From IMG/VR virus record IMGVR_UViG_3300026521_000343, positions 5,265-69,264 of that record: a stretch of 64,000 bases of DNA; one strand, 5' to 3'. The stretch is from a virus. Positions 1 to 64,000 of this stretch are shown here, piece by piece. Each line of letters opens with the position of its first letter. Position 1 is the stretch's first letter. The notes beneath the pieces are model-generated. The model did no database searches, was not told the DNA's origin, and saw only the letters and a list, made by a program, of their open reading frames with translations. The position numbers were made by a program, and so were the translations under genes.

Positions 1-516
1 CTCAACATCTTTTATCTGGACTGTATTCCCATAGCGAACAAGATAAGTGCCATTTATTTCTACAAATCCTCTTCCGTTTACCATATCTATGAAAACAATG
101 TCATTTTCATAGTAAAGTGGTTCCATTGAGTTTCCTGCTATTTTTATGGCAAGAGTGTTCTCATCAAGTTTTATATGATCTGGTAGTAAGTCTTTTGGAT
201 AGTAAAGCTTCTCTGCCCTTTCAACTGCTAAGGCTTCAGCGCCAGCACCCGCATCAATTGTTGGTAGTTCTATATAGGAATCTGTTTCTGTTTGAATTAT
301 TGAAATATCTGATGTATTTGCTTGATATAAATCATCAACATTTATTCCAAAAAAATTTGCAATATTTCGAGCATGTTTTGCTGGAATATAACCTTGTGCT
401 TTAAAATTACTAAAATTTTGCCTAGAAATACCTACAGCACTATAAAACTGCCCTTTTTTTACATGTGTTTTATTCAATAGTTTTTCTACTACTTCATAAT
501 CAATATTGTTGCTCAT
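1..516 (-). CDS. cI: CI-like repressor, HTH + S24 peptidase (runs off the window edge)
   Basis: Hand translation from ATG 516: MSNNIDYEVVEKLLNK...VGISRQNFSNF... and IKIAGNSMEPLYYENDIVFID (S24 GxSM motif); divergent from cro; absent from the ORF track. Confidence 0.9.
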   Translation of the reverse strand, partial: MSNNIDYEVVEKLLNKTHVKKGQFYSAVGISRQNFSNFKAQGYIPAKHARNIANFFGINVDDLYQANTSDISIIQTETDSYIELPTIDAGAGAEALAVERAEKLYYPKDLLPDHIKLDENTLAIKIAGNSMEPLYYENDIVFIDMVNGRGFVEINGTYLVRYGNTVQIKDVE

Positions 517-527
517 CTAATACCCTT

Positions 528-615
528 GTAAATAAATATTGTACACTATTCAAAATATAAAATCTTTTACAAAATGTAAACTAACTTGACATAAGGTACA
601 TTATTGATGTACAAT
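528..615 (+). promoter_or_regulatory. cI/cro control region: PR promoter and operator-like palindromes
   Basis: TTGACA 586-591, 18 nt, TACAAT 610-615; GTACA-N7-TGTAC at 596-612, GTAAA-N7-TGTAC at 528-544, TTTACA-N3-TGTAAA at 566-580. Confidence 0.7.
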
Positions 616-621
616 TCAAGC

Positions 622-891
622 ATGAAAGATATAGAATTTGTAAAAAATACATTAAAAGATAACAATATCGCATTTTCAGATTATGCAAAAGCAATTGGCA
701 CAACTCGACAAAATGTACAGAATTGGACTTATGGTGACGGAATACCAAAAAAATATTTGCTTAAAACTGCAAAATATTTATCTGAAATATCTTGTCGAGA
801 TATTAGTGTTGAAAATTTGTTATCCATACCAAATGATACAAAATCCACATCAGAAAAAACTACTACATCCAAAAAAGAAAAGGTAGCATAA
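622..891 (+). CDS. cro: Cro-like HTH protein
   Basis: AKAIGTTRQNVQNW HTH; divergent from cI; ATG at 622. Confidence 0.75.
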   Translation: MKDIEFVKNTLKDNNIAFSDYAKAIGTTRQNVQNWTYGDGIPKKYLLKTAKYLSEISCRDISVENLLSIPNDTKSTSEKTTTSKKEKVA

Positions 892-1382
892 TGAGAGATC
901 ATATCCACAACAAACGTCCAAAAGATGCAAAACTTTGTACGATGATACGCGCAAGCATTACAAAAAGCAGAAAGTACATCGGTCTCTCTTTTGAAGAGGC
1001 TGCTAACGAGCTAGGACTTACAGAGGGAACACTTGCAAACAAGCTAAAACCTGCAAAAGCTGAGAACGATATGACTCTGAGCGAGTTCATACACTTTCTT
1101 GAGCTTACAGGCGACTTGTCTGCTCTTGAATATATAGCAGGTCTGTTTGAGATGGTTCTTGTCAAAAAGAGTATAGAAAAAGCAAATGTAGCAGACATAA
1201 ACCTACTTGTAGATATTTCCAATATGGAAAATGCTGATGTGTTCCGTGTTGTAAAGAAGTCCATGAGTGATGGCGTGATAGATGAAGATGAAAAAGCATC
1301 CATACTCAAAGAGATAGAAGAAGCACAACGTGCAAACGCAAGACTTAAAGACCTTGTGTTGCATCTCGCAAGTAAGGAGTAG
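891..1382 (+). CDS. Phage regulatory CII-like protein
   Basis: AANELGLTEGTLANKLKP and DGVIDEDE motifs typical of CII/CP76-type proteins; position after cro. Confidence 0.7.
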   Translation: MRDHIHNKRPKDAKLCTMIRASITKSRKYIGLSFEEAANELGLTEGTLANKLKPAKAENDMTLSEFIHFLELTGDLSALEYIAGLFEMVLVKKSIEKANVADINLLVDISNMENADVFRVVKKSMSDGVIDEDEKASILKEIEEAQRANARLKDLVLHLASKE

Positions 1383-1384
1383 CT

Positions 1385-1663
1385 ATGGCATCACCGTTTA
1401 AACAAGGCTCTCAACCATACAAACTTAACGAGTACTTCAAGCAAGGACTCTCTCTCACGCATGAAGAAGCACATGAAAAGCTTGCTGTAGGCAGATTGGC
1501 ACAGCGTATGCAGGACCTTAAAAAGAAGTATCTTGAGTATGCAGGGTGGAATCCTATCATGGTGCTCCATGAGAGTAACAAGCGTGGCGGAACACACGCA
1601 AGATACTTTTACAAAGGCATGGGTTGTATTCATGAGAGCAATCCTAATGCAAAAGAGTACTGA
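1385..1663 (+). CDS. Small winged-HTH protein
   Basis: LTHEEA..GRLAQRMQDLKK..HARY; similar to 30154-30378. Confidence 0.5.
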   Translation: MASPFKQGSQPYKLNEYFKQGLSLTHEEAHEKLAVGRLAQRMQDLKKKYLEYAGWNPIMVLHESNKRGGTHARYFYKGMGCIHESNPNAKEY

Positions 1664-2922
1664 TGCCTGACTATCTTTATAACTTAGCATTTGAAAGGGC
1701 CATACTCTCTTCTATCATATTTGAGCCTGCATCATTTGAAGATGTCATAGGTGTGCTGCAAGATACAGACTTTTACCTTCCTTCTCATAGTCATATCTAC
1801 ACGGCCGTAACGACACTTTTTAAAAATGAGATACCAATAGATGAGGAGTTCATCAAAAGAGAGCTCGTAAAGAAAAAACAGTTTGATGAACAGGTAATGC
1901 TTGAGATCTTATCTGCAAACCCTATAGCTAACATAAAAGCGTACATAGAAGAGGTCATAGATAAATCAAGGCTAAGACAGCTATTGAGTCTCTCAGGAAG
2001 CATACGCAAACATGCTATCGAAGAGTGCGATACAAGTGACGCTATCATATCTCGTGTTGAGAGTGAACTTGAGTCCATCATAAACAGAAATTCTACAGGC
2101 ATAGAGATTGTAGATATAGACGACATAGAAGACAAAGAGACAGAGTTTGTCCTTAAAGGATGGATGCCAATACCTGTTGGAACGGTGACAATAGTTTCTG
2201 CACCTGGTGGAACAGGTAAGAGTTGGTTGGCAAACCAAATGGCACTGAGATATAAAGCTGAAACAAATAAAACTCCCGTCCTTTGGCTCTCAGAAGATCC
2301 GCTGCACGACTCTAAATCAAGAGCACAATCAATCAACAAAGATATCTTACATAACGATGGATCTGTGAGAAATATACGCTTCATAGCAGACTCTCCAATG
2401 CCACTTATGCAAAACAAAAAGTTTTCATTCTCTGACTTTTACAAGATGCGAAGAGCATTTAAAGCGTATGACTTTATAGCCCTTGACCCATTGCTTGCAT
2501 TTTATGTTTCAGATGAAAATGATAACTCTCAAGCGAGACAGTTTATGCAACCTTTTATGAACTGGGCAAGAGAAGAGAACAAGTGTATCATCTTCTTACA
2601 CCACTCGAAAAAAGGGGGAGAAGGTGTTAAGACAAGAGGTGCAGGTGCGTTTGTAGACGCATGTAGAACTGTATATGAGATAGAGAAGATAGACGGTGAT
2701 GACAATTCAGGAAAAAGAAAACTCATACTATCAAAAGACAATCTAGGAGCCATAAAGCACCTTGAAGCATTTACGATGCAGCGACAGATTACACCGAGTA
2801 GAAATGACATACCGATAGTAAGAGAAACAATATACGATTCAGATATGCCTTTTAAAGGTAGTAAAATCGCTTCAAATCCAACACAAACAGAAAACAGCTC
2901 TGTTGAAATGCCTTTATTATGA
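1663..2922 (+). CDS. Replicative helicase: DnaB N-terminal domain fused to AAA_25/RepA-like ATPase
   Basis: ERAILSSII..DFYLPSH N-domain; Walker A APGGTGKS; ALDPL and FLHHSKK..RGAGAF motifs. Confidence 0.8.
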   Translation: MPDYLYNLAFERAILSSIIFEPASFEDVIGVLQDTDFYLPSHSHIYTAVTTLFKNEIPIDEEFIKRELVKKKQFDEQVMLEILSANPIANIKAYIEEVIDKSRLRQLLSLSGSIRKHAIEECDTSDAIISRVESELESIINRNSTGIEIVDIDDIEDKETEFVLKGWMPIPVGTVTIVSAPGGTGKSWLANQMALRYKAETNKTPVLWLSEDPLHDSKSRAQSINKDILHNDGSVRNIRFIADSPMPLMQNKKFSFSDFYKMRRAFKAYDFIALDPLLAFYVSDENDNSQARQFMQPFMNWAREENKCIIFLHHSKKGGEGVKTRGAGAFVDACRTVYEIEKIDGDDNSGKRKLILSKDNLGAIKHLEAFTMQRQITPSRNDIPIVRETIYDSDMPFKGSKIASNPTQTENSSVEMPLL

Positions 2923-3728
2923 GAATGATGTATAAAACTTACCCAACAGACTATGTCCAGGAACTCAAGTCAAACAAAAAGCGCAAGAAAGCTCGTGCAT
3001 TTATGGAGTACTGGGATGACATGGAGTTTGGAGATCATAACTCCTATGGCTTTTATGCAAAGAGCTGGGAAGTTTCAAAAAGTACAGCATACGCATGGAT
3101 AGATGAGTTTATGCAAGAAATAGGGCTTTTTTTGAGTCATTGGGACATCAGAAACAAACAACACTATAAGCATGCAAAAAAATCAACCGAACGCCAACCG
3201 AACGAAACGAACGCTAATAAACCCAAAAATATAGGCGTTTTTGATGAAGTTCAAGAACGCCAACCGAACGAAGCTCTTAATCTAAATAATAACAATAATA
3301 AAGCAGAAATGCAAAACAAAAAAGAGTTTTGGTGGCAAGACAAAGATTTTAATGATCTCTTTTTTATCTATGGAGCAAATACTAAATACAAGGGTAAAAA
3401 AGAAGAAGCATTTGAAGTTTTTAAATATATAGATGTTGATATCAACATTTTAAAGATAGCAGCTATGAGATATCTGCATGATCCAGATACTGAAGGTAAG
3501 AGATATAACTTAACTAACTTTTTGAAAAATGAAATGTATGTATCTTATATGCCAAACTATATACATGTAGAGATAGATGCAGGTGTATTTGAAGGTATCT
3601 ATGATAACAAGACATATGAGTTTAAAAGTGTTGATGGAAAATCATTTGGGAAGATAGAACCTAAGCTGCTTCTTGAACTGTTTGAGAGTGGAAAGCTTAG
3701 ATATTTAAAAGAGATAAAAAGGGGTTGA
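2919..3728 (+). CDS. Putative replication initiator
   Basis: N-terminal HTH (YAKSWEVSKSTAYAW); internal DNA direct repeats as in lambda O; next to helicase. Confidence 0.55.
   Translation: MRMMYKTYPTDYVQELKSNKKRKKARAFMEYWDDMEFGDHNSYGFYAKSWEVSKSTAYAWIDEFMQEIGLFLSHWDIRNKQHYKHAKKSTERQPNETNANKPKNIGVFDEVQERQPNEALNLNNNNNKAEMQNKKEFWWQDKDFNDLFFIYGANTKYKGKKEEAFEVFKYIDVDINILKIAAMRYLHDPDTEGKRYNLTNFLKNEMYVSYMPNYIHVEIDAGVFEGIYDNKTYEFKSVDGKSFGKIEPKLLLELFESGKLRYLKEIKRG
3189..3272 (+). repeat. Iteron-like 18-bp direct repeats (putative phage A origin)
   Basis: gaacgccaaccgaacgaa at 3189-3206 and 3255-3272, followed by an AT-rich tract. Confidence 0.6.
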
Positions 3729-3729
3729 T

Positions 3730-3981
3730 GTGGCAAATATGGTTGAGATAGTTGAAAGAATGAAAGATGTACTTGCAGTGAAGTATGAAGATAAGGTTCT
3801 TGATAAGAATATTGCGTATGAACTTGGCATTGCACCAGATAACTTGGCGGCAAAGAAGTCACGTAACTTAGTTCCATACGATCACTTAACATCGTTTTGT
3901 GTTTCGTACAAAATAAGTACCGATTGGCTATTTTTCGGAATAGGTGCAAAAGAGAGAGATTATGCCAAAAAAAATATGTAA
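3730..3981 (+). CDS. Phage CI-type HTH-domain protein
   Basis: IAYELGIAPDNLA..RNLVPY..ISTDWLFFG. Confidence 0.65.
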   Translation: MANMVEIVERMKDVLAVKYEDKVLDKNIAYELGIAPDNLAAKKSRNLVPYDHLTSFCVSYKISTDWLFFGIGAKERDYAKKNM

Positions 3982-4345
3982 CCAAGTGAATTGCAATACT
4001 CTCATCCCTATGAGTGAGAGATATTGTCCTAAACATAAGAGAGATGTGACAGCTAAGAAGAATAGTGATTATAATAAGTTCAAGCGAAATAAATCACATC
4101 AATCTTTTTATAATTCACACGAGTGGAAGAAAGCAAGAACTATAGCAATGCAAAGAACTGGTGGACTTTGTGAAGATTGTATGGAGTTTGATTTGATTGT
4201 TAAAGCTGATGTTGTGGATCATATCATTCCAATATCTAAAGACTTTTCAAAACGATTAGACCAAACAAATCTGCGTCCACTTTGCCATTCTCACCACAAC
4301 AAAAAAACAGCTCAAGAAAACTCAAATAAGGGAGGGGGTCTATGA
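3962..4345 (+). CDS. HNH endonuclease (packaging-associated, HK97 gp74-like)
   Basis: CEDC..VVDHIIP..NLRPLCHSHHNKKT; directly upstream of terS. Confidence 0.9.
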   Translation: MPKKICNQVNCNTLIPMSERYCPKHKRDVTAKKNSDYNKFKRNKSHQSFYNSHEWKKARTIAMQRTGGLCEDCMEFDLIVKADVVDHIIPISKDFSKRLDQTNLRPLCHSHHNKKTAQENSNKGGGL

Positions 4346-4494
4346 TTTCTACAGATGCAAAGTCGTCCTTATCGACACCCCTCACAAGTTTTTACAAACT
4401 CTATTTTCAATGGGGTGGCTATTTTGCTGTGTTTATGGTGTTTTTTTTAAGTTTTGGAAATAAATTTCTTAACCTTAAACGAGGAGTATAGAAT

Positions 4495-5046
4495 ATGGCA
4501 AAGGGTATTGACTGGGAATTTATTAGATCTGAATATGAAGAGACAACAAAGTCAATTCGCCTGATGGCTAAAGAAAATGATGTTACTCATGGTGCGATTC
4601 AAAGGAGAATCAAGAAAGAGGAGTGGACCAGGAGTGCAGCAGTAGAAGTGATCAGTGATAAAGCTCTTGTAGGTTCTAATCCACTCCTGGATAAAGTCGC
4701 CATCAGAAAAACAAAAGAGATCATTGATGCTTTGGGTGATAATTACTCACCACTTGATGAGCCACTTGTAGCTGCTTTTGCTCTGAACTATTCGAAGTGG
4801 ATTACTACGCAGAAGATCATTAAAGATGAGGGTTCCATAGCAGTCAGCTCAAAAGGGAGCCTTTATATATCTCCGTATGAAAATCTTGCGAAGATGTATG
4901 AGAACACTTTTATTAAAATTGCCGGCCAGCTTGGTCTGTCAATCTCTTCACGCAAAAGAATTGGAATTTCTACAAAGTCCGACACGGAGGAGGCTTCATT
5001 ATTTGATATAACAAAGGAGCTGATGGAGTGTGATGTAGATGTCTGA
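4495..5046 (+). CDS. terS: Terminase small subunit (P27 family)
   Basis: QLGLSISSRKRI C-terminal motif; precedes terL. Confidence 0.85.
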   Translation: MAKGIDWEFIRSEYEETTKSIRLMAKENDVTHGAIQRRIKKEEWTRSAAVEVISDKALVGSNPLLDKVAIRKTKEIIDALGDNYSPLDEPLVAAFALNYSKWITTQKIIKDEGSIAVSSKGSLYISPYENLAKMYENTFIKIAGQLGLSISSRKRIGISTKSDTEEASLFDITKELMECDVDV

Positions 5047-6724
5047 AACAAAAGAGGATTATCGTATACCATACTATGAAAAAACGTTTGAAAGGCATAG
5101 AAACGATTTAATTGCGGTTGAATCTGGTTTTCGTGATGATATTAGATTTAACAAGAAACTTGGACTAGCGTATATTGTTATCATTGAGAAACTTTGTCAC
5201 TTTGAAGGTGAGCTTGCGGGTGAGCCTATTGTACTAGAAGAGTGGCAAAAAAAAGCCTTAGTTATTTGTTTTGGATGGCAAAAAAAGAGACTCGACAAAG
5301 ATGGAAAACCTTTACTAAAGGACGGAAAACCACAGTGGATACGCAGGTTTAACACTGCATTTTGGTTTATAGCTCGTAAAAACGGTAAGAGTATTTTAGC
5401 TTCTGGTGTTGCTGTTTCTGAGGCAGTGCTTAGTGCTGAGTATGGAAACCAAATCGTTTCTTTTGCAACTAAAAAGGATCAGGCAAAGATTGTATGGAAA
5501 GGGTGTGAGAGGATGGTCAGGCTCAATAAAGAGCTCTCAAAAAAGTCTCTTATAGCTTACTCAACTATAGAGATAAAACCAACACAAACGACCATCAAAC
5601 CGCTTGGGCGTGATTCTCAAACAGAGGATGGACTCAGCATTGGTCTTGGAATAGGGGATGAGATACATGCACATAGTGACCGTGGTATGATAGAAGTTGT
5701 AGAGTCGTCTCAAGGCGCAAGGCTCCAGCCTATGATGTTCTACATAACAACAGCAGGATTTAATACTGCATCAGTAGGGTACCAGGAGTATGAGTATGCA
5801 AAAGATGTTCTTGATGGAATCATAGAAGATGACAGCTACTTCGCATTTGTCTGTGAGCTAGATAAGGATGATGATCCGTTTGATGAGAGTGTATGGTACA
5901 AGGCAAATCCAAACCTTGGTGTTTCAAAAAGCTATGACTATATGCGTAAGATGGCAAAACAGGCAAAAGAGCGTACGGAAACACTCAACAACTTCCTCGT
6001 AAAAGATTTAAACAGATGGGTGACAGCTGAAGAGCATTTTATAGTGCTTGATGATTGGAATGCATGTGGCGTTGATAAGTATGATGTAAATGATGCCGTA
6101 TCTGTATTTCTTGGTGTTGACTTGTCTCGCAGTGATGATTTTACGGCAGTTGCAGTAACGTATATGTTTAAAAATGGAACTTTCTACACTACGCAGCACT
6201 ATTACATACCAGCTGACAATGTAAGAGAACGTGCACGCGAGCTAAGAGTTCCTTTGGAAAGTTGGATATTGCAAGAGCATATTACTGCAACACCAGGTGC
6301 AACGATAGACCTTAAATATATAGCAAAAGATATCATTGAAAAAATAAATGTGCAAAATATAGATGAGGTGTGTTATGATCCTTACAGAGCTGCTACGCTG
6401 ATATCTGAGATAGAAAAAGCGAGCGGTTTTGAAAACTGTGTTCAAATACGCCAGGGATACTTAACTATAAGTGAACCAACTTTTAACTTCCGTGATTACA
6501 TAAGAAGTAAAAAGCTACTGCACGATAAAAATCCAGTTACAAGATGGATGGTTTCAAATATGACTGTAATTCCTGATGCTGCAGGAAATGTAAAACCAGA
6601 CAAAACAAAGCCAAACAGGAAAATAGATGGATGTGCTGCAATTATAAACACACTCGCCCGTGCCATTGCGTATGAACCGCAAGAGGAGAGTGTGTATGAG
6701 AGTAGGGGTGTTAGGAGTGTGTGA
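5039..6724 (+). CDS. terL: Terminase large subunit (HK97-like)
   Basis: IARKNGKS Walker A, GDEIH Walker B, ITTAG, GVDLS, KIDGCAA. Confidence 0.95.
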   Translation: MSETKEDYRIPYYEKTFERHRNDLIAVESGFRDDIRFNKKLGLAYIVIIEKLCHFEGELAGEPIVLEEWQKKALVICFGWQKKRLDKDGKPLLKDGKPQWIRRFNTAFWFIARKNGKSILASGVAVSEAVLSAEYGNQIVSFATKKDQAKIVWKGCERMVRLNKELSKKSLIAYSTIEIKPTQTTIKPLGRDSQTEDGLSIGLGIGDEIHAHSDRGMIEVVESSQGARLQPMMFYITTAGFNTASVGYQEYEYAKDVLDGIIEDDSYFAFVCELDKDDDPFDESVWYKANPNLGVSKSYDYMRKMAKQAKERTETLNNFLVKDLNRWVTAEEHFIVLDDWNACGVDKYDVNDAVSVFLGVDLSRSDDFTAVAVTYMFKNGTFYTTQHYYIPADNVRERARELRVPLESWILQEHITATPGATIDLKYIAKDIIEKINVQNIDEVCYDPYRAATLISEIEKASGFENCVQIRQGYLTISEPTFNFRDYIRSKKLLHDKNPVTRWMVSNMTVIPDAAGNVKPDKTKPNRKIDGCAAIINTLARAIAYEPQEESVYESRGVRSV

Positions 6725-6727
6725 TAG

Positions 6728-6756
6728 TTGAAAGTGTTACTTTATTTCGCTATAAT
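6728..6756 (+). promoter_or_regulatory. Sigma70-type promoter
   Basis: TTGAAA 6728-6733, 17 nt, TATAAT 6751-6756. Confidence 0.7.
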
Positions 6757-6880
6757 TCCATAGCAAAAAGAAAGTGTGTTGCAAAAGGTAACTTATTTAT
6801 TAAATAGTTTACTTAATTGTGGCACTAAGTTTGCTATTTGTAAGAGTATGTTAATATTTTTACAATTCAAAGGAGAGAAA

Positions 6881-6910
6881 ATGTTAAAAAGAGAATGGGG
6901 AAATATATAG
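6881..6910 (+). CDS. Putative 9-aa micropeptide MLKREWGNI
   Basis: AAGGAG SD just upstream of ATG 6881; downstream of a promoter and a long hairpin. Confidence 0.4.
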   Translation: MLKREWGNI

Positions 6911-6911
6911 T

Positions 6912-7685
6912 CTAACATCTATTGTTAGCTATAAAATTTCTGATTTGTAGGTACATATTTTCGTTTCCATCGTGTTTTTTTATCACATGGTTAATATACA
7001 CTTCAAAAAGTCTAAATGCATCTCTTATAGGTGAACACATTAGGCTTTTTATCACATCTTCATCTAAAATATCATTGTTTACACCAGCTGCTAAGTATTC
7101 ATATTCATTTAATAATCCATATATACTGTCTTTAACTGCAAGACCATCTATTTCATCAATAAAGTGAATTATATGTTCATCTTTTTGTTCTCGTGGTAAA
7201 TTTTTATAATCATCTTTTGAATGTTGCCCATGAAATACAAAACTTCCATCTTCCATAAATATTCCCATTGCATTATGAATCTCAGCTACTGAATATGGTG
7301 TTGCTTTGTTCTTTTTTCTCTCTCTGTAGTTTAAAATAGGATTGATAACTTCTATATGCTTTGTGATATTGTCAAGAACTGTATGTGCTTGCGTCATTGC
7401 AAGTTGCTTTTTATTCCATTCATTATTTTTTTCAAATTGTTTTCTATTGAGTCTAAATTGATTGGCAGCTATTCCTAAAGATACAACAAGCATAAGGGAA
7501 CCAAGAGCTTTTATGATGTTTATAATTTTATCATCAAAAGAAAAGAATGAAGCAATAGATAAAATAGCAATCATCACACCAAACAAAATCCATAATATGC
7601 TCTGTTCAGCTTTTCCACACCATTTGTCTTTTTTAAAACAACTAAACTTAAACTTCATTATAGATTTGAGTTTTTTAAGTTTCAC
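6912..7685 (-). CDS. Membrane-anchored DUF4760-like moron protein
   Basis: Two N-terminal TM segments; LLNEYEYLAAGVNNDILDEDVIK motif recalled as DUF4760. Confidence 0.65.
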   Translation of the reverse strand: MKLKKLKSIMKFKFSCFKKDKWCGKAEQSILWILFGVMIAILSIASFFSFDDKIINIIKALGSLMLVVSLGIAANQFRLNRKQFEKNNEWNKKQLAMTQAHTVLDNITKHIEVINPILNYRERKKNKATPYSVAEIHNAMGIFMEDGSFVFHGQHSKDDYKNLPREQKDEHIIHFIDEIDGLAVKDSIYGLLNEYEYLAAGVNNDILDEDVIKSLMCSPIRDAFRLFEVYINHVIKKHDGNENMYLQIRNFIANNRC

Positions 7686-7687
7686 TC

Positions 7688-8128
7688 CTACATCTCCTCT
7701 TTATTATGATTTTGTTTTTCTTTCTTGGTTTTAGGAGTCTTTTTCTCAAGCAATTGAAACTCTATCTTTGCACCTTTTTCACTTGCTCCTGCATATCTTT
7801 GTCTTATTTTGTAGTTTTTATATGTATCATTAGGTGCCAGTATGGATGCAATATCAGCCGGTATATATCCAAGTAAAATTCTTTTTTGAGATTTAAAAAA
7901 GAAAAAACTTGTCAAAGTTACATTTCCAACTACCATTATCGCATTTTTATCATGTTCATTGCCTGGTTCTGCTTGTAGTTCTATTTGATGATTTAAACCA
8001 TTTACAAACGCTAAGCAGTTGTCTATTCTGTAGTTTGTTCCTGCTGTTGTTATGGTATAAGCGATTTTATACCCTTTTGGTATAGATTCATCAAATTTTA
8101 TATCTTTATATCCCATATTCACATCCAT
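7688..8128 (-). CDS. HIRAN domain protein
   Basis: AGTNYR..LQAEPGNEHDKNAIMV..LGYIP; extended -10 TGGTACAAT at 8144-8152 on the minus strand. Confidence 0.85.
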   Translation of the reverse strand: MDVNMGYKDIKFDESIPKGYKIAYTITTAGTNYRIDNCLAFVNGLNHQIELQAEPGNEHDKNAIMVVGNVTLTSFFFFKSQKRILLGYIPADIASILAPNDTYKNYKIRQRYAGASEKGAKIEFQLLEKKTPKTKKEKQNHNKEEM

Positions 8129-8253
8129 TATATTAATAACATAATTGTACCAAACTTCTTTTTGTTTAGCTGTGTTTTATTATTTTTTTACAACAACATT
8201 GCGTATTCGCAAGCTTTTTTAAAATCTTTCTTTTTTTGATGTAGATTTCTTTT

Positions 8254-8463
8254 ATGGAAATTTTTAGATACATCATAGCACTTTACATATTTTTTGCACT
8301 TATCATCGGAGCATTTGCTTATGCTGCTGCACTTTCTTTTCCTGCTGTGGCAAACTATGCTTATTCCGTTGCACTTATTGTTCATGCTGTTGTGATGTTT
8401 GTTCTTTTTGTGCTTGAGCTTAAAAGCACTCCGACAAAAGAGCAACAAAGTGAGTCTGCATGA
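8254..8463 (+). CDS. Small two-TM membrane protein preceding portal
   Basis: Hydrophobic 69 aa; ATGA overlap with portal. Confidence 0.6.
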   Translation: MEIFRYIIALYIFFALIIGAFAYAAALSFPAVANYAYSVALIVHAVVMFVLFVLELKSTPTKEQQSESA

Positions 8464-9692
8464 GTCTTATTTCACGCATGATGCAAAGAGATGCAGTTTC
8501 GACTTTATCAAAACCTACAGAGTGGCTTAGCTCTATGTTTGGAGGATTGTCATCTTCTGGTGTCCATGTAACAGCAGAGAGATCACTCCAACACACATCT
8601 GTCTATTCATGCGTAAATATTCTGAGCGAAACGCTCTCAACACTTCCTCTGTTTCTCTACAAAGAGGAGACAAAAAACAAAAAAAACATTAAACAAAAAG
8701 CAAAAACACACCCACTTTACACGCTTTTACTTGATGAGCCAAATGAAGACATGACATCAGTCTCTTACATCCAGCTAGTTATGCTGGAACTTACACTCAG
8801 AGGGAACCATTATTCGCAGATTGTCCGTAACAAATCCGGAAAAGTAACTGCTATTTATCCACTTAAGAACGAACTTATGCAGATAGTTCGTCTTGAGAGC
8901 GGGAAACTTGCATATATTTACAGACATACGACACTTGGTGAAGTTCCTCTTGATGCTAATGAGGTACTTCATTTCAAAGGTATGACACTTGATGGCATTA
9001 TAGGTATTTCTCCTATTACATACAACAGACATACTATCGGTGCTTCCATCGCTATGGAAGAGTTTGGCTCTACACTTTTTAAAAACGGTGCTACGCCATC
9101 GGGTGTCGTAAGTGGTGAGGGTGTAAAGTCTATGAGCGACACCGCATTTGAGCGTTTTAAAAAGAGTTTTAGAGAAGCATACACTGGAATTATGAATGCA
9201 GGAAAGCCACTTATACTTGAGGATGGATTCAAATTTACTCCTATTACTATCTCAAATAGAGATGGCCAGTACATAGAGTCCCGTAAGTTCACCAAAGCAG
9301 AGATAGCATCTATCTTTAGAGTACCACTTCACATGATAAATGAGCTCGACAAAGCAACTTTCTCAAATATTGAACACCAATCTATCAAGTTTGTAACAGA
9401 TGCCATTTACCCATGGGCTGTTCGTATAGAAAAAGAACTTAAAAAGAAACTTCTAACAAAAGAGGAGAAGAGAAGCTTTTATATGAAGTTCTCTCTTGCA
9501 GCACTCCTACGCGGTGATGTTGGCAGCAGATATGCAGCATATGAGTCCGCCATCACAAAAGGGTGCTGGATGAGCAGAAATGAAGTGCGAGAACTTGAAG
9601 ATTTGAATCCTATAGACGGACTTGATGAAATGATAGTACCACTAAATTTTGGAAAGGAAGGTGACGCTAATGGCGAAAAAACAACGAAGTAA
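8460..9692 (+). CDS. Portal protein (HK97 family)
   Basis: VYSCVNILSETLSTLP, EVLHFK, IASIFRVP, SNIEHQ, NEVRELEDL. Confidence 0.95.
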   Translation: MSLISRMMQRDAVSTLSKPTEWLSSMFGGLSSSGVHVTAERSLQHTSVYSCVNILSETLSTLPLFLYKEETKNKKNIKQKAKTHPLYTLLLDEPNEDMTSVSYIQLVMLELTLRGNHYSQIVRNKSGKVTAIYPLKNELMQIVRLESGKLAYIYRHTTLGEVPLDANEVLHFKGMTLDGIIGISPITYNRHTIGASIAMEEFGSTLFKNGATPSGVVSGEGVKSMSDTAFERFKKSFREAYTGIMNAGKPLILEDGFKFTPITISNRDGQYIESRKFTKAEIASIFRVPLHMINELDKATFSNIEHQSIKFVTDAIYPWAVRIEKELKKKLLTKEEKRSFYMKFSLAALLRGDVGSRYAAYESAITKGCWMSRNEVRELEDLNPIDGLDEMIVPLNFGKEGDANGEKTTK

Positions 9693-10320
9693 AGCTGACA
9701 TTATCGCTCGTATGAATGAAGTAGGCATTACGAATCGCTCATGCGGTCGTATGGTTCGCCGTGTAAGCTCTAATGCTGAACGAAAAAATGAGAGCGTGAT
9801 TGATGTAGAGAATCGAACTATACCATTTATCTTGGTTAGTAGCGATAACGCAGGAGAGAGATATGACTGGTGGAAAGATGAAGTATATATTGAAGAGCTT
9901 GATCCAAATGGTGCTCGTCTTGATGAGCTTAAAACATTTTTTAAAGACCACAATCAAGCAGTCGATACCGCCATAGGCCGCATTGAAAATACTCGTGTAG
10001 ATGGAAATGAGATTAAGGCAGATGTGGTTTTTGGAACAGATGAAGATGCTTCTAAGGTTTTTACAAAGTACCAGGACAGAATACTTACAGATGTAAGTGT
10101 CGGCTACTATGTAAATGACATCGTAGTTACAAGTAAAAAAGATGAACCAGATCATATCTTAGTAACTGATTACACATTGGTAGAGCTTTCTGCTGTGTGG
10201 AAAGGTTTTGATAAAGGTGCGACTATGGGTCGCTCAAAAACAGTACAAAAAGAGGCTGTACAACTGCGAAATACAGATGTACTTCGTAGAAAATTCAATT
10301 TAAAATTAAAGGAGATCTAA
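9670..10320 (+). CDS. Prohead protease
   Basis: FFKDHN, VSVGY, VELSAV; between portal and capsid. Confidence 0.85.
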   Translation: MAKKQRSKADIIARMNEVGITNRSCGRMVRRVSSNAERKNESVIDVENRTIPFILVSSDNAGERYDWWKDEVYIEELDPNGARLDELKTFFKDHNQAVDTAIGRIENTRVDGNEIKADVVFGTDEDASKVFTKYQDRILTDVSVGYYVNDIVVTSKKDEPDHILVTDYTLVELSAVWKGFDKGATMGRSKTVQKEAVQLRNTDVLRRKFNLKLKEI

Positions 10321-11507
10321 TGAACAGATTAGAAAAAATGCGTGCAAAACTTGCACAACTACAAAGTCGTATGACAACGATGTTAAATGAGAATCCTGAT
10401 GGACTCGATGATACACTCAGTGCTGAGTATGATCAGTTAGAAGCTGACTTTGATGCAATACGTGCAGATATTGAACAAGAAGAGAAGCGTGTTGCAAAAC
10501 GTCAAGAACGTGAAACTTTTTTAGCTCAAAATCAAAGAGCACCACTTGTAACTGGTGAGAGTTTTGGAGAGAAAAAAGGTGAAGATGGAGATGGTGAAGC
10601 TTCGTATCGTTCAGCATTTTGGGCTGCACAGATGAGAAAACCACTCACAGACCAACAAACACGTAGCTTAAATACTGGTACCGGAGATAAAGGCGGTTTT
10701 TTAGTTCCTGAGGTATTTGAAACAACAATTATTGAAAAACTTACAGAAAAGTCTTTTATTAGATCACTTGCTACAGTAAGTACATCTTCATCAACTACAA
10801 ATATACCGGTTGATGGTGATGATGGAGCAAACGGATGGATAGAAGAGGGTGCAGCATATCCAGAGAGTGATCCTACTATTGCTCAAGTTATTATGAAAGC
10901 CTACAAAAATGGTCGAATTATCAAAGTTTCAGAAGAAGCTCTACAAGATAGTTTTACAAGCATTGAAGCGTTTATAGCAAATAAATTTGCAAAGTCAACA
11001 ACAAAAGCAGAAGAGTTGGCATTTGTTACAGGTGATGGAGTTGGTAAACCAAAAGGTTTCTTACTTGACGCAACTCTTGGAAAAACTGCAGCATCAAATA
11101 ATGCAATTACTGCAGATGAAATTTTAGACCTATGGGGTTCTATTGATGAAGATTATGCAGGTGAAGCAACTTGGATGATGAATAGAAATACAGTTCTTTC
11201 ATTGATGAAGTTAAAAGATGGTAACGGTGATTATATCATCAACAAAGGTTTGCAAGGTGAGCCAAAAACTCTTCTTGGTCGTCCTATTGTAATTAACAAG
11301 CATATGCCAGACATTGGTTCTGCTGCGAAGCCTATCGCATTTGGTGATTTCTCTTACTACTTCATTAAAGACAGAAAAGCTATGGAGATGAAGCGTCTTG
11401 ATGAGAAGTATGCAGATACAGGTCATGTTGGTTTTAGAATTGATAAGCGTGTAGATGGAAGACTTGTTATTTCAGAAGCTATTAATTATCTACAAATGGC
11501 AGTGTAA
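10320..11507 (+). CDS. Major capsid protein (HK97 fold)
   Basis: Coiled-coil delta domain; GGFLVPE, LKDGNGDY, LLGRPI, AFGDF, RVDG. Confidence 0.95.
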   Translation: MNRLEKMRAKLAQLQSRMTTMLNENPDGLDDTLSAEYDQLEADFDAIRADIEQEEKRVAKRQERETFLAQNQRAPLVTGESFGEKKGEDGDGEASYRSAFWAAQMRKPLTDQQTRSLNTGTGDKGGFLVPEVFETTIIEKLTEKSFIRSLATVSTSSSTTNIPVDGDDGANGWIEEGAAYPESDPTIAQVIMKAYKNGRIIKVSEEALQDSFTSIEAFIANKFAKSTTKAEELAFVTGDGVGKPKGFLLDATLGKTAASNNAITADEILDLWGSIDEDYAGEATWMMNRNTVLSLMKLKDGNGDYIINKGLQGEPKTLLGRPIVINKHMPDIGSAAKPIAFGDFSYYFIKDRKAMEMKRLDEKYADTGHVGFRIDKRVDGRLVISEAINYLQMAV

Positions 11508-11518
11508 AAGGCTGAACT

Positions 11519-11899
11519 ATGAGTAAATTAAAACTCAAACTGCTAACTGGTCGAAGTGGACCAGATGGCAGCCATGCACCAGGTGATAAGATTGATTTGC
11601 CTGTAAAAGAGGCTATCGCTCTTATTGACTCAAATCAGGCTGAACCTATAAATAAAAAATCATATGATATCGCAAAGAAAAAGTTGCAATCTATTGAAGA
11701 TGAAGAGCGGGTAAAAGAGGCTGAGGCAAATGCGATTTTAAAAAAAGAGTCTCTCGAACTTGAATTGCGTGAGCTTTATGAAAAAGTTGCATTAAAAGTT
11801 GCAGAGATTGAGGGAATCGTCTTAAGTGATGATGAAATCAAAGCTTTTGTAGATGAAAAGATGCAGGGCGAACCACTAAAAAAAGAGGATGCAAAGTAG
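11519..11899 (+). CDS. Hypothetical virion protein
   Basis: Post-capsid position; PGDKIDL..EA..LI...AEP. Confidence 0.5.
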   Translation: MSKLKLKLLTGRSGPDGSHAPGDKIDLPVKEAIALIDSNQAEPINKKSYDIAKKKLQSIEDEERVKEAEANAILKKESLELELRELYEKVALKVAEIEGIVLSDDEIKAFVDEKMQGEPLKKEDAK

Positions 11900-12469
11900 A
11901 TGAAGTTCAAACTCATTACACCACCGTCATTAACACCAGTCACACTTGATGAGGCAAAAGCACATCTAAGAGTGCTGCATGATGATGACAACACATACAT
12001 TACTTATCTTATAGAAGCTGCAACAGAGCAGGCTGAAGAGATAACATCAAGACAGTTTGTTGAAGCTACTTGGGAGTTGTATGTAGATGGGTTTAGTGAG
12101 TCTATTGAGTTGGCAAAATCTCCTCTTATTGCGGTTGATAAAATCGAGTATATACCAGATGGGAGTGATACTTTTGTACTTCTCGATGCTTCGCTGTACA
12201 GAGTAGATGATATTAGTGAACCGGCTGTTGTTTATAAAAATCGAAATGTAAACTACCCGAGTGTAGCAGATCAAGAGAGCAGTGTAAAAATTACTTTTAG
12301 AAGTGGGTATGTCAGTGGTGTTCCTACAGCACTCAAGCAGTGGATGCTTATTCGCATAGCGACTATGTATGAGAACCGCGAAGAGATAGTTATTGGAACA
12401 ATAACATCATATCTACAAAGTGAGTATAACAACTTTCTTATATCTAAATACAGAGTAGGCAGATTATGA
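11900..12469 (+). CDS. Head-tail connector
   Basis: PVTLDEAKAHLRV..DD..LIEAA; ATMYENRE. Confidence 0.9.
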   Translation: MKFKLITPPSLTPVTLDEAKAHLRVLHDDDNTYITYLIEAATEQAEEITSRQFVEATWELYVDGFSESIELAKSPLIAVDKIEYIPDGSDTFVLLDASLYRVDDISEPAVVYKNRNVNYPSVADQESSVKITFRSGYVSGVPTALKQWMLIRIATMYENREEIVIGTITSYLQSEYNNFLISKYRVGRL

Positions 12470-12780
12470 GATCTGGAAACTTGAAGCGTAAAATCACTAT
12501 TCAAACTTACAACGAAACTCCAAATGAATTTGGTGAAGTTGTCAAAGAGTGGGTTGATTTTACAATAGCTTATGCTTCCATAACTCCACTAAGTGCAAAA
12601 GAGTTTTACAAAGCAGGTACACACAACGAAGTGACTCATAAAATTGAGTTACGTTTTATTAGTGGCATAGTGCCAAAAATGCGTGTGATATATGGATCTC
12701 GTGAATTTAGCATTGAAAGTGTTTTAAACATTCGCGAAGAAAATAAAACGCTGCAATTGATTTGTACTGAGGTGGTGTAG
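12466..12780 (+). CDS. Head closure protein
   Basis: MRSGNLKRKITIQ..ASITPLSAKEF. Confidence 0.9.
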   Translation: MRSGNLKRKITIQTYNETPNEFGEVVKEWVDFTIAYASITPLSAKEFYKAGTHNEVTHKIELRFISGIVPKMRVIYGSREFSIESVLNIREENKTLQLICTEVV

Positions 12781-13311
12781 ATGAGTGAAGTTCGCGGTAT
12801 GGATGAGTTGTTAAAAAACTTAAAAACACTTCCTGAAAAGCTACAAAAAAGAGTTCTGGTTGGTGCTGTTCGTGCCGGTGCCAAACCTATCATAAAAGAG
12901 GCAAGAAAACTTGCTCCAAAAGACAGTGGAATGTTAAAAGAGAGTATAGGTGTAACAAAGTTTAAAACGAGAAAAAAAACTCTTGTATGGTTCGTGGTAT
13001 CACCAAGAGTGAAAAAGTTTAAAATGAAAGCAACCGATACGGATAGCGGAAAAAATGTAGTCTTAACAATGCTTAATGATCCGTGGTATGCTCACTTTGT
13101 AGAGTATGGAACTTATGCAAAACTAGATCACCCACTTGTAAAACGTGTAGGTGGGAAACGAGGTAAAAAAAGGAATCAGATTGCAGCTAAAGGTTATGGG
13201 ATAAAACCACACCCGTTTATGCGACCAGCTTTTGAAAAAGAGGGCGAAAACAGCATAAAGTATGTACGAGAGTACATAGCAAAACGACTTGATAAGGAAC
13301 TTTCAAGATGA
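12781..13311 (+). CDS. HK97 gp10-like tail component
   Basis: APKDSGMLKESI, YAHFVEYGT, PHPFMRPA. Confidence 0.9.
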   Translation: MSEVRGMDELLKNLKTLPEKLQKRVLVGAVRAGAKPIIKEARKLAPKDSGMLKESIGVTKFKTRKKTLVWFVVSPRVKKFKMKATDTDSGKNVVLTMLNDPWYAHFVEYGTYAKLDHPLVKRVGGKRGKKRNQIAAKGYGIKPHPFMRPAFEKEGENSIKYVREYIAKRLDKELSR

Positions 13312-13637
13312 TTGAAAAAGATCTGTATGCAGCATTGAAAACTGTATGCCCTAGAGTATATCCTATGTTTATGCCGGATGATGCAGTCTATCCGTCTATT
13401 ACTTATCAGGTTGTTTTTTCAGGCACAGAGCAAAGTGTGTCAGGAAATGTGTGCGGTAAAAACACACGTTTTCAAGTTGATATATACGCAAAAAGTTACA
13501 GCGAGGCCAAGAGCCTTAGAGATGAAGCTATAAGCAAGATAGTTGATCTAAGTGGTGGAGATATTTCTTCACATGATTTGTACGAAGATACGGTTGAACT
13601 ACATAGACAAATGATTGATTTTAAAATTAAGGAGTAA
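13308..13637 (+). CDS. Tail terminator (DUF3168-like)
   Basis: RVYP..YPSITYQ..RFQVDIYA. Confidence 0.8.
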   Translation: MIEKDLYAALKTVCPRVYPMFMPDDAVYPSITYQVVFSGTEQSVSGNVCGKNTRFQVDIYAKSYSEAKSLRDEAISKIVDLSGGDISSHDLYEDTVELHRQMIDFKIKE

Positions 13638-13640
13638 AAA

Positions 13641-14054
13641 ATGAGTATTCAAACAAAAGGAATAATCCTAAAAGCAAACGATAAGACTGTTGGTTGTTTT
13701 CAATCTGTAGGTGATATTGATTTATCAAGAGGGGTTAAAGAGTATGAGTGCTTAAACAATGGAGACATTGAATTAGCAGTTGGAAATATTAGAGCAGGTG
13801 ACATTCCAATCGGAGTCAAATATGATCCTGCAGATGCAGCAGGTGCAGGTGAGCTTGAAGCATCATTCAAGACAGGTATTGCTATTTCGTTCGACGTAGA
13901 ACTATCTGACATCGGAACAACAAATGGAACAACTTTCTCATGGACCGGTGCAGTTGTTACAAGCTGGAAAGTAACACCTGAGCAAAACGGTTTTGTACTA
14001 GCAACATTCACTGTAAAATTAAATGGTGAGCCAACAATCACAGCGGCGGCATAG
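13641..14054 (+). CDS. Major tail tube protein
   Basis: Position; C-terminal ATFTVKLNGEP. Confidence 0.75.
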   Translation: MSIQTKGIILKANDKTVGCFQSVGDIDLSRGVKEYECLNNGDIELAVGNIRAGDIPIGVKYDPADAAGAGELEASFKTGIAISFDVELSDIGTTNGTTFSWTGAVVTSWKVTPEQNGFVLATFTVKLNGEPTITAAA

Positions 14055-14055
14055 T

Positions 14056-14541
14056 ATGAGAATTCAACTTGACTATAAAATAAATATTGATGTTAAAGAG
14101 GGGAACAAAACTAAAGAGAAGTTATCAATTTTCTTTAGGGAGTTTTCAAAATCTGAGAAAAAAGAGCATGAGCAATTAAGAAAAAGTTTTGAAAGAATAT
14201 TCAAAAAAATTAAAAAGCTAAATGTAAAATTTATCTCTTGCAAAAAGAAAATAGAGCTATATGAACTTGACGGAGACTATAAGAAAGCTCTCTTGGAGAT
14301 AGAAAAATCAGAAAAACTTGGTGCAGACTTAGAAGTTTTAGTGGAAGAGTTGGATGAACTTGGAGGAGAGGACAAAGAAGAGTTTGCGGAGACAGCAGCA
14401 AAAGATAGATTTAACTTACTTGTTAGTGGAAAAGACAAAGAGAAGCTAGAACAGTATGCAGAGATAAAAGGTTTTGCAAACTTAATGAAAGATTTGGATC
14501 TAGCGAAAGCAGATTTAGAAAAAAAGCAATTTGGCGAATAG
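14056..14541 (+). CDS. Tail assembly chaperone (G-like)
   Basis: Between tail tube and TMP; A AAA AAG slippery site at 14520-14526. Confidence 0.7.
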   Translation: MRIQLDYKINIDVKEGNKTKEKLSIFFREFSKSEKKEHEQLRKSFERIFKKIKKLNVKFISCKKKIELYELDGDYKKALLEIEKSEKLGADLEVLVEELDELGGEDKEEFAETAAKDRFNLLVSGKDKEKLEQYAEIKGFANLMKDLDLAKADLEKKQFGE

Positions 14542-14852
14542 CTAAATACATAAGAGATGATGGGGACTTTGACAGTCTTCATCTTTTTGAAAAAGTATTA
14601 GCTAATATCGCCATTAACTGCCAATTCGCATATGGTGCGATGGGGAGAGTTGGCTTCTTATATGAGTCGATGAAAGATGAAATAAAGTGGAAAGGGTTAA
14701 GCCCTAAACATTACATCAAGATTGTCTCTAAAATAGGATACATCTTATCTATGGAAGAGAAAGAGTATCAAAAAGAGAAAGTAAGCAAAGAGCAAATGAG
14801 CGATAGTGCTATAAGCGAAGTGTTTTTAAAAGCGTTTGGAGATGGGAAATGA
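14526..14852 (+). CDS. Tail assembly chaperone -1 frameshift extension (GT-like)
   Basis: The -1 frame is open from the slippery site into the 14640-14852 ORF. Confidence 0.65.
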   Translation, partial: AIWRIAKYIRDDGDFDSLHLFEKVLANIAINCQFAYGAMGRVGFLYESMKDEIKWKGLSPKHYIKIVSKIGYILSMEEKEYQKEKVSKEQMSDSAISEVFLKAFGDGK

Positions 14853-17614
14853 GTTATAAAGCTGGAACAGTAGTAATAGACATCAAAGCAGATACAGCAA
14901 AGCTTGTAGCTGGGATGGACAAAGCTCAAAGAACTGTAACTAAATCTATTGATAATATAAAAACTGCAATAATCTCTATGGCTGCGGCTTATGCTGGGAT
15001 TGAGAGTGTGAGAGCATTTGGCGGAATGATTAGTGATTCTATTGATGCTGCTGATAATGTTGGAAAACTTGCTCAAAAACTTGGAATGACTACCGAAGAA
15101 CTTTCAAAACTTCAATACACTGCACAGCTTGCTGACGTATCAAACGGAGAGTTGACAGCCGGTTTAAGTGCATTGATACGAAGACTAAATAATTTTCAAC
15201 AAGACGGAGGCGGTGCAGCAAAGGATGCATTTGCAGAGCTTGGGATTAGTGCAGAGTATGCGAGAGAGCATTTAACTTCAACCGATGCAGCATTTAAAGA
15301 GATAATAAAAAGACTTGAGGAGATGCCAGATGGGTACAAAAAGACGGCAATTGCTCAAGACATTTTTAGTAAAAGTGCCAGCGGACTTCTTAAAATAACA
15401 GCAACAGACTTGCAAAGCTTAGGTGACGAGGCTCAAAAGATAGGGTTGTCAATTTCTCAAGGTACTTATGAAATGGCAGCTGCATACCATGATCAAATGG
15501 ATCAACTCGATGCAAGGCTGAAAGGAATCAAACAGACCGTAGCATTTAGCGTAATAGCGCCTATGGATGCCGCATCAAAGACAGCAGTTGATATGTACGA
15601 TGAAATGTTCGATACTCCTATTGAACAAATGCAGGAGTTTGAGAGTATTGCAACAAATTCTATTAAAAACGTTGCAAATAGTGTTGGTTTCATAAAAGAT
15701 GCTTTTACAGGAACAGAGATTGTAATTAATGGGGTAGAAATTGCATTTTTAGAGTTTGTTAAATCAATCCAAGACAGTTCAAACTATATAAATTCATCGT
15801 TTCAGTGGTGGGAAGACAAGTTAAATAATGTAACTGGTAAAAAAACAAACTTTTTTAATACCGTCGATACAACTGCAACTATGAAAATTATTGACGACTT
15901 GAAAAAAGAGACAGAGTCGTTAATAAAAACAATACACGATGGTAGAGATGTTTCAGATAACTTTTCAAATAACCTTATAATAAATCTAAAAAAAATCAAG
16001 AAAGAGGCAGAAAAAACAAGCAAAGCAGTCGGAGGTATTGGCGGAGGCGGCAAAAAATCAAAAAATACTAATGACATCAAAAAAGACAACGCGCAATGGA
16101 TAAAAGATCTACAGGATTTCTATAATATTGATATTGAAAAAGGTTTAAACGATCAAGGTAAAAAAGTAGAAACAACTTTCCAAAACTGGGGAGACACTTT
16201 AAATAGTTCTATATCAAACTCAATAGTTGATGCCCTCCAGAGCGGTGATGTAATGGGAGCGATACAAGGGCTTGGAAGTTCTTTTGGATCATCAGTTCTA
16301 CAATCATCAACAACTAATCTTGTAGGTAACTTTGGGAGTATGGCATCAAGCGGTACTCTAATGTCGATGGGTGGATTTGGTGGAATGGCAGCAGGGCTTG
16401 GAATTGGTGCTTTGTCGGGTTCTTTGTTTGGCGGAAGTTCGTCAAAGCCAAAGGATTATACTTCGATAATAGACAGTGCATCTTTCACAAACGGAATAAA
16501 TATTGATATTGGAGACTATGACAATAATTTTTCTAAGTTTATTGATGGGCTAGATTCAGCATCAGCAAAACTTGAAGACTTTGGAAATGTTGGTAGTGCT
16601 CAAACCGATAAAATGAATACACTTACAAATTTAATAGACAAAGATAGTAACTTAATAAAAGAGTATGAAGCAAGCATTAAAAAATCAGAATATGCACTCG
16701 GAGAAGATTATGATAATTTAGATTCACGAAACTTCAGTGACATAAACAACATATACTTTTTAACAAAAGACTCAAATAGATTAAACAAAGAAATTGATAA
16801 TGCTAAATCAGAGTTAAGCAGTATCTTATCTTCAAGTTTAGCGGACTCTTTAAATTTCGACAACATGTCAGCACAAGATGCTAGTAATCTTATTGGTGAT
16901 TTTGATATTTCATCTTATAACAATGTTTTGGAGCAAATAAACGAACTTGCAATTAAGGCAAAACAGCAAGGAGGGGAGTTAAGTGATGAAGATAATACAA
17001 CACTACTTGATCTATACACGTCTTCTTTATACACAACAGGTCAAGATTACGCAGATGCAATAAGCATAATAGATGATGCACTTAATACTTCCAAAGACAA
17101 TATTAAATTATGGGAAGACAGCTTTAAATCTCAAGATGAATTGGCTCAAGATATGGCTAATAATTTAGGTGTAACACTCGCAACGACTAATGATGGTCTA
17201 AACTCTCTTTTTGATACTTTAAAAGGTGGTGTCGATGGGCTAAATGATGCAGAGAGTGATTTGCTCATGGCAAATAAAGCGTTAATAGATGCAAATAATC
17301 AAGCGATAACAGATGCATTTCTTGGCTCTTACAGCCCTCTCACATTGTCACAGAAAACAGACTACGCAAATAGCATTGCAAGCGGAGCAATACCATCAAA
17401 TTTAAGCGACAGCGAAAGCTATTATCTTGCATTACAAACTACTATGAATAGTGCAGTAAGTGAGGACGAAGCGACACGAGCATTTAACAGATACATCGCA
17501 GACATAAGCACTGTTGAGCCAGACAGCACAAGGACAGATATAGTGAATGAATTACGCTCAAATAGAGAAACATTAAATGATATCGCAAATAGATTAGACA
17601 GGTTGGAAGCATGA
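14849..17614 (+). CDS. Tape measure protein (phage A)
   Basis: 921 aa, helical; AGTVVIDIKADT N-terminus; position. Confidence 0.9.
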   Translation: MSYKAGTVVIDIKADTAKLVAGMDKAQRTVTKSIDNIKTAIISMAAAYAGIESVRAFGGMISDSIDAADNVGKLAQKLGMTTEELSKLQYTAQLADVSNGELTAGLSALIRRLNNFQQDGGGAAKDAFAELGISAEYAREHLTSTDAAFKEIIKRLEEMPDGYKKTAIAQDIFSKSASGLLKITATDLQSLGDEAQKIGLSISQGTYEMAAAYHDQMDQLDARLKGIKQTVAFSVIAPMDAASKTAVDMYDEMFDTPIEQMQEFESIATNSIKNVANSVGFIKDAFTGTEIVINGVEIAFLEFVKSIQDSSNYINSSFQWWEDKLNNVTGKKTNFFNTVDTTATMKIIDDLKKETESLIKTIHDGRDVSDNFSNNLIINLKKIKKEAEKTSKAVGGIGGGGKKSKNTNDIKKDNAQWIKDLQDFYNIDIEKGLNDQGKKVETTFQNWGDTLNSSISNSIVDALQSGDVMGAIQGLGSSFGSSVLQSSTTNLVGNFGSMASSGTLMSMGGFGGMAAGLGIGALSGSLFGGSSSKPKDYTSIIDSASFTNGINIDIGDYDNNFSKFIDGLDSASAKLEDFGNVGSAQTDKMNTLTNLIDKDSNLIKEYEASIKKSEYALGEDYDNLDSRNFSDINNIYFLTKDSNRLNKEIDNAKSELSSILSSSLADSLNFDNMSAQDASNLIGDFDISSYNNVLEQINELAIKAKQQGGELSDEDNTTLLDLYTSSLYTTGQDYADAISIIDDALNTSKDNIKLWEDSFKSQDELAQDMANNLGVTLATTNDGLNSLFDTLKGGVDGLNDAESDLLMANKALIDANNQAITDAFLGSYSPLTLSQKTDYANSIASGAIPSNLSDSESYYLALQTTMNSAVSEDEATRAFNRYIADISTVEPDSTRTDIVNELRSNRETLNDIANRLDRLEA

Positions 17615-19059
17615 TATTTAATATACCGGTAGGATTTGAGTTTATAAGTACTGACGTTCCTTATCAAGTGGCAGAGTATGATGAAAATATCACATACGCA
17701 GATGGTGACGAGGCAAGAATAGATGATGATATTTATCAAGTGTTCAACTATGAAGAAAATGTACCGTTTCCAGACTTTCAAGATTATAGATATTACCATA
17801 CAGGAAGCAAGGTTAACTTAAACGGGATAGGGTACAGAAAATCAATGTCAATTAATGATAGAGGATGCTGGGGAACTCTTGACGCTGCTACTGTAGTAGG
17901 GGATTATGATGCTATAAATTTTGAGTTTTGGGATGGAAAAACTTTCGGAGTCGGGTTCAATGTTGGAAGTAACAATGCTCCTTGTGAAAGTGATGTTACA
18001 TACACTTTTATTGACGATGGAGACGTAGATAATTATAAAAATGTTCGAATAACAAAAACATTAAATTCAGATGGAACGGTATCAGAAGTAGGAACAATAA
18101 AATTATACAATGAAATAACACCTGATAAAGATGGTGGATATGTAATCATAGGCGGAAAAGTTTCAAAAGTATTTGGAGTGACTGCGGATGATGTTCAAGA
18201 TAAACTGCTGAAAGATGGAACATGGATTAAATTAGAAAATAATTATGAAACAGTAAATAAGCACAATCTTCTCGAGCTTAGAAAATCAATTAAAAAAGCT
18301 CCATTTGATACTAAACAGTTTACAAGAGTTGAAGTTAACGGACCTCAAAAATGGATAATTAAACCAAATGGAAGTTACAACAGTATTGCTATCGGTGGAG
18401 TAAGCGGTAATTATCTATATGTTGAGTTTGCAGAAAATGAAAATCCATTAGCATCAGAGGTGTTACAAAGCAATACAATATCATTAAAAGAAAATCGTAT
18501 CGCTTCTACACAACTTAGAAAAGATGGCACAGAGATATTTTTAGACTATCCTGAACCAACAACTCAGATTATATATAGCAATGAAAACGCTCCATATATT
18601 ATTATAACAGTAACGCCAATCGCACAAGACTATTCAGTTGTTGGATATGTTGAGAAATCAAGTATCGGAACTATAGTGCCATGTTTAGTAATTGAAGCAG
18701 GGGCGACTAAACAAATATTCAAGCATAGAATTATAAATTATGGAAAAAGTGAGGTAAACAAAACCACTGGATACATTGAATATATTAAAGGAAATAGAGC
18801 TTTAAGATTCTCTGGAAGCTTTTATTCAATCCTAACAAAGTATGACAAGGCAATACTTTTGGATAAAAAATTCAATGATGATCTTATTGTAGTAGATGGA
18901 AGCGACAATATCAATAATGATGAATCAGATAGCAAAAACATATTTTCATCAACAAAAATTATCGGAAGACTTCGAGATCTTGGAAGAGAAACTAAAGAGA
19001 CAGATGGCATTCTTGACAATACTTTACCGGTTCCATTTGAATTTGAGGAGGTAGTGTAA
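17611..19059 (+). CDS. Tail tip/baseplate protein
   Basis: Follows TMP; homologous to 51956-53392. Confidence 0.6.
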   Translation: MIFNIPVGFEFISTDVPYQVAEYDENITYADGDEARIDDDIYQVFNYEENVPFPDFQDYRYYHTGSKVNLNGIGYRKSMSINDRGCWGTLDAATVVGDYDAINFEFWDGKTFGVGFNVGSNNAPCESDVTYTFIDDGDVDNYKNVRITKTLNSDGTVSEVGTIKLYNEITPDKDGGYVIIGGKVSKVFGVTADDVQDKLLKDGTWIKLENNYETVNKHNLLELRKSIKKAPFDTKQFTRVEVNGPQKWIIKPNGSYNSIAIGGVSGNYLYVEFAENENPLASEVLQSNTISLKENRIASTQLRKDGTEIFLDYPEPTTQIIYSNENAPYIIITVTPIAQDYSVVGYVEKSSIGTIVPCLVIEAGATKQIFKHRIINYGKSEVNKTTGYIEYIKGNRALRFSGSFYSILTKYDKAILLDKKFNDDLIVVDGSDNINNDESDSKNIFSSTKIIGRLRDLGRETKETDGILDNTLPVPFEFEEVV

Positions 19060-20669
19060 TGTTTGACAGCACAGAGGTATTTCCTGCACAGCTTGCAACC
19101 GTTATTGCAGAGGGCTTTAGTTCCAACTTCAAAAAAGGCATAGCGTGTCTTAACAATAGAGTTGTAGCAAATAATAACAACTCTGTGAGTCTCACTTTTT
19201 TATTTAAAGAAAAAGAGCAAAGCGCAGGCTTCTTGGGATGGTATGTAAACAATTTAGAGTATGGTACAAAAGAGTTTTTAATTGATGTACCTATGTTTGG
19301 TATATATAAAACATGGCGCTGTGTATTTACTTCTGATCTTGCTGAGAATGTCATCTCTACAGAGGTAAGAAAAATTACTATGAAAGCTCGTATTCTTGAT
19401 GATATAACTCTGGTTAGAAATGTTTATAGTCCACTTTTATCAATGCCGCTCATTAACTCACTAAAGATGATAAAAGGAAGTGGTGCAGCAACATTTACAA
19501 GAGCATCTACAGCAACGTATATGGAGAATGGTGTGCTTAAATATGCAGCAGTTGATGAGCCACGCTTTGAAGAAGATGGGATACTTATTGAGACAAGTAG
19601 TACGAATTTACAATTATATAGCTCAAAGATTACAACAGCAGACTATCTTGCAGGAAATGATGGAGTTTTAATTGAAGACTATAAATCTATTGATGGAAAC
19701 TTAAACGCTGCACTTCTTAAATCATCAGTAGATGGGGATACTTATTTTTATGCTTATAGAAGCAATACTTTAAGTGTCAGCGATGTTTACACAACTAGCG
19801 TTTTTGTCAATATAGGAAATATGACGCAAGGCTCAAAAGTTTATATACGAACACACTCTAATATAACCAATACTACAAACTCATCTTATGTGGGGGTATT
19901 CAGTGACGGAACTGAGTATATCTCTGATACAGATGGAATTTTGCTTAATCATAATATTGAACATATTATTGACGATTGGTATAGATTACAACTAACTACT
20001 ACTGTTGGTGATGTAAACGGAGATGGTAGTGATGTAACAAGTAACTACTATAGTATAGTCACCGTATCTGATGGAACAACTTTAGGTGATGGCGTTGTGT
20101 TCTGTTTTCCTCAAATAGAGAAGTTACCATTTGCGACAAGCTTTATACCTACAGGTTCAATAACAGCAACGAGAGAACTTGAGTACCTCAATATACCAAG
20201 ACCGTCAGATTTAAACTTAGAGAGAGATGGAGAAGTTGCAATATCTTTTGAATATGAGTCACTCGGAGTTACTGACGATAACCAGTGGATAATAGGTTTA
20301 TACACTAGTGTTACTGATAAGATTGGATGCCATATAAGTCCTAACTCTGCAATAGGTGCAGACTTAGGCTCTGATGGAAATTCTTACTACACTAGAGCAG
20401 GATATACATCTAATTATCCTAAAGGTAAATTTACCATGGTAGCCAGTGCTGAAGATAAAGTTTTAAAAGCATACTTAAATGGCGATTTGCAAGCAACTAC
20501 AATATTACAAGGAAATAGCTTAACTGATACTCAAAATAGTGCTTATGATTATATTAGAATTGGTAACTACAAACAAAGCACAACAGATAAAACAACACAG
20601 TTTTCTGGGCATTTAAAAAATCTTAAAATATTTCATACTCTCACAGATAAAGAGGCAAAACTACTATGA
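19059..20669 (+). CDS. Tail protein with fibre/lectin-like (LamG-like) domains
   Basis: TFTRASTATY..DEPRFE..GILIE..TN and ATSFIPT..TR motifs; homologous to 53392-54936. Confidence 0.65.
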   Translation: MFDSTEVFPAQLATVIAEGFSSNFKKGIACLNNRVVANNNNSVSLTFLFKEKEQSAGFLGWYVNNLEYGTKEFLIDVPMFGIYKTWRCVFTSDLAENVISTEVRKITMKARILDDITLVRNVYSPLLSMPLINSLKMIKGSGAATFTRASTATYMENGVLKYAAVDEPRFEEDGILIETSSTNLQLYSSKITTADYLAGNDGVLIEDYKSIDGNLNAALLKSSVDGDTYFYAYRSNTLSVSDVYTTSVFVNIGNMTQGSKVYIRTHSNITNTTNSSYVGVFSDGTEYISDTDGILLNHNIEHIIDDWYRLQLTTTVGDVNGDGSDVTSNYYSIVTVSDGTTLGDGVVFCFPQIEKLPFATSFIPTGSITATRELEYLNIPRPSDLNLERDGEVAISFEYESLGVTDDNQWIIGLYTSVTDKIGCHISPNSAIGADLGSDGNSYYTRAGYTSNYPKGKFTMVASAEDKVLKAYLNGDLQATTILQGNSLTDTQNSAYDYIRIGNYKQSTTDKTTQFSGHLKNLKIFHTLTDKEAKLL

Positions 20670-21127
20670 GTTTAATATTAAATACGCTCCAAGACCTTTC
20701 AAGTGCTATTGCACAAATTGGTGGCGCTGGCTCAAATATAAACGCTGCAATGCTTGAAAATTTAAAAAGCTCTGCATTTGCTCGTGCTTTTGGTGACGCT
20801 ACCAAGCGGTTTAAAGTTGCTAATCCTGTTAGTGATAATGATGCTGTAAATCTTCAATCACTTAAAGAGATTGGTATTGATCAAAAATATTATGATGAGA
20901 CAGCAAATAGATCAGTGAATATAACTTATAAAAACACTACAAAGAAACCAATTCTTATATTACTTACAAATAAAAATACATCAAATTATTATTTTTTAAT
21001 AGATGGAGATAATGTAAGTAAATTTTCTTCTAGCGGAAATTTATTAAATAGTAGTTACATAATTCCTCCAGATAGTACATATATGCTTAGTGGTGGAACA
21101 ATAGAATTATGGATTGAACTTAAATAG
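20666..21127 (+). CDS. Short tail fibre protein
   Basis: IGIDQ..DETANR..TYKNTTKKPI fibre-tip-like motif. Confidence 0.6.
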   Translation: MSLILNTLQDLSSAIAQIGGAGSNINAAMLENLKSSAFARAFGDATKRFKVANPVSDNDAVNLQSLKEIGIDQKYYDETANRSVNITYKNTTKKPILILLTNKNTSNYYFLIDGDNVSKFSSSGNLLNSSYIIPPDSTYMLSGGTIELWIELK

Positions 21128-21132
21128 GAGGG

Positions 21133-21621
21133 ATGATGAGATATTTTAAAAATAATGACAATGATATATCAGCTTATGATGATGACGTAGTAATAGATAT
21201 TGATGAAACTATCACAGAGATTACAGAGGCAGAAGCTAAAGCGATAGCCAATCCTCCTGCTACAGATGTAGAGATATTCGCACATAATGTAGCAGTAAAA
21301 ACAGATGATATTACAACAGCATTTAATGCTGCAGCTGAAGCAATATCAAACGCACTCCCACACGAGATGGCATCTTGGAGGAAGCAGGAGGATGAAGCAA
21401 GAGCATATTTAGCAGACAACTCAGTACCAACACCCGCTTTAAGTGCTCTGGTCGTAGCGAGAGATAAAGGAGAAACGGTGTTTGAACTGGCAACTAAAGT
21501 AGTAGTTAATGCAGATACTTATGCAAGTGTATATTTTCCACTTTTAGGAAAATTCCAAAACAAAATGAGCGAAATTACTTTAACAAAAACAACAGCAGAT
21601 CTGACTGCAATTAAATTTTAA
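21133..21621 (+). CDS. Tail fibre assembly/chaperone-like protein
   Basis: EMASWRKQEDEARAY..PTPALSAL..AR..LATKV. Confidence 0.6.
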   Translation: MMRYFKNNDNDISAYDDDVVIDIDETITEITEAEAKAIANPPATDVEIFAHNVAVKTDDITTAFNAAAEAISNALPHEMASWRKQEDEARAYLADNSVPTPALSALVVARDKGETVFELATKVVVNADTYASVYFPLLGKFQNKMSEITLTKTTADLTAIKF

Positions 21622-21632
21622 GGAGAGAAGAG

Positions 21633-21893
21633 ATGAGAGAAATTGACGTAACAACAAAACAGTTGTCTGTAGAGATGATACCAAGCGAGGAAGTGCAGAT
21701 AACGAGCTGTAATGCAATTCAGAACTGCTCAAATACTTATGTGCTGTATAGCTTCGAGCCATTTAGTGCTACAAACTTAGGAGCTACTCTTGCACTTGGA
21801 GGATTGTTAACTATGCCGATTGGAGAAGCAACTATTTATCTCAAAGCAAGTAGCCAGCCGACACATATTGAAGCGTTTGGAGTTGCGTTATGA
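21633..21893 (+). CDS. Small tail-associated protein
   Basis: Homologous to 55438-55698; overlaps tailspike start. Confidence 0.55.
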   Translation: MREIDVTTKQLSVEMIPSEEVQITSCNAIQNCSNTYVLYSFEPFSATNLGATLALGGLLTMPIGEATIYLKASSQPTHIEAFGVAL

Positions 21894-24046
21894 GTAAAAA
21901 TTTAGATTTTACACGAAATTCAAAAGAGTTAAGAGATACAATGAAATGGAATAAAGTTGTATATACAAGAGAACAACTAAAAACAGCTAAAGGTACTATT
22001 GGAGATATTATATTCCAAAAAGATATTGACCTGAAGTATGAATGGGTAGAGCCACAACTTACTGATAATGGTGGCACTATTATTAATACTAATGGAGATA
22101 CAATAGGGAGTTGGAAAGCAATTTTTAGTGGTAATGTAAATCCTATTTGGTTTGGCGTTAAGAGCGGAGAAAGTGCATATTCAACAGCTAATAGTATAGC
22201 TTTTGATAAAGTTAGAACTTATTGTAAAAATAATTCATTAAAGGCAGTATTGCCAGATGGAAATTATTATATATCCGAAACTCTTGTTCTGGATTATGAT
22301 TTTAGTGGAACATCTAGAAAAAATACTGTAATAATACAAAATTTTCCTAATTTAAAATATGGTGATGGGGAAATGTACGCTACCTATGACGACATGATTT
22401 CCAGTGAATTAGAAACAAGATTGTATTATCATTATAGTGATACAACAAAAAATATCTTTGAATATGTTTTTCCAAAAACAGCTGTTGTGCAATTAATTTC
22501 TCATGAGTATTTAGAAGTATCAAATTTTTCAGTAAAAGGTGGAAATGACGCAATTTACAATGACGATACATTAACTAGAGTAATACCAGTAACATGTGTT
22601 AGTACATTTAATTTTAATTTAGATAATAAAGAAATGATACACCATTTTAATAGATCTAAACTTTCTAATATCAGAGCATATAATGGCTATGTCTTATATG
22701 CTTTAACTGGGTGGATATCTATATTTGATAGTTTATTTGGAACAGGAGGATACATTGGTGCGTATATGTACGAATTTAATAATAATAGTATTGATATAAA
22801 AATGGAAAATGTTAAACTACCTTTAGACATACATGAAGCTGATGTTTTATTTTTTAATACTGTTTCTGCCGAAGGTTATATATCTATGTTACCTTCACAA
22901 ATGAGTAGATGTAAAAATATAGAAATAAACGGAATTTATGTAGAATCAAATGGTACTAATAACCCTCTTTTTGAAATAGGCGTGAGAGAGGCGGTAAACC
23001 CACCATGGAATGATTACAATAAATGTTTTAATATAAATATTTTAAATTGTTTACCCGGTACAGTTACGGGTGATACACTAGCACCAGTTTTAAAAATAGA
23101 TAGTGCCAATGGTATTACACTGACTGGGTTGCAAATACAACTAGATAGACCTAATGTAAGTACCACTAATTTAAGCATGAATGTTAATCACAATGGATTT
23201 GTAACTACAAGTAATAATATAATAAAAACTATTGATAATAATATAAAACCTTTAAATTTATCGCCAAATCCTGTTTTTAAATATAATTTATCTGGATATT
23301 ATTTTGCAGATAGAGATAGCACACATACAATAATCGAAAGTGGCGTAGAAATTACTAGCCCTAGATGTGGTAAAGTAATAAAAGTTGTAGCAGATGGGAA
23401 TGGTTTATCTGGTATAAGTTTATATCTTAAATATTTAGATTTTCCTAAATATTTAAAAGCTGGTGATCAAGTTAGCATTGGTGTCTGGGTATATGTACCG
23501 TATACAAATGATACTAAAGACTACACACCATTTCTTTCATCAAGAATACAAGATTTAGATAGTAATGGTAGTGATGGTGTTGGCAAATCTATTGTTGGTA
23601 AACCTGTATATATAACATCTACACATATTGTCCCAGAAAATTTGTCGCATGTAATAGCTACATTGTATATGAATACATCAGGTACAATGCCTGCCGGCAC
23701 AGTAATGTATCTAATGTCATTTGACGTTTTTTGTGGGAGTAACGTTATTGCTGCTGGTAATAATAATTTTAATCCAGATTTTTCACCAATAGCTACTGAC
23801 ACTGGTAGTTATTTAAAATATAAAACGACTGGTGTGTATTACAATAATATAGAAGCAGGTGCTAGGATAGATAACCCTGATTATGGTTCCGTGGATGGTG
23901 CTAGTCCAGAGTTAGTATGTAATAACTTTGGAGATAGTTTTAATTATTTTATTCCTATTGGGATACCCCCTGTGCTACCAACAATAAATCAAGGAGCGGG
24001 TACTTGGTGGCTGAACAATGGTGTATTAACTCAAGGGAGTGATTAA
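21890..24046 (+). CDS. Tailspike/depolymerase (pectate-lyase-like beta-helix)
   Basis: DNGGTII..W, VNPIWFG, LPDGNYYIS; N/I/G-rich beta-helix composition. Confidence 0.75.
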   Translation: MSKNLDFTRNSKELRDTMKWNKVVYTREQLKTAKGTIGDIIFQKDIDLKYEWVEPQLTDNGGTIINTNGDTIGSWKAIFSGNVNPIWFGVKSGESAYSTANSIAFDKVRTYCKNNSLKAVLPDGNYYISETLVLDYDFSGTSRKNTVIIQNFPNLKYGDGEMYATYDDMISSELETRLYYHYSDTTKNIFEYVFPKTAVVQLISHEYLEVSNFSVKGGNDAIYNDDTLTRVIPVTCVSTFNFNLDNKEMIHHFNRSKLSNIRAYNGYVLYALTGWISIFDSLFGTGGYIGAYMYEFNNNSIDIKMENVKLPLDIHEADVLFFNTVSAEGYISMLPSQMSRCKNIEINGIYVESNGTNNPLFEIGVREAVNPPWNDYNKCFNINILNCLPGTVTGDTLAPVLKIDSANGITLTGLQIQLDRPNVSTTNLSMNVNHNGFVTTSNNIIKTIDNNIKPLNLSPNPVFKYNLSGYYFADRDSTHTIIESGVEITSPRCGKVIKVVADGNGLSGISLYLKYLDFPKYLKAGDQVSIGVWVYVPYTNDTKDYTPFLSSRIQDLDSNGSDGVGKSIVGKPVYITSTHIVPENLSHVIATLYMNTSGTMPAGTVMYLMSFDVFCGSNVIAAGNNNFNPDFSPIATDTGSYLKYKTTGVYYNNIEAGARIDNPDYGSVDGASPELVCNNFGDSFNYFIPIGIPPVLPTINQGAGTWWLNNGVLTQGSD

Positions 24047-24048
24047 AA

Positions 24049-24396
24049 ATGCCGCATAACAATTTTAATGACATAAGTGTTACAGCTACGATGGTGGCTG
24101 TAATATCTGCACTCTGGGGTGCAATTTTAAACTTTGCAAAAAGAGATACTTCTGAAAAAACTGCATTTAGAAAAATACTTATTTTTATATCTGATTTAAT
24201 GATCAGTAATGGTTTTACGATGCTAACTTATTTGGGCTTTGTTGGATATGGAGTAAATGATTTACTATCAGTGTCTATCGCAGGATTTATGGGATACTTG
24301 GGAATAAGGTCATCTCACCTTATTGAGTTAGTAATCGCTGAAAAAGTTGGTGCTAAAAAAACATTTGATTATATTAAAGAAGAGGGGTATGAATAA
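24049..24396 (+). CDS. Holin, copy 1
   Basis: Three hydrophobic segments; at the start of the lysis cassette. Confidence 0.7.
   Translation: MPHNNFNDISVTATMVAVISALWGAILNFAKRDTSEKTAFRKILIFISDLMISNGFTMLTYLGFVGYGVNDLLSVSIAGFMGYLGIRSSHLIELVIAEKVGAKKTFDYIKEEGYE
24097..24371 (+). repeat. 275-bp exact direct repeat, copy 1
   Basis: gctgtaatatctgc...aaaacatttgatta, identical by eye to 57561-57835. Confidence 0.92.
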
Positions 24397-24761
24397 TGTG
24401 GAGTCAAATAGCTAGTATTTTTACAGGCGGTGCAACAACGGCAATCAGCGATATAGCGAAAGAGTGGATACAGACCGACAAAGAGAGTGCTGAGGCTAAA
24501 GCAATAATGGTTAAAACACTTGACCCTAACGGGAAAATGCGGAGAGACTTGTCACAATTCGCTTCAAGAATGTATGGGCTATATTTGATTATCACTTTAA
24601 TACTTCTTGTTATGATTTATTTTAAGATAGGTGATGTTGAGGCTGGGAAACTTGTTGCTGATAAAATAACTGATCTGTTTACCCCAATAACAACATCATG
24701 GGGGTTGATTGTTTCAGCTTCATTTGGTGTTAATTTTGCTAATGTAAAAAAGGGAGTTTAA
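24396..24761 (+). CDS. Holin-like membrane protein
   Basis: TM segments; lies between holin and endolysin. Confidence 0.6.
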   Translation: MWSQIASIFTGGATTAISDIAKEWIQTDKESAEAKAIMVKTLDPNGKMRRDLSQFASRMYGLYLIITLILLVMIYFKIGDVEAGKLVADKITDLFTPITTSWGLIVSASFGVNFANVKKGV

Positions 24762-25169
24762 GTGAGAAGTAAATATTTCAAAGTACACGAATTAGTACCT
24801 AAGAAAATGTACGAAAAGTATGGTAAAAAATCTTGGAGATATGTCGATACAAGATTGATTGAAAGCATCGACAAATTAAAAGAGATTTTTAATCTAGGTA
24901 CTATGACGATAAATAATTATGTTTGGGGTGGTAGCAGGGAGTGGAGCGGTATTAGAACACCTGAAAGCCCATATTACAGCTACGGTTCGCAACATAGCTA
25001 TGCAAATGCGATTGATGCTGTATTTAGTGACTATTCAGCCGAAGAAGTGCGAAACTACATTATAAACAATCAACACGAATTTACACACATTAAAGGCATG
25101 GAACTAGGCGTTGATTGGTTACACATTGATTTGAGAAACGAAGATGAGCTAACACTTTTTACAGTATAA
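24762..25169 (+). CDS. Endolysin, peptidase M15-like
   Basis: SQHSYANAID and WLHID zinc-peptidase motifs. Confidence 0.75.
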   Translation: MRSKYFKVHELVPKKMYEKYGKKSWRYVDTRLIESIDKLKEIFNLGTMTINNYVWGGSREWSGIRTPESPYYSYGSQHSYANAIDAVFSDYSAEEVRNYIINNQHEFTHIKGMELGVDWLHIDLRNEDELTLFTV

Positions 25170-25200
25170 CTATCTATGTATTTTTTGGCATCTTCTATTG

Positions 25201-25755
25201 TCAAAACGTAATTTCGTCTAAGTTTACATCAATCTCAGGCACTTGATTATGGGATGGTCTCTCTTGCTTCGGTTGGTTTGATTGCCCGTTGTTTTGTTGT
25301 TGTGGCGGTGGCGTTGGTTGCCCTTGTGCATTTTAATATTCATAAGTCGGCTGCGGTCTTTGCTGCTGTTGTTGATAGCTTTGTGCTTGCCCTTGAGAAG
25401 TAGCATTGTAGCCACCACCTTGATTGTTATCACCTTTTGAGTCTAGCATTTGCATTGTCTCTACAATAACAGAGTGTTTTGATCTTTTTTGTCCATTTTG
25501 GTCAACCCATTGTTCAAAATTTAATCTTCCCTCAACAAGGATCTTACTTCCTTTTCTAAGGTATTGGTTTGCAACTTCGGCACTTCTTCCAAAAAAAGTA
25601 ATATCAACGAAACATACTTCCTCTTTTTTCTCACCATTGCTGGTAAATTTACGGCTTGTAGCAATTGCACTTTTTGCAATGCCCGTTCCGCTTTGAGAGT
25701 ATTTTAACTCTACGTCCCTCGTCATATTCCCTACTAAAATTATTTTATTAAACAT
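25201..25755 (-). pseudogene. ssb: Single-stranded DNA-binding protein with in-frame TAA at 25333-25335
   Basis: Intact OB fold (NKIILVGN..GSKILVEGRL); frame continues past the TAA to ..EIDVNLDEITF and TGA at 25201. Confidence 0.8.
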
Positions 25756-25987
25756 AAGTTACATCCTTTTTATTTTCAATTCCATCTATCCACGAAAGCA
25801 AAACTATACCTGCTTCCATCAACTCTTTAGAGTGTTTTACCATCTCACCGTTAAAACCGCCTAGATATTCCATATCAACTGCAACGTCTTGCATATAATA
25901 AACTAACTTATTCATCTTTTCAATAAGCAAATCTTTGCTGTTTTCTCGCTCACTATTTCCTATTAATCTTAAACATTCGTTTTTCAT
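25748..25987 (-). CDS. Hypothetical phage protein
   Basis: Coupled ORF in the leftward operon. Confidence 0.5.
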   Translation of the reverse strand: MKNECLRLIGNSERENSKDLLIEKMNKLVYYMQDVAVDMEYLGGFNGEMVKHSKELMEAGIVLLSWIDGIENKKDVTYV

Positions 25988-25988
25988 C

Positions 25989-26399
25989 TTATAATTCCTC
26001 TCTATTTGGGAACGGTGGCACAACTACGCCTTTATTCCCTAGTGCTAATGAAATAACATCTATAATCTTTTCAAACTCATTTTTGTTTAGTTTCGTTGTC
26101 GAGTTTTTATTATACAATGATTTCACAACTGCTTTGAAAATATTCTCCTTGACAGTTTCCATCGTCCACGTGGTATCAGCCTTGATAACTTGAGATACAT
26201 ATAATCCGTGATGATTTAATGTGTTTGCGATTTGCCCACACCATAGATGCAGGGATTTATTTTGTTGCATAGAACGAATATCAATGTTTTTAATATCAAC
26301 TTCATAAATAGCTCCATCACTCATCTTTTTGAGTTTTTCAACATCTTCGTCAGAGAATGGAATTAATATTCCACGCTCTTTTTTAAATGCTATTTTCAT
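25989..26399 (-). CDS. NinB-like recombination protein
   Basis: RSMQQNKSLHLW..IA; STTKLNKNEF. Confidence 0.7.
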   Translation of the reverse strand: MKIAFKKERGILIPFSDEDVEKLKKMSDGAIYEVDIKNIDIRSMQQNKSLHLWCGQIANTLNHHGLYVSQVIKADTTWTMETVKENIFKAVVKSLYNKNSTTKLNKNEFEKIIDVISLALGNKGVVVPPFPNREEL

Positions 26400-26898
26400 C
26401 TATCTTTTTTCTTAATTTGTTTATTTTTAAAGTTGGCTCTTTATGTACAACTTCAAGTCTAGCACCATCAACATTAACACCATCTTCAATAGCATTTTTA
26501 ATTGCTGTCTTATCAAGAACCGTTTTAAAATAACCTGCATTGACTAAAGCCTCTTCATTCTCTACAATAAGCTCAATTTTTGGCTTAGAATTTAGAATAG
26601 AGACACTTGATACTGCCATACCGCTTAACTTACTTACTCCAACATCACTTAACCATTTTGAAGAACCTATCTTGATAGTTTCAATCTGTTTTTGAACATC
26701 TGCTTTTAATGCCTTAATATTTGCCTCAGCCTCCTTAATGTTATCAATCTTTGCTTCAAGATTTGCAGCTGAAAACGCAATGTAGTCAGCTACAGCCTCA
26801 GGTGATTTTTCTTTTAACTTCCAATCTAAAATTGCGCCTACATTTTCAATATTTGCGGTCTCTAAAGAAGTTTGCTTTGTATTTAGTCCTTTTTCCAT
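26383..26898 (-). CDS. Siphovirus Gp157-like protein
   Basis: LDKTAIKNAIEDGVNVDGARL. Confidence 0.75.
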   Translation of the reverse strand: MEKGLNTKQTSLETANIENVGAILDWKLKEKSPEAVADYIAFSAANLEAKIDNIKEAEANIKALKADVQKQIETIKIGSSKWLSDVGVSKLSGMAVSSVSILNSKPKIELIVENEEALVNAGYFKTVLDKTAIKNAIEDGVNVDGARLEVVHKEPTLKINKLRKKIDENSI

Positions 26899-27494
26899 TA
26901 TTTAGCCTTTTTGATTTTCTTTTGGAGAGAATCAACTGCTTGTTGGAAATAAGCTTGAGGAAACTCTTTTAGTGTTGTTGCATTGTAGTATGCCAAAAAC
27001 TCAATTAAGTCGGCTTTAGAAGCATCTACTAGCGAATTAAGCATATTGAACTGCTTGTCTGTGATTGTATTTTTCAATTCCTGATTTATATCATCACCTG
27101 TTTGTAACATAAGTATTTTCAAGAGAGCATTTTTAACTGCGTATGTCAAACATTTGTTTGCTGCTTTATCACTATTATCTTCTGCATGAGCTTCACTTCT
27201 TATAACAATTTCAGAGCCATCATCAACGTCTATAAATTTAACATCATAAACAGCTTCCATTCTTATTTTTTTAGTTCCGCTTTTTGCTGCACCATCAACA
27301 GAGATTCCTTTTTCTATTTGATAAGGAACTACAATTACACCCTCATCTACAAAATGCTCTCTCACTACGCTCAACACTTTATCATGTGTTACTATTGAAA
27401 AAGTGTTATTTCCAAAGCCAAGTCTGCCATCTTTTGCTACAAACTCAACTTTTTTCATTATGTTATTTATCTTTTTATATATCCCGTTACTCAT
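26898..27494 (-). CDS. ERF-family ssDNA annealing protein
   Basis: DNSDKAANKCLTYAVKNALLKILML.TGDD. Confidence 0.8.
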   Translation of the reverse strand: MSNGIYKKINNIMKKVEFVAKDGRLGFGNNTFSIVTHDKVLSVVREHFVDEGVIVVPYQIEKGISVDGAAKSGTKKIRMEAVYDVKFIDVDDGSEIVIRSEAHAEDNSDKAANKCLTYAVKNALLKILMLQTGDDINQELKNTITDKQFNMLNSLVDASKADLIEFLAYYNATTLKEFPQAYFQQAVDSLQKKIKKAK

Positions 27495-27505
27495 ATCTTT
27501 TCTCC

Positions 27506-27688
27506 CTAGAATGGAATAATAATCCACCCGTTTTTTAAATCTCCAATTACTTTTTTAATATCCTTAACTTCATCAAGCATCGGCATTAAATCGTAACACT
27601 CACCACCTTTCCAAACAGTCGCAAATTCTGCTTTTTTATAATCATAATCTGCTAGTTCAAAAAGCTCTTTTAAAAGTTCCTTTTTCAT
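27506..27688 (-). CDS. Hypothetical protein
   Basis: ORF in the leftward operon. Confidence 0.45.
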   Translation of the reverse strand: MKKELLKELFELADYDYKKAEFATVWKGGECYDLMPMLDEVKDIKKVIGDLKNGWIIIPF

Positions 27689-27917
27689 CGCATTAACTTT
27701 ATCATTCGCAGATCAAGTTTCATTGACTTGCACTTTTTAATGTTGTTTTTGCATTCTTGTATTAACTTTTTCATAATGCACTCCTTAAACAAATTGCAAT
27801 ACCACCCGCTCTCATAATCTTCTTCATAAGCGTTTTAGCTTGTTTTGCATTATCGAAATAGGTGCTGATCCATTTACCTTGATGTAGTTCTCTTGTTACC
27901 CACATTTCTAATTCTCC

Positions 27918-28544
27918 TTATACTTTGATATATCTATGATTTTTAATACATTTTAAAGTTCTATCTAAATTTTTAAAATTTTTAAAATCAAAAGATGCTT
28001 TTTTTGAAAGTCTTGATATTTTACTTTGATTTACTTTTGTAATAAATGATAATCCAGAAAACGTGCAAATTTTACTTTCTTTCATTTTAACAATTATTGA
28101 TTCTTTATCATACGCTTCAAGAGTTAAATTTAAAATATTACTATCAATATATTGTATAAAATCATCTACACTTTTAACAAGATGTTTTGTTACAAATTTA
28201 TGCAACACTATAAATCTTCTATACTTTTCATTATTATCGATACCGAATAAAGAGAGCCTATAATTATAATCAAGAGTTAGATTAATTTCTTTGTTATAAT
28301 AAAATGAAAAATTACAACAAAGGTTATTTAATTCATCTAGAAAATTTTTTATTCTAACCATATAATATTCATCTATATTATCTGCACATTTGTCGCAAAA
28401 ATAATAATCTTTATCAGTTATATCTCTAACAGTTGAAAAAATATCTCCAACATATAGTTCATTGATATTCATTGTTGATCCATACTCAATAATATTATTA
28501 TTTCTATATGCATTATCATCTCCACAAATATAACAATAGCTCAT
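27918..28544 (-). CDS. Hypothetical AT-rich protein with two CxxC pairs
   Basis: CYIC..CDKC; very low GC. Confidence 0.55.
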   Translation of the reverse strand: MSYCYICGDDNAYRNNNIIEYGSTMNINELYVGDIFSTVRDITDKDYYFCDKCADNIDEYYMVRIKNFLDELNNLCCNFSFYYNKEINLTLDYNYRLSLFGIDNNEKYRRFIVLHKFVTKHLVKSVDDFIQYIDSNILNLTLEAYDKESIIVKMKESKICTFSGLSFITKVNQSKISRLSKKASFDFKNFKNLDRTLKCIKNHRYIKV

Positions 28545-28783
28545 GATAAAGCCTTTATATTCCCTACTAATTTTACATTTTTATCTTTTAGCTCATTTGC
28601 AGCCTTAACAGCATTTATTTCTGTCTTATAGCTTTCTATTATTTGGTGAGACATTTTAGACATCGCAATAGCTTCGTTACTATCACATTCTCCAGCTCTT
28701 AACTTAATCATTTGCTCGAACATAAACTTTCTTAATGTTGCCAATGTATTATCTGCCTTTTCTTGCTCAGTAATAATTTCCAT
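28541..28783 (-). CDS. Hypothetical protein
   Basis: AAGGA SD; coupled to the next ORF. Confidence 0.55.
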   Translation of the reverse strand: MEIITEQEKADNTLATLRKFMFEQMIKLRAGECDSNEAIAMSKMSHQIIESYKTEINAVKAANELKDKNVKLVGNIKALS

Positions 28784-29470
28784 AACTAATCCTTTTTATT
28801 ATCATAATACTCAAAAATAAATATAGTAATTACTGTAAATAGCCACAGCAACACCACGCCAAAAATCCCATAAATCATATTGAAATAATATTCAGTCATC
28901 GAAGTGCCAATTCTAAGCACAGTGCAAAAATAATTGATATAACAATACTTTCTATAAATAGAGATTTAATAGGGTGCTTCATACACCATCGCCAATAATT
29001 TCGCTCTACCTCATTAAAACTTTTCATAATATCTCCTTTTTTGAACTTAAAAAGCTCACGACACACATCAAGGAAAAAATGATAAAACCTTTTAAAAACA
29101 AAATATCGAGTTCAAAATAAAGGAGTAACTATTTTTTTTAATGTGTGTAATCAACTTTTTTAGAAACACACCGTTCGGAATTTAGCTGAATTGGAGATGT
29201 GCTTCATCAAAAAGTTTAAATCGGTTTATTTAGTGACCGAAATTCTATTTTAATCCATTCACTATCTAGGACTTATAAATAAATATTAAGAAATAAAATC
29301 TCTTAAATAACTCAAACAAAAAGCTAAACTTCTCGTTTGCATAGGAAAATTATAATAGAATATTTCTTAAATGTTTATTAATTTAGTAATACCTTTTACA
29401 ATTTGTAAAGTAATACCTATTTAAGGTTAGTTATTGTAGAATTTCACATATACATATTAAAAGGAATAGA

Positions 29471-29632
29471 ATGAAAGTGTTTTCAATAAAGCTGAATGAG
29501 GCTGATTATAATCTACTAAGGACCGCTGCAATGAAGTCATATGATGCAGATAAGCATAAGAAGTCTTACGGGGTTGGAACGTTTATTAAAGAGGCTTCAA
29601 TTTCAAAAGCTAAAAGGGTGGTTAAAAAATGA
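29471..29632 (+). CDS. Small ribbon-helix-helix-like regulator
   Basis: Hand translation MKVFSIKLNEADYNLLRTAA..VGTFIKEAS; AAGGA SD; first gene of B's rightward operon. Confidence 0.55.
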   Translation: MKVFSIKLNEADYNLLRTAAMKSYDADKHKKSYGVGTFIKEASISKAKRVVKK

Positions 29633-29967
29633 TAAGTAAAGAATTATTAAGTGCTGTTACAGGAATGGAATGCAGTGAAGGAAGAGAATTATATGGGAAA
29701 TGGAGCAACAAGATAGAGTTCTCTATATCTAAGCACAATCATTTTAACTATGCAGTAAAAGATACGATTAACATCTATGAACTTGCGTATAAATGCAAAA
29801 AATGGGCTTTAAAGAATAATGTAAAATTGTGGTCAATCTTAGATAGTTACAATAGTGCAATAGTGAGAATTAATGAAATTAGCAAAAGAGAATTTTATTC
29901 ACACACAGAGCCAGATGCAATATTTAAAGCTTGTGAATGGATATTAGAAAATAAAGATAAGAAATAA
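29629..29967 (+). CDS. Hypothetical protein (paralog of 38266-38688)
   Basis: SKELL..INIYELA..CK.WA..TEP..FK.C.W. Confidence 0.65.
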   Translation: MISKELLSAVTGMECSEGRELYGKWSNKIEFSISKHNHFNYAVKDTINIYELAYKCKKWALKNNVKLWSILDSYNSAIVRINEISKREFYSHTEPDAIFKACEWILENKDKK

Positions 29968-30182
29968 TGGATAACATCGCACAACTAAACACACAGCTAG
30001 ACAGAGATAAAGTGCTAGACAATGCTATTTATTATGCAATATGCGGGCTACACGGCTTAAAAGATGGTGACACTATTACAAGTGTGGTGAGGCTTGAAAT
30101 TGCTATGTATTATATTCAGAGAGCTATTAACAATATTAAGGAGAATAAGAACTATGAATCAAAAACAAAGAATACTAACTGA
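29967..30182 (+). CDS. Hypothetical protein
   Basis: Coupled ORF. Confidence 0.45.
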   Translation: MDNIAQLNTQLDRDKVLDNAIYYAICGLHGLKDGDTITSVVRLEIAMYYIQRAINNIKENKNYESKTKNTN

Positions 30183-30378
30183 CTTGTTAAAAGGCTTACA
30201 CGTCAATATGCTTAACGACCTGGAACGATACGGAAGCAGTTGCAGAAGCAGAATATCCGAACTACGTGCTAGTGGTTACCCAATAAAAGATTATTTTGAA
30301 CTTTCACCAAACGGAAGCAGATACAAAGTTTATTTTCTTGATGCGGAATATCTAAAGGAGTATCACAATGCAAAATAA
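30154..30378 (+). CDS. Winged-HTH protein
   Basis: QKQRIL..RSRISELRASGYPI..YFL; AAGGAG SD. Confidence 0.65.
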   Translation: MNQKQRILTDLLKGLHVNMLNDLERYGSSCRSRISELRASGYPIKDYFELSPNGSRYKVYFLDAEYLKEYHNAK

Positions 30379-30580
30379 AGAGAAGTTGGAAGAGTTGAAA
30401 CGAGATCACGACATAGAAATCAGAATGAGAACTGATTTTGAGTTTGCACTTGAAACAATATCGGAGAAACACAACATCACAGCGGATGATATTTCAAATT
30501 TTAAAGATACTATTACGGAATTAAAAGAGTATTGGAACGACATTAGTTGTGATGAGGTTTTTGAAGCTGTTTTGTCGTAG
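30368..30580 (+). CDS. Hypothetical protein
   Basis: AAGGAG SD; acidic ORF. Confidence 0.55.
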   Translation: MQNKEKLEELKRDHDIEIRMRTDFEFALETISEKHNITADDISNFKDTITELKEYWNDISCDEVFEAVLS

Positions 30581-30605
30581 CAAAGTTTTTAATTAAGCTT
30601 TGTTT

Positions 30606-30763
30606 TGGTATAATTACAGCATACAAAATTCAATAAATGCAAGTTCATAACTTAGCGGTCTCGCTTGCATTTATTGAGTCTTGAAGTGAAGAGACCGCTA
30701 TCCTTCACATATAAAACAATCAAACTCTAAAATTAAAATCTAGCGGTAACTAAAGGTTACATA
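30606..30763 (+). ncRNA. Structured leader RNA (two hairpins with complementary loops) ahead of B's replication genes
   Basis: TGGTATAAT 30606-30614; 14-bp stem 30630-43/30664-77; stem 30686-91/30703-08; tagcggtctc and gagaccgcta are complementary. Confidence 0.6.
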
Positions 30764-31132
30764 ATGGAAAATAAAATATACAAGGCTTCTGCTACATACG
30801 ACATAGAAAAATCTATAATAGTATCAGTAATAGAAAATAGCTTTATTGGTAACGATAATAGAATAGTTGATGTTTCTCTTAATAGCTCTTATTTTAACGA
30901 TAGTTTTCATAAGTTGATAGTCAATGCCATAAATAGATTAAAAGAGCTTGGAGAGCCTATAGACTCAGATTTTATACGACTTAAGTTTATAGAGGTTAAA
31001 AAATGGAATACTGATTATGATAATAAATTGATTGAAATTATGTATCATAATCCAATAGGTACACTTGATCTGTTTAATAGCTATTATTCAAAACTTAAGA
31101 AACTAAATAACAGCAAGGTGGCAATGATATGA
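30764..31132 (+). CDS. Stand-alone DnaB-helicase N-terminal-like domain
   Basis: IEKSII..YFNDSFHKLIVNAINRLKELGEPID; resembles the N-domain of 1663-2922. Confidence 0.7.
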   Translation: MENKIYKASATYDIEKSIIVSVIENSFIGNDNRIVDVSLNSSYFNDSFHKLIVNAINRLKELGEPIDSDFIRLKFIEVKKWNTDYDNKLIEIMYHNPIGTLDLFNSYYSKLKKLNNSKVAMI

Positions 31133-31788
31133 AAAAAGCATTTAATTTTTATGCTTCTTATGATGAAGTATTTCAGGAACTTGATTTAAATCAAAAAGGA
31201 ATAATGATAAATGCTATCTTAGACGTTCAGTTTTTAAGAAAACATATAGATGATATATCATTCAAAGATAAGATACTTTCTATAGTATGGAAAGGTATGA
31301 AGCACAGTATTTTAAAACAGATAGATGGATATTGTAGAGCAAATAAAACACCCTATAATAGGGAGCTTTTTGCCCCTAAGGCAGACTTTCAACCTAGCCC
31401 TAAGGCAGACTTTCAACCTAGCCCCAAGCAAGTACAAGTACAAGTACAAGAGGAAGAACAAGAGCCTATTGTCCAAACTAAAAGTTTAGACGCTAGTTTT
31501 AAAATTGCAGAGTATTTATTAAATAACATCTTAAAGTTAAATACATCTTTTAAGAGACCTAACCTAAATACATGGGCTAAAGATATTGACAAAGCTATAA
31601 GAATTGACAATAGAACAGAAGAACAACTAAAATATTGTATTGACTGGATATATTCACATGAAGGAAGCTTTTGGCAAAAAAATATCTTAAGTGGGAAAAA
31701 ACTAAGAGAAAAGTTTGATACAATAAATATGCAAATGATTACAAAAGATAATAGTCAAACATCAGGGAACATAATATGCAACTGGTAG
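31129..31788 (+). CDS. Replication initiator
   Basis: KKAFNFYASY N-domain; WAKDI..IDNR..FWQKNILSGKKLREKFD C-domain (lambda O-like); internal repeats. Confidence 0.75.
   Translation: MKKAFNFYASYDEVFQELDLNQKGIMINAILDVQFLRKHIDDISFKDKILSIVWKGMKHSILKQIDGYCRANKTPYNRELFAPKADFQPSPKADFQPSPKQVQVQVQEEEQEPIVQTKSLDASFKIAEYLLNNILKLNTSFKRPNLNTWAKDIDKAIRIDNRTEEQLKYCIDWIYSHEGSFWQKNILSGKKLREKFDTINMQMITKDNSQTSGNIICNW
31374..31450 (+). repeat. Tandem 24-bp repeat x2 plus caagta x3 (putative phage B origin)
   Basis: ccctaaggcagactttcaacctag at 31374-31397 and 31398-31421. Confidence 0.75.
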
Positions 31789-32756
31789 ATAAATTTGAAG
31801 AGTTAGCAAAAGAAATAAGAGAAATTACTCTTGCAGTAGATAGTGCAACTAAACAAGAAAATTGGGATCAAGTAACAGTATTAAAAAGAGAACTATACAC
31901 AAAGAAAATAGAACAAATAGATGAACTTGAGAGTGAAAATGCTTTAGCCTCAACACTTACAGCAAAGCAATTAAGAGGCGATGTTGAGGCAAGACCACAT
32001 ATCCCTAGATATGAAACAGGGATAGGAGCACTTGACGAAAAGTTAAAAGGTGGAATTGAATCTGGTACATTTATTCAGCTAGCTGGCGAAAGTTTTGCAG
32101 GAAAAACACACTTAACATTAGAGATATTATCAAACATTTCTAATGCGAATAAAGTTTTGTTTTTTAACTTTGAAATGGGTGATACTAGAATTTCAAATAG
32201 ACTATACAAGTTGCTAACAACAGAAAAGCAATGGAATAATTTTCTAATAAATTCAAAAGCACGAAAGATAAATGATATTATAAAGGAGATAAAAAGTCGA
32301 GCAAGAGATGGCATCAGATTTTTTGCAATTGACTCTAAAATGAAAATTGAAGTACCTAGTGAAAATGATGCTTATAAAGCTATAAATGAAATATCAAAAC
32401 AGTTGTCTAAAGTTGCACAACAAGAAGAGATAATTATTTTCTTGATTAATCAAATGAATGAAGAAGATCAAAAAAATAATAGACTGGCATTTAAAGGAAG
32501 TGGAGATCAGATGTACGACACAGATATAGCCTTGTTTTATATGGTAAAAAAAGAAAAGAATGTAAACCCTGAACAATGGAAGCGAACTTTAGTTTGTAGA
32601 AAAAACAGGCAAGATGAAATATTATTTAGTGTCGATTTACATTTAGACCATACAGGCAAAACAGTAGGAGATGGTGTTGCATATTCGTATGAAAATATAA
32701 AGCAGCCAGAAGTTACAGAGTACAATCAAAACAATATCTCAATGAGTGTACTTTAG
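31776..32756 (+). CDS. DnaB-like C-terminal RecA-fold helicase
   Basis: TGIGALD..GG, AGESFAGKT, FFNFEM, LINQ, KGSGD..YDTD, RKNR. Confidence 0.8.
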   Translation: MQLVDKFEELAKEIREITLAVDSATKQENWDQVTVLKRELYTKKIEQIDELESENALASTLTAKQLRGDVEARPHIPRYETGIGALDEKLKGGIESGTFIQLAGESFAGKTHLTLEILSNISNANKVLFFNFEMGDTRISNRLYKLLTTEKQWNNFLINSKARKINDIIKEIKSRARDGIRFFAIDSKMKIEVPSENDAYKAINEISKQLSKVAQQEEIIIFLINQMNEEDQKNNRLAFKGSGDQMYDTDIALFYMVKKEKNVNPEQWKRTLVCRKNRQDEILFSVDLHLDHTGKTVGDGVAYSYENIKQPEVTEYNQNNISMSVL

Positions 32757-32884
32757 TATAAAAACAAGAAATATTTAACTTTATCTTTGATACAATACTT
32801 ATGTAGAAAGTTTATGCGAGGAGTCTATCTACACGCTCCCCAGCACTAGACTCTTCACATAAATTTAGTCTGGGGATGCTACAC

Positions 32885-33532
32885 ATGAAAAACATATTAT
32901 TCAACACAGAAATGACAAAAGCTATATTAGACGGTAAAAAAACTCAAACAAGAAGAGTTGCAAAAGTCTATGATGTAGATCCATATTATGTAAAAGACAA
33001 TATAGATGAAGTTATAAAAAAGCACTCCAAGTATCAAAAAGGTGATATTCTTTGGGTAAGAGAACCTGCAAAGGTTATCGACTATATAGAATCAAATATT
33101 ACAATGAAAGTTGAGTATGTTGATGGAGAAACTAAAATAATTGATATACCAGAAAGATTTTTAGATGAGAATGGATATATAAAAGCTTCTTGGATTAAAA
33201 ATATGAAAGGCATTCCAAACGGATGTATAAAGGAGATGGCTCGTATCTTTTTAAAGATTACAGATGTTCGTGTCGAGAGATTGCAAGATATTACTTATCA
33301 AGATATTTTATACGAGGGAAAAAATGATCCATATGCGGATGTTTATGGCACAGGATGGTTGGAAAATAAAGCAACTTTAATATCCCCACAAGATAGTGAG
33401 TTTAAGCAAATAAGTGATTGGATTATAATGTGGTGGATAAATCTGTGGAACAAAACATCACCAAGAAGTTATAAATGGGATGATAATCCTTATGTATTTG
33501 TTTATGAATTTGAAAGAGTAAATAATGACTAA
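32885..33532 (+). CDS. ASCH/PUA-like phage protein
   Basis: ILFNTEM..AILDGKKTQTRR, LWVRE, VRVERLQDIT, WDDNPYVFVYEF. Confidence 0.75.
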   Translation: MKNILFNTEMTKAILDGKKTQTRRVAKVYDVDPYYVKDNIDEVIKKHSKYQKGDILWVREPAKVIDYIESNITMKVEYVDGETKIIDIPERFLDENGYIKASWIKNMKGIPNGCIKEMARIFLKITDVRVERLQDITYQDILYEGKNDPYADVYGTGWLENKATLISPQDSEFKQISDWIIMWWINLWNKTSPRSYKWDDNPYVFVYEFERVNND

Positions 33533-34019
33533 CTTACAAAAAGCAATATCAGCAGCGACATTAATGAATACTCTATTTTTTGAGTATAAAGCAGGACAAC
33601 TCAACACAACCGGCGAGAAAGTTCGCAAAAAGGTAGCTAAATTTATGAGACAGCGTGCAAAGTCAAACAAGAGTGACTATATCTTTTCAGTGCAAAAAAC
33701 AGACGAGGCTTGGAGAGCAACTATAGACCACTTTGCAAAATACAAAATGAAAATTGAAGCAAAAACTACAATTTCAGCAATCTACAACTACTTTGCTCCA
33801 GAAATGCAAAAGTTTCTAAAACTAAGTGAAAAGCAAATGGAAAAGTTTGCGATTGACTCGACAAGTGATGCAGAAGCAGAAGCTAACAGTAGCACAGTTG
33901 TTGATTATCTCGTGCAACAGATGGGGATAGAAAAGAAAAAAAGTGCCTTTGCAGGTAAAAAATTGACAATAAAAAACAATATTATCTTAGATGGTAAAAT
34001 TGTTAAGGATGGTTTTTAG
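33525..34019 (+). CDS. Hypothetical protein
   Basis: Coupled ORF. Confidence 0.55.
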   Translation: MTNLQKAISAATLMNTLFFEYKAGQLNTTGEKVRKKVAKFMRQRAKSNKSDYIFSVQKTDEAWRATIDHFAKYKMKIEAKTTISAIYNYFAPEMQKFLKLSEKQMEKFAIDSTSDAEAEANSSTVVDYLVQQMGIEKKKSAFAGKKLTIKNNIILDGKIVKDGF

Positions 34020-34020
34020 A

Positions 34021-34245
34021 ATGAAAGAAACATTAATCAAAGGAAAAATAACAGATCACTTCAGTTCAGGTCGTACACACTACGCAGATCAAATAGACTT
34101 TAAAATTTCAGCGGTACACGAAAATGGAAAACTATCACACTTTATTGTGGTTGATAGGAACAACGAACTTGCAATTAATAAGAAGTTTAAAACTGCGTCA
34201 GATGCGATTGAGGCAGGTCACGAAAAGTTTATGGGGTTAGTATGA
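34021..34245 (+). CDS. Hypothetical protein
   Basis: ORF in operon. Confidence 0.45.
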   Translation: MKETLIKGKITDHFSSGRTHYADQIDFKISAVHENGKLSHFIVVDRNNELAINKKFKTASDAIEAGHEKFMGLV

Positions 34246-34402
34246 AAGCTACTATATTATTCGCAATAATAATTGCTATTATTTCAATATCAACAATGTT
34301 TAATTTGAATAATTTTAGCAAAGAGTATAATAATTTTACTCTTTTGATTATGATTGTAGCATTTGGTTTTGCTAAAATATTAGAAGATAGAAAGAGTTAG
34401 TT

Positions 34403-34951
34403 TTGAGACTAAAAACCTGCAAAAACAAAGAATGTAAAATAAAATTTGAGCCAGAACGACCAATGCAGACGACTTGTTGTATTGAATGTGCGTTTGCGTA
34501 TGTTAAACAGCAGAAAGAGAAGCGTGAAGAAGATAAAAAGAAAGAAGCAAGAAAAGCATTGCGTGAGTATAAAAAGAACGATAAACCTATTCTTCTTCAG
34601 TTAGCTCAAAAGCTAGTAAATCAGTATGCAAGAAAAAGGGACGAGAAAGAAAGGGGAAAAGTATGCTGCACATGCGGACAAACAACGGGGCAGATGGATG
34701 GCGGACATTTTTTGCCAACTTCCACATATGGATCAATACGGTTTAATACTAATCAAATATTCCAGCAATGCAAAAAGTGTAATCGCTTTAACGGAGGCAT
34801 GCCAAAAGAGTATAGAATTTTTATGATAGACAGATATGGTGTTGAGTATGTAGAAAAGCTAGAATCAACAAAAGGAGAACTACGAAGATATACAGTTGAA
34901 TACTACACTAAACTTATTAGAGTTGTTAGAAAAAAAATTAAAAACATATAA
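34403..34951 (+). CDS. ninG: NinG/Rap recombination endonuclease
   Basis: CCTCG..DGGHF..RFN..QCKKCN..YG.E.VE.LE. Confidence 0.85.
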   Translation: MRLKTCKNKECKIKFEPERPMQTTCCIECAFAYVKQQKEKREEDKKKEARKALREYKKNDKPILLQLAQKLVNQYARKRDEKERGKVCCTCGQTTGQMDGGHFLPTSTYGSIRFNTNQIFQQCKKCNRFNGGMPKEYRIFMIDRYGVEYVEKLESTKGELRRYTVEYYTKLIRVVRKKIKNI

Positions 34952-35012
34952 TTTATAAGTAATTAAGTTTACCTTTGATATACTTTTAACATATAAAAAG
35001 CAAAGGAATAGA

Positions 35013-35132
35013 ATGATAAAACTAACCAAGGAAGTAAAGGCAAAGCTTAAGATGGTTTCAGAAAAGCTAGACATGCCTATGAGTCAAGTAGTTAATATGT
35101 TGCTTAATGAATGGATAAAGAATAACAAATGA
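35013..35132 (+). CDS. Small RHH-like protein
   Basis: MIKLTKEVKAKLKMVSEKLDMPMSQVVNMLL; AAGGA SD; TGATATACT -10 upstream. Confidence 0.55.
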   Translation: MIKLTKEVKAKLKMVSEKLDMPMSQVVNMLLNEWIKNNK

Positions 35133-35713
35133 TTCTTCTTTCAGACTATTGTGAAAAATACAACTACAGTAAAGCATCTGTAAGCGTTCAAATTAACAAC
35201 GGCAATATGAATCCACGATACATTAAACGCATCACTAAAAAAGGTGCAAAACGTGCTTCATTCGTAATGATAAATGAGTCTGAAATAGCAAAAGATTTTG
35301 ATGATTACAAAAAGTTAAAAGAGTTGATATTTAACTTATATTTGATTTTTGAAGACTACACAAAGAAAATCAACGGTCACACAGCCGAAAGCATAGGTGA
35401 TGGCGATTCAGAGATGACACAGTGTATCTTAAGCAAAAACTCAAAAGACAGCAACTCGTTGATGCAGTATATGCGTAGAATGTTCGACATTGAGGAGCAA
35501 GTTTCATATAATGTTCGAGTCACTGAAAATATGAGCATTATACTAAGCAAACTATTAACGTGGTTTGATAAAGTTGCGTATTTATACGAAAGAAATATCG
35601 AGAGACACAAAAGAATGAGCAGAGCAGATCTTATCAATAAAATTCTTGACAACAGAATTGATAGACAATGCAACCCATCTTTTGAACGAAATAAATTAGA
35701 ACATAGGAGTTAG
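35129..35713 (+). CDS. Hypothetical protein, possible N-terminal HTH
   Basis: LSDYCEKYNYSKASVSVQINNG. Confidence 0.5.
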   Translation: MILLSDYCEKYNYSKASVSVQINNGNMNPRYIKRITKKGAKRASFVMINESEIAKDFDDYKKLKELIFNLYLIFEDYTKKINGHTAESIGDGDSEMTQCILSKNSKDSNSLMQYMRRMFDIEEQVSYNVRVTENMSIILSKLLTWFDKVAYLYERNIERHKRMSRADLINKILDNRIDRQCNPSFERNKLEHRS

Positions 35714-35715
35714 AA

Positions 35716-36144
35716 ATGGATAAGGAAAAACTACAACAAGATATTAATGAGATTAAAGAAAAACTTTCAGAAATGGAAGCAGAATTACAAATAAAAAACA
35801 AGTTTGAGTTTGTTTACGAAGATGGAAAAACATATTTTATAGGATCATACAGCACGGAAGTAGATTATATTGTTAGTAAAGAATGTGTTGAATATGGAAG
35901 ATACAGAAAAACAAAACAATCAGCGGAAAAAGCATTGTTATTGCAAAAAGAAGTAATGAGATTACATTCATTAGTTGAACAACTTGATGGTGAAAATGGT
36001 AATTTTTTTATTTTTGAGCAATTTGGAGCATGGAAAACTGGAAAAATTTTATATAATGATTTTTATCCTGGGATGGTTCTTATGTCAGAAAAATGTGCAA
36101 ATGAAATCTGTAGAATGTTAAATGTTGGTGAGGTAGAGCTATGA
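35716..36144 (+). CDS. Hypothetical protein
   Basis: AGGAG SD; ORF. Confidence 0.55.
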   Translation: MDKEKLQQDINEIKEKLSEMEAELQIKNKFEFVYEDGKTYFIGSYSTEVDYIVSKECVEYGRYRKTKQSAEKALLLQKEVMRLHSLVEQLDGENGNFFIFEQFGAWKTGKILYNDFYPGMVLMSEKCANEICRMLNVGEVEL

Positions 36145-36419
36145 AAATAGATGAAAGAGAAGAGTTTGAAAAAGATATTAAAGAAGAGTGTTTTACTTTT
36201 CCGAACATTAAAAATAGTGAAAGTAAATATGATAGAAAATACAAAGGTGTAACGTTAGATGTGTATGATGTATTACTTGCATTTGATGTAAAGAATCCTG
36301 CGCTCCAACACCTTGTAAAAAAAGCTTTATGCGTGGGCATAAGAGGCCATAAAACTAAAGAGCAAGATTTGAAAGATATTCTAGATAGCGCAAAACGTGC
36401 TATTGAATTGGAAAAATAA
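36141..36419 (+). CDS. Conserved phage hypothetical protein
   Basis: DVYDVL.AF.V.NPALQH..KK.L..G.RGHK motif. Confidence 0.65.
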   Translation: MKIDEREEFEKDIKEECFTFPNIKNSESKYDRKYKGVTLDVYDVLLAFDVKNPALQHLVKKALCVGIRGHKTKEQDLKDILDSAKRAIELEK

Positions 36420-36890
36420 AATGTTTTGTAAATCAGACCTACATGAAGTAACAAGTGATACAATGGCAGCAAGTATAGTCGCATCGGTAAAACGTAAAAT
36501 ATCTTCAACACACAAGATGGGAACGTGCAAACGCACTAAAGACGGAAAGACGATTGATGCAATAACGTGTTTAACGTTCTATTCATTCAATGATGCTATT
36601 AAATCACTAGAGGAGCGACATCACATTCAGAAATACAACGTTTCAAGAGATAAAAAGATTAAAGTTCTGAAAAAGCTTTATAAAAAGTTAAAAGGTGTAG
36701 AATATGAGTAAGATTTTAGAAATGTTTAAAAGCGGTAAAAGTGCTTATGATATTCATCTGGAAACTGGTGAATCTATTAAGAAGATATACCACATTATAA
36801 AGAACGATGAGGTATCAAAAAATGCTCACAGAAAAGCTTTGAATGAAGCAAGAAGAGATTATGAAAATTATGCTAGTGGGAGATATTAAG

Positions 36891-37430
36891 ATGTTTAAAA
36901 AAATAAGAGAAGATGCAATACTGCCAACACGAGGCAGTAAATATTCTGCGTGTGTTGATGTGTATGCGAGTGAGGATGTTACGATAGAAGCTGGAGCTAC
37001 AAAACTTGTAGGTCTTGGAGTTTGCATTGATGACAAAGAAATAAAAAGGATAGTATCACATCATTTCTATTATTTAGACAAAAACACAGATAAAGATTTT
37101 GAAGATGTAAAAAAAGAGTTTCTAAAATCTAACTACCTCCAACTAATGCTAAGAAGTTCACTAGGTAAAAAAGGGTTAATACTTCCAAATGGTGTTGGTG
37201 TGATTGACTTAGATTACAAAGACGAATTGAAAATGATTATTCATAATCCATTAGTTACAGCTTATTTTGGAGAGGGTGATCGGTTAGAGATAGGCTTGTA
37301 TGACAAGTATGAAATAAAAAAAGGCGACAAAATAGGTCAAATAACGCTACTAGAACATAAGTCATATCTCTTTGGAATTGATAGCGAAGATGAGCGTGAT
37401 GGTGGTTTTGGTAGCACGGGAGAACGATAA
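36891..37430 (+). CDS. dut: dUTPase (trimeric type)
   Basis: LPTRGS..SACVD, RSSL, GVIDLDY, IGQ, RDGGFGSTG. Confidence 0.9.
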   Translation: MFKKIREDAILPTRGSKYSACVDVYASEDVTIEAGATKLVGLGVCIDDKEIKRIVSHHFYYLDKNTDKDFEDVKKEFLKSNYLQLMLRSSLGKKGLILPNGVGVIDLDYKDELKMIIHNPLVTAYFGEGDRLEIGLYDKYEIKKGDKIGQITLLEHKSYLFGIDSEDERDGGFGSTGER

Positions 37431-38269
37431 TGAAAACTAAAACAGTAGCAGGGATTGAATATGAATTACCAACAGCAACACTTCTGCACGCAACACCTCT
37501 TGTAAATGCAGAATTGGCAGGTAGAACGTGTTACAATAGCTTTGATAAGTCTGAACACGAATCAGTGCGTGAGTTTAATGGAAATCATATAGATGATGTT
37601 GAACACTCAGACTTGATGGACTCATTATGCCACGTGTACCATCATACAAGCGTGATTGAGCATATCAACTTGACATTCAATATCACAACATCACGTGGTG
37701 TGCTACATGAGCAGGCACGTCACAGAGTGCAATCATTGAGTGTTCAATCTACACGTTACACGATGTCACCTGTTATTAACGCTTTTGTAGCTTCTATCTC
37801 AAACGGAAAAGCGATAGATACACTGTTCTACAAATCAGTATCAAAAGTAAATTTCCTTGTAACAAACGATGAAGATTATAATCATATTGAGTACGAAAGT
37901 GTGTTTAAAAAGTTGAACTTGCAATTAAAAAGATTAGGTCTTGTTGAGTTTTTAAATATCTCATTGGGGAAAGATCAAATAGAGTGGTTCGACGAAACAG
38001 AGGACAGTACAACTTTAAGACTTATTTCTAATAGATTTTCAATGCTTAATAGGCTAAAGCAAAAAAAGAACGTTGGTGACAATTTTAAACACATAGTGAC
38101 TGATAATTGGAAAGTAAATATGGTCGTTACTTTTAATCTTAGAAGCTTGAAAAACTACTACACATTGCGTGACAGCGGTGCTTCTTTTTGGCAGATACGT
38201 GAATTGGCTAAAGCGATGAAAGAAGCAACACCTAAAAAGTATCTTGATCTGATAGTAAAGGAGAAGTGA
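37430..38269 (+). CDS. thyX: FAD-dependent thymidylate synthase
   Basis: HTSVIEH, RHRVQSLSVQSTRY motif, NLRSL..LR..WQIRELA. Confidence 0.9.
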   Translation: MKTKTVAGIEYELPTATLLHATPLVNAELAGRTCYNSFDKSEHESVREFNGNHIDDVEHSDLMDSLCHVYHHTSVIEHINLTFNITTSRGVLHEQARHRVQSLSVQSTRYTMSPVINAFVASISNGKAIDTLFYKSVSKVNFLVTNDEDYNHIEYESVFKKLNLQLKRLGLVEFLNISLGKDQIEWFDETEDSTTLRLISNRFSMLNRLKQKKNVGDNFKHIVTDNWKVNMVVTFNLRSLKNYYTLRDSGASFWQIRELAKAMKEATPKKYLDLIVKEK

Positions 38270-38688
38270 TTATGGCATTACTAAGTAAAGAACTGTTGGG
38301 TGAGGTGCTAGGCAGAGAAGTAAAATCAGGTAGGATAGATATTTATGACAACACATTGACATTTGCATATGAAAACGAAGATATGTGGAGCGATATAAAC
38401 ATATATGAATTGGCTAATTTGTGTAAAGAGTGGGCTTTTACAAAAAACCTTGATATAACAACATCGCGAACTAACTTAGGATATATAGCAACATTAAATG
38501 ACAAGTATGGCGAACCGTTGTCGTATATATTTGATGATTTGACATCATGCTACGCTCAACCTGATATATATATAAATTACCCAACATTACATAACGAATA
38601 TGATATAGGAAAGTTTTATGCCAAAACTGAACCAGAATCAGTGTTTAAAGTTTGTAAATGGGTGCATGACCAAATTAAGGAGAAGTGA
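38266..38688 (+). CDS. Hypothetical protein (paralog of 29629-29967)
   Basis: Shared INIYELA and TEP motifs. Confidence 0.65.
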   Translation: MIMALLSKELLGEVLGREVKSGRIDIYDNTLTFAYENEDMWSDINIYELANLCKEWAFTKNLDITTSRTNLGYIATLNDKYGEPLSYIFDDLTSCYAQPDIYINYPTLHNEYDIGKFYAKTEPESVFKVCKWVHDQIKEK

Positions 38689-38984
38689 TTATGAAAGTAG
38701 GTGACAAAGTATATTATCGTGAGCCTCATTATGGGGGAGGAAGCATAGTAGAAGTTAAAATAGAAGTTATAATGTCTGATGTCAAAAAAGATAGAAGCAA
38801 GGAAAAAGCACTCATTGTTTCAGCAAGTGATTCTGTGTATGAAAAGTTTATTTTTAAAATTAACGAACGTGACTTAGTTTCTGAGGAAGAGAATGAGCAG
38901 TTTGAAAGATTGAATGAGCTTATGAAGCAAAAAGATTATATTGAAAATGAGATTGGAAATTTGAAAAAGGAACTTGCCATATGA
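38685..38984 (+). CDS. Hypothetical protein
   Basis: MKVGDKVYY SH3-like start. Confidence 0.5.
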   Translation: MIMKVGDKVYYREPHYGGGSIVEVKIEVIMSDVKKDRSKEKALIVSASDSVYEKFIFKINERDLVSEEENEQFERLNELMKQKDYIENEIGNLKKELAI

Positions 38985-39071
38985 AAAAAGAAATGATAAA
39001 ATTAATTGAAAGTAAAAAGTGTAAATGCTTGACAATACAAGAGATGGATAAAATTTTAAAGGTGTTAAAAA

Positions 39072-39596
39072 ATGGCGATATCGACACGTAAAAAGAATAT
39101 TGTTATCGCTGATTGGAAAACGGGAGCATATAGTTTAAACTCCCTATCAAAAAAGCATAAAATATCTGTCAATTCTGTAAAGAAAATTTGCACAAATGTT
39201 GAGCAAGAAAATTCGGAGATTGTTGAGCTTTGCACGGTTGCTGAGTCGAAAAAATGCACAAAAAATGCACAGGAAATTAAAGCTATTAATGAAGTAGTTA
39301 AAAACAGATTAAAAGTGTATGATATTTCAAATACAATACTTAAAGGAGTAGAGAAGCTTGCAAAAGGTGGTAAGGCTCAAAAGGTTGTTACAGAAAGTAT
39401 GGGTGAGGGGGTGAGTAAGGCCACAATAGTAGAGCACGACTTGCAAGCAAAAGACTATAAAGACTTGCAGGATGCAGTCGATAAAGCAAGTGTTACGCTG
39501 GGAGTAAATCAACGATTTTCACAAAGTCAAGTGAATATTCAAAATAATAATCAAATTAACCAACTCAACACTATCGACGACTTTTATGATAATTAG
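39072..39596 (+). CDS. Putative terminase small subunit (phage B)
   Basis: N-terminal HTH (YSLNSLSKKHKIS); upstream of terL. Confidence 0.6.
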   Translation: MAISTRKKNIVIADWKTGAYSLNSLSKKHKISVNSVKKICTNVEQENSEIVELCTVAESKKCTKNAQEIKAINEVVKNRLKVYDISNTILKGVEKLAKGGKAQKVVTESMGEGVSKATIVEHDLQAKDYKDLQDAVDKASVTLGVNQRFSQSQVNIQNNNQINQLNTIDDFYDN

Positions 39597-39611
39597 GGAA
39601 AAGGATAAGTT

Positions 39612-40073
39612 ATGAAATATAAGTGCATAGAGTGTGGAAAAACAGTAGATGCAAAAGACATCAATGAAATTATGAAAAAGAAAAAAATGTGTGAAAACTG
39701 CTTAGAAGAGAGCAAAAAAATATATAAGTGTAAATGCTACATTTGTGGCAGTAATTTTAATGCAAAAAGAGAAAATAGGAAAACTTGCTCGGATGAGTGT
39801 TATCATATTCATTTAAGCAATATTCAAAAAAAACACTACGAAGAGAAAGTAAAAGGTGTAAAGTTTAAAAAACAATGTAGTTACTGCGGATGCGAATTTG
39901 AGGGTTCGCTTAGTACTAGATATTGTAGTGAAAAATGCAGAGAAAATAATCTATTTAAAAAACACTTAAAAGAAGCAAATGAAGCGATAAGAATAGATAA
40001 AGTTAAAGTGTATGGAGCAAATGACGGAAAAATGAAATCATTTATCAATGAAAGGTCGAGAAAAAATATATGA
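39612..40073 (+). CDS. Multi zinc-finger protein
   Basis: CIEC, CENC, CYIC..TCSDEC, CSYC..YCSEKC. Confidence 0.65.
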   Translation: MKYKCIECGKTVDAKDINEIMKKKKMCENCLEESKKIYKCKCYICGSNFNAKRENRKTCSDECYHIHLSNIQKKHYEEKVKGVKFKKQCSYCGCEFEGSLSTRYCSEKCRENNLFKKHLKEANEAIRIDKVKVYGANDGKMKSFINERSRKNI

Positions 40074-41434
40074 AATTGAACCCCGCACTAAAAGACTTCT
40101 GGAAAACACAAAAGCAAATCAAAGTTTTATACGGTGGGCGACTATCATCAAAGACAATGGATACAGCGGGGGTATTGCTTTTTTTAGGAGCAAAATACAC
40201 TATAAGAGTAGCTTGTCTTAGACGTTTTCAAAATAGGATACAAGATAGCGTATATTCAACATTTAAAAGACTTATTAAAAATGATGATAGACTAAAATCG
40301 CAGTATGATGTAACTAAAAATTCAATAATTTCAAAAAGTGGAAGTGAATTTATATTCATGGGTATTCAGAGGAATATCGAAGACATAAAAGGACTTGACG
40401 ACATAACCTTCACTTGGATAGAAGAAGCTGAGAATATCACAGAAGAACAATGGAACTTAATAAGACCGACAATATTAAGGGAAGATAATTCTACTTGTTT
40501 ACTTGTTTTTAATCCAAAATTTGCAACAGACTATATTTATCAAGAATTTATAGCAAAGAACCACGACAATGTTTTAGTTAGGAAAATTAACTATGATGAA
40601 AACCCTTTTTTATCAAATAGTGCAAAACTTTTAATTTCTTCTGATAAAAAATCAATGGATAATGAAGACTTTGATGCCATGTATTTAGGGAAGCCAAAAG
40701 ACAACGATGACGAGTCTATTATTAAGAGAAAATGGGTTGACGCTGCGATAGATTTTCACTTAAAATATTTTATAGAGCCGCAAGGTAAAAAATACATAGG
40801 TTTTGATGTCGCAGATAGTGGTAACGACAAGAATGCAACAGTAGAACGACACGCACATATAATTACTAATATCGAAGAGTGGCAAGGTAAAGAGGACGAG
40901 CTACAGAAATCTTTTACTAGAGTGTATAATAGAGCAGTAGAAATAAATGCGATTATAAATTATGACAGCATAGGTGTTGGAGCTGGCGCAGGTAGTAAGT
41001 TTCAAGAACTTAACGGAGATTATGGAGAAGTAGAGTATCATAAATTCAATGCAGGCGGAAAAGTTCTTGATCCAGATAGAGAGTATAAAATTAATATCAA
41101 AAATATTGAAGCATTTTCAAACTTGAAAGCTCAACAGTGGCAGATAGTAGCGGATAGATTTAGAAATACTTATGAGATGATGCAAGGGATAAAAGAGTAT
41201 AATGCATATGAAGTAATAAGTATAAGTTCAACGTGCAATAATGTAGATGGGTTAATAACAGAACTTTCAACACCTAGAAAAGACTATAATGCAAACGGTC
41301 AGTTAAAAGTTGAGAGTAAAAAAGATTTAGCAAAACGTGGTATAAAGTCGCCAAATATCGCAGATGCTTTTATAATGAGTTTCTATCAAGGCGAAAAACA
41401 AGCACGCACATTCTCAACAAGGATAAACATATGA
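40070..41434 (+). CDS. terL: Terminase large subunit (PBSX-like)
   Basis: LYGGRLSSKT, WIEEAE, FNP, GFDVAD, SPNIADA. Confidence 0.92.
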   Translation: MKLNPALKDFWKTQKQIKVLYGGRLSSKTMDTAGVLLFLGAKYTIRVACLRRFQNRIQDSVYSTFKRLIKNDDRLKSQYDVTKNSIISKSGSEFIFMGIQRNIEDIKGLDDITFTWIEEAENITEEQWNLIRPTILREDNSTCLLVFNPKFATDYIYQEFIAKNHDNVLVRKINYDENPFLSNSAKLLISSDKKSMDNEDFDAMYLGKPKDNDDESIIKRKWVDAAIDFHLKYFIEPQGKKYIGFDVADSGNDKNATVERHAHIITNIEEWQGKEDELQKSFTRVYNRAVEINAIINYDSIGVGAGAGSKFQELNGDYGEVEYHKFNAGGKVLDPDREYKINIKNIEAFSNLKAQQWQIVADRFRNTYEMMQGIKEYNAYEVISISSTCNNVDGLITELSTPRKDYNANGQLKVESKKDLAKRGIKSPNIADAFIMSFYQGEKQARTFSTRINI

Positions 41435-41703
41435 CTGACGCATCACCAGATTATCTTTTAAACATATTGGACGCCGAAACTGCTAAAAAGGTATGGTCAC
41501 ACTTGCGAGGAATCAGAATCTATTTCCCTAAGTGCAAAAGTGAACATGATGAAATCAGAACGCTATATAAACAGATGACAACAACACGGGCAGACCGCAT
41601 AAGAAGATTATCGGAACTTTATGAGATGAGCGAGTCGCAAATTAGAAAAGTCACTAAAGAGAACAAATCACTTTTCGAGGACACAGACAATGAAGAGAAT
41701 TGA
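41431..41703 (+). CDS. Mor-like transcription activator
   Basis: LRGIRIYFPK..IRRLSELYEMSESQIRKV. Confidence 0.65.
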   Translation: MTDASPDYLLNILDAETAKKVWSHLRGIRIYFPKCKSEHDEIRTLYKQMTTTRADRIRRLSELYEMSESQIRKVTKENKSLFEDTDNEEN

Positions 41704-42709
41704 CGAACTTGCAAAGAAGTTATATGATGAGGTTTTAAACGAGTATAACATACAGGGAGAATTGAATAGAAAAGCACTAAGCGAACTACTTGAAGAGAAA
41801 CTATCTAAATATAATGACGATACTCAAAAAGTCTTAGAAGAGCTGATTTATACTCAACTATCAGATAGTATTGCAGCGAAAGCAGTTGATGCACTCATCC
41901 CAGACAAACTTACATTATCAGAAATGCTTTACAATAACAGCGAAAAAGTATCTAAAGAGAGTTTAGCACTTCTAACAGATGGGATTAAAGCCAAAAAAAC
42001 AATTCAAAAAATAAGCAAAAAGTTATATGATGGATACGACTTCAACGATAATGAAGTTCTTGATATTAAGCGTAAGCTGCCAAAATATCTACAAAGAGAA
42101 CTAAAAAAAGATAAGGCAAGTCAAGAATTTATCAAGTATGTTGATAATATTAAAACTAAGCCACTTAAAACAGCTCTAAAAGGGATAGAGGATAAACTAG
42201 GCGAAGCGAATAGTAAAGCACTAGAAAAGGCTTTAAAAACAGTTTTAGAAGAAAATAGCAGATACTACGCAACACGAATAGCAAACACAGAAAGCCACCG
42301 TGCGAGAAATCTAACACGTGCTAATGACTATTTAAAAAACAATGACATAGAGTTTGTTAAACTTGAAATGAGTTCACGTCATAGCATTATAGATATTTGC
42401 GACTATCACGCAAGGTTAGATTTAGGATATGGGCGTGGGATAGTTCCTAAAGACAAAATGCTGACGCTTCCATTCCACCCAAACTGTATGTGCAGATATA
42501 AGCCATATTATAAAAAAGTAACAAAGACAAAAGTAAAAGATGAACAAAAAGAAACTATGAAGCAATTTTCATTTAATCAGCAGAGGCAAATAGTAGGTAG
42601 TGAAGAAAAATTAAAAGAGTTTCATAATGGGAAAGATATATATAGTCTATTTAATAGGATAAGACCAAATTATAGATTAGAAAAATATGTTGATGTTTTA
42701 AAAGTATAG
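41690..42709 (+). CDS. Head morphogenesis protein (SPP1 gp7/Mu F-like)
   Basis: RIANTE..DICD..LPFHPNCMC. Confidence 0.8.
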   Translation: MKRIDELAKKLYDEVLNEYNIQGELNRKALSELLEEKLSKYNDDTQKVLEELIYTQLSDSIAAKAVDALIPDKLTLSEMLYNNSEKVSKESLALLTDGIKAKKTIQKISKKLYDGYDFNDNEVLDIKRKLPKYLQRELKKDKASQEFIKYVDNIKTKPLKTALKGIEDKLGEANSKALEKALKTVLEENSRYYATRIANTESHRARNLTRANDYLKNNDIEFVKLEMSSRHSIIDICDYHARLDLGYGRGIVPKDKMLTLPFHPNCMCRYKPYYKKVTKTKVKDEQKETMKQFSFNQQRQIVGSEEKLKEFHNGKDIYSLFNRIRPNYRLEKYVDVLKV

Positions 42710-42781
42710 ATAATATATACTTTTTAAGATTGTTTAAAGAAAATTATAGTTATAATTACATTAACAAGAAAAGGATTTATA

Positions 42782-43060
42782 ATGAAAAAGCAAGATATTT
42801 ATAACGAGATCAATAAGGTTTCATCAAATGATAAAGATTTTATTTTAGTTAACGATGAGGTTATTGTTCAAAATTCAAACTTAAATGATGATTGGTTTTG
42901 TTTATCGGAATATTATGACGAAGAAGAAACTGACAAAGAATTTTCATTTGAAAAAGTAGAGTATGTAGATGGAGAAGTTTTTGCAAGAGAAGATGGATCA
43001 TTGATTGATGTTGATTTTAAACAACCTGTTGGATGTGTAATTAGATATGAAGTCAAATAA
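42782..43060 (+). CDS. Acidic hypothetical protein with its own promoter
   Basis: TATAAT at 42751 and AAGGA SD. Confidence 0.6.
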   Translation: MKKQDIYNEINKVSSNDKDFILVNDEVIVQNSNLNDDWFCLSEYYDEEETDKEFSFEKVEYVDGEVFAREDGSLIDVDFKQPVGCVIRYEVK

Positions 43061-43205
43061 AGTTAATAAATCAACTCTTCAAGAGTTGGCTAACTATCTT
43101 GGTGTTTCTTTGTCTGCTGTAAAGCAATATAAAAAAGAAAAGAGAAAAATAATGCTAATAGGTTTGTATTATTATGAGAAAAATAAAAAAAAGGCGGGTG
43201 AATGA
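43047..43205 (+). CDS. Small HTH protein
   Basis: Hand translation ..STLQELANYLGVSLSAVKQY.. Confidence 0.55.
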   Translation: MKSNKVNKSTLQELANYLGVSLSAVKQYKKEKRKIMLIGLYYYEKNKKKAGE

Positions 43206-43215
43206 AGTCCGCCTT
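43186..43215 (-). terminator. Rho-independent terminator for minus-strand transcription
   Basis: aaggcgg..ccgcctt stem preceded by an A-run on the + strand. Confidence 0.65.
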
Positions 43216-43292
43216 AAGAAGTTCCAAAAAGAAAAAGTATCATGAGTTTGCCTTGGTTGGCAGTTGTTATTATAATATAAAAATATTAATAT

Positions 43293-44564
43293 CTACTTTA
43301 TCCCATCTTCAATTTCACTTTTAATAATATCCATGTCTTCAATATCAACACTCGATAGATCATTAGACACAATTTGCTGTAATTTCAACTGTTCATACTT
43401 AGGTAAATCATAACCTAACGCTTTGATATCTGATAGTATTCCAACTTCTTTTTCTACATCAACGATGTTAAAGCTTTTTGGATAATTTATAACCACGTCA
43501 TTGTTTATACCTAAATATAAACACGCAATATTAAAACAATTTCTTTCGAAATCTTCAAGACGCATTGCAAAGTTGGATAATGATCCATTAAGACCTTGAA
43601 ATTTAATATCTAGTGCAATTCCGCTTTCTTGCTGATTGTTTGTTAAAATGTCATATGCAATTTTATTAATATCATTTGTGATGTTTTCTATCTCATTCTG
43701 ATAAATATTTGCGCTGTTATTGTCTGGTGCAATAAAGTCAGGTGCTTTTAAATCTTTTCCGTAAACCAAAGCATTATCAGTCGATACTTTTATTTCACTT
43801 TCACTATTTCCAGTCGCATTGATTGTAAGAAGTGCGAATGTTTGCCCTCTCAATATCTCATCAAGTTCGCTTTTCAAGTTATAGTGGCGTTTCTGCAGAT
43901 AAGCGATTTGATTAAACTCTCCACTATCTGGAAATATACCGTTTTCGCCAAAGCTTACAACAGGGCATACACCTAAATTATGATCACTACCATCTACAAC
44001 CTTGCCATCTTCAATCACTTTCCACGAAGTGCGGTCATAATATCTAATTACTTCTTTTTTGTCATCCTCTTCAAAAGTTGAATTGTCAATTACTGACTTA
44101 TAAGAAATATACTCAAACTTGCCAAATTCATCTAACTTGTATTTATCAACACTTGATATGTCTATTTTAGTGAAATACGGAACTGCTCTTTTTTCAATTT
44201 GTGTTTTTAAATCTGTAGGAATATCTTTAGGCATATCAATCAGCACAATCCCACTTCCTAAAGCTTTTGACTCTTTTGCAAAACTTGACATAAATACATC
44301 AATAGAATTTCCCGAATTGTCCGCATCATTGAAAATCATCTTAATCAGATTGCTTGATGACATTCTAAATGGAGCTGTCTTGAATAAATACCCGTTATAT
44401 CTATTTATCTTAGATGCAAACATATTAGTGTAATAAGCTATCTTTTGACGCTCCTTGAATTTTTCATCGCTTTCACGAGGGAATTTATCAATGTATCCAC
44501 CATTTAAGAAGCCTCCGCTACCGTCATACGCCTCTTTTATAAACTTGTAATCTTTAATATCCAT
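43293..44564 (-). CDS. Portal protein (SPP1-like)
   Basis: FPRESDEKFKERQKIAYYTN, DADNSG, HNLGVCPVV, ESGIAL. Confidence 0.8.
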   Translation of the reverse strand: MDIKDYKFIKEAYDGSGGFLNGGYIDKFPRESDEKFKERQKIAYYTNMFASKINRYNGYLFKTAPFRMSSSNLIKMIFNDADNSGNSIDVFMSSFAKESKALGSGIVLIDMPKDIPTDLKTQIEKRAVPYFTKIDISSVDKYKLDEFGKFEYISYKSVIDNSTFEEDDKKEVIRYYDRTSWKVIEDGKVVDGSDHNLGVCPVVSFGENGIFPDSGEFNQIAYLQKRHYNLKSELDEILRGQTFALLTINATGNSESEIKVSTDNALVYGKDLKAPDFIAPDNNSANIYQNEIENITNDINKIAYDILTNNQQESGIALDIKFQGLNGSLSNFAMRLEDFERNCFNIACLYLGINNDVVINYPKSFNIVDVEKEVGILSDIKALGYDLPKYEQLKLQQIVSNDLSSVDIEDMDIIKSEIEDGIK

Positions 44565-45015
44565 TTGTTACCCTTTGAAATATAGTATCTAACTTTTTAA
44601 ATGTATCTTTTACGCCTTTTTCTAGGAAGTTGTCTCCTTTGTACCCAGGATGATTTACTCCTTTTGTGAATACAAACTGATTTACGCTTGAAAATCTAAG
44701 CGACTTTTTATTTTTTGATGCAATGGGGTGCTTTTTAGTGCCGAATAAAACAAATAATGCGTAGTTTGTTGGTCTTCCTTTCACATCCACAATCATACCG
44801 TGATCTTCTATAAATACCTCACCATGCAATGATTTTTTATTCACACTTAAAGATATATTATCTTCCATATTTCCCGTTACGTGATGCGGTTTAGCTCTTT
44901 TTTTTACATTATCATACGCATCGTGAGTTACTTCTGATATTAAGTTTTTGGATAAGTTTTTGTCAATATTTCCTAAAGTCTTGTTTATGTCTTCAAGACC
45001 ATAAACCTTAATCAT
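44554..45015 (-). CDS. HK97 gp10-like neck protein
   Basis: TGNMEDNI, YALFVLFGTKKH, VNHPGYKG..FL. Confidence 0.75.
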   Translation of the reverse strand: MIKVYGLEDINKTLGNIDKNLSKNLISEVTHDAYDNVKKRAKPHHVTGNMEDNISLSVNKKSLHGEVFIEDHGMIVDVKGRPTNYALFVLFGTKKHPIASKNKKSLRFSSVNQFVFTKGVNHPGYKGDNFLEKGVKDTFKKLDTIFQRVTNGY

Positions 45016-45395
45016 TATTGAATATCCGTGATGTTGAAGTTAGCTATTGCACTTTTTAAATTTGTAAGTTTATCACCATCAGGTGTATTTGATTCAAAAA
45101 AGCAAGTACCATAATTTACTTTATATTGAATTGCATCAATAATACTTTTTTCCATTTCGTACATTTTTTTATACATAAGTTCTAAATCTTTGTTTTTAAT
45201 ATCAAACCCATACACAACACTGAAAGATAAGTCTTTAAATGTTGTTCCTTTTGCAGTATCCATCCCAGATACAATACGGATAAAAGGGCAGTCTTTAGAT
45301 CCTATCCCTACTTCAAGACCTATTTTAACACTTTTAGCATCTGGAATTGTCTCAAGCTTTGATTTAATATCAAGCAATACGTCATAAATTTCCAC
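45015..45395 (-). CDS. Putative tail terminator
   Basis: Size and position; CPFIRIV. Confidence 0.5.
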   Translation of the reverse strand: MEIYDVLLDIKSKLETIPDAKSVKIGLEVGIGSKDCPFIRIVSGMDTAKGTTFKDLSFSVVYGFDIKNKDLELMYKKMYEMEKSIIDAIQYKVNYGTCFFESNTPDGDKLTNLKSAIANFNITDIQ

Positions 45396-45396
45396 G

Positions 45397-45696
45397 TTAT
45401 CCCCTTGCTATTTGAACTGAAGATATAGAAATGTTTGACGAGTTATTCAATGCTAAAGAAATATACTCATCATATTCTTTTTTGTAAGCCTTGTATCTTT
45501 CTGGCATACCCTCGTTTTCAAGCTGATTTAGTGATAATTTTATATACACTTTAGTTTTGACAAGTTTTTCAATGTAAAAAGTATCGCTGATATTCAGCTT
45601 ACCTACCTCGTCAATAGCTTTTGATTCTGCGTTGTTCAACTCTATTTCGTCAATGCTATCAACAATGAATCCATCTTCATATGTATAATTTGCCAT
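45397..45696 (-). CDS. Putative head-tail adaptor
   Basis: Size; first gene of the neck block. Confidence 0.45.
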   Translation of the reverse strand: MANYTYEDGFIVDSIDEIELNNAESKAIDEVGKLNISDTFYIEKLVKTKVYIKLSLNQLENEGMPERYKAYKKEYDEYISLALNNSSNISISSVQIARG

Positions 45697-45800
45697 TATT
45701 AAACCTTTTTAATACTTTATTTGTTTATATAGTTATCTCTTGGAAAAAGCCGAATAATTAAGCTTTCATAATGTGATAATTAATTCGGGAGGAATTGAAA

Positions 45801-46469
45801 ATGTTTAAAAAACTGCAAGAACTGCTAGAGGCAGGGAAAATCACATCAGAGTTGGCATCAGATTTAGATGCTGAAATATCAACAAGTTTGACAGAGTTGA
45901 GAAATGAAAATGCTTCGTGGCGGACTAAGTATAACGACTTAAACAAAAACTTTGAGTCAATTTCACAAACAAAAACAGAGTTAGAAACTAAGTTGAGCAA
46001 CTTTGATGATGCTATTTCTAGAGCAAAAGAAGATGGAAAAAGCGAACTTGTTACACAGCTTGAGGCGCAGAAACAAGAAACACAATCACTTCAAGAGTCT
46101 TTGTCAAATATCGAAAATGAAAACAAGTCATTAAGAATTGACACGTCTTTAAATAGTGCATTAAGCAAATTTGATGTTATCGACAGTGGAATTTTAGCAA
46201 GTGTACTAAAAAACAATGTTGTGATTGATGGCGAAAATGTAACTTACAAAGATGGTGAGAGTTCAGTTCCTCTTGAAGACGGGCTTAGAAAATTCTTTGA
46301 GGATAAACCACATCTTTTGAAAGCAAAAGGCAATGGTGGAAGTGGTGCAGGTGGAAACGGAAACAGTGGTGGCGGAAATAAATCTTATTTAGAGATGAGC
46401 GACGCAGAAATAGCGGAGAGTGTTAAGGCAAATGGCGTTGATACATTCGCAAAAAGTATTAAAGGTTAA
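45801..46469 (+). CDS. Capsid scaffolding protein
   Basis: Coiled coil; LRNENASWR; KPHLLKA..GGSG; precedes capsid. Confidence 0.8.
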   Translation: MFKKLQELLEAGKITSELASDLDAEISTSLTELRNENASWRTKYNDLNKNFESISQTKTELETKLSNFDDAISRAKEDGKSELVTQLEAQKQETQSLQESLSNIENENKSLRIDTSLNSALSKFDVIDSGILASVLKNNVVIDGENVTYKDGESSVPLEDGLRKFFEDKPHLLKAKGNGGSGAGGNGNSGGGNKSYLEMSDAEIAESVKANGVDTFAKSIKG

Positions 46470-46471
46470 TT

Positions 46472-47413
46472 ATGGCAATTCAAATTCAAAATGAAGTAAT
46501 TCAGGCGGTAGCTATCGGGCAAATTAAAGATACGTTGCTTAAAGCTCAACAAGCAACACAAGGTGCAATTACAATCGGTAAAGGTATTCACAAGGGAGAC
46601 TTTAAAGATGAGACATTCTTTGCAAATTTTGGCAATCCTGAGAGACGTGATCCGAATACACAGACCGCCGTAACTCCAAACAGATTAAGCACTCTTGAAG
46701 ACACAGCAGTTAAGTTATACTTCCGTGATGATGTGTTTGTTACTATGACAGAACTTGAAAGATACGGAACTACTCTTGATTCAATGAATCGTGGTATCGG
46801 TATTCAACTTGGCACAGCTATCGCAAGATGGGCTATTCAAAAATCACTTATTGCATCAGTCGCTGCTATAAATTCAGAAGCTGGTCTTGTGAATGGTGAT
46901 GGAACTTTAGACGTAGATACTGCAATGTTAAGCGGTTCAATGTTTAAACTTGGAGATATGTATGAAGATGTGAAAGTTTTTGTTGCTCCTTCTCAAATTA
47001 CAGGAAAGTTACTTGGAAATGCTATCGGTGCAAATACTGACCAAATTGCATACGGTGCTGTTTATGATGGTACCGTGGGTACACTTGGTCGTAATATTTG
47101 GACAGTAGATTCTCCAGCTTTATCTTGGGATGATGGAACTGAACAAGGTCACTATACGCTTGGTCTCACAAGCGGTGCTGTTGTTGTTGATGAGAGTGAA
47201 ACTATTAAGATGCTTAATCAGTTATTAACTCTTGAGTCAAATGCTGGTTATAACTTTCACTCAGAGGGCGCATATACTGTTGGTGTAAAAGGCTTTACAT
47301 ATGATACTGCTCAAGGTGCAAACCCTACTGATGCAATTCTAGGTGCTTCTGCAAGTTGGAATCTGGTTGACCAAATAAAAGGCTCTGCGGGCGTTATTGC
47401 AAAAAGTAAATAG
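46472..47413 (+). CDS. Major capsid protein (phage B)
   Basis: 313 aa after scaffold; KLGD, TLGRNIWTVDSP, GVKGFTYD..GANPTDA. Confidence 0.8.
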   Translation: MAIQIQNEVIQAVAIGQIKDTLLKAQQATQGAITIGKGIHKGDFKDETFFANFGNPERRDPNTQTAVTPNRLSTLEDTAVKLYFRDDVFVTMTELERYGTTLDSMNRGIGIQLGTAIARWAIQKSLIASVAAINSEAGLVNGDGTLDVDTAMLSGSMFKLGDMYEDVKVFVAPSQITGKLLGNAIGANTDQIAYGAVYDGTVGTLGRNIWTVDSPALSWDDGTEQGHYTLGLTSGAVVVDESETIKMLNQLLTLESNAGYNFHSEGAYTVGVKGFTYDTAQGANPTDAILGASASWNLVDQIKGSAGVIAKSK

Positions 47414-47421
47414 GTGATACT

Positions 47422-47634
47422 ATGAAAGTTTTAGACTTTACGGGAACTTACAAGGAAAAAGACGGCGAGGCGGTTGTTACCGCCAACCCAAAATATATAG
47501 ATAAATATTGTTGTATTGGATTCGAAAAAGTAGTAGCACATGAGAGGCATAAAGACGCTTTAAAAGGTGTTGAAAACGTATCTTTTGTAAAAGTGAAAAC
47601 AAATGCAAAAACTAAAGCAACTAAAGAAAAGTAA
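47422..47634 (+). CDS. Hypothetical protein
   Basis: AGGTG SD; post-capsid position. Confidence 0.5.
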   Translation: MKVLDFTGTYKEKDGEAVVTANPKYIDKYCCIGFEKVVAHERHKDALKGVENVSFVKVKTNAKTKATKEK

Positions 47635-47763
47635 AAATTCAAAGCTCATTGCAGATGGTGGTGAGCTTGTTTTTAAAAACGGAATTTGTGAGGTTAAAAA
47701 ACTCACTAAAGATATTAACTTCTTTGTATCTAATGGGTATTTAGAAGTGATTAAGGAGAAATA

Positions 47764-48669
47764 ATGGCTAGTCAAATAGTAGCTAAAAATACATTTCTTT
47801 TCTCAACTTCTGGAACTCCAGATGCGGGTGATGTGATTACGACAAATGATAACGTATTCGTAAATCCTAAGCCTAAATCAGTTTCTTACAAGGACGTAGG
47901 AAATGGGCAGATAGGCAATGAGAAAACAAAAACGATAGGCGACTACGTTACGGCAGAGTTTGAAGTAAATGTTAACGTTAAGCCTAGTGGAACAAAAGGA
48001 AACGCTCCATCTTACGGAGAATTATTTAAAGTGTGTGGGCTAACTGAAACGATTGTTGCTGACGAGAGTGTTACTTATGCGATTGGCGACAGAGTTCCAG
48101 GAGCTGCTAAAGCGTATATGGACGACACAGTGCGCAACATAGTAGGAATTGCGGGAGATTTTACACTAGGCGGAAATATTGGAGAACTTGCTACTTTTAA
48201 ATTTAGCCTTAAAGGCTTTACAGATCTAGAAGAAACATCTGAAAGCAATCCCGCTGTTACGATAGATCAAAGCACAAACTTATCTATTGAAAGCATTACA
48301 GCTATTACAGTAGGCGGTGCAACTGTTAATATGCAAAGCTTTGAATTTGCAACGGGAAACCAAACTGACAGCATCTACTCAGTAGGTAGAAAAGAGTTTT
48401 ATATCTACGATTTGAAGCCAACTGTAAAAGTAACTGCAATCAAGACGAAAGGAAACGGCACTTATTGGGCGGACTTGAAAAATAACACGCTAAAAGAGAT
48501 TAAAGTAGTGCTAGGCTCGGGAGATGGTGGAACTGTAACCTTTACTGCTTCATACTGCAACCCTGCTGATATTTCAGACAGCGATTCAAGCGGAAAAGTG
48601 GTGTACAATAACACTTGGGTGTGCCAATCAAACAACGGTGGTGATAACTTCTCTTTAGTTTACACTTAG
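47764..48669 (+). CDS. Tail tube protein (phage B)
   Basis: GTKGNAPSYGELFKVCG; beta-rich; precedes chaperone and TMP. Confidence 0.75.
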   Translation: MASQIVAKNTFLFSTSGTPDAGDVITTNDNVFVNPKPKSVSYKDVGNGQIGNEKTKTIGDYVTAEFEVNVNVKPSGTKGNAPSYGELFKVCGLTETIVADESVTYAIGDRVPGAAKAYMDDTVRNIVGIAGDFTLGGNIGELATFKFSLKGFTDLEETSESNPAVTIDQSTNLSIESITAITVGGATVNMQSFEFATGNQTDSIYSVGRKEFYIYDLKPTVKVTAIKTKGNGTYWADLKNNTLKEIKVVLGSGDGGTVTFTASYCNPADISDSDSSGKVVYNNTWVCQSNNGGDNFSLVYT

Positions 48670-48731
48670 AAAAGCGGGTTTGTAGTTATCCCGCTACCCA
48701 AAAACTGCAATCAAAACTACAAGGAAAAATC

Positions 48732-49037
48732 ATGTCAAAAGTATTCAGTGCAAAACGCAAAACAATCGAGGTCACTTACGAGTTTTTAAACGGAGACACA
48801 AAAGAAATCATAGCAAACAGCCTATCATCAAAAGAGCAGGAAGAAATTACAAATAATACCATTGAAAATGGAACAGACGTAATCGAGAATTACAAAAGTA
48901 TTGTAAAAAAACAACTAAGTAAAAATGCTAAAAAATTGGTGAGTGATATCATTAAAGAGCAATATGAAGAGGGCGACATTATAGAATTTTCAAACGCACT
49001 TTCTGAAACGATAAGAGAGGAAAAAGAAAAAAAGTAG
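48732..49037 (+). CDS. Tail assembly chaperone (G-like)
   Basis: Ends in A AAA AAG TAG slippery site (49028-49037). Confidence 0.7.
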   Translation: MSKVFSAKRKTIEVTYEFLNGDTKEIIANSLSSKEQEEITNNTIENGTDVIENYKSIVKKQLSKNAKKLVSDIIKEQYEEGDIIEFSNALSETIREEKEKK

Positions 49038-49318
49038 ATCGCCTCGTTCAATTTGCAAAAGAGTACAAAAATAAAGAGTCTTGCTATCATTTGGAAAAAT
49101 ACAAAGATGATTTAAGTGAAGATATAGACATAATATGGCTCGAGGGCGAAGAGCATGAAATAAGTGATGTTTGGCTTCTTAGCTTGGAAAGCGGTTTCAA
49201 TGGGGCTACTTGTAGTTATCAAATTGTTAAAGACTTTTGCAAACAGAAAAAACTAGACATTATCGAAGTGTTTAGAGTTTGCAAAACAATGACAGATAAT
49301 TTTAATTCAAAGGGATAA
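49034..49318 (+). CDS. Tail assembly chaperone -1 frameshift extension
   Basis: The -1 frame (VDRLVQFAKEY..) is open into the 49091-49318 ORF. Confidence 0.65.
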   Translation, partial: VDRLVQFAKEYKNKESCYHLEKYKDDLSEDIDIIWLEGEEHEISDVWLLSLESGFNGATCSYQIVKDFCKQKKLDIIEVFRVCKTMTDNFNSKG

Positions 49319-49319
49319 A

Positions 49320-51959
49320 ATGCAAAAAGATTTAAAAATAAAAATTAGCATTGACAAAAAGACCGGTGAATTAAAAGTTATCTCTAGCGAGTTTGACGAG
49401 CTCGGCAATAAAATAAATGATGCTGACGTAAACACAAACAGTTTAACTTCAAGTTTAATTGGTGTTGCTAAAGGCGTAGTAGGAATCTATGCTGTAAATA
49501 AAGCATTTCGTGCCGTTACAGACAGTGGGTTTGCTTTCAATATGCAACTAGAAGATGCGAAAGCGGGTCTAACTGCTTTGTCAGTAGCTGTTCAAGATAA
49601 ATCTATACCCGTTATGGAGCGATACAATATCGGCAATAAAGAAGCTATTGAAACACTAAGAGAACTCCAAAGAATAAACGTTGAAACCCCACACACACTA
49701 AATCAAACAAACCAAATTTACAAAGCTATGTACGTGTCAATGAAAAAGGCAGGTGCGTCTACTAAAGATATGGTAGAAATTACGAGATCATTGTCAATCG
49801 CATCAGGAGCTGCGGGAATAGAGTTTAATTCACTATTAGCTGGTGTAGATGGTTTGGCAAGTGGTACGGTTTTAGTCAATAGTGATTTAGGTAGATTTTT
49901 ATCCTCATTAGGCTTGACTAATCAAAAACTAAAAGAGAGTAAAAATGTAGTTAAACTCCTTGAAGATACATTGAAAGATTTTAAAGCTGCAGATACTATG
50001 AAAGTGTCACTATCTAATCTTGAAAACGCTTGGAACTCACTCACAGGAGAAATAACAAAGACATCATTTGAGGCATCAAAAAAAGAGATAAATTCATTAG
50101 CAGGTACATTTAATGAACTTACTCACTGGATACACGAAGCAGGTGTGCAATGGTCTTCTGTTTTTGAAGTTACAAAAAGTGGTAAACTAGATGATTTAAA
50201 AATAAAACTTAAAGACATTGAAGATAGAATAAAATCTATTAAAGAGAAACAAACCGGTTTTTTAAGTGGAATTTTAAATCAAAAAGATATTTACAATGAC
50301 TTGCAAGCTAGATTATTAGAAAAGAGCGAATTAGAAAAAACAATAGCAGATTTAAAGAAAAAACAAAAAAATAGTGTAAAAGAAATACACGAGTATAAAA
50401 ATAAAATAAGCAGTTCTGAAGCTAAAAAGTTTATCAGTAATTTAGATTACGAAACTGAATTAGAATTTGACAAAATTTCTGCAAAGTGGGATTATGAGGA
50501 CAAATTAGCAGAAGATGCGAAAAAACAAAAACTAAAAGATAGTCAAGACTGGATCAAGTCACTAAAAGAATTTTATGCTATTGATGTCACAAAAGGGCTG
50601 AACGATCAAAAAACAAAAGAAAAAACAAAAGTAACTTTTGAAGATTGGGGAAAAACTCTAAACAGTTCCATATCAAACTCAATAGTAGATGCACTTCAAA
50701 GCGGAGACGTTGAGGGAGCGATACAAGGGCTTGGAAGTTCAATCGGATCTTCAATGCTTCAATCTTCTACTTCTAACTTAGTCGCAGGAGGAAGTCAACT
50801 GTCTGCAGCTGGTGGTGCTATGTCAATGGGCGGAATCTACGGAATAGCAGCTGGGCTTGGGATTGGTGCAGTATCAAAATTCATGGATAATGGGACAGCA
50901 TCAAAAACGTCTCAACAATACGCTGATGAAGCATTTAATAAATTTATCTCAAACATTGAAAAGGCTTCAAAAGCACTTGAATCATTCGGCAACGTAGGTA
51001 GCTCATTCTCAACCGAACTAGACACATTAAATAAAGAGATACAAGTAAAACAAAATATTTTAAATGAGTATAACTCAAAACCGCATTATATTGTTACTAA
51101 GTCAATGAGGGATACTGTTTCAAACGACATAAACAGACTCACTTCTCGTAAAAATGAAATTCTTGTAAACCAACTTGGCGGAAGCATAGACTTTTCGAGG
51201 ATGAACCTATCAGACGTAAGCAAAGCTCTTCCTGCTAACTTCTCGTTAGATTCTTATAACAACGCTCTTGATGATATTAATAGACTTGCACTTAAGGCAA
51301 AAGAAGTCGGTTTCAACAATATGAGTGAAGCCGATATACAACGCTTCACGGACTTAACTGCTAACGGCAGCGTATGGCAAGCAGGTAAAGACTACGCTGA
51401 TGCTATATCATTGATTGATGATGCAATGAAGAAATCAGTATCGAATATCAAAGCATATGAGGATAGTTTTAAGACACCTCGACAGTTAGCAGAAGATATG
51501 GCGAAAGACTTAGGAGTGACACTTGCAAGCTCAACTAAGGGGCTTGACAATCTTTTCAACTCTTTAAAGGGCGGAGTCGATGGACTAAACGATGCTGAAA
51601 GTGAACTTTTAAAAGCAAACAAAGACTTAATAGACTCGAATATGCAATCATTGAATAATGCGTTTTTAGGGCAGTATAGCCCACTTACAATGAGCCAAAA
51701 AACAGACTATGCAAATAGCATTGCAAGTGGAGCAATCCCGTCAAACTTAAGCAGTAGTGAAAGTTCATTACTTGCATTGCAAACAGCTATGAATAGCACG
51801 ACGGACGAGAACGAAGCGACCAAAGCTTTTAACCGATACATTGCAACGAATGATGCAACAGAGCCAGACAGCACGAGGACAGACATAGTGAACGAACTTC
51901 GCTCAAATAGAGAAACACTTAACGATATAGTTGATAGGCTTGAAAGGATTGAAGCATGA
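49320..51959 (+). CDS. Tape measure protein (phage B)
   Basis: 879 aa; ETPHTL; SNLENAW; C-terminal half homologous to A's TMP. Confidence 0.9.
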   Translation: MQKDLKIKISIDKKTGELKVISSEFDELGNKINDADVNTNSLTSSLIGVAKGVVGIYAVNKAFRAVTDSGFAFNMQLEDAKAGLTALSVAVQDKSIPVMERYNIGNKEAIETLRELQRINVETPHTLNQTNQIYKAMYVSMKKAGASTKDMVEITRSLSIASGAAGIEFNSLLAGVDGLASGTVLVNSDLGRFLSSLGLTNQKLKESKNVVKLLEDTLKDFKAADTMKVSLSNLENAWNSLTGEITKTSFEASKKEINSLAGTFNELTHWIHEAGVQWSSVFEVTKSGKLDDLKIKLKDIEDRIKSIKEKQTGFLSGILNQKDIYNDLQARLLEKSELEKTIADLKKKQKNSVKEIHEYKNKISSSEAKKFISNLDYETELEFDKISAKWDYEDKLAEDAKKQKLKDSQDWIKSLKEFYAIDVTKGLNDQKTKEKTKVTFEDWGKTLNSSISNSIVDALQSGDVEGAIQGLGSSIGSSMLQSSTSNLVAGGSQLSAAGGAMSMGGIYGIAAGLGIGAVSKFMDNGTASKTSQQYADEAFNKFISNIEKASKALESFGNVGSSFSTELDTLNKEIQVKQNILNEYNSKPHYIVTKSMRDTVSNDINRLTSRKNEILVNQLGGSIDFSRMNLSDVSKALPANFSLDSYNNALDDINRLALKAKEVGFNNMSEADIQRFTDLTANGSVWQAGKDYADAISLIDDAMKKSVSNIKAYEDSFKTPRQLAEDMAKDLGVTLASSTKGLDNLFNSLKGGVDGLNDAESELLKANKDLIDSNMQSLNNAFLGQYSPLTMSQKTDYANSIASGAIPSNLSSSESSLLALQTAMNSTTDENEATKAFNRYIATNDATEPDSTRTDIVNELRSNRETLNDIVDRLERIEA

Positions 51960-53392
51960 CATTTCATATACCAATTGATAGTGAATTAGTAAGCACGGAT
52001 GTTGCTTATCAGGTTGCTGAGTATGATGAAAATGCAACATATTCAGATGGCGAAGAAGTAAGAAAAGGCGATGATATTTATCAAGTGTTCAACTACAGTG
52101 ATACAACACCATACCCAGATTATATTGACTATTACCCATATGCTTGGAAAGACAAAGTTAATATTAATGGTGTTGGGTATGAGAAGTATGACATTGTAAC
52201 GGGCGTTGGTTGTTGGCAGATTGTGGATGCTTTATCTGTAACTAATTCTAAGTTAGGGGCAGATGTAGATGCAACTGATATAGATATGGCTATCTTTAAT
52301 ACTTGGGATGGTGTAGCAGATGGAGTTTGGCATCAGTTTTCAGTGCAAGGTGGCAACTGTAGCTCTATAAATGGAAATGACTATTTTAAATTCACAACGT
52401 TATCAGTTTATGACGACCACTATACAGTTCAAGTAATGCAAAACGATACAGACTCAGACACAGATGCAACGTTAGCTGGAAATATAGAAATGTATCCAGA
52501 TAATAAGATAATAGCAAGACCTAACCCGTATTTTATAAAAGGTGAAGATGGGTACATTAAAAAGGTTTTTGGCTTTACTTCTGATTTTATTGCAGAAGAG
52601 GGGATAAAAAAGGGATTATGGAAAAAGTTAGATAAGAATTATGATGAAATAAATAAACATAAATTAGAATTTTTAAGAAAATCAGTTAAATCAGTCCCGT
52701 TTGACACTAAACAATTTACAAGTGTTTCTGTAGTTGGCAAACAAAATTGGACAGTTAAATCAGGTAGCAGAATAACAAGCTTGATACTAGGCAGTATAAA
52801 ATCTTCATCAATTACGATACAAAGGCTAGACATATCAGACACTGTTCACGATATAATAACAATAACTCCTAAGATACTAATACTTGACGGAAAGAATCAG
52901 GAGCCGACTACCGAGATAATTTATTTCAATGACGATTTAATCACAAGAAGTGTAATCATTACAATTTCAGCACAGACACAAGTCGCTGTTTCTCAAGTTG
53001 GAACTATAATGTTGTGCAACTATTTAGACATAGGAGCGACAGACCTTAGTTTTTCTCACAACGTGAAAAACTATGATAAAAATCAAGTAAGTCAAACTAG
53101 TGGATATGTTGACCACATTAAGGGTAATCGTGTAATTCAACACAAGGGTAGTTTTTATATAAATATTACTGATTACGACAAAACTGTTATGATTAATAAA
53201 AGATTTACACAAGAACTTATAGCTATTGATAGTAGCGATAATGTAGATAATGAAGAATCAGACAGTGAAAGAGTTTTTTCGTCAACAAGAATAATAGGCA
53301 GATTAAAACAGATGAGTTTAAAAACAGATGTTAAAGATAACATTATTAACAAAAATGTTAGAGTATCATTTGAATTCGAGGAGATAGTGTAA
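51956..53392 (+). CDS. Tail tip/baseplate protein
   Basis: Homologous to 17611-19059. Confidence 0.6.
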   Translation: MTFHIPIDSELVSTDVAYQVAEYDENATYSDGEEVRKGDDIYQVFNYSDTTPYPDYIDYYPYAWKDKVNINGVGYEKYDIVTGVGCWQIVDALSVTNSKLGADVDATDIDMAIFNTWDGVADGVWHQFSVQGGNCSSINGNDYFKFTTLSVYDDHYTVQVMQNDTDSDTDATLAGNIEMYPDNKIIARPNPYFIKGEDGYIKKVFGFTSDFIAEEGIKKGLWKKLDKNYDEINKHKLEFLRKSVKSVPFDTKQFTSVSVVGKQNWTVKSGSRITSLILGSIKSSSITIQRLDISDTVHDIITITPKILILDGKNQEPTTEIIYFNDDLITRSVIITISAQTQVAVSQVGTIMLCNYLDIGATDLSFSHNVKNYDKNQVSQTSGYVDHIKGNRVIQHKGSFYINITDYDKTVMINKRFTQELIAIDSSDNVDNEESDSERVFSSTRIIGRLKQMSLKTDVKDNIINKNVRVSFEFEEIV

Positions 53393-54936
53393 TGTTTGAT
53401 AGTACAGATAGATTCCCAACGCAATTAGCAGACATAACAGTATCAGGATTCAGTGCATCCGCTAGCCTTGGAATTAGATGCTTAAACAAGAAAGTAATAA
53501 ATAGCAGTAACAACAATGTGTCATTTACATTTTTATTTAAAGAAAAAGAGCAAAGCGCAGGCTTCTTGGGATGGTATATAAACAATTTAGAGTATGGTAC
53601 TAAAGAGTTTTTGGTTGATGTGCCTATGTTTGGAATTATGAAAACGTGGCGATGTGTTTTTACTACAAAATTAGCAGAAAATGTTGTATCTACGGAAGTT
53701 AGAAAAATCTCAATGACAGCAAGAATACTTGATGATTTAACTCTTGTTAGAAATGTTTATAACTCATTATTATCTATGTCTTTAATAAACTCATTAGAGA
53801 TGACTCAAGGAGCAGGAGATGCTACATTTACAAGGGCATCAGCTGCCACCTATAGAGAAAATAATATACTAAAATATGCATCTATTGATGAGCCACGATT
53901 TGAAAGTAATGGGGTACTTACTGAGCGTTCATCTGAAAATATTGCAACTTACTCATCTATAGATAGTGCAAATTGGTCTGCAACACGTGCAGATATTACA
54001 GTCGGGGATAAAAAGTTTATTGATAGTATTGAGAATATGGCTAAGGTAATATGTAATGAAGATGGACAAGTGTATATAGACCAACAGTATTTAAGCATTT
54101 CAGGTCAGGCATATTCACAATCATTTTATGTTGAAAAAGGAAATACGGATGGACTATTCAGAATAGTATTTCACGCAAACTCTTTTACTGACAGTATCGC
54201 TGCTTACTTTGACTTAAATCTTGGAACAGTAGAGCACGTTAATGACGGAGTCACTGCAAATATTGAATATATATCAGACGGGATATATAGAATATCAGCT
54301 ACAGCGGTAGCTACAACTGACAATACAACTGATAATTACTTATCATTATTATATGCTACTAATAACTTAACAGTTAATGATTACTTTTATGTATGTGGTG
54401 CTCAACTTGAGAAAAATACTGAAACGTCTAGTTATATTAAAACGGTAGATACACCTATCTTAAGAAGTAGAGATATATTTACAGTTCCGATGGAAAGCAA
54501 TTTTATAGACTTGTCTAGTGGTGAGGAATTTACAATATCGTTTGATTTTAATTATGGCGGCAATACCACAGAAAGCAATCAGTGGATAATCGCTAACTAT
54601 GTTGATTCTATTAATAATTTCGGAATGTATGTTACGCCAACTAATGAAGCTCATTTTACATTTGATGGAAATGGAACACTGTCAGATGTATCATATATGA
54701 TATCAACAAACACGCAGACAAAAGTAATTATATGCTTTGAAGATAATATATTTAGTGTATATATAAATAACGTATTAATTGGAGAAACATTATCAAAAGG
54801 AATGACAACAAGCGGAAATAATTATATTATATTCGGTGGTTACAATTTGACAACAAACAATTTAGGAAGATGTAATTATAAAAACATAAAAACATTCAAT
54901 GTAAAATTAACAGACAGAGAGAGAGCTTTGTTATGA
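53392..54936 (+). CDS. Tail protein with fibre/lectin-like domains
   Basis: Homologous to 19059-20669. Confidence 0.65.
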   Translation: MFDSTDRFPTQLADITVSGFSASASLGIRCLNKKVINSSNNNVSFTFLFKEKEQSAGFLGWYINNLEYGTKEFLVDVPMFGIMKTWRCVFTTKLAENVVSTEVRKISMTARILDDLTLVRNVYNSLLSMSLINSLEMTQGAGDATFTRASAATYRENNILKYASIDEPRFESNGVLTERSSENIATYSSIDSANWSATRADITVGDKKFIDSIENMAKVICNEDGQVYIDQQYLSISGQAYSQSFYVEKGNTDGLFRIVFHANSFTDSIAAYFDLNLGTVEHVNDGVTANIEYISDGIYRISATAVATTDNTTDNYLSLLYATNNLTVNDYFYVCGAQLEKNTETSSYIKTVDTPILRSRDIFTVPMESNFIDLSSGEEFTISFDFNYGGNTTESNQWIIANYVDSINNFGMYVTPTNEAHFTFDGNGTLSDVSYMISTNTQTKVIICFEDNIFSVYINNVLIGETLSKGMTTSGNNYIIFGGYNLTTNNLGRCNYKNIKTFNVKLTDRERALL

Positions 54937-55421
54937 GTTTGGTATTAGACACACTTCAAGACCTCGCAGATGCCATTGCAAAGATAGGAGGCGCAGGTTC
55001 AAAGGTAAACGCAGGGATGCTTGAGAATTTAAAAAGCAATGCCTTCGCAAGGGCATTCGGAGATGCCACGAAACGTTTTAAAGTTGCGGATGCTAAAGAC
55101 GATAAAGACGCTGTTAATATGCAGTCACTTAAAGAGATTGGAGTAGGGCAGACTTGGATTGATGAAACTTCAAATAGAGCCAAAGGAGTTACTTATACAA
55201 ATACATCAAATAAGCCAATACAGCTTTTATTGAATTTGGGTGGAGATGGTAGCGGAAACAACAGCTGTACTTTTTACATAGACAATGTAGATAGTGGGGA
55301 AATCAGAACAGACCACGATGGAAAAACTATATCCCCTATTGTAAACATAATAATACCAGCTGGTAGTGTTTATAAAGTAGATGGTAGTTTAACTATTGTT
55401 AGATGGCTAGAACTTAAATAA
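54933..55421 (+). CDS. Short tail fibre protein
   Basis: IGVGQTW.DETSNR..GVTYTNTSNKPI. Confidence 0.65.
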   Translation: MSLVLDTLQDLADAIAKIGGAGSKVNAGMLENLKSNAFARAFGDATKRFKVADAKDDKDAVNMQSLKEIGVGQTWIDETSNRAKGVTYTNTSNKPIQLLLNLGGDGSGNNSCTFYIDNVDSGEIRTDHDGKTISPIVNIIIPAGSVYKVDGSLTIVRWLELK

Positions 55422-55437
55422 AACAAGGAGATAGAAA

Positions 55438-55698
55438 ATGAAAGAAATTGACGTTACTAAAAAACAGTTAACAGTAAACTTAGAAAGCAATGAGGAAGCG
55501 CACATTACAAATGTGGCAACACTCCAAAATTGTTCAAATTCATACATACTTTTTAGTTATGAACCATTTGGTGCTGAAAATGAGGGTGCAATTTTGCCAC
55601 TAAAAGAGCCTTTATTTTTGCCAGTTAACGTGACAGAAATATATATAAAAGCATCTAGTCAGCCGTCAAGAGTTGAGCTTTTTGGAGTATCATTATGA
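55438..55698 (+). CDS. Small tail-associated protein
   Basis: Homologous to 21633-21893. Confidence 0.55.
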   Translation: MKEIDVTKKQLTVNLESNEEAHITNVATLQNCSNSYILFSYEPFGAENEGAILPLKEPLFLPVNVTEIYIKASSQPSRVELFGVSL

Positions 55699-57503
55699 GT
55701 AATTTTAATTTTGCATTTAACTCACAGAAAGGTCGTGAGGCTGTTATTAATTCTACGATAGTTAAAAGTGTTGAAGCACTTGAGAATATAGCTTTAACAG
55801 CTAAAGATGGACAAAAGTGCTACTTAGATGATGGAGGTCGTAGCGGTAACTTTACTATGCGTTCAGCACGAAGTAGTGAAAATGATGGGGGGACTATCTT
55901 CAATGGGATGGAGCGTGATGATGTTGTTTTTAAAAGTGTAAAATGGTTTGGTGCAAAAGTTGATAGTAATACTAATGACACTAACGTTTTGCAAACATTA
56001 ATAGATTCTCAAAATCAAGAATGGCTTACAAATGGTGCTGAATACAAAGCACTTCCTATCTATGTACCTAGTGGCGAGTGTGTTATTTCTTCACTATACA
56101 TTAAGGGGGGTACTAATTTAGTGTGTGATGGAGTCTTTAAACCTGCTGACGATATTTCACCCATGGTTTATATGGCAGGTTCTAACATAAACATAAATAA
56201 ATTACACTTATACGGAAATTTAAGAAGTACATATGAAGGAACACCTTTTTGTATTAATACAGCAGACACAACTACTTCTGATATATTAGACACAGACCAT
56301 TGGAAACAGATTTCATATGTGAACATTGGAGAACTCTATATTAATGGAGTTCAAGGGAAAAGCGAAGCTGGTTTTAAGGTAAGTTCAGACGTTGGTGTAA
56401 GCTGGTGGGAAATTGATAAACTAATTATTCGAGACTGTACTAAAGGTGTGGATATTTCAGTTACTAATGGAGGCTATTTCAACAGTGCTAAAATTAAAGG
56501 AGAGATACATCATTGTGTTAAGTCTATAAACTTAACAACCGACGATACATCAGAAATTAGCTCAAATGTATTTGACTTTCATACACAGCCTTTGAATACT
56601 ACTAGTGCAAGTGGAATTTCTTGTAATAGTGAGCGTGTTCATTATAATAAATTCTTAGGGCGAACTTGGGATTGGCAAACAAATTATAGTTATAGTATCT
56701 ATGATATAGGACAGTATAACTCATATGATAATAACTTAGTAACGTTAGAAAAATATGGGAAGGTATTATTTGGCAGATATTCAAGACCGATACTTGAAGC
56801 TAATACTATGCCATCATATCAAAATTTATATCAATGGAATACACTATCTCATAATGGGATTGGTTTTCAAGATAATTTATTAGCAAATGCTGGCAAAACT
56901 AAATCAGGTGTAGTGATAACTACTAATAGCCCTAATCATCACTATTCAATTCCGTATTTGTTTGAACAGCAATTTCATCCTAGTTACAATACGTATCTTG
57001 ATTTCCCTACTGATGGAACGCCTCTCACTTTAGAAATTGAATTCCCTGAAGTGCAAACAATTTATACAGTGGGTATTGGACTATTATACTTAACAAGTTC
57101 ATGTACTGATTGTAAAATAGAGTTAGACCCAGATGGAAATGGGTATACTAATACTTTTCTTGATGTTACTGGGAACATAACACAAGAATTTATAGCTACT
57201 CGTGAAAACTCAGCAGGTTATTTATGTAAAAAAATGAGAATTACTTTTGATAACTTCGTGGATAAAAGTGACCCATTAAATATTGTACCAACTTCTGAGG
57301 ATAACTTATCATTAAAATCATTAGCTGTTTTTGGGATAGGAAAAAGACAAGCATTCGCATCAATGTGGGATAATAAATTCTTAGGACTTAAAGGAGTAGC
57401 TTCAAATGAAGTTCCTGATAATTCATTTTTTCTTGACACAGATGACTCTACGCTCAAGTTCAAAACTGATGATGGTACTGTTAAGACAGTATCGTTAGCA
57501 TAG
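55695..57503 (+). CDS. Tailspike/depolymerase (beta-helix)
   Basis: NDGGTIF, SVKWFGAKVD..DT..LQ, IYVPSG. Confidence 0.75.
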   Translation: MSNFNFAFNSQKGREAVINSTIVKSVEALENIALTAKDGQKCYLDDGGRSGNFTMRSARSSENDGGTIFNGMERDDVVFKSVKWFGAKVDSNTNDTNVLQTLIDSQNQEWLTNGAEYKALPIYVPSGECVISSLYIKGGTNLVCDGVFKPADDISPMVYMAGSNININKLHLYGNLRSTYEGTPFCINTADTTTSDILDTDHWKQISYVNIGELYINGVQGKSEAGFKVSSDVGVSWWEIDKLIIRDCTKGVDISVTNGGYFNSAKIKGEIHHCVKSINLTTDDTSEISSNVFDFHTQPLNTTSASGISCNSERVHYNKFLGRTWDWQTNYSYSIYDIGQYNSYDNNLVTLEKYGKVLFGRYSRPILEANTMPSYQNLYQWNTLSHNGIGFQDNLLANAGKTKSGVVITTNSPNHHYSIPYLFEQQFHPSYNTYLDFPTDGTPLTLEIEFPEVQTIYTVGIGLLYLTSSCTDCKIELDPDGNGYTNTFLDVTGNITQEFIATRENSAGYLCKKMRITFDNFVDKSDPLNIVPTSEDNLSLKSLAVFGIGKRQAFASMWDNKFLGLKGVASNEVPDNSFFLDTDDSTLKFKTDDGTVKTVSLA

Positions 57504-57512
57504 GATTTAAAA

Positions 57513-57860
57513 ATGCCACATAACAGCTTTAACGATATAAGCCCTATAGCAACTATCATAGCTGTAATATCTGCACTCTGGGGTGCAATTTTAAACTTTG
57601 CAAAAAGAGATACTTCTGAAAAAACTGCATTTAGAAAAATACTTATTTTTATATCTGATTTAATGATCAGTAATGGTTTTACGATGCTAACTTATTTGGG
57701 CTTTGTTGGATATGGAGTAAATGATTTACTATCAGTGTCTATCGCAGGATTTATGGGATACTTGGGAATAAGGTCATCTCACCTTATTGAGTTAGTAATC
57801 GCTGAAAAAGTTGGTGCTAAAAAAACATTTGATTACATTAAAGAAGAGGGATATGAGTAA
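57513..57860 (+). CDS. Holin, copy 2
   Basis: Protein identical to 24049-24396 apart from the first ~16 aa. Confidence 0.7.
   Translation: MPHNSFNDISPIATIIAVISALWGAILNFAKRDTSEKTAFRKILIFISDLMISNGFTMLTYLGFVGYGVNDLLSVSIAGFMGYLGIRSSHLIELVIAEKVGAKKTFDYIKEEGYE
57561..57835 (+). repeat. 275-bp exact direct repeat, copy 2
   Basis: Identical by eye to 24097-24371. Confidence 0.92.
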
Positions 57861-58333
57861 TGGCAGCGTTTAGTGAAGCAATTAAAAAAACTCTCATCTA
57901 TGAGGGCGGTTATGTAAATGATCCTGATGATGCAGGTGGAGAGACAAACTTCGGCATCTCTAAACGCAGCTATCCAGATGTAGATATTAAAAACTTAACA
58001 CTTGCCGGTGCAAAAGAGATCTACAGACGTGACTACTGGGAGAGACTCAGAGCAGATGAGATAACGCATCAGCAAGTAGCCGATGAACTCTTTGACACTG
58101 CTGTAAATATGGGTGTGCGAACTGCTACGAAACTCATACAAATGGCTTTGGATGTTCATCCAGATGGAAAACTTGGAAACATAACTCTTACATCACTCAA
58201 CAAAAGTGATGCAGAGAAGATACTTTTGAAGTTTAAACTAGCAAAAATTGCAAGGTACACATATCTCGCAAAAAAAAGACCTGCAAACAGAAAATATCTG
58301 TTGGGCTGGATAAACAGAACTTTGGGAGCGTAA
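57860..58333 (+). CDS. Endolysin, glycoside hydrolase family 108
   Basis: EGGYVNDPDDAGGETNFGIS, FDTAVNMG, DGKLG, GWINR. Confidence 0.92.
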   Translation: MAAFSEAIKKTLIYEGGYVNDPDDAGGETNFGISKRSYPDVDIKNLTLAGAKEIYRRDYWERLRADEITHQQVADELFDTAVNMGVRTATKLIQMALDVHPDGKLGNITLTSLNKSDAEKILLKFKLAKIARYTYLAKKRPANRKYLLGWINRTLGA

Positions 58334-58335
58334 TA

Positions 58336-58785
58336 ATGGGATTGTTTGATTTTTTAGGGAGTGGAATAGTTGAGAGTGTAGGGAAAGTAGCAGATGATCT
58401 TATCACGAGTGATGAAGAGAGAGCGGAAAAAGAGAACGAAAAACTCAAAACAGAACTCTCATACAAAGCGCAGATGAGAGAAGCGGATGTTGCTGAGACA
58501 AAAGCGTTTATAGAAGACAAGCAGAGTGCAAGGAAGATGAACAGTGATCTTGTTGCTTCTAAAGACTGGCTTGTGCGAAATACAGGAAGCCTGCTTGCTT
58601 GGTTTATTGTTATAGGAACTGTCGTGCTTGACTACATGATAGCATTTGATAATCTCAAAGACGCAGTAGCAGATAAAGAGGTGTTGATGTTCATATTAGG
58701 AAGTATGAATACATATACAGCAGGTGTAATAAGCTTTTATTTTGGGAGTTCTAAGACTGAGGCTGATGCGAAGAGAGCTGTTTAA
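58336..58785 (+). CDS. Holin-like membrane protein
   Basis: DDLITSDEER, DKQSAR, TM helices, FYFGSS. Confidence 0.7.
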   Translation: MGLFDFLGSGIVESVGKVADDLITSDEERAEKENEKLKTELSYKAQMREADVAETKAFIEDKQSARKMNSDLVASKDWLVRNTGSLLAWFIVIGTVVLDYMIAFDNLKDAVADKEVLMFILGSMNTYTAGVISFYFGSSKTEADAKRAV

Positions 58786-58790
58786 AAAAT

Positions 58791-58987
58791 TGTACCGTTT
58801 TTGTACCGTTTTTATGCAATAAAATTTCAATGTATGTAATGATTTTAAGATGAATGATGAAGAAAGAACCTATAGTTCAGGAAGTTTGCTTGAAATAATA
58901 AGTATTGTTTATTTCTCGCTTAATTTTTATTTATGCGTATTATAGGGAGTTTTTTTTAACAGTGTACCGTTTTTGTACCGTTTTTAT
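58791..58987. other. Putative attP with paired arm-type integrase sites
   Basis: tgtaccgtttttgtaccgtttttat at 58791-58815 and 58963-58987, each made of tandem 11-mers, at the 3' end of int. Confidence 0.7.
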
Positions 58988-60047
58988 ATCTTTTTTCTAA
59001 AAACTCTATTTTCATTTTTTCCTTGCGTGGTAAAAAATGCGCATATATTTCGAGCGTGATTTTAACATTCTCATGCCCAAGTGTTGCTGAAACCCACATA
59101 GGATCTATGCCATTATTTAGCATCATACTTGCAAAAGTATGCCTGGCGCTATGCAGAGGCCTGTGTTCTAAGTTTAAGCTCTTTAGTAGGCTTGTAAACT
59201 TTGACAACCATGTAGAACCTTGTGTATAATGCGACTGTTTTGCATTTAGAAAAACAAAAGTGTTTTTCATCCCTGTTAAAAGCCTTTGGCTCTTAAAAAA
59301 ATGCTTAGCTTGCTCAAGCATCTCGATATCTCTGTCGCTCGAGAGAGTCTTTGGTGTTCCAATCGTTCCAGCTGATACTGTTTTGTTTATGGTTATAGTA
59401 TCAGTTTTGAAATCAACATCATCCCACTTCAGAGCCAATAGTTCACCAATTCTCATACCTGTAAAGAATAATATTCCAAGAAAATTCTTGAAGTCACCAC
59501 TAACATTATCTAAGATAGTGTCCATCTCATCAAGTGTGAAAACTTTTACAGACTGTTTTTTAGTGCTCTTCTTATATGTTGGAGTGCTAACCATCTTCAC
59601 TGGGTTAACATCGATCTCGCCTCTTAGAATTGCATCTTGAAACACTTCTGATAATAGATATCTTGATTGCCCTATTGTCGCTTTTCCGATAATACCTTTA
59701 CTCTGTATATAGTCATGGTACTTTTTGATATCAATAGGTTTTATCTGAGCAACTGTTTTATCTTCAAAATATGGCTTAATGTAATTTTTGAAAGTAACTC
59801 TATAATTTCTTATAGTGCTTTCTTTTTTTGTACTACATTGTAAGTTTATAAAATTTTGTACTAAATCAGTAATCAACCGAGAATCGTCACTCACTAAATT
59901 CAGATCATCGTCAAAGAGTCCTTTGTAGAACTTGTTTTGAATGATGTTTTTATTTACGGAGTTGTATTTCATCTTAGAAGATTTAAACTTATCGCCTATG
60001 CCGAAGTATAAAATACCATTGCGATTTTTAAAGCGTAGCTTTCTCAT
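58956..60047 (-). CDS. int: Tyrosine integrase
   Basis: TGMRIGELLALKW, PKT, HSARHTFAS, LGH..ITLEIY. Confidence 0.95.
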   Translation of the reverse strand: MRKLRFKNRNGILYFGIGDKFKSSKMKYNSVNKNIIQNKFYKGLFDDDLNLVSDDSRLITDLVQNFINLQCSTKKESTIRNYRVTFKNYIKPYFEDKTVAQIKPIDIKKYHDYIQSKGIIGKATIGQSRYLLSEVFQDAILRGEIDVNPVKMVSTPTYKKSTKKQSVKVFTLDEMDTILDNVSGDFKNFLGILFFTGMRIGELLALKWDDVDFKTDTITINKTVSAGTIGTPKTLSSDRDIEMLEQAKHFFKSQRLLTGMKNTFVFLNAKQSHYTQGSTWLSKFTSLLKSLNLEHRPLHSARHTFASMMLNNGIDPMWVSATLGHENVKITLEIYAHFLPRKEKMKIEFLEKRYKNGTKTVHC

Positions 60048-60324
60048 GTACTAATCCTCTTGCTAGTTTGTCTCTAAACTCAAGGATCTTATCTTCATCA
60101 AACACTATGATTTTAGCATTTTTATAAAAATAATGATAGCCTTCAGTAAGTAGTCCGCTTGACATGTAGTTGTTTATGGTTCGCTCTGACTTTCCAAGAA
60201 ACTTGGCCACCTCTTTTTTTGTTGTGAGTGGTGGGGCAAATTTTGCGATGCGGTCAGACATCTGTTGCACAGCTGATAGAAGCTCCGGGATGAGTTCTAA
60301 GTTTTCAAAGGCTTCTACATTCAT
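60028..60324 (-). CDS. Excisionase-like HTH protein
   Basis: TKKEVAKFLGKSERTINNY; overlaps the int start. Confidence 0.65.
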   Translation of the reverse strand: MNVEAFENLELIPELLSAVQQMSDRIAKFAPPLTTKKEVAKFLGKSERTINNYMSSGLLTEGYHYFYKNAKIIVFDEDKILEFRDKLARGLVHEKATL

Positions 60325-60344
60325 ATTCGCTCCTTATTGTGTTT

Positions 60345-60986
60345 TTACTTTTTGTGTTGCAGCTCCAGGCTTCTTGATGTCACATCAAGTGACTCTTCAA
60401 ATCTAGTAATGATATCTTTGCCTACTTGTGAGACTATGAGTGAGAGTTGTTGTTTCATCTTTTGCTTGAGTGTTTCGTTTTCATTGAGTGTTTTTTCATA
60501 GAGTTCTGTCAGGTGTTTATGTTTGCTTTGTTCTATGTTTATGTTTTGTGTTGTTGCAGCTATGAGTGCGTTTTGTTTGAGGATGATTTCTTGGAGTTCT
60601 TTTACTGAACTGTTTGGTATTTGTGAAGAGCTTGATTTGTTGTTTTGCATTTGATGTTTAAGTTCAAAGTATCTGTGTAGAACTTCAAAGCACTCGTTTT
60701 TGTACTCTATGAGTTTGTCTCTTACCTCTGGCTTAACACGGTTTGGATTGATGCTAAAGAGCCAGCCGTTAAGTTTGTTTAGTGGGATACAAAATACTTC
60801 TTGCATTCCACCGTTTGTTTGAACTTTTATAAGTTTTGATTGATAGCTTGGATCAGCTTTTATCTTTTTATACTGTTTTATATAATCGATACCGATAGCA
60901 TTGCATATATCTTTTACAACAACTGCTTGACTGTCTTTGATAATTTCAATATTATCGTTCTTAAAGCTCACTTGAATTAAATCCAT
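60345..60986 (-). CDS. Antirepressor (P22 Ant N-terminal domain)
   Basis: KDICNAIGID..CIPLNKLNGWLFSINPNRVKPEVRDKLIEYKNEC. Confidence 0.85.
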   Translation of the reverse strand: MDLIQVSFKNDNIEIIKDSQAVVVKDICNAIGIDYIKQYKKIKADPSYQSKLIKVQTNGGMQEVFCIPLNKLNGWLFSINPNRVKPEVRDKLIEYKNECFEVLHRYFELKHQMQNNKSSSSQIPNSSVKELQEIILKQNALIAATTQNINIEQSKHKHLTELYEKTLNENETLKQKMKQQLSLIVSQVGKDIITRFEESLDVTSRSLELQHKK

Positions 60987-60997
60987 AATCAAATCCT

Positions 60998-61082
60998 TTT
61001 TTATTGATTTTTTACAATCTATTTGGGAATTATAATTGATTTAATACTTTATGTCAAGTACTTTTTATTGATTTTTTACAAT
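60998..61082 (-). promoter_or_regulatory. Consensus promoter for the antirepressor, flanked by 21-bp direct repeats
   Basis: Minus-strand TTGACA (61052-57), 17 nt, TATAAT (61029-34); tttttattgattttttacaat at 60998-61018 and 61062-61082. Confidence 0.8.
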
Positions 61083-61142
61083 TTATGTATTTTTGTGTGT
61101 GGATTTAATCCATAAAAGGTATTGCCCTTAAGGTATATACCT

Positions 61143-61676
61143 TTAGCTAATAGCCTTTTTTATGGCGGTTTTTAAATTATCGTAATCTTGCAGCTGTTCT
61201 TTTAATCGTACATTTTCAAGATACATTTCTATGGCTTTTGCTAGTTGTTCACTAATTTTTCCAGTAGAAGCAGATTTATTTACAGTATCTGGTTTGTACC
61301 CAACAATTTCTGCCAACTCCTTATAAGTCAGTCCAAGCTCTTTACATGTAGCTTTAACTATGTTTGGCTTTTCTTCTGTAGATTCTTCAAACGATATAAC
61401 GATAGTGCCATAGCTATTGCCGTCAGCATCTTCAGCATTGAAATAGACTGGCTCTTCTGGGTAATCGCAGTTTTTATAAACCGTTATGTGAAGATCAGAA
61501 CCATTTTTATTATCAATAAAAACATTCTGCATCTCTGGTATAGATGGGAAACTTGGGTCAGGATGCTTGGAAAAAGCTTCTCGAAGTATGTGTTCAACAT
61601 CTTTTACAGAGAGATGCCCTTCATCGGGCCTTCTTACAATATATGGCACTTTACCATAAAGCTTCATCTCTTCCAT
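61143..61676 (-). CDS. Protein with C-terminal XRE-type HTH
   Basis: NIVKATCKELGLTYKELAEIVGYKPDTV. Confidence 0.7.
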   Translation of the reverse strand: MEEMKLYGKVPYIVRRPDEGHLSVKDVEHILREAFSKHPDPSFPSIPEMQNVFIDNKNGSDLHITVYKNCDYPEEPVYFNAEDADGNSYGTIVISFEESTEEKPNIVKATCKELGLTYKELAEIVGYKPDTVNKSASTGKISEQLAKAIEMYLENVRLKEQLQDYDNLKTAIKKAIS

Positions 61677-61678
61677 AT

Positions 61679-62269
61679 TTATTCCTTACTTTGATTATTG
61701 TCGTGTTGCAGTGTATGTTGCACAGAATCTTTTACATCTTTTGTAGGGTTTATGTTTTCAATACTCCACATAAAAAAGTAAGCAATTCCAATAAAAAGTA
61801 CAAAAGCAATTGATCCAACTACACTTTTGAAAACACTTACTATGAATGGTTCTTTGTATATATCTTGAATTTTTTCAACAAGTTTTTCATCGTACTCTTT
61901 GTCTAATTTTGCTTTATACTCTTCAAGCTGTTCCTGGTATTCATTCTCTAGTTGCTCAAGCTGTTCGTCTAGCTTTTGCGACATCTCTTCAACATCTTTT
62001 TCAAGACTTTCTCTTAGATCTGCCACATACTCTGTAAGTATCTCTTTGGCTTGCTGTCTGTAACCATCTAGTGAAACAGAAGTTGAGGCAGATTCATAAA
62101 AAGCTTTTAGTTGCTTTTCGTCCGGTTTTTCTCCATGTATCGCGATATGCTTTTTTATCCATTCCACTTTGTCTTTTTTGTAAAAGGCATAAGCTATAAC
62201 ACCCATCACATCAGAGTCACCATCTATGAGTAGATCATAAATATCATTGTATTCATAACTACTCGTCAT
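61679..62269 (-). CDS. Membrane-anchored coiled-coil hypothetical protein
   Basis: YNDIYDLL..GVIAYAFYKKDK N-domain, acidic coiled coil, C-terminal TM. Confidence 0.65.
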   Translation of the reverse strand: MTSSYEYNDIYDLLIDGDSDVMGVIAYAFYKKDKVEWIKKHIAIHGEKPDEKQLKAFYESASTSVSLDGYRQQAKEILTEYVADLRESLEKDVEEMSQKLDEQLEQLENEYQEQLEEYKAKLDKEYDEKLVEKIQDIYKEPFIVSVFKSVVGSIAFVLFIGIAYFFMWSIENINPTKDVKDSVQHTLQHDNNQSKE

Positions 62270-62513
62270 GGCTGTGCATCTTTGCATAGGCATTGTTTAT
62301 GTTTTTTGCTATTTGTGCATAGCTTCTTTTTTTTGCTAGTTTAACTTTAGTTTTTGCTATGACATTATTCATTTCATTTATAGAGTTTGACTTTGTTACA
62401 ACGATTTCATTCAAGGGTCTTCTTGCCCCTCCTACTATTCTATTTATTGTAGTGCCTTTTATATCAGCTGCAGAAACAACTGTGCTTTTTACTGTTGTAA
62501 ATCTATTCCTCAT
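62259..62513 (-). CDS. Small basic hypothetical protein
   Basis: AGGAG SD; TGATATAAT at 62577-62585 on the minus strand. Confidence 0.55.
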   Translation of the reverse strand: MRNRFTTVKSTVVSAADIKGTTINRIVGGARRPLNEIVVTKSNSINEMNNVIAKTKVKLAKKRSYAQIAKNINNAYAKMHSHDE

Positions 62514-62658
62514 TATTGTCTCCTGCGATCTATACGAATTTTATATTGTTATATATTTTTTTATTCAGATAACATTATTATATCAAAATAACAATACAAA
62601 AGTCATATCATGTATATGGAGTATTGCATCTTCTGTTATTTTCTAAATATATTATTTA

Positions 62659-63705
62659 TCATTCTACTATTCCTCTTTTTCGAGCACCATCTTTTCTCCA
62701 TTTTTCACGAAGTTTTTCTGCTTCTATTGGATCATTTCTCTTTTTTGCATAGCGTTCTCTTTCACGTGCTTTTATTCTCTCGTGAGCTTCAGGATTATTT
62801 TTAATATACTCTTTTCTTTGTTGTGATCTGGCTCTATCTTGTGCTCTTATCTTTTCAAGATTTTTTTGTCTGTACTCTCTTTGTTTACGACGTTTTTCTT
62901 CAAGCCATTCAGGAGTTCTTACTTCATCTCTATATTTTTTATTTGTAGCTGCTATTTTTTCTTTGTTTTCTGATTTCCATTTTTTAGCATTCTTTTTTCT
63001 TCTCTCTTGGTATGCAGGATCGTTTTTCATTTTTAAGTGATATAGCCGTGCTTTTTCTCTTGCTCTTTCTTTTTTTTCATCGTCAGTTAAAAATACTTTT
63101 TTAGGCTTGCTTGCATTATCAGCTCTCTTTTTTGCAAGTATCTTTTCTCTATTTGCTGCGTAGTATTTTTGTCTATTCTCTTTTTTCTGTTCTTCAGTTA
63201 AAACTGGTGCTTTCTCTTTTTTAGCTCTAGCTAGTTTGGCATCTTCTAATATCTTCTCTCTATTTTTTGCATAATATTTTTTTGAATTTTCTCTAGCTAT
63301 AGCCTTTTTTTCTTCAGGAGTTTGGACGACTCTATCAATCTTCTTAGGTTTTGTTTTGTAATAGTAAGCTTTAGACCTAGCATTTCGTTTAGCTTTCTTC
63401 TCTTCCTCTGTTTGAACCACTCTTTTTTTCTTTATTGGTGCAGGAGCTTTTATGGTTTTAACTTTTTTTGAAATGTCAGCTTTTTTCTTAACTCTTTTAT
63501 TTGTTTGAACTTCAATCGCTTTTTTTGCTGTATCAGAGAGAATAGGGGCTTTTTGTTTTTTGGCAGCAGATAGTTCAGAGATATTTACATGTTGCTTATT
63601 TTTTTCTCTTGTAATGTCTTCACCAAATACATCTTTTTTAGGACTTGGTTTTATTCCAAGTTCTTTACACTTATTTTTATATGATTCATAGGCTTTATCA
63701 AACAT
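62659..63705 (-). CDS. Highly basic K/R/E helical-repeat protein
   Basis: Repeats such as TEEEKKAKR..KAYY and YYAKNREKIL. Confidence 0.7.
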   Translation of the reverse strand: MFDKAYESYKNKCKELGIKPSPKKDVFGEDITREKNKQHVNISELSAAKKQKAPILSDTAKKAIEVQTNKRVKKKADISKKVKTIKAPAPIKKKRVVQTEEEKKAKRNARSKAYYYKTKPKKIDRVVQTPEEKKAIARENSKKYYAKNREKILEDAKLARAKKEKAPVLTEEQKKENRQKYYAANREKILAKKRADNASKPKKVFLTDDEKKERAREKARLYHLKMKNDPAYQERRKKNAKKWKSENKEKIAATNKKYRDEVRTPEWLEEKRRKQREYRQKNLEKIRAQDRARSQQRKEYIKNNPEAHERIKARERERYAKKRNDPIEAEKLREKWRKDGARKRGIVE

Positions 63706-63789
63706 GTTTACTATCCTTTAGTGCTCAATTTCAAGATTTCTATATTCATTAGATGGTGCTTTTCTGAGCATTACTAATATATTTTTGAA

Positions 63790-64000
63790 CTAATTTTCAC
63801 TCTCCACTTTTTCTACAATTTGCTTTGCAGCCTCATTAATAATATATAAAGTACGAATAAGTTTCTCGCTTGTTTTTTCCAGTTCATATTCCCAGCTATC
63901 TGCAAAGTTTAATGTTTTACAATTTTCTAAAAAAGTATATGCACCGTTTGCATCTTCAATTAGATCAGCTTCTTTAAGGACATCTGTTATATTATTTAAA
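63790..64000 (-). CDS. Hypothetical protein (partial, start outside the window)
   Basis: Open frame ..LNNITDVLKEADLIEDA..KVESEN* to the stop at 63790. Confidence 0.5.
   Translation of the reverse strand, partial: LNNITDVLKEADLIEDANGAYTFLENCKTLNFADSWEYELEKTSEKLIRTLYIINEAAKQIVEKVESEN

Follow-up and report, generated by a model that had tools for sequence, protein, structure and literature searches.

What do the genes between the terminase and portal genes of this phage encode, and which of them belong to one functional unit? The window analyzed here is a stretch of viral DNA of 64,000 nucleotides, and all coordinates refer to it. Positions 6726..8214 form a moron; the phage that carries it is novel and temperate and comes from a hydrothermal-vent metagenome. 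The cassette sits between terL (5039-6724, plus strand; Pfam PF20441, 1.5e-52, and PF03354, 1.7e-28) and the portal operon (portal gene at 8460-9692, plus strand; Pfam PF04860, 4.5e-104). In a related phage contig (depth 87), the match covers 6519-6725 and resumes at 8215, skipping 1489 bases; this joint is defined by its two matched ends. Extra DNA between conserved phage genes, absent in a related phage, is what characterizes a moron, and the original prediction of a moron at this place holds. Because the joint leads from 6725 to 8215, the right boundary of the cassette was placed at a terminator-like hairpin on the plus strand (8199..8221; TTGCGTATTCGCAA followed by a T-run), found by a terminator scan. 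The plus strand of the cassette carries a predicted promoter matching 11 of 12 consensus positions at 6728 and the hairpin at 8199, both of them consensus matches only.

Relatives of the DUF4760-like gene of the cassette lie between terminase and portal in two further phage types (loci L002 and L013). Repressor or anti-repressor genes of temperate phages adjoin the cassette elsewhere, namely an S24 repressor in L005 and Rha in L011. Searches by blastn and tblastn with the cassette and the DUF4760-like protein gave zero matches in phage or plasmid collections. Two of 401 genomes from the phylum of the MAG containing L004 were matched, one being the same MAG and the other a weak match; the bin containing L004 is probably not its host.

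Two genes occupy the minus strand. One of them (6912..7685) encodes a DUF4760-like protein of 257 aa (PF15956, 50.3 bits against a cut-off of 25, E = 3.7e-13), residues 166-250 of which align above the gathering cut-off with profile positions 51-136 of 141; its C-terminal part scores twice that cut-off. The family (PF15956, phrog_2284) consists of uncharacterized membrane-anchored proteins of bacteria and phages, without known function. It has 353 representatives at E <= 1e-3 among 1.84 billion proteins, while the subfamily to which the window protein belongs is rare, with 18 clusters among 5.8 billion proteins; an Atlas feature search also returned DUF4760 clusters (score 0.90). In the 15 family members that were scanned, DUF4760 was the only domain. 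Kyte-Doolittle analysis placed hydrophobic segments at residues ~26-52 and 53-75, with 10 K/R in residues 1-27, and in the AF2 model (pLDDT 85.9) these segments form a long helical hairpin. Pfam and hydropathy therefore agree on the two-TM DUF4760-like protein that had been proposed. Hydropathy, charge and the model together predict an inner-membrane protein whose N-terminal tail is basic and whose 2-TM hairpin leads into a DUF4760 domain of ~170 aa, with both termini, and the domain itself, in the cytoplasm.

Residues invariant in the family fall in the motifs WN, EIHN, FH, EYEY and YIxH, and include His, Glu, Tyr and Asn in the domain. Pfam detected no HTH or TPR receptor domain in the protein, Foldseek returned nothing at E <= 0.001 in PDB or BFVD, and a PDB sequence profile search gave nothing below E 0.5, with no catalytic fold recognized. 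For the C-terminal domain (domain model pLDDT 71.7), VIA-align ranked the PAD4 EP domain first (8zf0_C; Z 8.2, rmsd 4.2 over 129 residues), a match within the chance range given that Z values under about 8-13 are common for helical models; 7xey_B (Z 8.0) and a match of Z 7.2 came next. With the full model, generic helical hairpins dominated. NCBIfam gave a sub-threshold match in the TM region only, and the protein matched 0 families of PADLOC-DB 2.0 at E <= 0.1.

The second minus-strand gene (7688..8128) encodes a stand-alone HIRAN protein of 146 aa, as had been claimed. Its PF08797 score (26.6 bits against a cut-off of 24.7, E = 5.5e-6) is above the cut-off but marginal, and an EPxNxxDxNAI stretch (LQAEPGNEHDKNAIMVVG) is readable in the translation. 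Use of an alternative start at 8116 would give 142 aa, and the relative P0020 begins at the corresponding MGY. Only 2 nt separate the stop of the HIRAN gene from the GTG at which the DUF4760-like gene starts, with GAGGAG just upstream; this arrangement makes an operon of the two genes plausible, in which the HIRAN gene would be translationally coupled to the downstream DUF4760-like gene. The operon had been credited with a promoter of its own, a claim left unconfirmed by the scan, which gave no minus-strand site with at least 9 of 12 positions upstream of 8128. By eye only, an extended -10-like TGGTACAAT can be seen at 8152-8144, upstream of the minus-strand operon.

On the plus strand, a sigma-70-type promoter (TTGAAA-17-TATAAT, 6728..6756) would drive the transcript of a micro-ORF. 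The original prediction had named this promoter, and it is the only site within 6400-8600 to match 11 of 12 positions; sites matching at least 9 of 12 numbered 12 in that interval against 10.2 expected, i.e., not above chance. The predicted 5' leader RNA (6758..6869) folds into two hairpins. Hairpin 1 (6760-6837) has an outer stem of AUAGCAAA (6760) and UUUGCUAU (6837) and an inner stem of GUGUUGCAA and UUGUGGCAC, so that the ~78-nt hairpin described earlier is recovered as the MFE fold; hairpin 2 (6838-6866) follows directly. Folding of 6758-6884 gave -30.3 kcal/mol (z -4.04), a value equaled by 0 of 200 shuffles. Over 6755-6912, the plus strand had a z of -3.11 versus an unremarkable -1.25 for the reverse strand. 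Rfam gave 0 matches at E <= 1 for 6000-9000 on both strands, and neither nhmmer nor blastn found a second copy of the leader in the window or the other loci. A search for RNA runs that contain the stretch had no match. The leader is followed by a Shine-Dalgarno sequence read directly from the DNA (AAGGAG, 6870..6875), 5 nt ahead of the ATG of a 9-codon ORF, MLKREWGNI (6881..6910, ending in TAG). A single base, 6911, separates its stop from that of the DUF4760-like gene (6912-6914). The strong SD, the ORF and its position 1 nt from the neighboring stop are thus all present as first described.

The micro-ORF was compared among ten loci, the window included, that encode relatives of the DUF4760-like protein (33-89% identity) and have kept the downstream DNA; these ten compare with 353 representatives of the family. 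L011 is cut and was not scored, and since L013 and L014 are near-identical proviruses, about nine of the ten are independent. In all ten, an ORF of 9-15 codons with an SD, ending W-[PG]-[DN]-[ILA]-stop, was found at the 3' end of the gene, and GGAG or AGGA stands ahead of each. Elsewhere, the motif occurred 0 times in 113,882 bp read in six frames, while 100 shuffles averaged 0.18 occurrences (maximum 2). The neighborhood comparison, which the original prediction had suggested, therefore upheld conservation of the micro-ORF beside the DUF4760-like gene in every scorable locus. An alignment-subset search for further contexts returned solely loci already in the set.

The micro-ORF occurs in two layouts. 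Six loci (window, L002, L004, L005, L008 and L012) are convergent and have a promoter and leader, with the stops of gene and micro-ORF 0-11 nt apart. In the other four (L009, L010, L013 and L014), the micro-ORF is co-directional, 44-73 nt downstream of the gene, and is followed by a terminator. The L002 micro-ORF has the same 30 nt as that of the window, while L005 has two synonymous changes. Across the loci, codons vary synonymously for P (CCA/CCT), D (GAT/GAC), N (AAT/AAC), I (ATA/ATT) and the stop (TAG/TAA), and the last sense codon can be ATA, ATT, TTA or GCT. Identity between the window and L005 or L002 is 89-91% in the SD and ORF, 76-83% in the gene and 64-73% in the leader. The C-terminal end of the peptides is conserved and the N-terminal part variable; L012 carries two tandem, diverged copies. 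All products, at 9-15 residues in total (the open frame of L009 permits no more than 11), are hydrophilic and have neither a hydrophobic signal segment nor a processing site, and no transporter, export or import genes lie nearby. Peptide variants track protein clades, EWGNI going with partners of 73-89% identity, QEWPDI with 33-50% and WPD[LA] with 34-40%. Shared ancestry alone would likewise make peptide types track protein clades.

Because codons vary synonymously, the orientation flips and every copy has an SD, the comparison points to the peptide as the conserved element, not an antisense RNA. The RNA regulator of the original prediction is not supported in antisense form: with the micro-ORF on the same strand and downstream of the gene in four of ten loci, antisense pairing cannot be the conserved principle. 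A longer ORF of 35-44 aa through the leader (a 44-aa frame at 6776-6910 in the window, 43 aa in L002 and 38 aa in L004, with N-termini alike) was rejected, since L005, whose partner protein is 89% identical, has a stop in it after 11 codons, and the frame in L002 is not that of the micro-ORF. By sequence comparison, then, the conserved core is a two-gene unit composed of a predicted membrane-anchored DUF4760 protein and an ORF of 9-15 codons ending [E/G]-W-[P/G]-[D/N]-[I/L/A].

Among the six convergent loci, TATAAT lies in the same register in five (window, L005, L002, L008 and L012), with TATGAT in L004, and the blocks TGGnA, AGyTTGCT and TGkTA are common to all six leaders. Trained on the leaders of the window, L005 and L002, a covariance model found L012 (38.6 bits, E = 9e-5) and, weakly, L004 (28 bits, no better than an antisense match); the L008 leader was not recovered. 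RNAalifold on all six leaders gave 5 pairs and 0 compensatory changes. With L004 weak, L008 missed and an antisense match as high as L004, a single leader fold common to the convergent loci is only partly supported. In viral contigs, the leader-core pattern had one match (L015), which lies inside a coding region and was set aside as chance. A promoter-leader ~85% identical precedes a different ORF in other vent contigs; hence the expression cassette is not exclusive to the micro-ORF peptide.

How might such a pair work? We favor, tentatively and with somewhat less than even confidence, a peptide that acts in trans as antidote or ligand of the membrane protein. The micro-ORF would be translated and, since it lacks a signal sequence, its product would stay in the cytoplasm. 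Its target there would be the DUF4760 domain, and its most likely role that of an antidote or off-switch with a short lifetime. A promoter close to consensus, a structured leader that is probably stabilizing and the strong SD would keep the peptide abundant in the lysogen. If host expression collapsed or a superinfecting phage interfered, decay of the peptide would leave the membrane protein free to act, perhaps by membrane damage or exclusion, and the pair would function like toxin-antidote or abortive-infection modules. Conceivably, the peptide mimics the invariant juxtamembrane xEWN motif of the DUF4760-like protein or the [DE][YFW]x[VT]PF tail at the C-terminus of proteins in a sister subfamily. 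To our knowledge, a 9-residue antidote has no precedent.

Prophage toxin-antitoxin and abortive-infection modules resemble the cassette in that, within a moron, a membrane-protein gene has a small gene with strong expression signals directly at its 3' end, and pairing a labile inhibitor with a stable effector would make sense here too. Convergent genes overlapping at their 3' ends are known from the type I pairs bsrG/SR4 and txpA/RatA. The cassette differs from these in that a hydrophilic peptide is conserved instead of an antisense RNA, in either orientation (co-directional in four of ten loci), and in that the putative effector has 257 aa, whereas the hydrophobic peptide of type I systems is usually under 60 aa.

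Other readings of the conserved unit place the function elsewhere. That the micro-ORF arose by chance, or merely accompanies conserved DNA or RNA (a terminator palindrome, for example) and has no coding role, has a near-negligible probability. The last codons CCAGATATTTAA are palindromic with the following bases in L004, L008 and L012, and a hairpin could therefore account for some of that clade's nucleotide conservation. The palindrome is missing in the window clade and in L013, however, the amino-acid motif survives synonymous and conservative codon changes in both orientations, and its 10 occurrences all lie at the expected place, compared with none elsewhere, where 0.18 would be expected. 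The obligatory three-part system first envisaged, in which HIRAN senses DNA 3' ends, DUF4760 is the membrane effector and an RNA or peptide the regulator, would draw on the probable coupling of the two minus-strand genes in the window and on the HIRAN protein's matches to PADLOC-DB 2.0, which are weak only (best, candidate PDC-M03B, E = 6.5e-4, 17.3 bits). According to PMC8262856, some HipA-like toxin-antitoxin modules (HipN, HipL) carry HIRAN domains, for which the authors propose a role in sensing phage DNA ends. There, a putative toxin has HIRAN as a fusion or as the product of an adjacent gene (HipN antitoxin, HipL kinase), which is similar to the cassette; here, in contrast, there is no kinase or HipS-like domain, and HIRAN stands alone and travels with the DUF4760-like gene in no other locus. 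None of the 10 other loci has a HIRAN relative (tblastn gave noise only, E > 1), and Pfam found PF08797 in 0 of 13 neighboring ORFs scanned. HIRAN and DUF4760 thus do not co-occur in these loci, the very outcome that had been named beforehand as speaking against the prediction, and we regard the three-part architecture as highly improbable. Its HIRAN protein has a single relative among 5.8 billion proteins (P0020, 60% identity), the genomic context of which was not found in viral contigs, and the DUF4760-like gene and micro-ORF are found among quite different neighbors. A complex prediction for the HIRAN and DUF4760-like proteins returned no answer (score 0.00). In the Millman preprint, both word-start matches to HIRAN belong to a cited author, Hirano. 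Since none of the 10 other loci has it, HIRAN is a local add-on, an accessory of the window lineage outside the conserved machine that may add a DNA-end input.

Two further readings keep the micro-ORF functional and dispense with an antidote. One makes it a translation sensor in cis, the free peptide having no role: W-P/G-D/N would slow termination as in an arrest peptide, and a ribosome paused at the stop would decide between termination of the plus-strand transcript and antisense run-on into the DUF4760-like and HIRAN genes, coupling expression of the membrane protein to the translation state of the cell. Regulatory and arrest peptides and minigenes of this kind include TnaC, the Erm and Cat leaders and the lambda bar minigenes. 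Like them, the micro-ORF is very short and follows a structured leader, with Trp, Pro and Asp conserved near the stop, and conserved residues right at the stop codon recall TnaC and short drug-dependent leader peptides. Because the stops are 0-11 nt apart in the six convergent loci, the convergent transcripts should overlap; the plus strand is framed by the strong promoter at 6728 and the terminator-like hairpin at 8199-8221, and L002 has, by eye, a similar hairpin and T-run past the 5' end of the gene. Unlike in those leaders, there is no downstream gene to regulate, and the last sense codon is not fixed. In the four co-directional loci, where the micro-ORF follows its partner gene and precedes a terminator, nothing is left to regulate in cis and antisense is impossible, yet the motif is kept; nor did the scan give an intrinsic terminator just after the micro-ORF of the window. 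We therefore consider the sensor unlikely. The other reading, quite unlikely in our judgment, takes the peptide as a communication signal that the DUF4760 domain would sense, in the manner of arbitrium or Rgg/SHP, or as a substrate, a small precursor in which that domain would modify or cleave the Trp or the C-terminus. Tiny ORFs next to their receptors are known from the peptide-signaling cassettes AimP/AimR, Rgg/SHP and PrgX/PrgQ, and both convergent and co-directional layouts are known for Rgg/SHP. The likeness extends to the very short ORF next to a presumed partner (receptor or enzyme), to a conserved C-terminus behind a variable N-terminal part and to temperate phages, the cassette lying beside the S24 repressor in L005 and Rha in L011; the tandem diverged copies of L012 and the invariant H, E, Y and N of the DUF4760 domain would also suit a signal or substrate. 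What separates the cassette from these systems is that it has no secreted pro-peptide: in every locus the product is 9-15 residues long, with no signal sequence, pro-region or processing site and no export, import or transporter gene, and the partner has no HTH or TPR domain by Pfam and no recognized catalytic fold.

We return to the trans-acting antidote or ligand as the preferred reading. The fuller claim, of a new two-gene phage cargo module in which an unprocessed cytoplasmic W-[PG]-[DN]-[ILA] peptide of 9-15 residues is the specific ligand or antidote of DUF4760, is possible, and we hold it as doubtful. That the system is undescribed, as originally suggested, agrees with the lack of matches in PADLOC (other than the one weak match to PDC-M03B) and Rfam. 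No micro-ORF partner is described for the DUF4760 family in the portions of the literature covered by a text search, and among the matches listed for small ORFs, prophages, antitoxins and micropeptides, nothing was relevant as judged by title or the start of the abstract.

The case for the micro-ORF is comparative: its ending is kept despite synonymous change, partner identities of 33-89% and inversion. ORFs of 9-15 codons escape gene callers, and partnerships like that of the micro-ORF with DUF4760 consequently go unseen. The module is compact, at ~1.1 kb without HIRAN. Should the fuller claim hold, the peptide would be smaller than any proteinaceous antitoxin or intracellular peptide switch known so far. 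Control of the membrane protein by the peptide, if real, would provide the first function for DUF4760, with its 353 representative clusters in 1.84 billion proteins, would extend the toxin-antidote and phage-exclusion repertoire by a new type of regulator or antidote of very small size, and would mean that moron cassettes can carry micro-genes.

The micro-ORF of the window is on the plus strand, with its ATG at 6881 and its end at 6910, one base from the convergent stop codon (6912-6914) of the gene for a DUF4760-like membrane protein. It is preceded by the Shine-Dalgarno (SD) sequence AAGGAG at 6870-6875, and the SD, the nine codons of MLKREWGNI and the one-base spacing were all present as originally predicted. 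Scanning contigs from viruses, genomes and metagenomes yielded the DNA of ten further distinct loci encoding relatives of the window protein. Identity to that protein was 89% for L005, 73% for L002, 50% for L004, 44% for L008, 40% for L009, 38% for L011 (where the gene is cut at the contig end), 37% for L010, 34% for L013 and L014 (near-identical proviruses) and 33% for L012. Every locus with DNA past the 3' end of the gene has an SD-preceded ORF of 9–15 codons. The peptide is MLKREWGNI in the window, L002 and L005, MCKIISQEWPDI in L004, MLVYISQEWPDI in L008 and L012, MKLESKEWPDL in L009 (whose open frame allows at most 11 residues), MTKNINTTINGWPDL in L010 and MLKLNFIFMGWPDA in L013 and L014.

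As a control, all 113,882 bp of the window plus the ten loci were searched in six frames with the regular expression W[PG][DN][ILAV]-stop. The motif occurred at the ten micro-ORF places and nowhere else, a positive outcome for the check on conservation that had been proposed; in 100 shuffles its mean count was 0.18 and its maximum 2. The codons vary (Pro CCA/CCT, Asp GAT/GAC, Asn AAT/AAC, Ile ATA/ATT, stop TAG/TAA), and the two changes that separate the L005 micro-ORF from that of the window are both synonymous. Between the window and L005, identity was 89% for the SD and ORF, 83% for the gene and 73% for the leader; for L002 the values were 91%, 76% and 64%. These sequences place the micro-ORF signal at the amino-acid level, with a peptide-level constraint on the last four or five residues. 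In the 511-587 region of L012 (minus strand) there are two tandem convergent micro-ORFs with an overlapping stop and start (TAATG); since the upstream copy, MKKIIQEERGDI, carries R at the position of the conserved W, the pair suggests duplication followed by divergence.

The orientation of the micro-ORF relative to the gene is not constant. It is convergent in six loci (window, L002, L004, L005, L008 and L012), with 0-11 nt from stop to stop, and co-directional in four (L009, L010, L013 and L014), where it lies 44-73 nt downstream. A hairpin and T-run after the co-directional micro-ORF were flagged by the scan in L013, while those in L009 and L010 were read by eye and are absent from the scan listing. 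Because the motif survives inversion relative to the gene, neither antisense RNA nor a leader peptide can explain it. Its retention can be accounted for by a peptide product or, at the minimum, by translation of these residues as such.

Upstream of the window micro-ORF, TTGAAA-17-TATAAT at 6728-6756 (plus strand) is the sole promoter site in the region scoring 11/12, and the count of weaker sites was not above chance. The leader (6758-6884) folds into the anticipated hairpin at 6760-6837 and a second one at 6838-6866, with a z-score of -4.04 versus -1.25 for the opposite strand. The promoter scan found no promoter belonging to the minus-strand operon, which the original prediction had supposed. 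A 35-44-aa frame across the leader, seemingly conserved in three loci, was considered and rejected: it is broken in L005 and lies in a different frame in L002, and the leader was therefore taken to be RNA. All six convergent leaders have the blocks TGGnA, AGyTTGCT and TGkTA in common. Three of the six fold clearly better than their shuffles (z -4.0, -3.6 and -2.7) and the other three do not; RNAalifold on all six detected no covariation. A covariance model built from three close sequences recovered L012 (38.6 bits, with CC-GG replacing UU/UC-GG pairs), scored L004 no better than its antisense control and did not recover L008. Given these mixed z-scores, the lack of covariation and the partial model recovery, we treated the hairpins as real in the window clade and as only partly supported as a family feature. 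Rfam had no match for the leader region. In two hydrothermal-vent metagenome runs (X2 and X4), contigs of high depth match the promoter, leader and SD (6728-6876) at ~85%, with 22 differences in 149 bases. Since a different ORF follows the SD there and the flanks are unrelated, the promoter-leader-SD expression cassette seems portable.

The 257-aa partner protein (6912-7685, minus strand) matches PF15956 at 50.3 bits (cut-off 25). It has hydrophobic segments at residues 26-52 and 53-75, a very basic N-terminal tail (10 K/R among 27 residues) and a basic segment after the second of these. By the positive-inside rule, we infer that both termini, and hence the DUF4760 domain, are on the cytoplasmic side. 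In its AF2 model (pLDDT 85.9), a long helical hairpin leads into a domain that is mostly helical. Foldseek and PDB sequence-profile searches gave no match, and the closest structural likeness of the C-terminal domain, the plant PAD4 EP domain (Z 8.2 and 8.0), is in the chance range for helical models on the calibration given by the tool itself. The subfamily is small, with 18 clusters among 5.8 billion proteins; a profile search of 1.84 billion proteins gave 353 representatives at E<=1e-3, 102 at 1e-10 and 25 at 1e-30, and DUF4760 was the sole domain in 15 of the 15 family representatives scanned. No relative was found in phage and plasmid collections, and PADLOC has no model for the protein. 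A sister subfamily, making up 13 of the 26 sequences aligned (P0028-P0048, alignment A6), has a C-terminal tail [DE][YFW]x[VT]PF after a variable linker and an RxDxRHG motif in the domain; the tail is missing from the micro-ORF-associated subfamily. The tail suggests that supply of a short peptide, aromatic or acidic, may occur either in cis or in trans.

The HIRAN protein (7688-8128, minus strand) was also present as predicted, with a marginal match (26.6 bits against a cut-off of 24.7) and an EPxNxxDxNAI stretch. Two nucleotides separate its stop from the GTG start of the DUF4760-like gene, upstream of which is GAGGAG. Only one relative was found among 5.8 billion proteins, tblastn with this protein against the ten other loci gave noise only, and PF08797 was found in none of their 13 neighbouring ORFs, which include an S24 repressor, a Rha-type regulator, a WYL/TerB-like protein and small HTH proteins. 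Judged by these searches, HIRAN is outside the conserved unit and the three-part scheme is not a general architecture. For this single phage the HIRAN idea is reasonable, because HIRAN domains are contained in HipA-family toxin-antitoxin modules, where a DNA-end sensor role has been proposed (PMC8262856).

The window comprises bases 5265-69264 of a 69,264-base virus record, and its DNA is present in hydrothermal-vent metagenome runs. By PHROGs and Pfam it holds two phage genomes in tandem (1-25200 and 25300-60100), which may be prophages arranged in tandem or the product of chimeric assembly. The first has the order CII-like, DnaB-like, HNH, TerS, TerL (5039-6724), portal (8460-9692), protease, major head and tape measure; its TerL has at most ~36% identity to any deposited phage, and the cassette lies in the 1.7-kb TerL-portal gap. 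A related-phage contig matches 6519-6725 and resumes at 8215, just beyond a terminator-like hairpin (8199-8212), skipping 1489 window bases, which places the cassette in a moron between terL and portal, as proposed. To the right of that joint and outside the moron, a 69-aa ORF (8254-8463, plus strand) with two hydrophobic segments and no more than weak family matches overlaps the portal start with its stop (ATGA). The second phage encodes SSB and Erf (minus strand), a helicase, a ThyX-like protein, HNH, TerL (40070-41434), major head, tape measure and an integrase (58956-60047). Its portal (43293-44564), a neck/tail-completion gene and two small ORFs are all on the minus strand (43293-45696), an inverted block in the structural module that separates plus-strand terminase and minor-head genes from scaffold and major-head genes. 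An HNH gene adjoins the terminase genes in both phages (3944-4345 and 39612-40073), the usual association in cos-type packaging.

In L002 and L013 the gene and micro-ORF again lie between terminase and portal of lambda-like packaging modules, and in L005 the gene follows a prophage repressor. The L013 gap (terminase-gpW/portal, 400-4800) holds a ~4.5-kb cargo island, found in two lambda-like proviruses, with a 393-aa WYL/TerB-like protein, small HTH genes, the DUF4760-like gene and micro-ORF, and an 88-aa ORF whose N-terminus reads as hydrophobic in translation. L010 appears chromosomal, adjoining chemoreceptor-like genes (translations read by eye). L004 (G001 contig C317) was the sole match in 185,579 species genomes, a 1.5-kb contig in a 2.7-Mb 'Gracilibacteria' MAG; since sampling another 400 genomes of that phylum gave only 1 with even a weak match, it is probably mis-binned phage DNA.

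The conserved gene pair, the membrane anchor, the strong micro-ORF expression signals and the residence in a moron leave several readings of function. We tentatively favour one in which the peptide would stay in the cytoplasm, meet the DUF4760 domain and act as its labile antidote or ligand, so that the pair might serve as a toxin-antidote module or in abortive infection or exclusion; this is possible, at somewhat below even chances. A role of the micro-ORF in cis, as translation sensor or arrest peptide, has a small chance of being right, weakened as it is by the co-directional loci. A signal or modified-peptide system is quite unlikely, as the peptide lacks export or processing features, and an obligatory three-part HIRAN model is very unlikely, its link failing in the other loci. 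A micro-ORF arising by chance is hardly credible.

The original interpretation was thus partly right: the conserved micro-ORF and the moron stand, and the HIRAN link does not. A description of such a peptide/DUF4760-protein pairing was not found in the literature covered, with subscription journals and supplements outside the search. In conclusion, the micro-ORF, first listed as a side feature, is the most interesting element of the cassette: on the sequence evidence, it belongs to a conserved family of genes for peptides of 9-15 residues, which travels with a rare DUF4760 membrane protein.

Follow-up and report, generated by a model that had tools for sequence, protein, structure and literature searches.

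Two phages of vent Campylobacterota in one IMG/VR record, probably joined during assembly at a shared 275-bp holin tract

In phage lambda, Int-independent lysogeny by recombination with a resident prophage belongs to classical genetics, and phage satellites of the P4 and PICI type hitchhike on a helper phage. Carriage by recombination, known from lambda genetics, has also been discussed for tandem prophages, and we know of no environmental phage in which it is documented. In assembly, a circular genome that shares an exact repeat with another genome yields the same graph as an insertion. Short-read viromes often contain contigs that are chimeras of related viral genomes, and such contigs have been documented in simulated viromes, according to the part of that study drawn on here (PMC4247695). 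A homologous-recombination route is discussed for Mycobacterium abscessus tandem prophages (PMC9934374) and for Sulfitobacter phages (PMC7305329); in the sections of these papers used here, the authors of the former favoured integrase-mediated formation and rejected homologous recombination. For lambdoid phages, the relevant passages of De Paepe et al. 2014 (PMC3945230) describe mosaic exchange by Rad52-like recombinases, and ERF, Orf/NinB-like and Rap/NinG-like functions are named there.

We analysed a window of 64,000 nt, that is, the whole stretch from position 5,265 to 69,264 of IMG/VR record IMGVR_UViG_3300026521_000343 (full length, 69,264 bp), in which one phage (B) is written inside another (A); coordinates below are those of the window. 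As in chimeric contigs that arise from an inter-genomic repeat, the insert lies between exact repeat copies and, taken together with one of them, makes up a whole circular genome, and the depth changes in a step, although here the conclusion is drawn from the repeat, the gene sets and the depth rather than from resolved junctions. Two phage genomes in series, with direct repeats of the shared segment at both junctions, are also the predicted product of a tandem lysogen formed by homologous recombination, but the present record differs in having no host junction, no 1:1 depth and an outer phage in its attP form. Like the mosaics in the cited part of PMC3945230, the locus has, where two modules meet, a short and recently exchanged tract of near identity, in phages whose neighbouring proteins are otherwise 39-53% identical, and B carries ERF, NinB and NinG; the hosts differ (E. 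coli there, vent Campylobacterota here), and the present case is known from sequence alone. According to the same passages, exchange between virulent coliphages and temperate ones was not found, and B is without lysogeny genes.

The shared holin tract and the lysis genes

Self-comparison by script identified an exact direct repeat of 275 bp, in which 24097-24371 and 57561-57835 (both on the plus strand) are 100% identical at an offset of 33,464 bp; a search of the whole record gave two matches at 100%. Each copy lies within a plus-strand holin gene of 115 aa. Holin copy 1 (24049-24396) has an A-type 5' end, followed by the shared tract and then the lysis genes of B, while holin copy 2 (57513-57860) has a B-type 5' end, followed by the shared tract and then the GH108 cassette. 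Both copies pass the Pfam gathering cut-off for PF16083 (LydA holin, 28.4 bits) marginally, with 28.9 bits for copy 1 and 29.5 bits for copy 2. The homologous block around the first repeat copy extends over 356 bp (24043-24398) at 95.2% identity to the region of the second, and the mismatch map placed 14 mismatches in 54 bases upstream of the repeat and 3 in 27 bases downstream. Similarity ends at a TAATG stop/start overlap that is common to both copies. The earlier note had described an exact 275-bp repeat inside two holins whose flanks have diverged, and the coordinates, the offset, the LydA matches and the mismatches all agree with this description.

Since the holin copies are 95.7% identical at the amino acid level, compared to 39-53% for the adjoining A and B tail proteins, the similarity of the tract is far above chance and distinct from its surroundings. 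The identical tract in the holin genes of A and B, two co-occurring Campylobacterota phages, is the trace of a recent homologous exchange. Because the repeat is in register, both holin ORFs remain intact in either the nested or the resolved arrangement.

On the B side, holin copy 1 is followed by a gene for a 121-aa membrane-like protein (24396-24761, plus strand), which had been called a second holin. It matched phrog_31219 (E 7.8e-39), a family of unknown function, so that the membrane-like character of the protein stands and the holin label is weak; a 63%-identical homologue lies after a holin in one relative (L006). The next gene (24762-25169, plus strand), previously described as an M15 endolysin, encodes an endolysin by its match to phrog_894 (E 1.5e-18), but the M15 assignment is weak, as the match to Peptidase_M15_3 (E 0.039, 14.5 bits) falls below the 23.2-bit gathering cut-off. 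A PDB sequence search with this endolysin gave no meaningful match (best E 0.3). The cassette after holin copy 2 (57860-58785, plus strand), which we assigned to A, comprises a GH108 endolysin with a peptidoglycan-binding domain (57860-58333; PF05838, E 1.5e-26; PF09374, PG_binding_3, E 2.9e-13) and then a 3TM holin-like protein (GTA_holin_3TM, E 3.3e-4; phrog_3427 holin).

Gene content of phages A and B

Phage A is a temperate siphophage of at least 35.8 kb. Its immunity region (1-1382, mixed strands) includes a CI-like repressor (minus strand, starting to the left of the window and ending at 516; phrog_4 and the repressor family phrog_6201), a 95-aa ORF and a CII-like activator (891-1382; phrog_101). 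The packaging and head module (3944-11507, plus strand) encodes HNH, terS, terL, portal, protease and an HK97-type major head protein, with three minus-strand ORFs inside it (6912-8448). The tail module (14849-24046, plus strand) runs from the tape measure to a 718-aa fibre encoded at 21890-24046, also on the plus strand. Downstream of the GH108 cassette lies a candidate attP (58786-58955), proposed from an AT-rich spacer flanked by two copies of TGTACCGTTTTTGTACCGTTTTTAT (repeat family D7), and then, on the minus strand, the genes for a 363-aa tyrosine integrase and a 98-aa excisionase-like protein (58956-60324; phrog_66, phrog_7735). The integrase matched PF00589 (E 2.6e-26, 92.9 bits against a 27.1-bit cut-off) and carries an N-terminal SAM-like domain (PF14659, 35.9 bits), as expected of a tyrosine integrase. 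It is the one enzyme of this type in the full 69,264-bp record (58956-60047, minus strand), in which no serine recombinase was found; the 64-kb window contains no tRNA genes. The order tail, holin, GH108, holin, attP, integrase that had been read for A is borne out, with attP as a candidate.

The tail, lysis genes, candidate attP and integrase of A are contiguous, the record ends in phage early genes with no host genes, and no attL or attR with host flanks is present in the record. A is thus in its excised attP form, without host DNA. Self-comparison found no overlap between the record ends, and the partial ORF at each end had no match among the PHROG families. Relatives of the A terminase were found at 16 loci, of which the longer contigs measure 34.6-38.6 kb. 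A 69-kb molecule would be about twice that length and, judged by these contig sizes, too large for the A capsid. One further record (G002) matches A from the replication genes to the tape measure and stops before the lysis genes.

Phage B, likewise a siphophage, has a genome of 33,464 bp with a lambdoid layout, genes of its own for replication, head and tail, and a set comprising ERF, SSB, NinB and NinG. Its early-left recombination module (25333-27527, minus strand; phrog_44, phrog_72, phrog_253, phrog_155) encodes SSB, a 91-aa ORF, a NinB/Orf-like protein, a Mu Gam-like protein and the ERF recombinase (26898-27527, minus strand). Genes for replication and nucleotide metabolism follow on the plus strand (31129-38269; DnaD/O-like protein, DnaB-like helicase, NinG/Rap, dUTPase and thymidylate synthase). 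The packaging and head module (40070-47413, mixed strands) contains terL, a minor head protein, portal, neck protein, scaffold and major head protein; the portal and neck protein block (43293-45015) is on the minus strand, and the inverted repeats around it are weak ones (24 nt at no more than 75%). The tail module (49320-57503, plus strand) extends from the tape measure to a 602-aa tail fibre with a pectate-lyase-like domain (55695-57503, plus strand), and its proteins are 39-53% identical to those of the A tail. Neither an integrase nor a recognisable repressor was found in B. The gene content agrees with the earlier view of B as a phage with its own head, tail and replication genes and an ERF recombinase, lacking an integrase and a recognisable CI. 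The B terminase has one relative, in a 36.6-kb record (G001), which is silent on the ends of B because terL and the adjoining 174-aa gene are all that it has in common with B.

The idea that B hitchhikes shares with the P4 and PICI-type satellites a reliance on the functions of another phage. B differs from these in having full head, tail, packaging, replication and lysis gene sets (terL, portal, scaffold, major head protein, tape measure and tail genes among them), and for this reason it is not a satellite. A and B have unrelated terminase, portal and capsid sets, and their tails are distantly related, which may point to a common host. When the insert is taken out along with one copy of the repeat, the result is two coherent phage genomes with two full module sets, as had been noted, the closure of the A circle aside.

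That the record is one contig is the sole point in favour of a single genuine 69-kb phage genome with two head, tail and lysis sets. We give this reading almost no credence, as it is contradicted by the two unrelated terminase, portal and capsid sets, by the size of the contigs that carry relatives of the A terminase, and by a threefold step in depth at the repeat.

Sequencing depth and the nested order

Depth was examined in Logan contigs of four runs (X1-X4), built with k=31, which is too short to bridge the 275-bp repeat. Of the words sampled from 19200-29199, a share of 0.94 is present in run X1, which may differ from the data set from which the record was made. In X1, the four long contigs listed for the A side (14631-22657) have 0 differing letters and word depths of 17.1, 16.1, 15.5 and 18.2, and the four listed for the B side (24686-34099), again with 0 differing letters, are at 51.8, 53.2, 49.3 and 53.7; these depths are per-contig k-mer means, unsuited to fine use. 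By bins, and leaving out the SSB bin, A ranged from 15.5 to 22.9 and B from 46.9 to 59.6. The depth of B in X1 is about 3.1 times that of A, which departs from a 1:1 stoichiometry, and hence no more than a third of B copies in this run can be part of a 1:1 cointegrate. Unequal depth of A and B, together with reads for the resolved junctions alone, had been set beforehand by the earlier note as a sign of a chimera, and the depth half of this sign is what X1 contains (15.5-18.2 against 49.3-53.7). In runs X2-X4 (shares of 0.45, 0.44 and 0.32), short fragments, 90-99% identical, of both halves were found, and never of one half alone. The joints in X2-X4, with sides of just 21-23 nt, were left out of the analysis.

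Taken together, identical direct repeats bound the insert, two coherent genomes are obtained, and the insert differs in depth from its flanks. Since the graph of a loop equals the graph of an insertion and the depths are unequal, the nested order is most likely a product of assembly, in which two separate Campylobacterota phages from a hydrothermal-vent community were placed in one record. The holins of A and B would have acquired the identical tract by recent homologous exchange; a circular B sharing the repeat with A would then give a graph leading from the left part of A through the repeat, the loop of B and the repeat again to the right part of A. An assembler that walked the loop once would have written B inside A. 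The alternative offered earlier, that the join was made in assembly at a repeat exceeding the k-mer length, is the better explanation in view of the depth and the excised state of A.

The proposal that B is nested in A as a cointegrate and hitchhikes on the integrase and repression of A fared poorly against the gap in depth of about 3.1-fold and the excised state of A, no integrated state having been observed. In its full form, B would be a temperate phage without an integrase, whose normal lysogeny comes about when it inserts by homology into an A prophage, at the holin, with use of the A integrase and repressor. B does combine the lack of an integrase, a serine recombinase and a recognisable repressor with a lambdoid layout and a recombination module, and the shared tract sits where insertion leaves both lysis cassettes intact. 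However, the two genomes depart from 1:1, A has its attP form, free of host flanks, and the contigs searched included no prophage and no viral contig that carries a B-like insert; moreover, the loss of a lysogeny module, giving a lytic derivative, explains the gene content of B more simply, and the A repressor is not obviously able to silence the unrelated early region of B. We consider this mode of lysogeny highly improbable.

A weaker form of the proposal is that of a transient cointegrate, in which host RecA, or the ERF of B together with NinB and NinG, makes one crossover within the 275-bp tract and so turns the two circles into a minority molecule of ~69 kb that resolves in the same way. 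This could happen during co-infection, or when B infects a cell in which A replicates, and the contig would then depict a true but minor molecule. The exact tract in direct orientation and the co-occurrence of A and B in run X1 speak for it, as do the tails with their suggestion of a common host, and B encodes the ERF, NinB/Orf-like and NinG/Rap-like families, described as promoters of lambdoid phage-phage recombination in the cited part of PMC3945230. On the other hand, 17x against 52x means that most of B is not in a fused form, neither capsid would have room for the fused molecule, judged by the contig sizes of relatives, and the sequence itself does not separate a real fusion from a graph artefact. 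The depth also fits a mixture of a cointegrate at about 17x and free B at about 35x. With 275 bp of identity, RecA or ERF has ample homology for a crossover, and cointegrates must therefore arise at a certain rate where A and B share a cell. As an account of this record, a transient cointegrate is nevertheless unlikely; that B, without an integrase or repressor, really enters A by one crossover in the holin tract, aided by ERF, NinB and NinG, with the 69-kb molecule present in cells, is likewise doubtful. If the nesting were true, it would be a natural case of a phage carried via homologous recombination into another phage, B would gain a recombination-based means of carriage, and both phages could swap lysis and tail modules. 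The preferred reading is still that of an assembly join: the IMG/VR record very likely holds two genomes and is unfit as a 69-kb reference for statistics of genome size, completeness and gene content.

Relatives of the holin and recombination joints

A 60-mer from the centre of the repeat gave 0 matches in viral_contigs and 0 in metagenome_contigs, collections from which the window's own record was possibly left out, and these searches thus yielded no outside contig with either a resolved or an assembled junction. The tail-fibre proteins of A and B had no relatives in viral_contigs. The holin query returned 3 loci in viral_contigs and no close relative in genome_contigs. No holin match was found in the five viral records that hold terminase relatives or in the five MAGs that hold A-like terminases; four of 250 genomes of one Campylobacterales family gave matches, all at 42% identity or less.

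In one relative (L004), the holin start is 100% identical over 100 nt to 24044-24143, which covers the start region and the first 95 nt of the ORF of holin copy 1. The holin of L004 is followed by GH108 and 3TM genes that are 95% and 97% identical at the amino acid level to the cassette in the window. L004 thus pairs an A-type holin start with the GH108-3TM genes, so that the pairing of flanks predicted for a separate A does occur in nature. In run X1, the bin with the repeat has a depth of 90, which is a mixture of A, B and variant contigs and was set aside. Some contigs of this run diverge from the window sequence at 24147 and rejoin it at 24301 (depth 30.5), and another joins 21163 to 24044 (depth 34.4); these branching contigs would fit a third, L004-like phage with the same holin start. 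The modest conclusion is that three vent Campylobacterota phages that occur together probably have recombination joints in common within one holin gene, with a breakpoint exactly at the holin/endolysin border. Such joints are ordinary biology and fit the accepted picture of modular phage evolution.

A shared holin tract and two phage genomes

The IMG/VR virus record of 69,264 bp is classed as linear, and the window covers its bases 5265-69264. A script confirmed the 275-bp exact direct repeat that the earlier note had reported, with 24097-24371 identical to 57561-57835 at an offset of 33,464 bp. Two 115-aa ORFs, at 24049-24396 and at 57513-57860, contain the repeat in register; each narrowly exceeds the gathering cut-off of Pfam family PF16083 (LydA holin), and the similar block around the repeat spans 356 bp at 95.2% identity. 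Differing bases number 14 of 54 before the repeat and 3 of 27 after it, and the similarity ends at TAATG, where the holin stop and the start of the next gene overlap in both copies. The next-best likeness between the halves of the record belongs to the tail genes, whose nucleotide identity is 69-72% (71-78% over repeat families). When the proteins of A (the temperate phage on the outer parts) were compared with those of B (the phage written between the repeat copies), amino-acid identity was 39-53% for the tail genes versus 95.7% for the holin. The holin tract is genuine and stands apart from the sequence around it.

The early operon of A lies on the minus strand, where it takes up the leftmost 5.8 kb of the record, and encodes a RusA-like protein, an endonuclease and a CI-like repressor that ends at window position 516. 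Rightward of the repressor lie genes for a CII-like activator, a DnaB-like helicase, an HNH protein, terS and terL (phrog_9), then the head genes (portal, phrog_12; protease; HK97-type major head protein), followed by connectors, tape measure, tail genes up to a 718-aa fibre, and the first holin copy. After the second holin copy, A continues with a GH108 protein carrying PG_binding_3, a 3TM holin-like protein, an AT-rich spacer and a tyrosine integrase; past the integrase, to the record end, regulators, an excisionase-like protein and a P22-antirepressor-like protein are encoded on the minus strand. The spacer, 170 bp long, separates the lysis genes from the stop codon of the integrase gene and is flanked by two copies of a 25-nt motif, TGTACCGTTTTTGTACCGTTTTTAT (58772-58815 and 58944-58987). 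Judged from the sequence, these copies are candidate arm sites for the integrase within an attP, near which no tRNA gene was found. Without the insert, A measures 69,264 - 33,464 = 35,800 bp, and its layout is a circular permutation opened in the early-left operon. Since no host genes are visible at the two record ends, and since the lysis genes, attP and integrase are contiguous, A is in its excised form. Between terL and the portal gene of A, in the manner of a moron insertion, lie three minus-strand ORFs (6912-8448; 257, 146 and 86 aa) with only weak PHROG matches to families of unknown function; a relative of A (G002) has other small ORFs at the matching site.

B extends over 24372-57560 plus one repeat copy. 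Its lysis side encodes an endolysin (phrog_894, with only a weak M15 match), preceded by a membrane-like protein of 121 aa (phrog_31219) and followed by a minus-strand recombination module (SSB, NinB/Orf-like, Mu Gam-like and ERF proteins) and an AT-rich control region in which no confident HTH protein was found. Genes for replication and nucleotide metabolism (DnaD/O-like, DnaB-like, NinG/Rap, dUTPase, thymidylate synthase) precede an HNH gene, terL (phrog_3717) and a minor head protein gene, then a portal and a neck protein on the minus strand, scaffold, major head protein (phrog_247) and a tail set parallel to that of A. The whole record encodes a single PF00589 integrase and lacks any PF00239 recombinase, which, together with these inventories, shows that the gene content had been described correctly. 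The minus-strand block of B (43293-45696), which sits between the minor head protein and scaffold genes in an otherwise plus-strand structural module, comprises the portal (423 aa), the neck/tail-completion protein and two small ORFs. No strong inverted repeats flank it (the best being 24 nt at 75%), and either a natural inversion or a further quirk of the assembly may account for it.

Unequal depth of A and B in a vent metagenome

Public runs were searched with 19200-29199 (half A, half B), and 7 runs from 4 studies were listed. The best-matching run, X1, a hydrothermal-vent metagenome, contained 0.94 of the sampled words. Contigs of X1 and three further runs (X2-X4) were compared over 14100-34099; these were k=31 contigs, which are unable to span 275 bp. 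The long X1 contigs listed had no letters differing from the window, and in X2-X4 both halves were represented by fragments 90-99% identical. In X1, four contigs on the A side (14631-22657) had word depths of 17.1, 16.1, 15.5 and 18.2, versus 51.8, 53.2, 49.3 and 53.7 for four on the B side (24686-34099), which puts the abundance of B at about 3.1 times that of A. Per-bin depths were concordant (A 15.5-22.9 versus B 46.9-59.6), one ssb bin excepted. The earlier note had proposed B as a cointegrate nested in A and had named differing depths, together with reads supporting only the resolved junctions, as the mark of a chimeric assembly; the depths, one half of that mark, are indeed unequal.

A probable chimeric assembly and the cointegrate alternatives

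X1 contained two further contigs of interest here: one departs from the window at 24147 and re-enters at 24301 (depth 30.5), and the other connects 21163 to 24044 (depth 34.4). In an IMG/VR relative (L004), window 24044-24143, the holin start region and first 95 nt, is 100% identical to the first holin copy, followed by a diverged middle, a GH108 gene (95% amino-acid identity) and a 3TM gene (97%). A third, L004-like phage sharing the holin start is therefore probably present in the X1 community, and with it this gene would become a three-way tangle in the assembly graph. L004 is also a natural case of the pairing expected for a separate A, an A-type holin start followed by GH108, and in a second locus (L006) a holin is followed by a homologue of the 121-aa protein of B. 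The L004-like phage (locus L004, 1984-2384) appears to have exactly the holin start of A, but a holin that diverges in its middle and a tail fibre that differs, and so several recombination joints appear to lie within one 348-bp holin gene.

The longer contigs carrying A-terminase relatives are 34.6-38.6 kb, and none is near 69 kb. Given the threefold depth step, the excised form of A, a size about twice that of relatives and the tangled holin node, we consider it likely that the 69-kb nested record is an assembly chimera. Were a circular B to share one exact repeat (R) with A, the de Bruijn graph would be the same as for a repeat-flanked insertion, and an assembler walking the B loop once would write A-left, R, B, R, A-right. 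Such treatment of repeat loops is known of assemblers. One account of simulated viromes documents contigs that are chimeric between related viral genomes (PMC4247695). The nesting of B in A is most likely not real, unlike the repeat and both genomes; the biology left is an ordinary recombination tract at the lysis-module border of co-occurring vent phages. Caution is needed in using the record, which is very likely two genomes in one.

True cointegrate molecules, formed as a minority by crossover in the 275-bp tract, are unlikely, even with ample homology in 275 bp and with ERF, Orf-like and Rap-like genes in B, functions that one study found to drive mosaic formation in lambdoid phages (PMC3945230). 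The fuller proposal of the earlier note, that B is carried by the integrase and repression of A, is very improbable; A is excised, the depths are not 1:1 and the genomes searched gave no example. The missing lysogeny genes of B would be accounted for more simply were B a lytic derivative. Homologous recombination into a resident prophage is classical for lambda. As a route to serial prophages it was named plausible and then rejected in an account of M. abscessus (PMC9934374), and it is discussed in one of Sulfitobacter phages (PMC7305329). In view of these precedents, a cointegrate, if true, would be a new natural instance of a known idea and not a new kind of system.

Relatives, hosts and the ssb gene of B

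CheckV completeness (records G000-G005, with terminase relatives) was 54-68% for the 36-39 kb contigs of A-terminase relatives and 80% for the 69-kb record; over-long contigs may themselves have inflated the completeness references for this group of phages. A-terminase relatives occur in MAGs labelled Sulfurovum (77%), Sulfurimonas, Sulfurospirillum, Sulfuricurvum and Arcobacter. Among 401 sampled Campylobacterales genomes, 290 contain sequences with up to 87% nucleotide identity to the 5' part of the B ssb gene. At this gene (25439-26105), word depth exceeded 1000 in each of X1-X4, and loose ends occurred at 25438 and 25702. This identity indicates that the gene is host-like and that the depth spike reflects cross-matching of bacterial ssb. 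Phage-database matches were limited to short pieces of Sulfurimonas phage SNW-1, one in a 269-aa gene of A (2985-3556, 80% over 572 bp) and one in B (33206-33286, 94% over 81 bp).

Follow-up and report, generated by a model that had tools for sequence, protein, structure and literature searches.

What kind of element stands in front of the replication genes of this phage, and could it control them as RNA? The window, the whole 64,000-nucleotide stretch of DNA analysed here, is part of a 69,264-base IMG/VR virus record, and the initial annotation described the sequence just upstream of the replication genes as a kissing-loop RNA in which one loop chooses between two partners. Structured leaders before replication genes are well known, hence such an element is no surprise in kind. 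The stretch is a real, conserved kissing-loop or pseudoknot leader before the replication genes; most probably it is a genuine RNA control element, belonging to a type that has so far not been catalogued, and the switching mechanism attributed to it is a plausible proposal. The explanation preferred below, in which positions 30615-30766 would form the structured 5' mRNA leader of the replication operon of a temperate vent-Campylobacterota phage, is given, as a whole, a probability slightly above one half (about 0.55).

The leader and the genes behind it

The gene directly behind the leader is a replication gene, as had been proposed: a DnaB_N-like protein is followed by an O/DnaD-like initiator and a DnaB_C helicase (Table 1). 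The 122-aa product of the first gene has two relatives apart from itself among the 14 candidates compared. On its 5' side the leader is preceded by five small plus-strand ORFs (29471-30580), which start from a divergent region at ~29.1-29.5 kb; the opposite strand of this region carries an operon with an Erf-like gene and an ORF read by eye as SSB. The top named phage relatives of the helicase are Sulfurimonas phage SNW-1 and Helicobacter phages, and its relatives in genome contigs belong to MAGs titled Sulfurovum, Sulfurimonas, Campylobacterota and the like, with one titled Gammaproteobacteria. The sequencing runs containing the stretch are labelled as hydrothermal vent or epibiont metagenomes. 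Because of these helicase relatives and run labels, Campylobacterota is the most likely host clade.

Table 1. Features of the leader and of the replication module behind it (positions counted in the window)
Feature	Position	Strand	Basis and details
Extended -10-like motif TGGTATAAT, putative leader promoter	30606..30614	+	Direct sequence reading
Hairpin 1	30628..30679	+	14 perfect pairs, 30630-43 / 30664-77; 20-nt loop; -19.9 kcal/mol
Element A (TAGCGGTCTC), 3' side of loop 1	30653..30662	+	Sequence reading, repeat finder, alignment
Hairpin 2	30686..30708	+	6-bp stem GTGAAG/CTTCAC (30686-91 / 30703-08), loop holds B; -7.8 kcal/mol
Element B (GAGACCGCTA), exact complement of A	30691..30700	+	Repeat finder: 10 nt, 100%, 28 nt between arms
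A-rich unpaired spacer	30709..30740	+	Sequence kept in window, L014, L002, L035 and L010 (alignment A5)
Start-site hairpin	30739..30768	+	Outer UCUA/UGGA (30739-42 / 30765-68), inner GUAACU/GGUUAC (30746-51 / 30755-60); -7.0 kcal/mol
Element A' (TAGCGGT), partial copy of A complementary to B, directly 5' of the Shine-Dalgarno sequence	30741..30747	+	
DnaB_N-like protein, 122 aa, first gene of the replication module	30764..31132	+	Pfam PF00772, 23.1 bits (cut-off 23)
O/DnaD-like initiator or helicase loader, 219 aa	31129..31788	+	phrog_2514, E 9.7e-26
DnaB_C-type helicase, 326 aa	31776..32756	+	PF03796, E 2e-12; phrog_19, E 1.1e-18

The sequence features from which the switch had been deduced were all recovered at their positions. 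The 14-bp perfect hairpin with A in its loop was verified from the sequence, and the second hairpin presenting the exact complement B both from the sequence and by the repeat finder; TAGCGGT was read beside the GTAAC/GTTAC hairpin (30746-50 / 30756-60) around AAAGG. Hairpin 1 is extendable to 17 pairs, including two U.G pairs. The start-site hairpin encloses the Shine-Dalgarno (SD) sequence AAAGG (30752-56) and part of the AUG (30764-66; the start codon is ATG at 30764), covering both G of the former and the U and G of the latter. A' runs from the 3' half of its outer stem through the internal loop and takes in the first two inner-stem pairs. A, B and A' measure 10, 10 and 7 nt, with centre spacings, by eye, of ~41 and 47 bp. 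No ORF of at least 40 aa was found in 30581-30763, and a leader peptide in hairpin 1 was rejected as a candidate: the sole ATG frame found by eye (15 codons, 30637-30684) lies within this hairpin, has no SD and is absent in L002, one of the related leaders described below. The GGTCTC core was also considered as a restriction site and dropped, the core being lost in the related leader L014.

As for the proposed extended -10, TGGTATAAT is present at its position, but the motif TGNTATAAT is not above chance (5 matches against 6.2 expected), and a sigma-70 scan made no call at the 30606-14 site. The putative -10 is supported only by TATAAT/TATACT motifs, chosen by the analyst, at the 5' edge of the homologous intergenic leaders queried. 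A promoter-like TTCACA-18-TAAAAT at 30704-33, overlapping the A-rich spacer, is a chance-level match. No terminator-like site was found in 30621-30763, and the two present in 29000-31200 lie at 29221-40 and 29313-39 (Rho-dependent sites are not assessable). On the minus strand, promoter-like sites are absent within 30620-30790; the nearest 9-of-12 matches are situated at 30882-30855 and beyond, and the frequency of such matches is that of chance (11 found, 12.4 expected). An antisense RNA ending at hairpin 1 was rejected as a candidate, since the minus-strand T-run is, by eye, not kept in L032 and the leader has no minus-strand promoter. The one RNA run examined (X6) has no contig over 30084-32363 and is uninformative either way.

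Folded as plus-strand RNA, 30621-30790 reaches -37.6 kcal/mol against -21.5 +/- 3.4 for shuffles (z -4.69, 0/200), and the minus strand reaches -40.0 kcal/mol (z -2.32, 2/200 shuffles). The duplex of loop 1 with the downstream sequence has -18.0 kcal/mol against a null mean of -7.7, its p value of 0.003 being the floor of 300 shuffles. Chance complementarity in an AT-rich spacer would be in keeping with the window-wide counts, in which neither TGNTATAAT nor TAGCGGT is enriched (for the latter, 4 matches in 64 kb against 2.3 expected, a number reached by 24 of 100 shuffles); three of the four TAGCGGT matches are found within 95 nt at the leader. This explanation is contradicted by the fold z-score and the loop-1 duplex, as well as by comparative data, namely the covariation in alignment A4 and the paired deletions in L014 described below, and is extremely improbable.

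Loop pairing and strand in related leaders

Related loci were anchored on the helicase and the DnaB_N-like protein, and the spacer 5' of the first gene of each module was read. The loci comprise 12 from viral contigs, then 22 (12 of them repeating earlier contigs), 8 metagenome contigs and 6 genome contigs. Close DNA relatives were not found by blastn against 50,697 phage records, and protein and DNA pattern scans of viral contigs and a first scan of genome contigs gave no close relatives either; two later viral scans yielded no contig beyond those in the set. In a sample of 401 genomes from the class to which G001 (the genome carrying locus L023) belongs, eight have a prophage with a distant helicase relative (E <= 1e-40); the upstream regions read in seven of these eight prophages are CI/Cro-like divergent regions, none with a leader of the window type.

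In L014, a metagenome copy, the first gene is 99% identical to that of the window, and the leader is the same except in both loops. Each partner lacks one base, at complementary positions (TAGCGG-CTC in loop 1, GAG-CCGCTA in loop 2), and 9/9 pairs are left. Loop 1 has, in addition, a deletion of 2 nt at another place, and loop 2 a single substitution. Over a 983-nt aligned block L014 differs from the window by 16 mismatches and 4 gap positions, with 4/4 of the gaps in loops 1 and 2. Contigs of run X2 carry the deletions at both positions, 30659 and 30694; in run X3 every contig over 30659 is deleted and one contig over 30694 is undeleted, the contigs being unlinked. The two deletions are unlinkable in the runs because DNA contigs break at the hairpin.

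The geometry is unchanged in L002, whose first gene is 56% identical: the hairpin comprises 13 bp, one A.C among them, and carries A on the 3' side of a 17-nt loop, followed by 13 nt to B; the A/B pair is TTGCCGGGC/GCCCGGCAA. The hairpin finder allowed no mismatches, and hairpin 1 of L002 is absent from the loop-pairing scoring; in a mismatch-tolerant listing it has 12 Watson-Crick pairs plus one A.C. L032/L033 contain a 14-bp hairpin with TTGACGGTCTCTC in the loop and the complementary GAGAGACCGTCAA 24 nt beyond. The same architecture, with A/B sequences unrelated to those of the window, occurs in L035 (10-bp hairpin with one U.G; A CTTGGTCGAGG in the loop, B CCTCGACCAAG; loop:downstream duplex p 0.010) and in L010 (11-20-bp hairpin with wobbles; A TTGGCGGTGG, B CCATCGCCAA, one G.U; p 0.037). 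L008 has a homologous hairpin of 13 bp, and in L008 as in L002, L032, L035 and L010 the arms are changed.

Covariation was counted in a MAFFT alignment (A4) of the window, L014, L002 and L032. In the A:B helix all 10 pairs are kept, 100% of cells are paired, five pairs are changed on both sides and none is broken; the deletion columns of L014 pair with each other. When both helices are counted together, 0/500 shuffles reach the observed covariation, and slid controls are 34-42% paired. Helix 1 scores 83.9%, which is an understatement, because MAFFT set the L032 arms one column out of register (the own stem of L032 has 14 bp). The support from L035 and L010 consists of per-sequence tests, since no structure-consistent alignment with them was obtained. 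The loop-loop pairing for which covariation in homologs had been named as the check does covary, and A:B pairing is real and kept by compensatory change.

In ten of 13 leaders a hairpin with 8 bp or more has a loop that pairs downstream at p <= 0.05, up to four hairpins having been tried in each. Downstream pairing of a hairpin loop is seen, with p values of 0.003-0.033, in leaders of other types as well, namely L013, L022, L025, L031 and the second L019 unit. The relevant hairpins of L008 and L048 miss p 0.05, and a different L048 hairpin gave 0.040. When the sequence 3' of hairpin 1 is folded, B is placed in a hairpin loop in the window and L014 (GUGAAG/CUUCAC), in L035 (AAGAAGUA/UACUUUU) and in L010 (GAAGUA/UACUUC). 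The stem enclosing B is weak in L002 and L032, and because of this the term kissing loops fits three lineages (window/L014, L035, L010), while pairing of a hairpin loop with a downstream strand describes all the leaders. L019 equals L014 as far as the 5' border of B (window 30693), beyond which come another pseudoknotted unit and a first gene that is 43% identical; it keeps hairpin 1 with loop A but without a partner (p 0.75).

All 13 leaders out-fold their shuffles on the plus strand (z -2.2 to -6.7), and the z-score is more negative on this strand in 11 of 13, the exceptions being L002 and L032. The strand call for the window itself rests on the family, because there the minus strand has the lower raw fold energy (-40.0 against -37.6 kcal/mol, and also -36.2 against -33.9). 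Interior single mismatches were counted in helices of at least 9 Watson-Crick pairs from 12 non-redundant leaders, excluding L014 and the hairpin it shares with L019. The count, crude in that some helices overlap, gives 18 G.T/T.G, 3 A.C/C.A and 35 others (n=56; binomial p 0.0015). Since transitions in a duplex palindrome should yield both classes equally, the 18:3 wobble bias points to a single-stranded form of the plus strand, presumably the mRNA leader. Indirect indications of a transcribed 5' UTR on the sense strand are the orientation of the genes, the -10-like motif, this wobble bias and the plus-strand z-scores. It is highly probable that the A:B contact is a selected feature of such a form, which would be mRNA in the RNA readings or plus-strand ssDNA in a DNA-level one.

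According to the latter, the repeats would be an operator or iterons bound by a protein, or an ssDNA structure at an origin or priming site, and the concerted changes would result from altered protein specificity or from template-switch correction of quasi-palindromes. Three GC-rich 7-10-mer copies in an AT-rich spacer adjoining replication genes agree with this, mutation alone can yield concerted change in inverted repeats, and perfect Watson-Crick arms are equal for RNA and DNA and offer no discrimination. However, the copies are unequal in length (10/10/7 nt in the window, 13/13 without a third copy in L032), A and B are always located inside other inverted repeats which covary themselves, and the excess of G.T over A.C is not predicted for a double-stranded site, though compatible with plus-strand ssDNA. 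The uniform length, regular spacing and freedom from strand-specific wobble of an operator or iteron array are not combined in the leader, and candidate iterons exist elsewhere, within the O-like gene (24 nt x 2.3, 31374-31428). A DNA-level element is very unlikely.

The copy beside the ribosome site and the proposed mechanism

B with short flanks was duplexed with the last 35 nt up to the AUG, and the result was compared with 1000 shuffles of the latter. In the subfamily the p values are 0.004 for the window, 0.014 for L014, 0.002 for L002, 0.054 for L035, 0.045 for L010 and 0.26 for L032; the other leader types gave 0.74 (L031), 0.79 (L022) and 0.088 (L025). Five of the six leaders in the subfamily thus have an A' that fits their own B, L010 and L035 only marginally; A' is absent from L032 and from L031, L022 and L025. 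Over five independent subfamily lineages, the near-duplicate L014 excluded, Fisher p is 3.5e-5, and it is 1.9e-4 with the three other types added. The partner of B in the five matching leaders starts 20-25 nt before the AUG, directly before a (G)TAAC/TATC arm, and the lineage-specific A' sequences read by eye are TAGCGGT, TTTGCCG, GGTCG and GTTGG. In L002 an additional copy, ACGGCAAATGT, lies upstream and can pair with 11 nt at A', and the start site of L035 forms the same two-tier hairpin with changed pairs (GUAUCU/GGAUAC). In L032 the 3' end of B is, by eye, 7-of-8 complementary to the SD; the duplex test there is the one with p 0.26. Because the copy near the ribosome site matches its own B in these five leaders, two of them marginally, the possession of two alternative partners by loop 2 is, as judged from these matches, a conserved feature of the subfamily.

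The B:A' pairing of the window comprises 7 bp and -12.3 kcal/mol against a null of -5.2, and drops to 6 bp in L014, where the paired A/B deletions left A' unchanged. The leader minimum is -36.7 kcal/mol, and with B:A' forced it is -31.0, a cost of 5.7 in a nested model before the A:B duplex of -18 is counted. Because of these energetics the A:B state with a closed start site should dominate in cis at equilibrium, and in this model B:A' should require A to be occupied, cut or not yet folded. Of the two-state switch originally proposed, the alternative partners of loop 2 are conserved in the subfamily, but switching itself is not supported, B:A' being disfavoured in cis.

In the preferred explanation B would have two possible partners, A and A'. 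Pairing of B with A' would pull the start-site hairpin apart and free the ribosome site, as does the activating pseudoknot of IncI-alpha/IncB plasmids. A, the stronger partner and the one transcribed first, would hold B away, and the start site would stay closed. Hairpin 1 could thereby be an inbuilt decoy, setting or limiting how far the replication genes are translated, and anything occupying, cleaving or unfolding loop 1 would raise their expression. That competition between A and A' for B is the working mechanism is a tentative proposal with somewhat less than even odds. Against this explanation it should be considered that a complete helix of 10 bp joining two closed loops is under topological strain, and for this reason hairpin 2 may have to open. 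The chance-level -10 motif, the weakness of B:A' in cis, the unchanged A' of L014, the lack of A' in L032 and in the other leader types, the partnerless loop A of L019, the X3 contigs and the lower minus-strand energy of the window leader were likewise counted against it.

The leader could instead be static, a single compact fold that serves as nuclease protection or as a processing site (e.g., for a double-strand-specific RNase), with no switch and with A' as a relic of duplication. A:B is far stronger than B:A' (-18.0 against -12.3 kcal/mol), the nested minimum retains all three hairpins, A' did not follow the A/B deletions in L014, and pseudoknotted leaders without A' exist (L032, L031, L022, L025), all of which would fit such a fold. 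A relic would, however, have drifted, whereas A' matches the lineage-specific B at the same place in 5/6 leaders (two of them marginal; Fisher p 3.5e-5, as above) and lies exactly across the stems of the start-site hairpin. The static leader is not a likely reading.

Comparison with known systems and lysogeny

The Rfam scan suggested by the initial annotation gave no match at the gathering score in the window and none in 13 related loci. Below the threshold, 10 matches with E <= 10 were obtained in 30400-30900, and none belongs to the P1 c4 / P4 CI family; Rfam has a C4 model for P1 c4-type RNA. Loop-loop recognition is used in replication control by RNA I/RNA II of ColE1 and CopA/CopT of R1, where it is intermolecular and involves opposite strands, whereas the two loops of the window leader belong to one strand of one putative transcript. 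The replication-operon leader of P1/P7 with c4 RNA has a layout akin to that of P4.

In the IncI-alpha/IncB plasmids (ColIb-P9, pMU720), according to PMC8053102, a pseudoknot is essential for initiation of RepZ translation, and an antisense RNA that pairs with the loop blocks it. What the repZ/repA leader shares with the window leader is a hairpin loop that can pair with a short GC-rich stretch situated just before the ribosome site. B:A' matches this geometry, and A would take the role of the competitor. That competitor would be a sense-strand loop on the same transcript, in contrast to the countertranscript of the plasmids, and the window leader has neither a translationally coupled leader peptide nor an evident countertranscript. 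The first regulated gene is DnaB_N-like and the initiator comes second; the leader belongs to a phage of probable Campylobacterota hosts and not to an enterobacterial plasmid, and there is no sequence or Rfam relation.

In phage-plasmid P4, as described in PMC4825925, the untranslated replication-operon leader holds CI RNA between seqA and seqC, an arrangement that prevents expression of the replication genes. The likeness to P4 CI / P1 c4 lies in a central leader element flanked by upstream and downstream complementary sites (A, B, A'). P4 acts through premature termination by a processed trans-acting RNA, and the window leader has no terminator-like site or known processed RNA. The analogies drawn initially to IncI/IncB and to P4 CI/P1 c4 therefore hold for layout but not for family membership, for which an Rfam match, a leader peptide and a terminator are lacking; the leader resembles IncI-alpha/IncB and P4 in layout and is a member of neither family. 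It extends plasmid-style RNA control of replication genes as a fresh variant.

The phage is temperate: a tyrosine integrase is encoded at 58956-60047 (minus strand) and a P22 antirepressor N-domain protein at 60345-60992, and the 58.9-61.7 kb stretch also contains an excisionase-like ORF, whose HTH_17 match is below the Pfam cut-off, and an ORF of 177 aa with an HTH_3 match that is sub-threshold. An S24-peptidase CI-like frame is present at the left edge of the window. The suggestion that the leader replaces a protein repressor in a phage devoid of CI is not supported, since the record contains this frame together with the HTH_3 ORF, the excisionase-like ORF, the antirepressor-like ORF and the integrase.

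Immunity or copy control of the P4/P1 style would imply a small RNA cut from the leader (hairpin 1/A or hairpin 2/B), pairing in trans with other transcripts and silencing the replication genes both in the prophage and in superinfecting relatives. The integrase is in line with this, the order A-B-A' mirrors CI RNA between seqA and seqC (PMC4825925), and loops differ between the near-identical window and L014, as immunity specificities do. Opposed to it are the absence of Rfam matches, antisense families included, and of a terminator-like site in the leader; moreover, copies of A/B elsewhere in the 69-kb record are only one-mismatch chance matches, and the examined parts of L050, L002, L035, L010 and L014 contain no further copies. 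Control in trans of this style is quite unlikely.

A related and unlikely reading is an RNA-only circuit of the plasmid type, in which a sense-strand decoy hairpin competes for the activating loop and, owing to its high stability, may also build up and work in trans. Hairpin 1 could then be a determinant of copy number or superinfection immunity, with its specificity reset by paired loop mutations (window/L014) and swapped by recombination within the leader (L019).

Should the preferred mechanism, the competition of A and A' for B, be true, deep-sea Campylobacterota phages would control their replication genes by an RNA device of three elements: a decoy loop, an activator loop and a site beside the ribosome site. 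The same logic is known from enterobacterial plasmids and P4, and here it would be realized wholly on the sense strand. With its clear compensatory changes the leader is a candidate for a new RNA family and provides a tractable case for the evolution of loop-loop specificity. The recombination joint of L019 and the paired deletions of L014 suggest a role for the element in module exchange, and possibly in immunity specificity.

Recombination within the leader and the replication genes

A joint of recombination lies within the leader, between window positions 30693 and 30694, which correspond to positions 904 and 905 of the related locus L019. This locus follows the window as far as the 5' edge of element B (the loop sequence of hairpin 2); past the joint, another pseudoknotted hairpin unit takes over, and the first gene of the locus is only 43% identical to that of the window. 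Hairpin 1 moves with the upstream genes, and element B and the start site with the replication genes.

L014, a near-identical metagenome copy of the window leader, is ~98% identical to the window outside two missing blocks, each occupied by other sequence. One block (29630–30153) comprises small early ORFs, and the other (31137–31767) covers nearly the entire O-like initiator gene. The same two joints are found in contigs of sequencing run X2, which skip 29628–30154 and 31136–31768, the latter skip being filled by 676 other letters. The initiator cassette is exchanged while the DnaB_N-like and helicase genes are retained.

Repeats and gene order in the replication region

In lambda-type O genes, the origin iterons are located inside the gene. 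The tandem repeats within the O-like gene of the window (Table) are candidate origin iterons, and a 6-nt insertion variant is present at position 31428 in run X4. The DnaB N-terminal domain is encoded by its own small gene (window region 30764–32756; also the related loci L015, L016 and L021). This gene is situated 5' of the initiator and DnaB_C helicase genes in the window; in the three other loci it is immediately 3' of the helicase gene.

Table. Positions of features in the window, the whole virus record (G000) and related loci
Feature	Position	Strand	Remark
Tandem repeats: 24-nt unit (2.3 copies) followed by 6-nt unit (3.7 copies)	window 31374–31463		inside O-like gene
Leader type with long hairpin	L020:430–530; related L024:1036–1086
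718-aa ORF	window 21890–24046		tail-fibre-like, read by eye
Packaging and head genes	window 40–46 kb
Lysogeny-type cluster: integrase, HTH_17-like ORF, P22 antirepressor N-domain protein, weak HTH_3 ORF	window 58956–61676	minus
S24-peptidase CI-like frame	G000:5169–5516		straddles the window's first bases

Genome make-up

Taken together, the lysogeny-type cluster, the S24-peptidase frame, the tail-fibre-like ORF and the packaging and head genes suggest either that two phage units are present or that the assembly is permuted.

Other leader types and related sequences

TTGCGGTCTC, at window positions 26853–26862 close to the 5' end of a 171-aa minus-strand gene, differs from element A (the loop sequence of hairpin 1) by one mismatch; the frequency of such copies is at chance level.

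In the L020-type leader, the loop of the long hairpin, TTAGTCCTTGT, is complementary to 11 nt that span the Shine-Dalgarno region (ACAAGGACTAA); the gene served by this region is winged-helix-like and is located 5' of the DnaB_N-like gene. The leader of L048 (3700–3790) contains a 22-codon ATG ORF, 3' of a sequence that partly repeats the loop and 5' of the Shine-Dalgarno sequence of the first long gene; this ORF could possibly be a leader peptide, restricted to the L048 lineage. Two otherwise dissimilar leaders have in common a 51-nt stretch (L002:2790–2840 and L012:2675–2725, 94% identical) directly 3' of a TATAAT motif; this stretch is a conserved promoter-proximal element.
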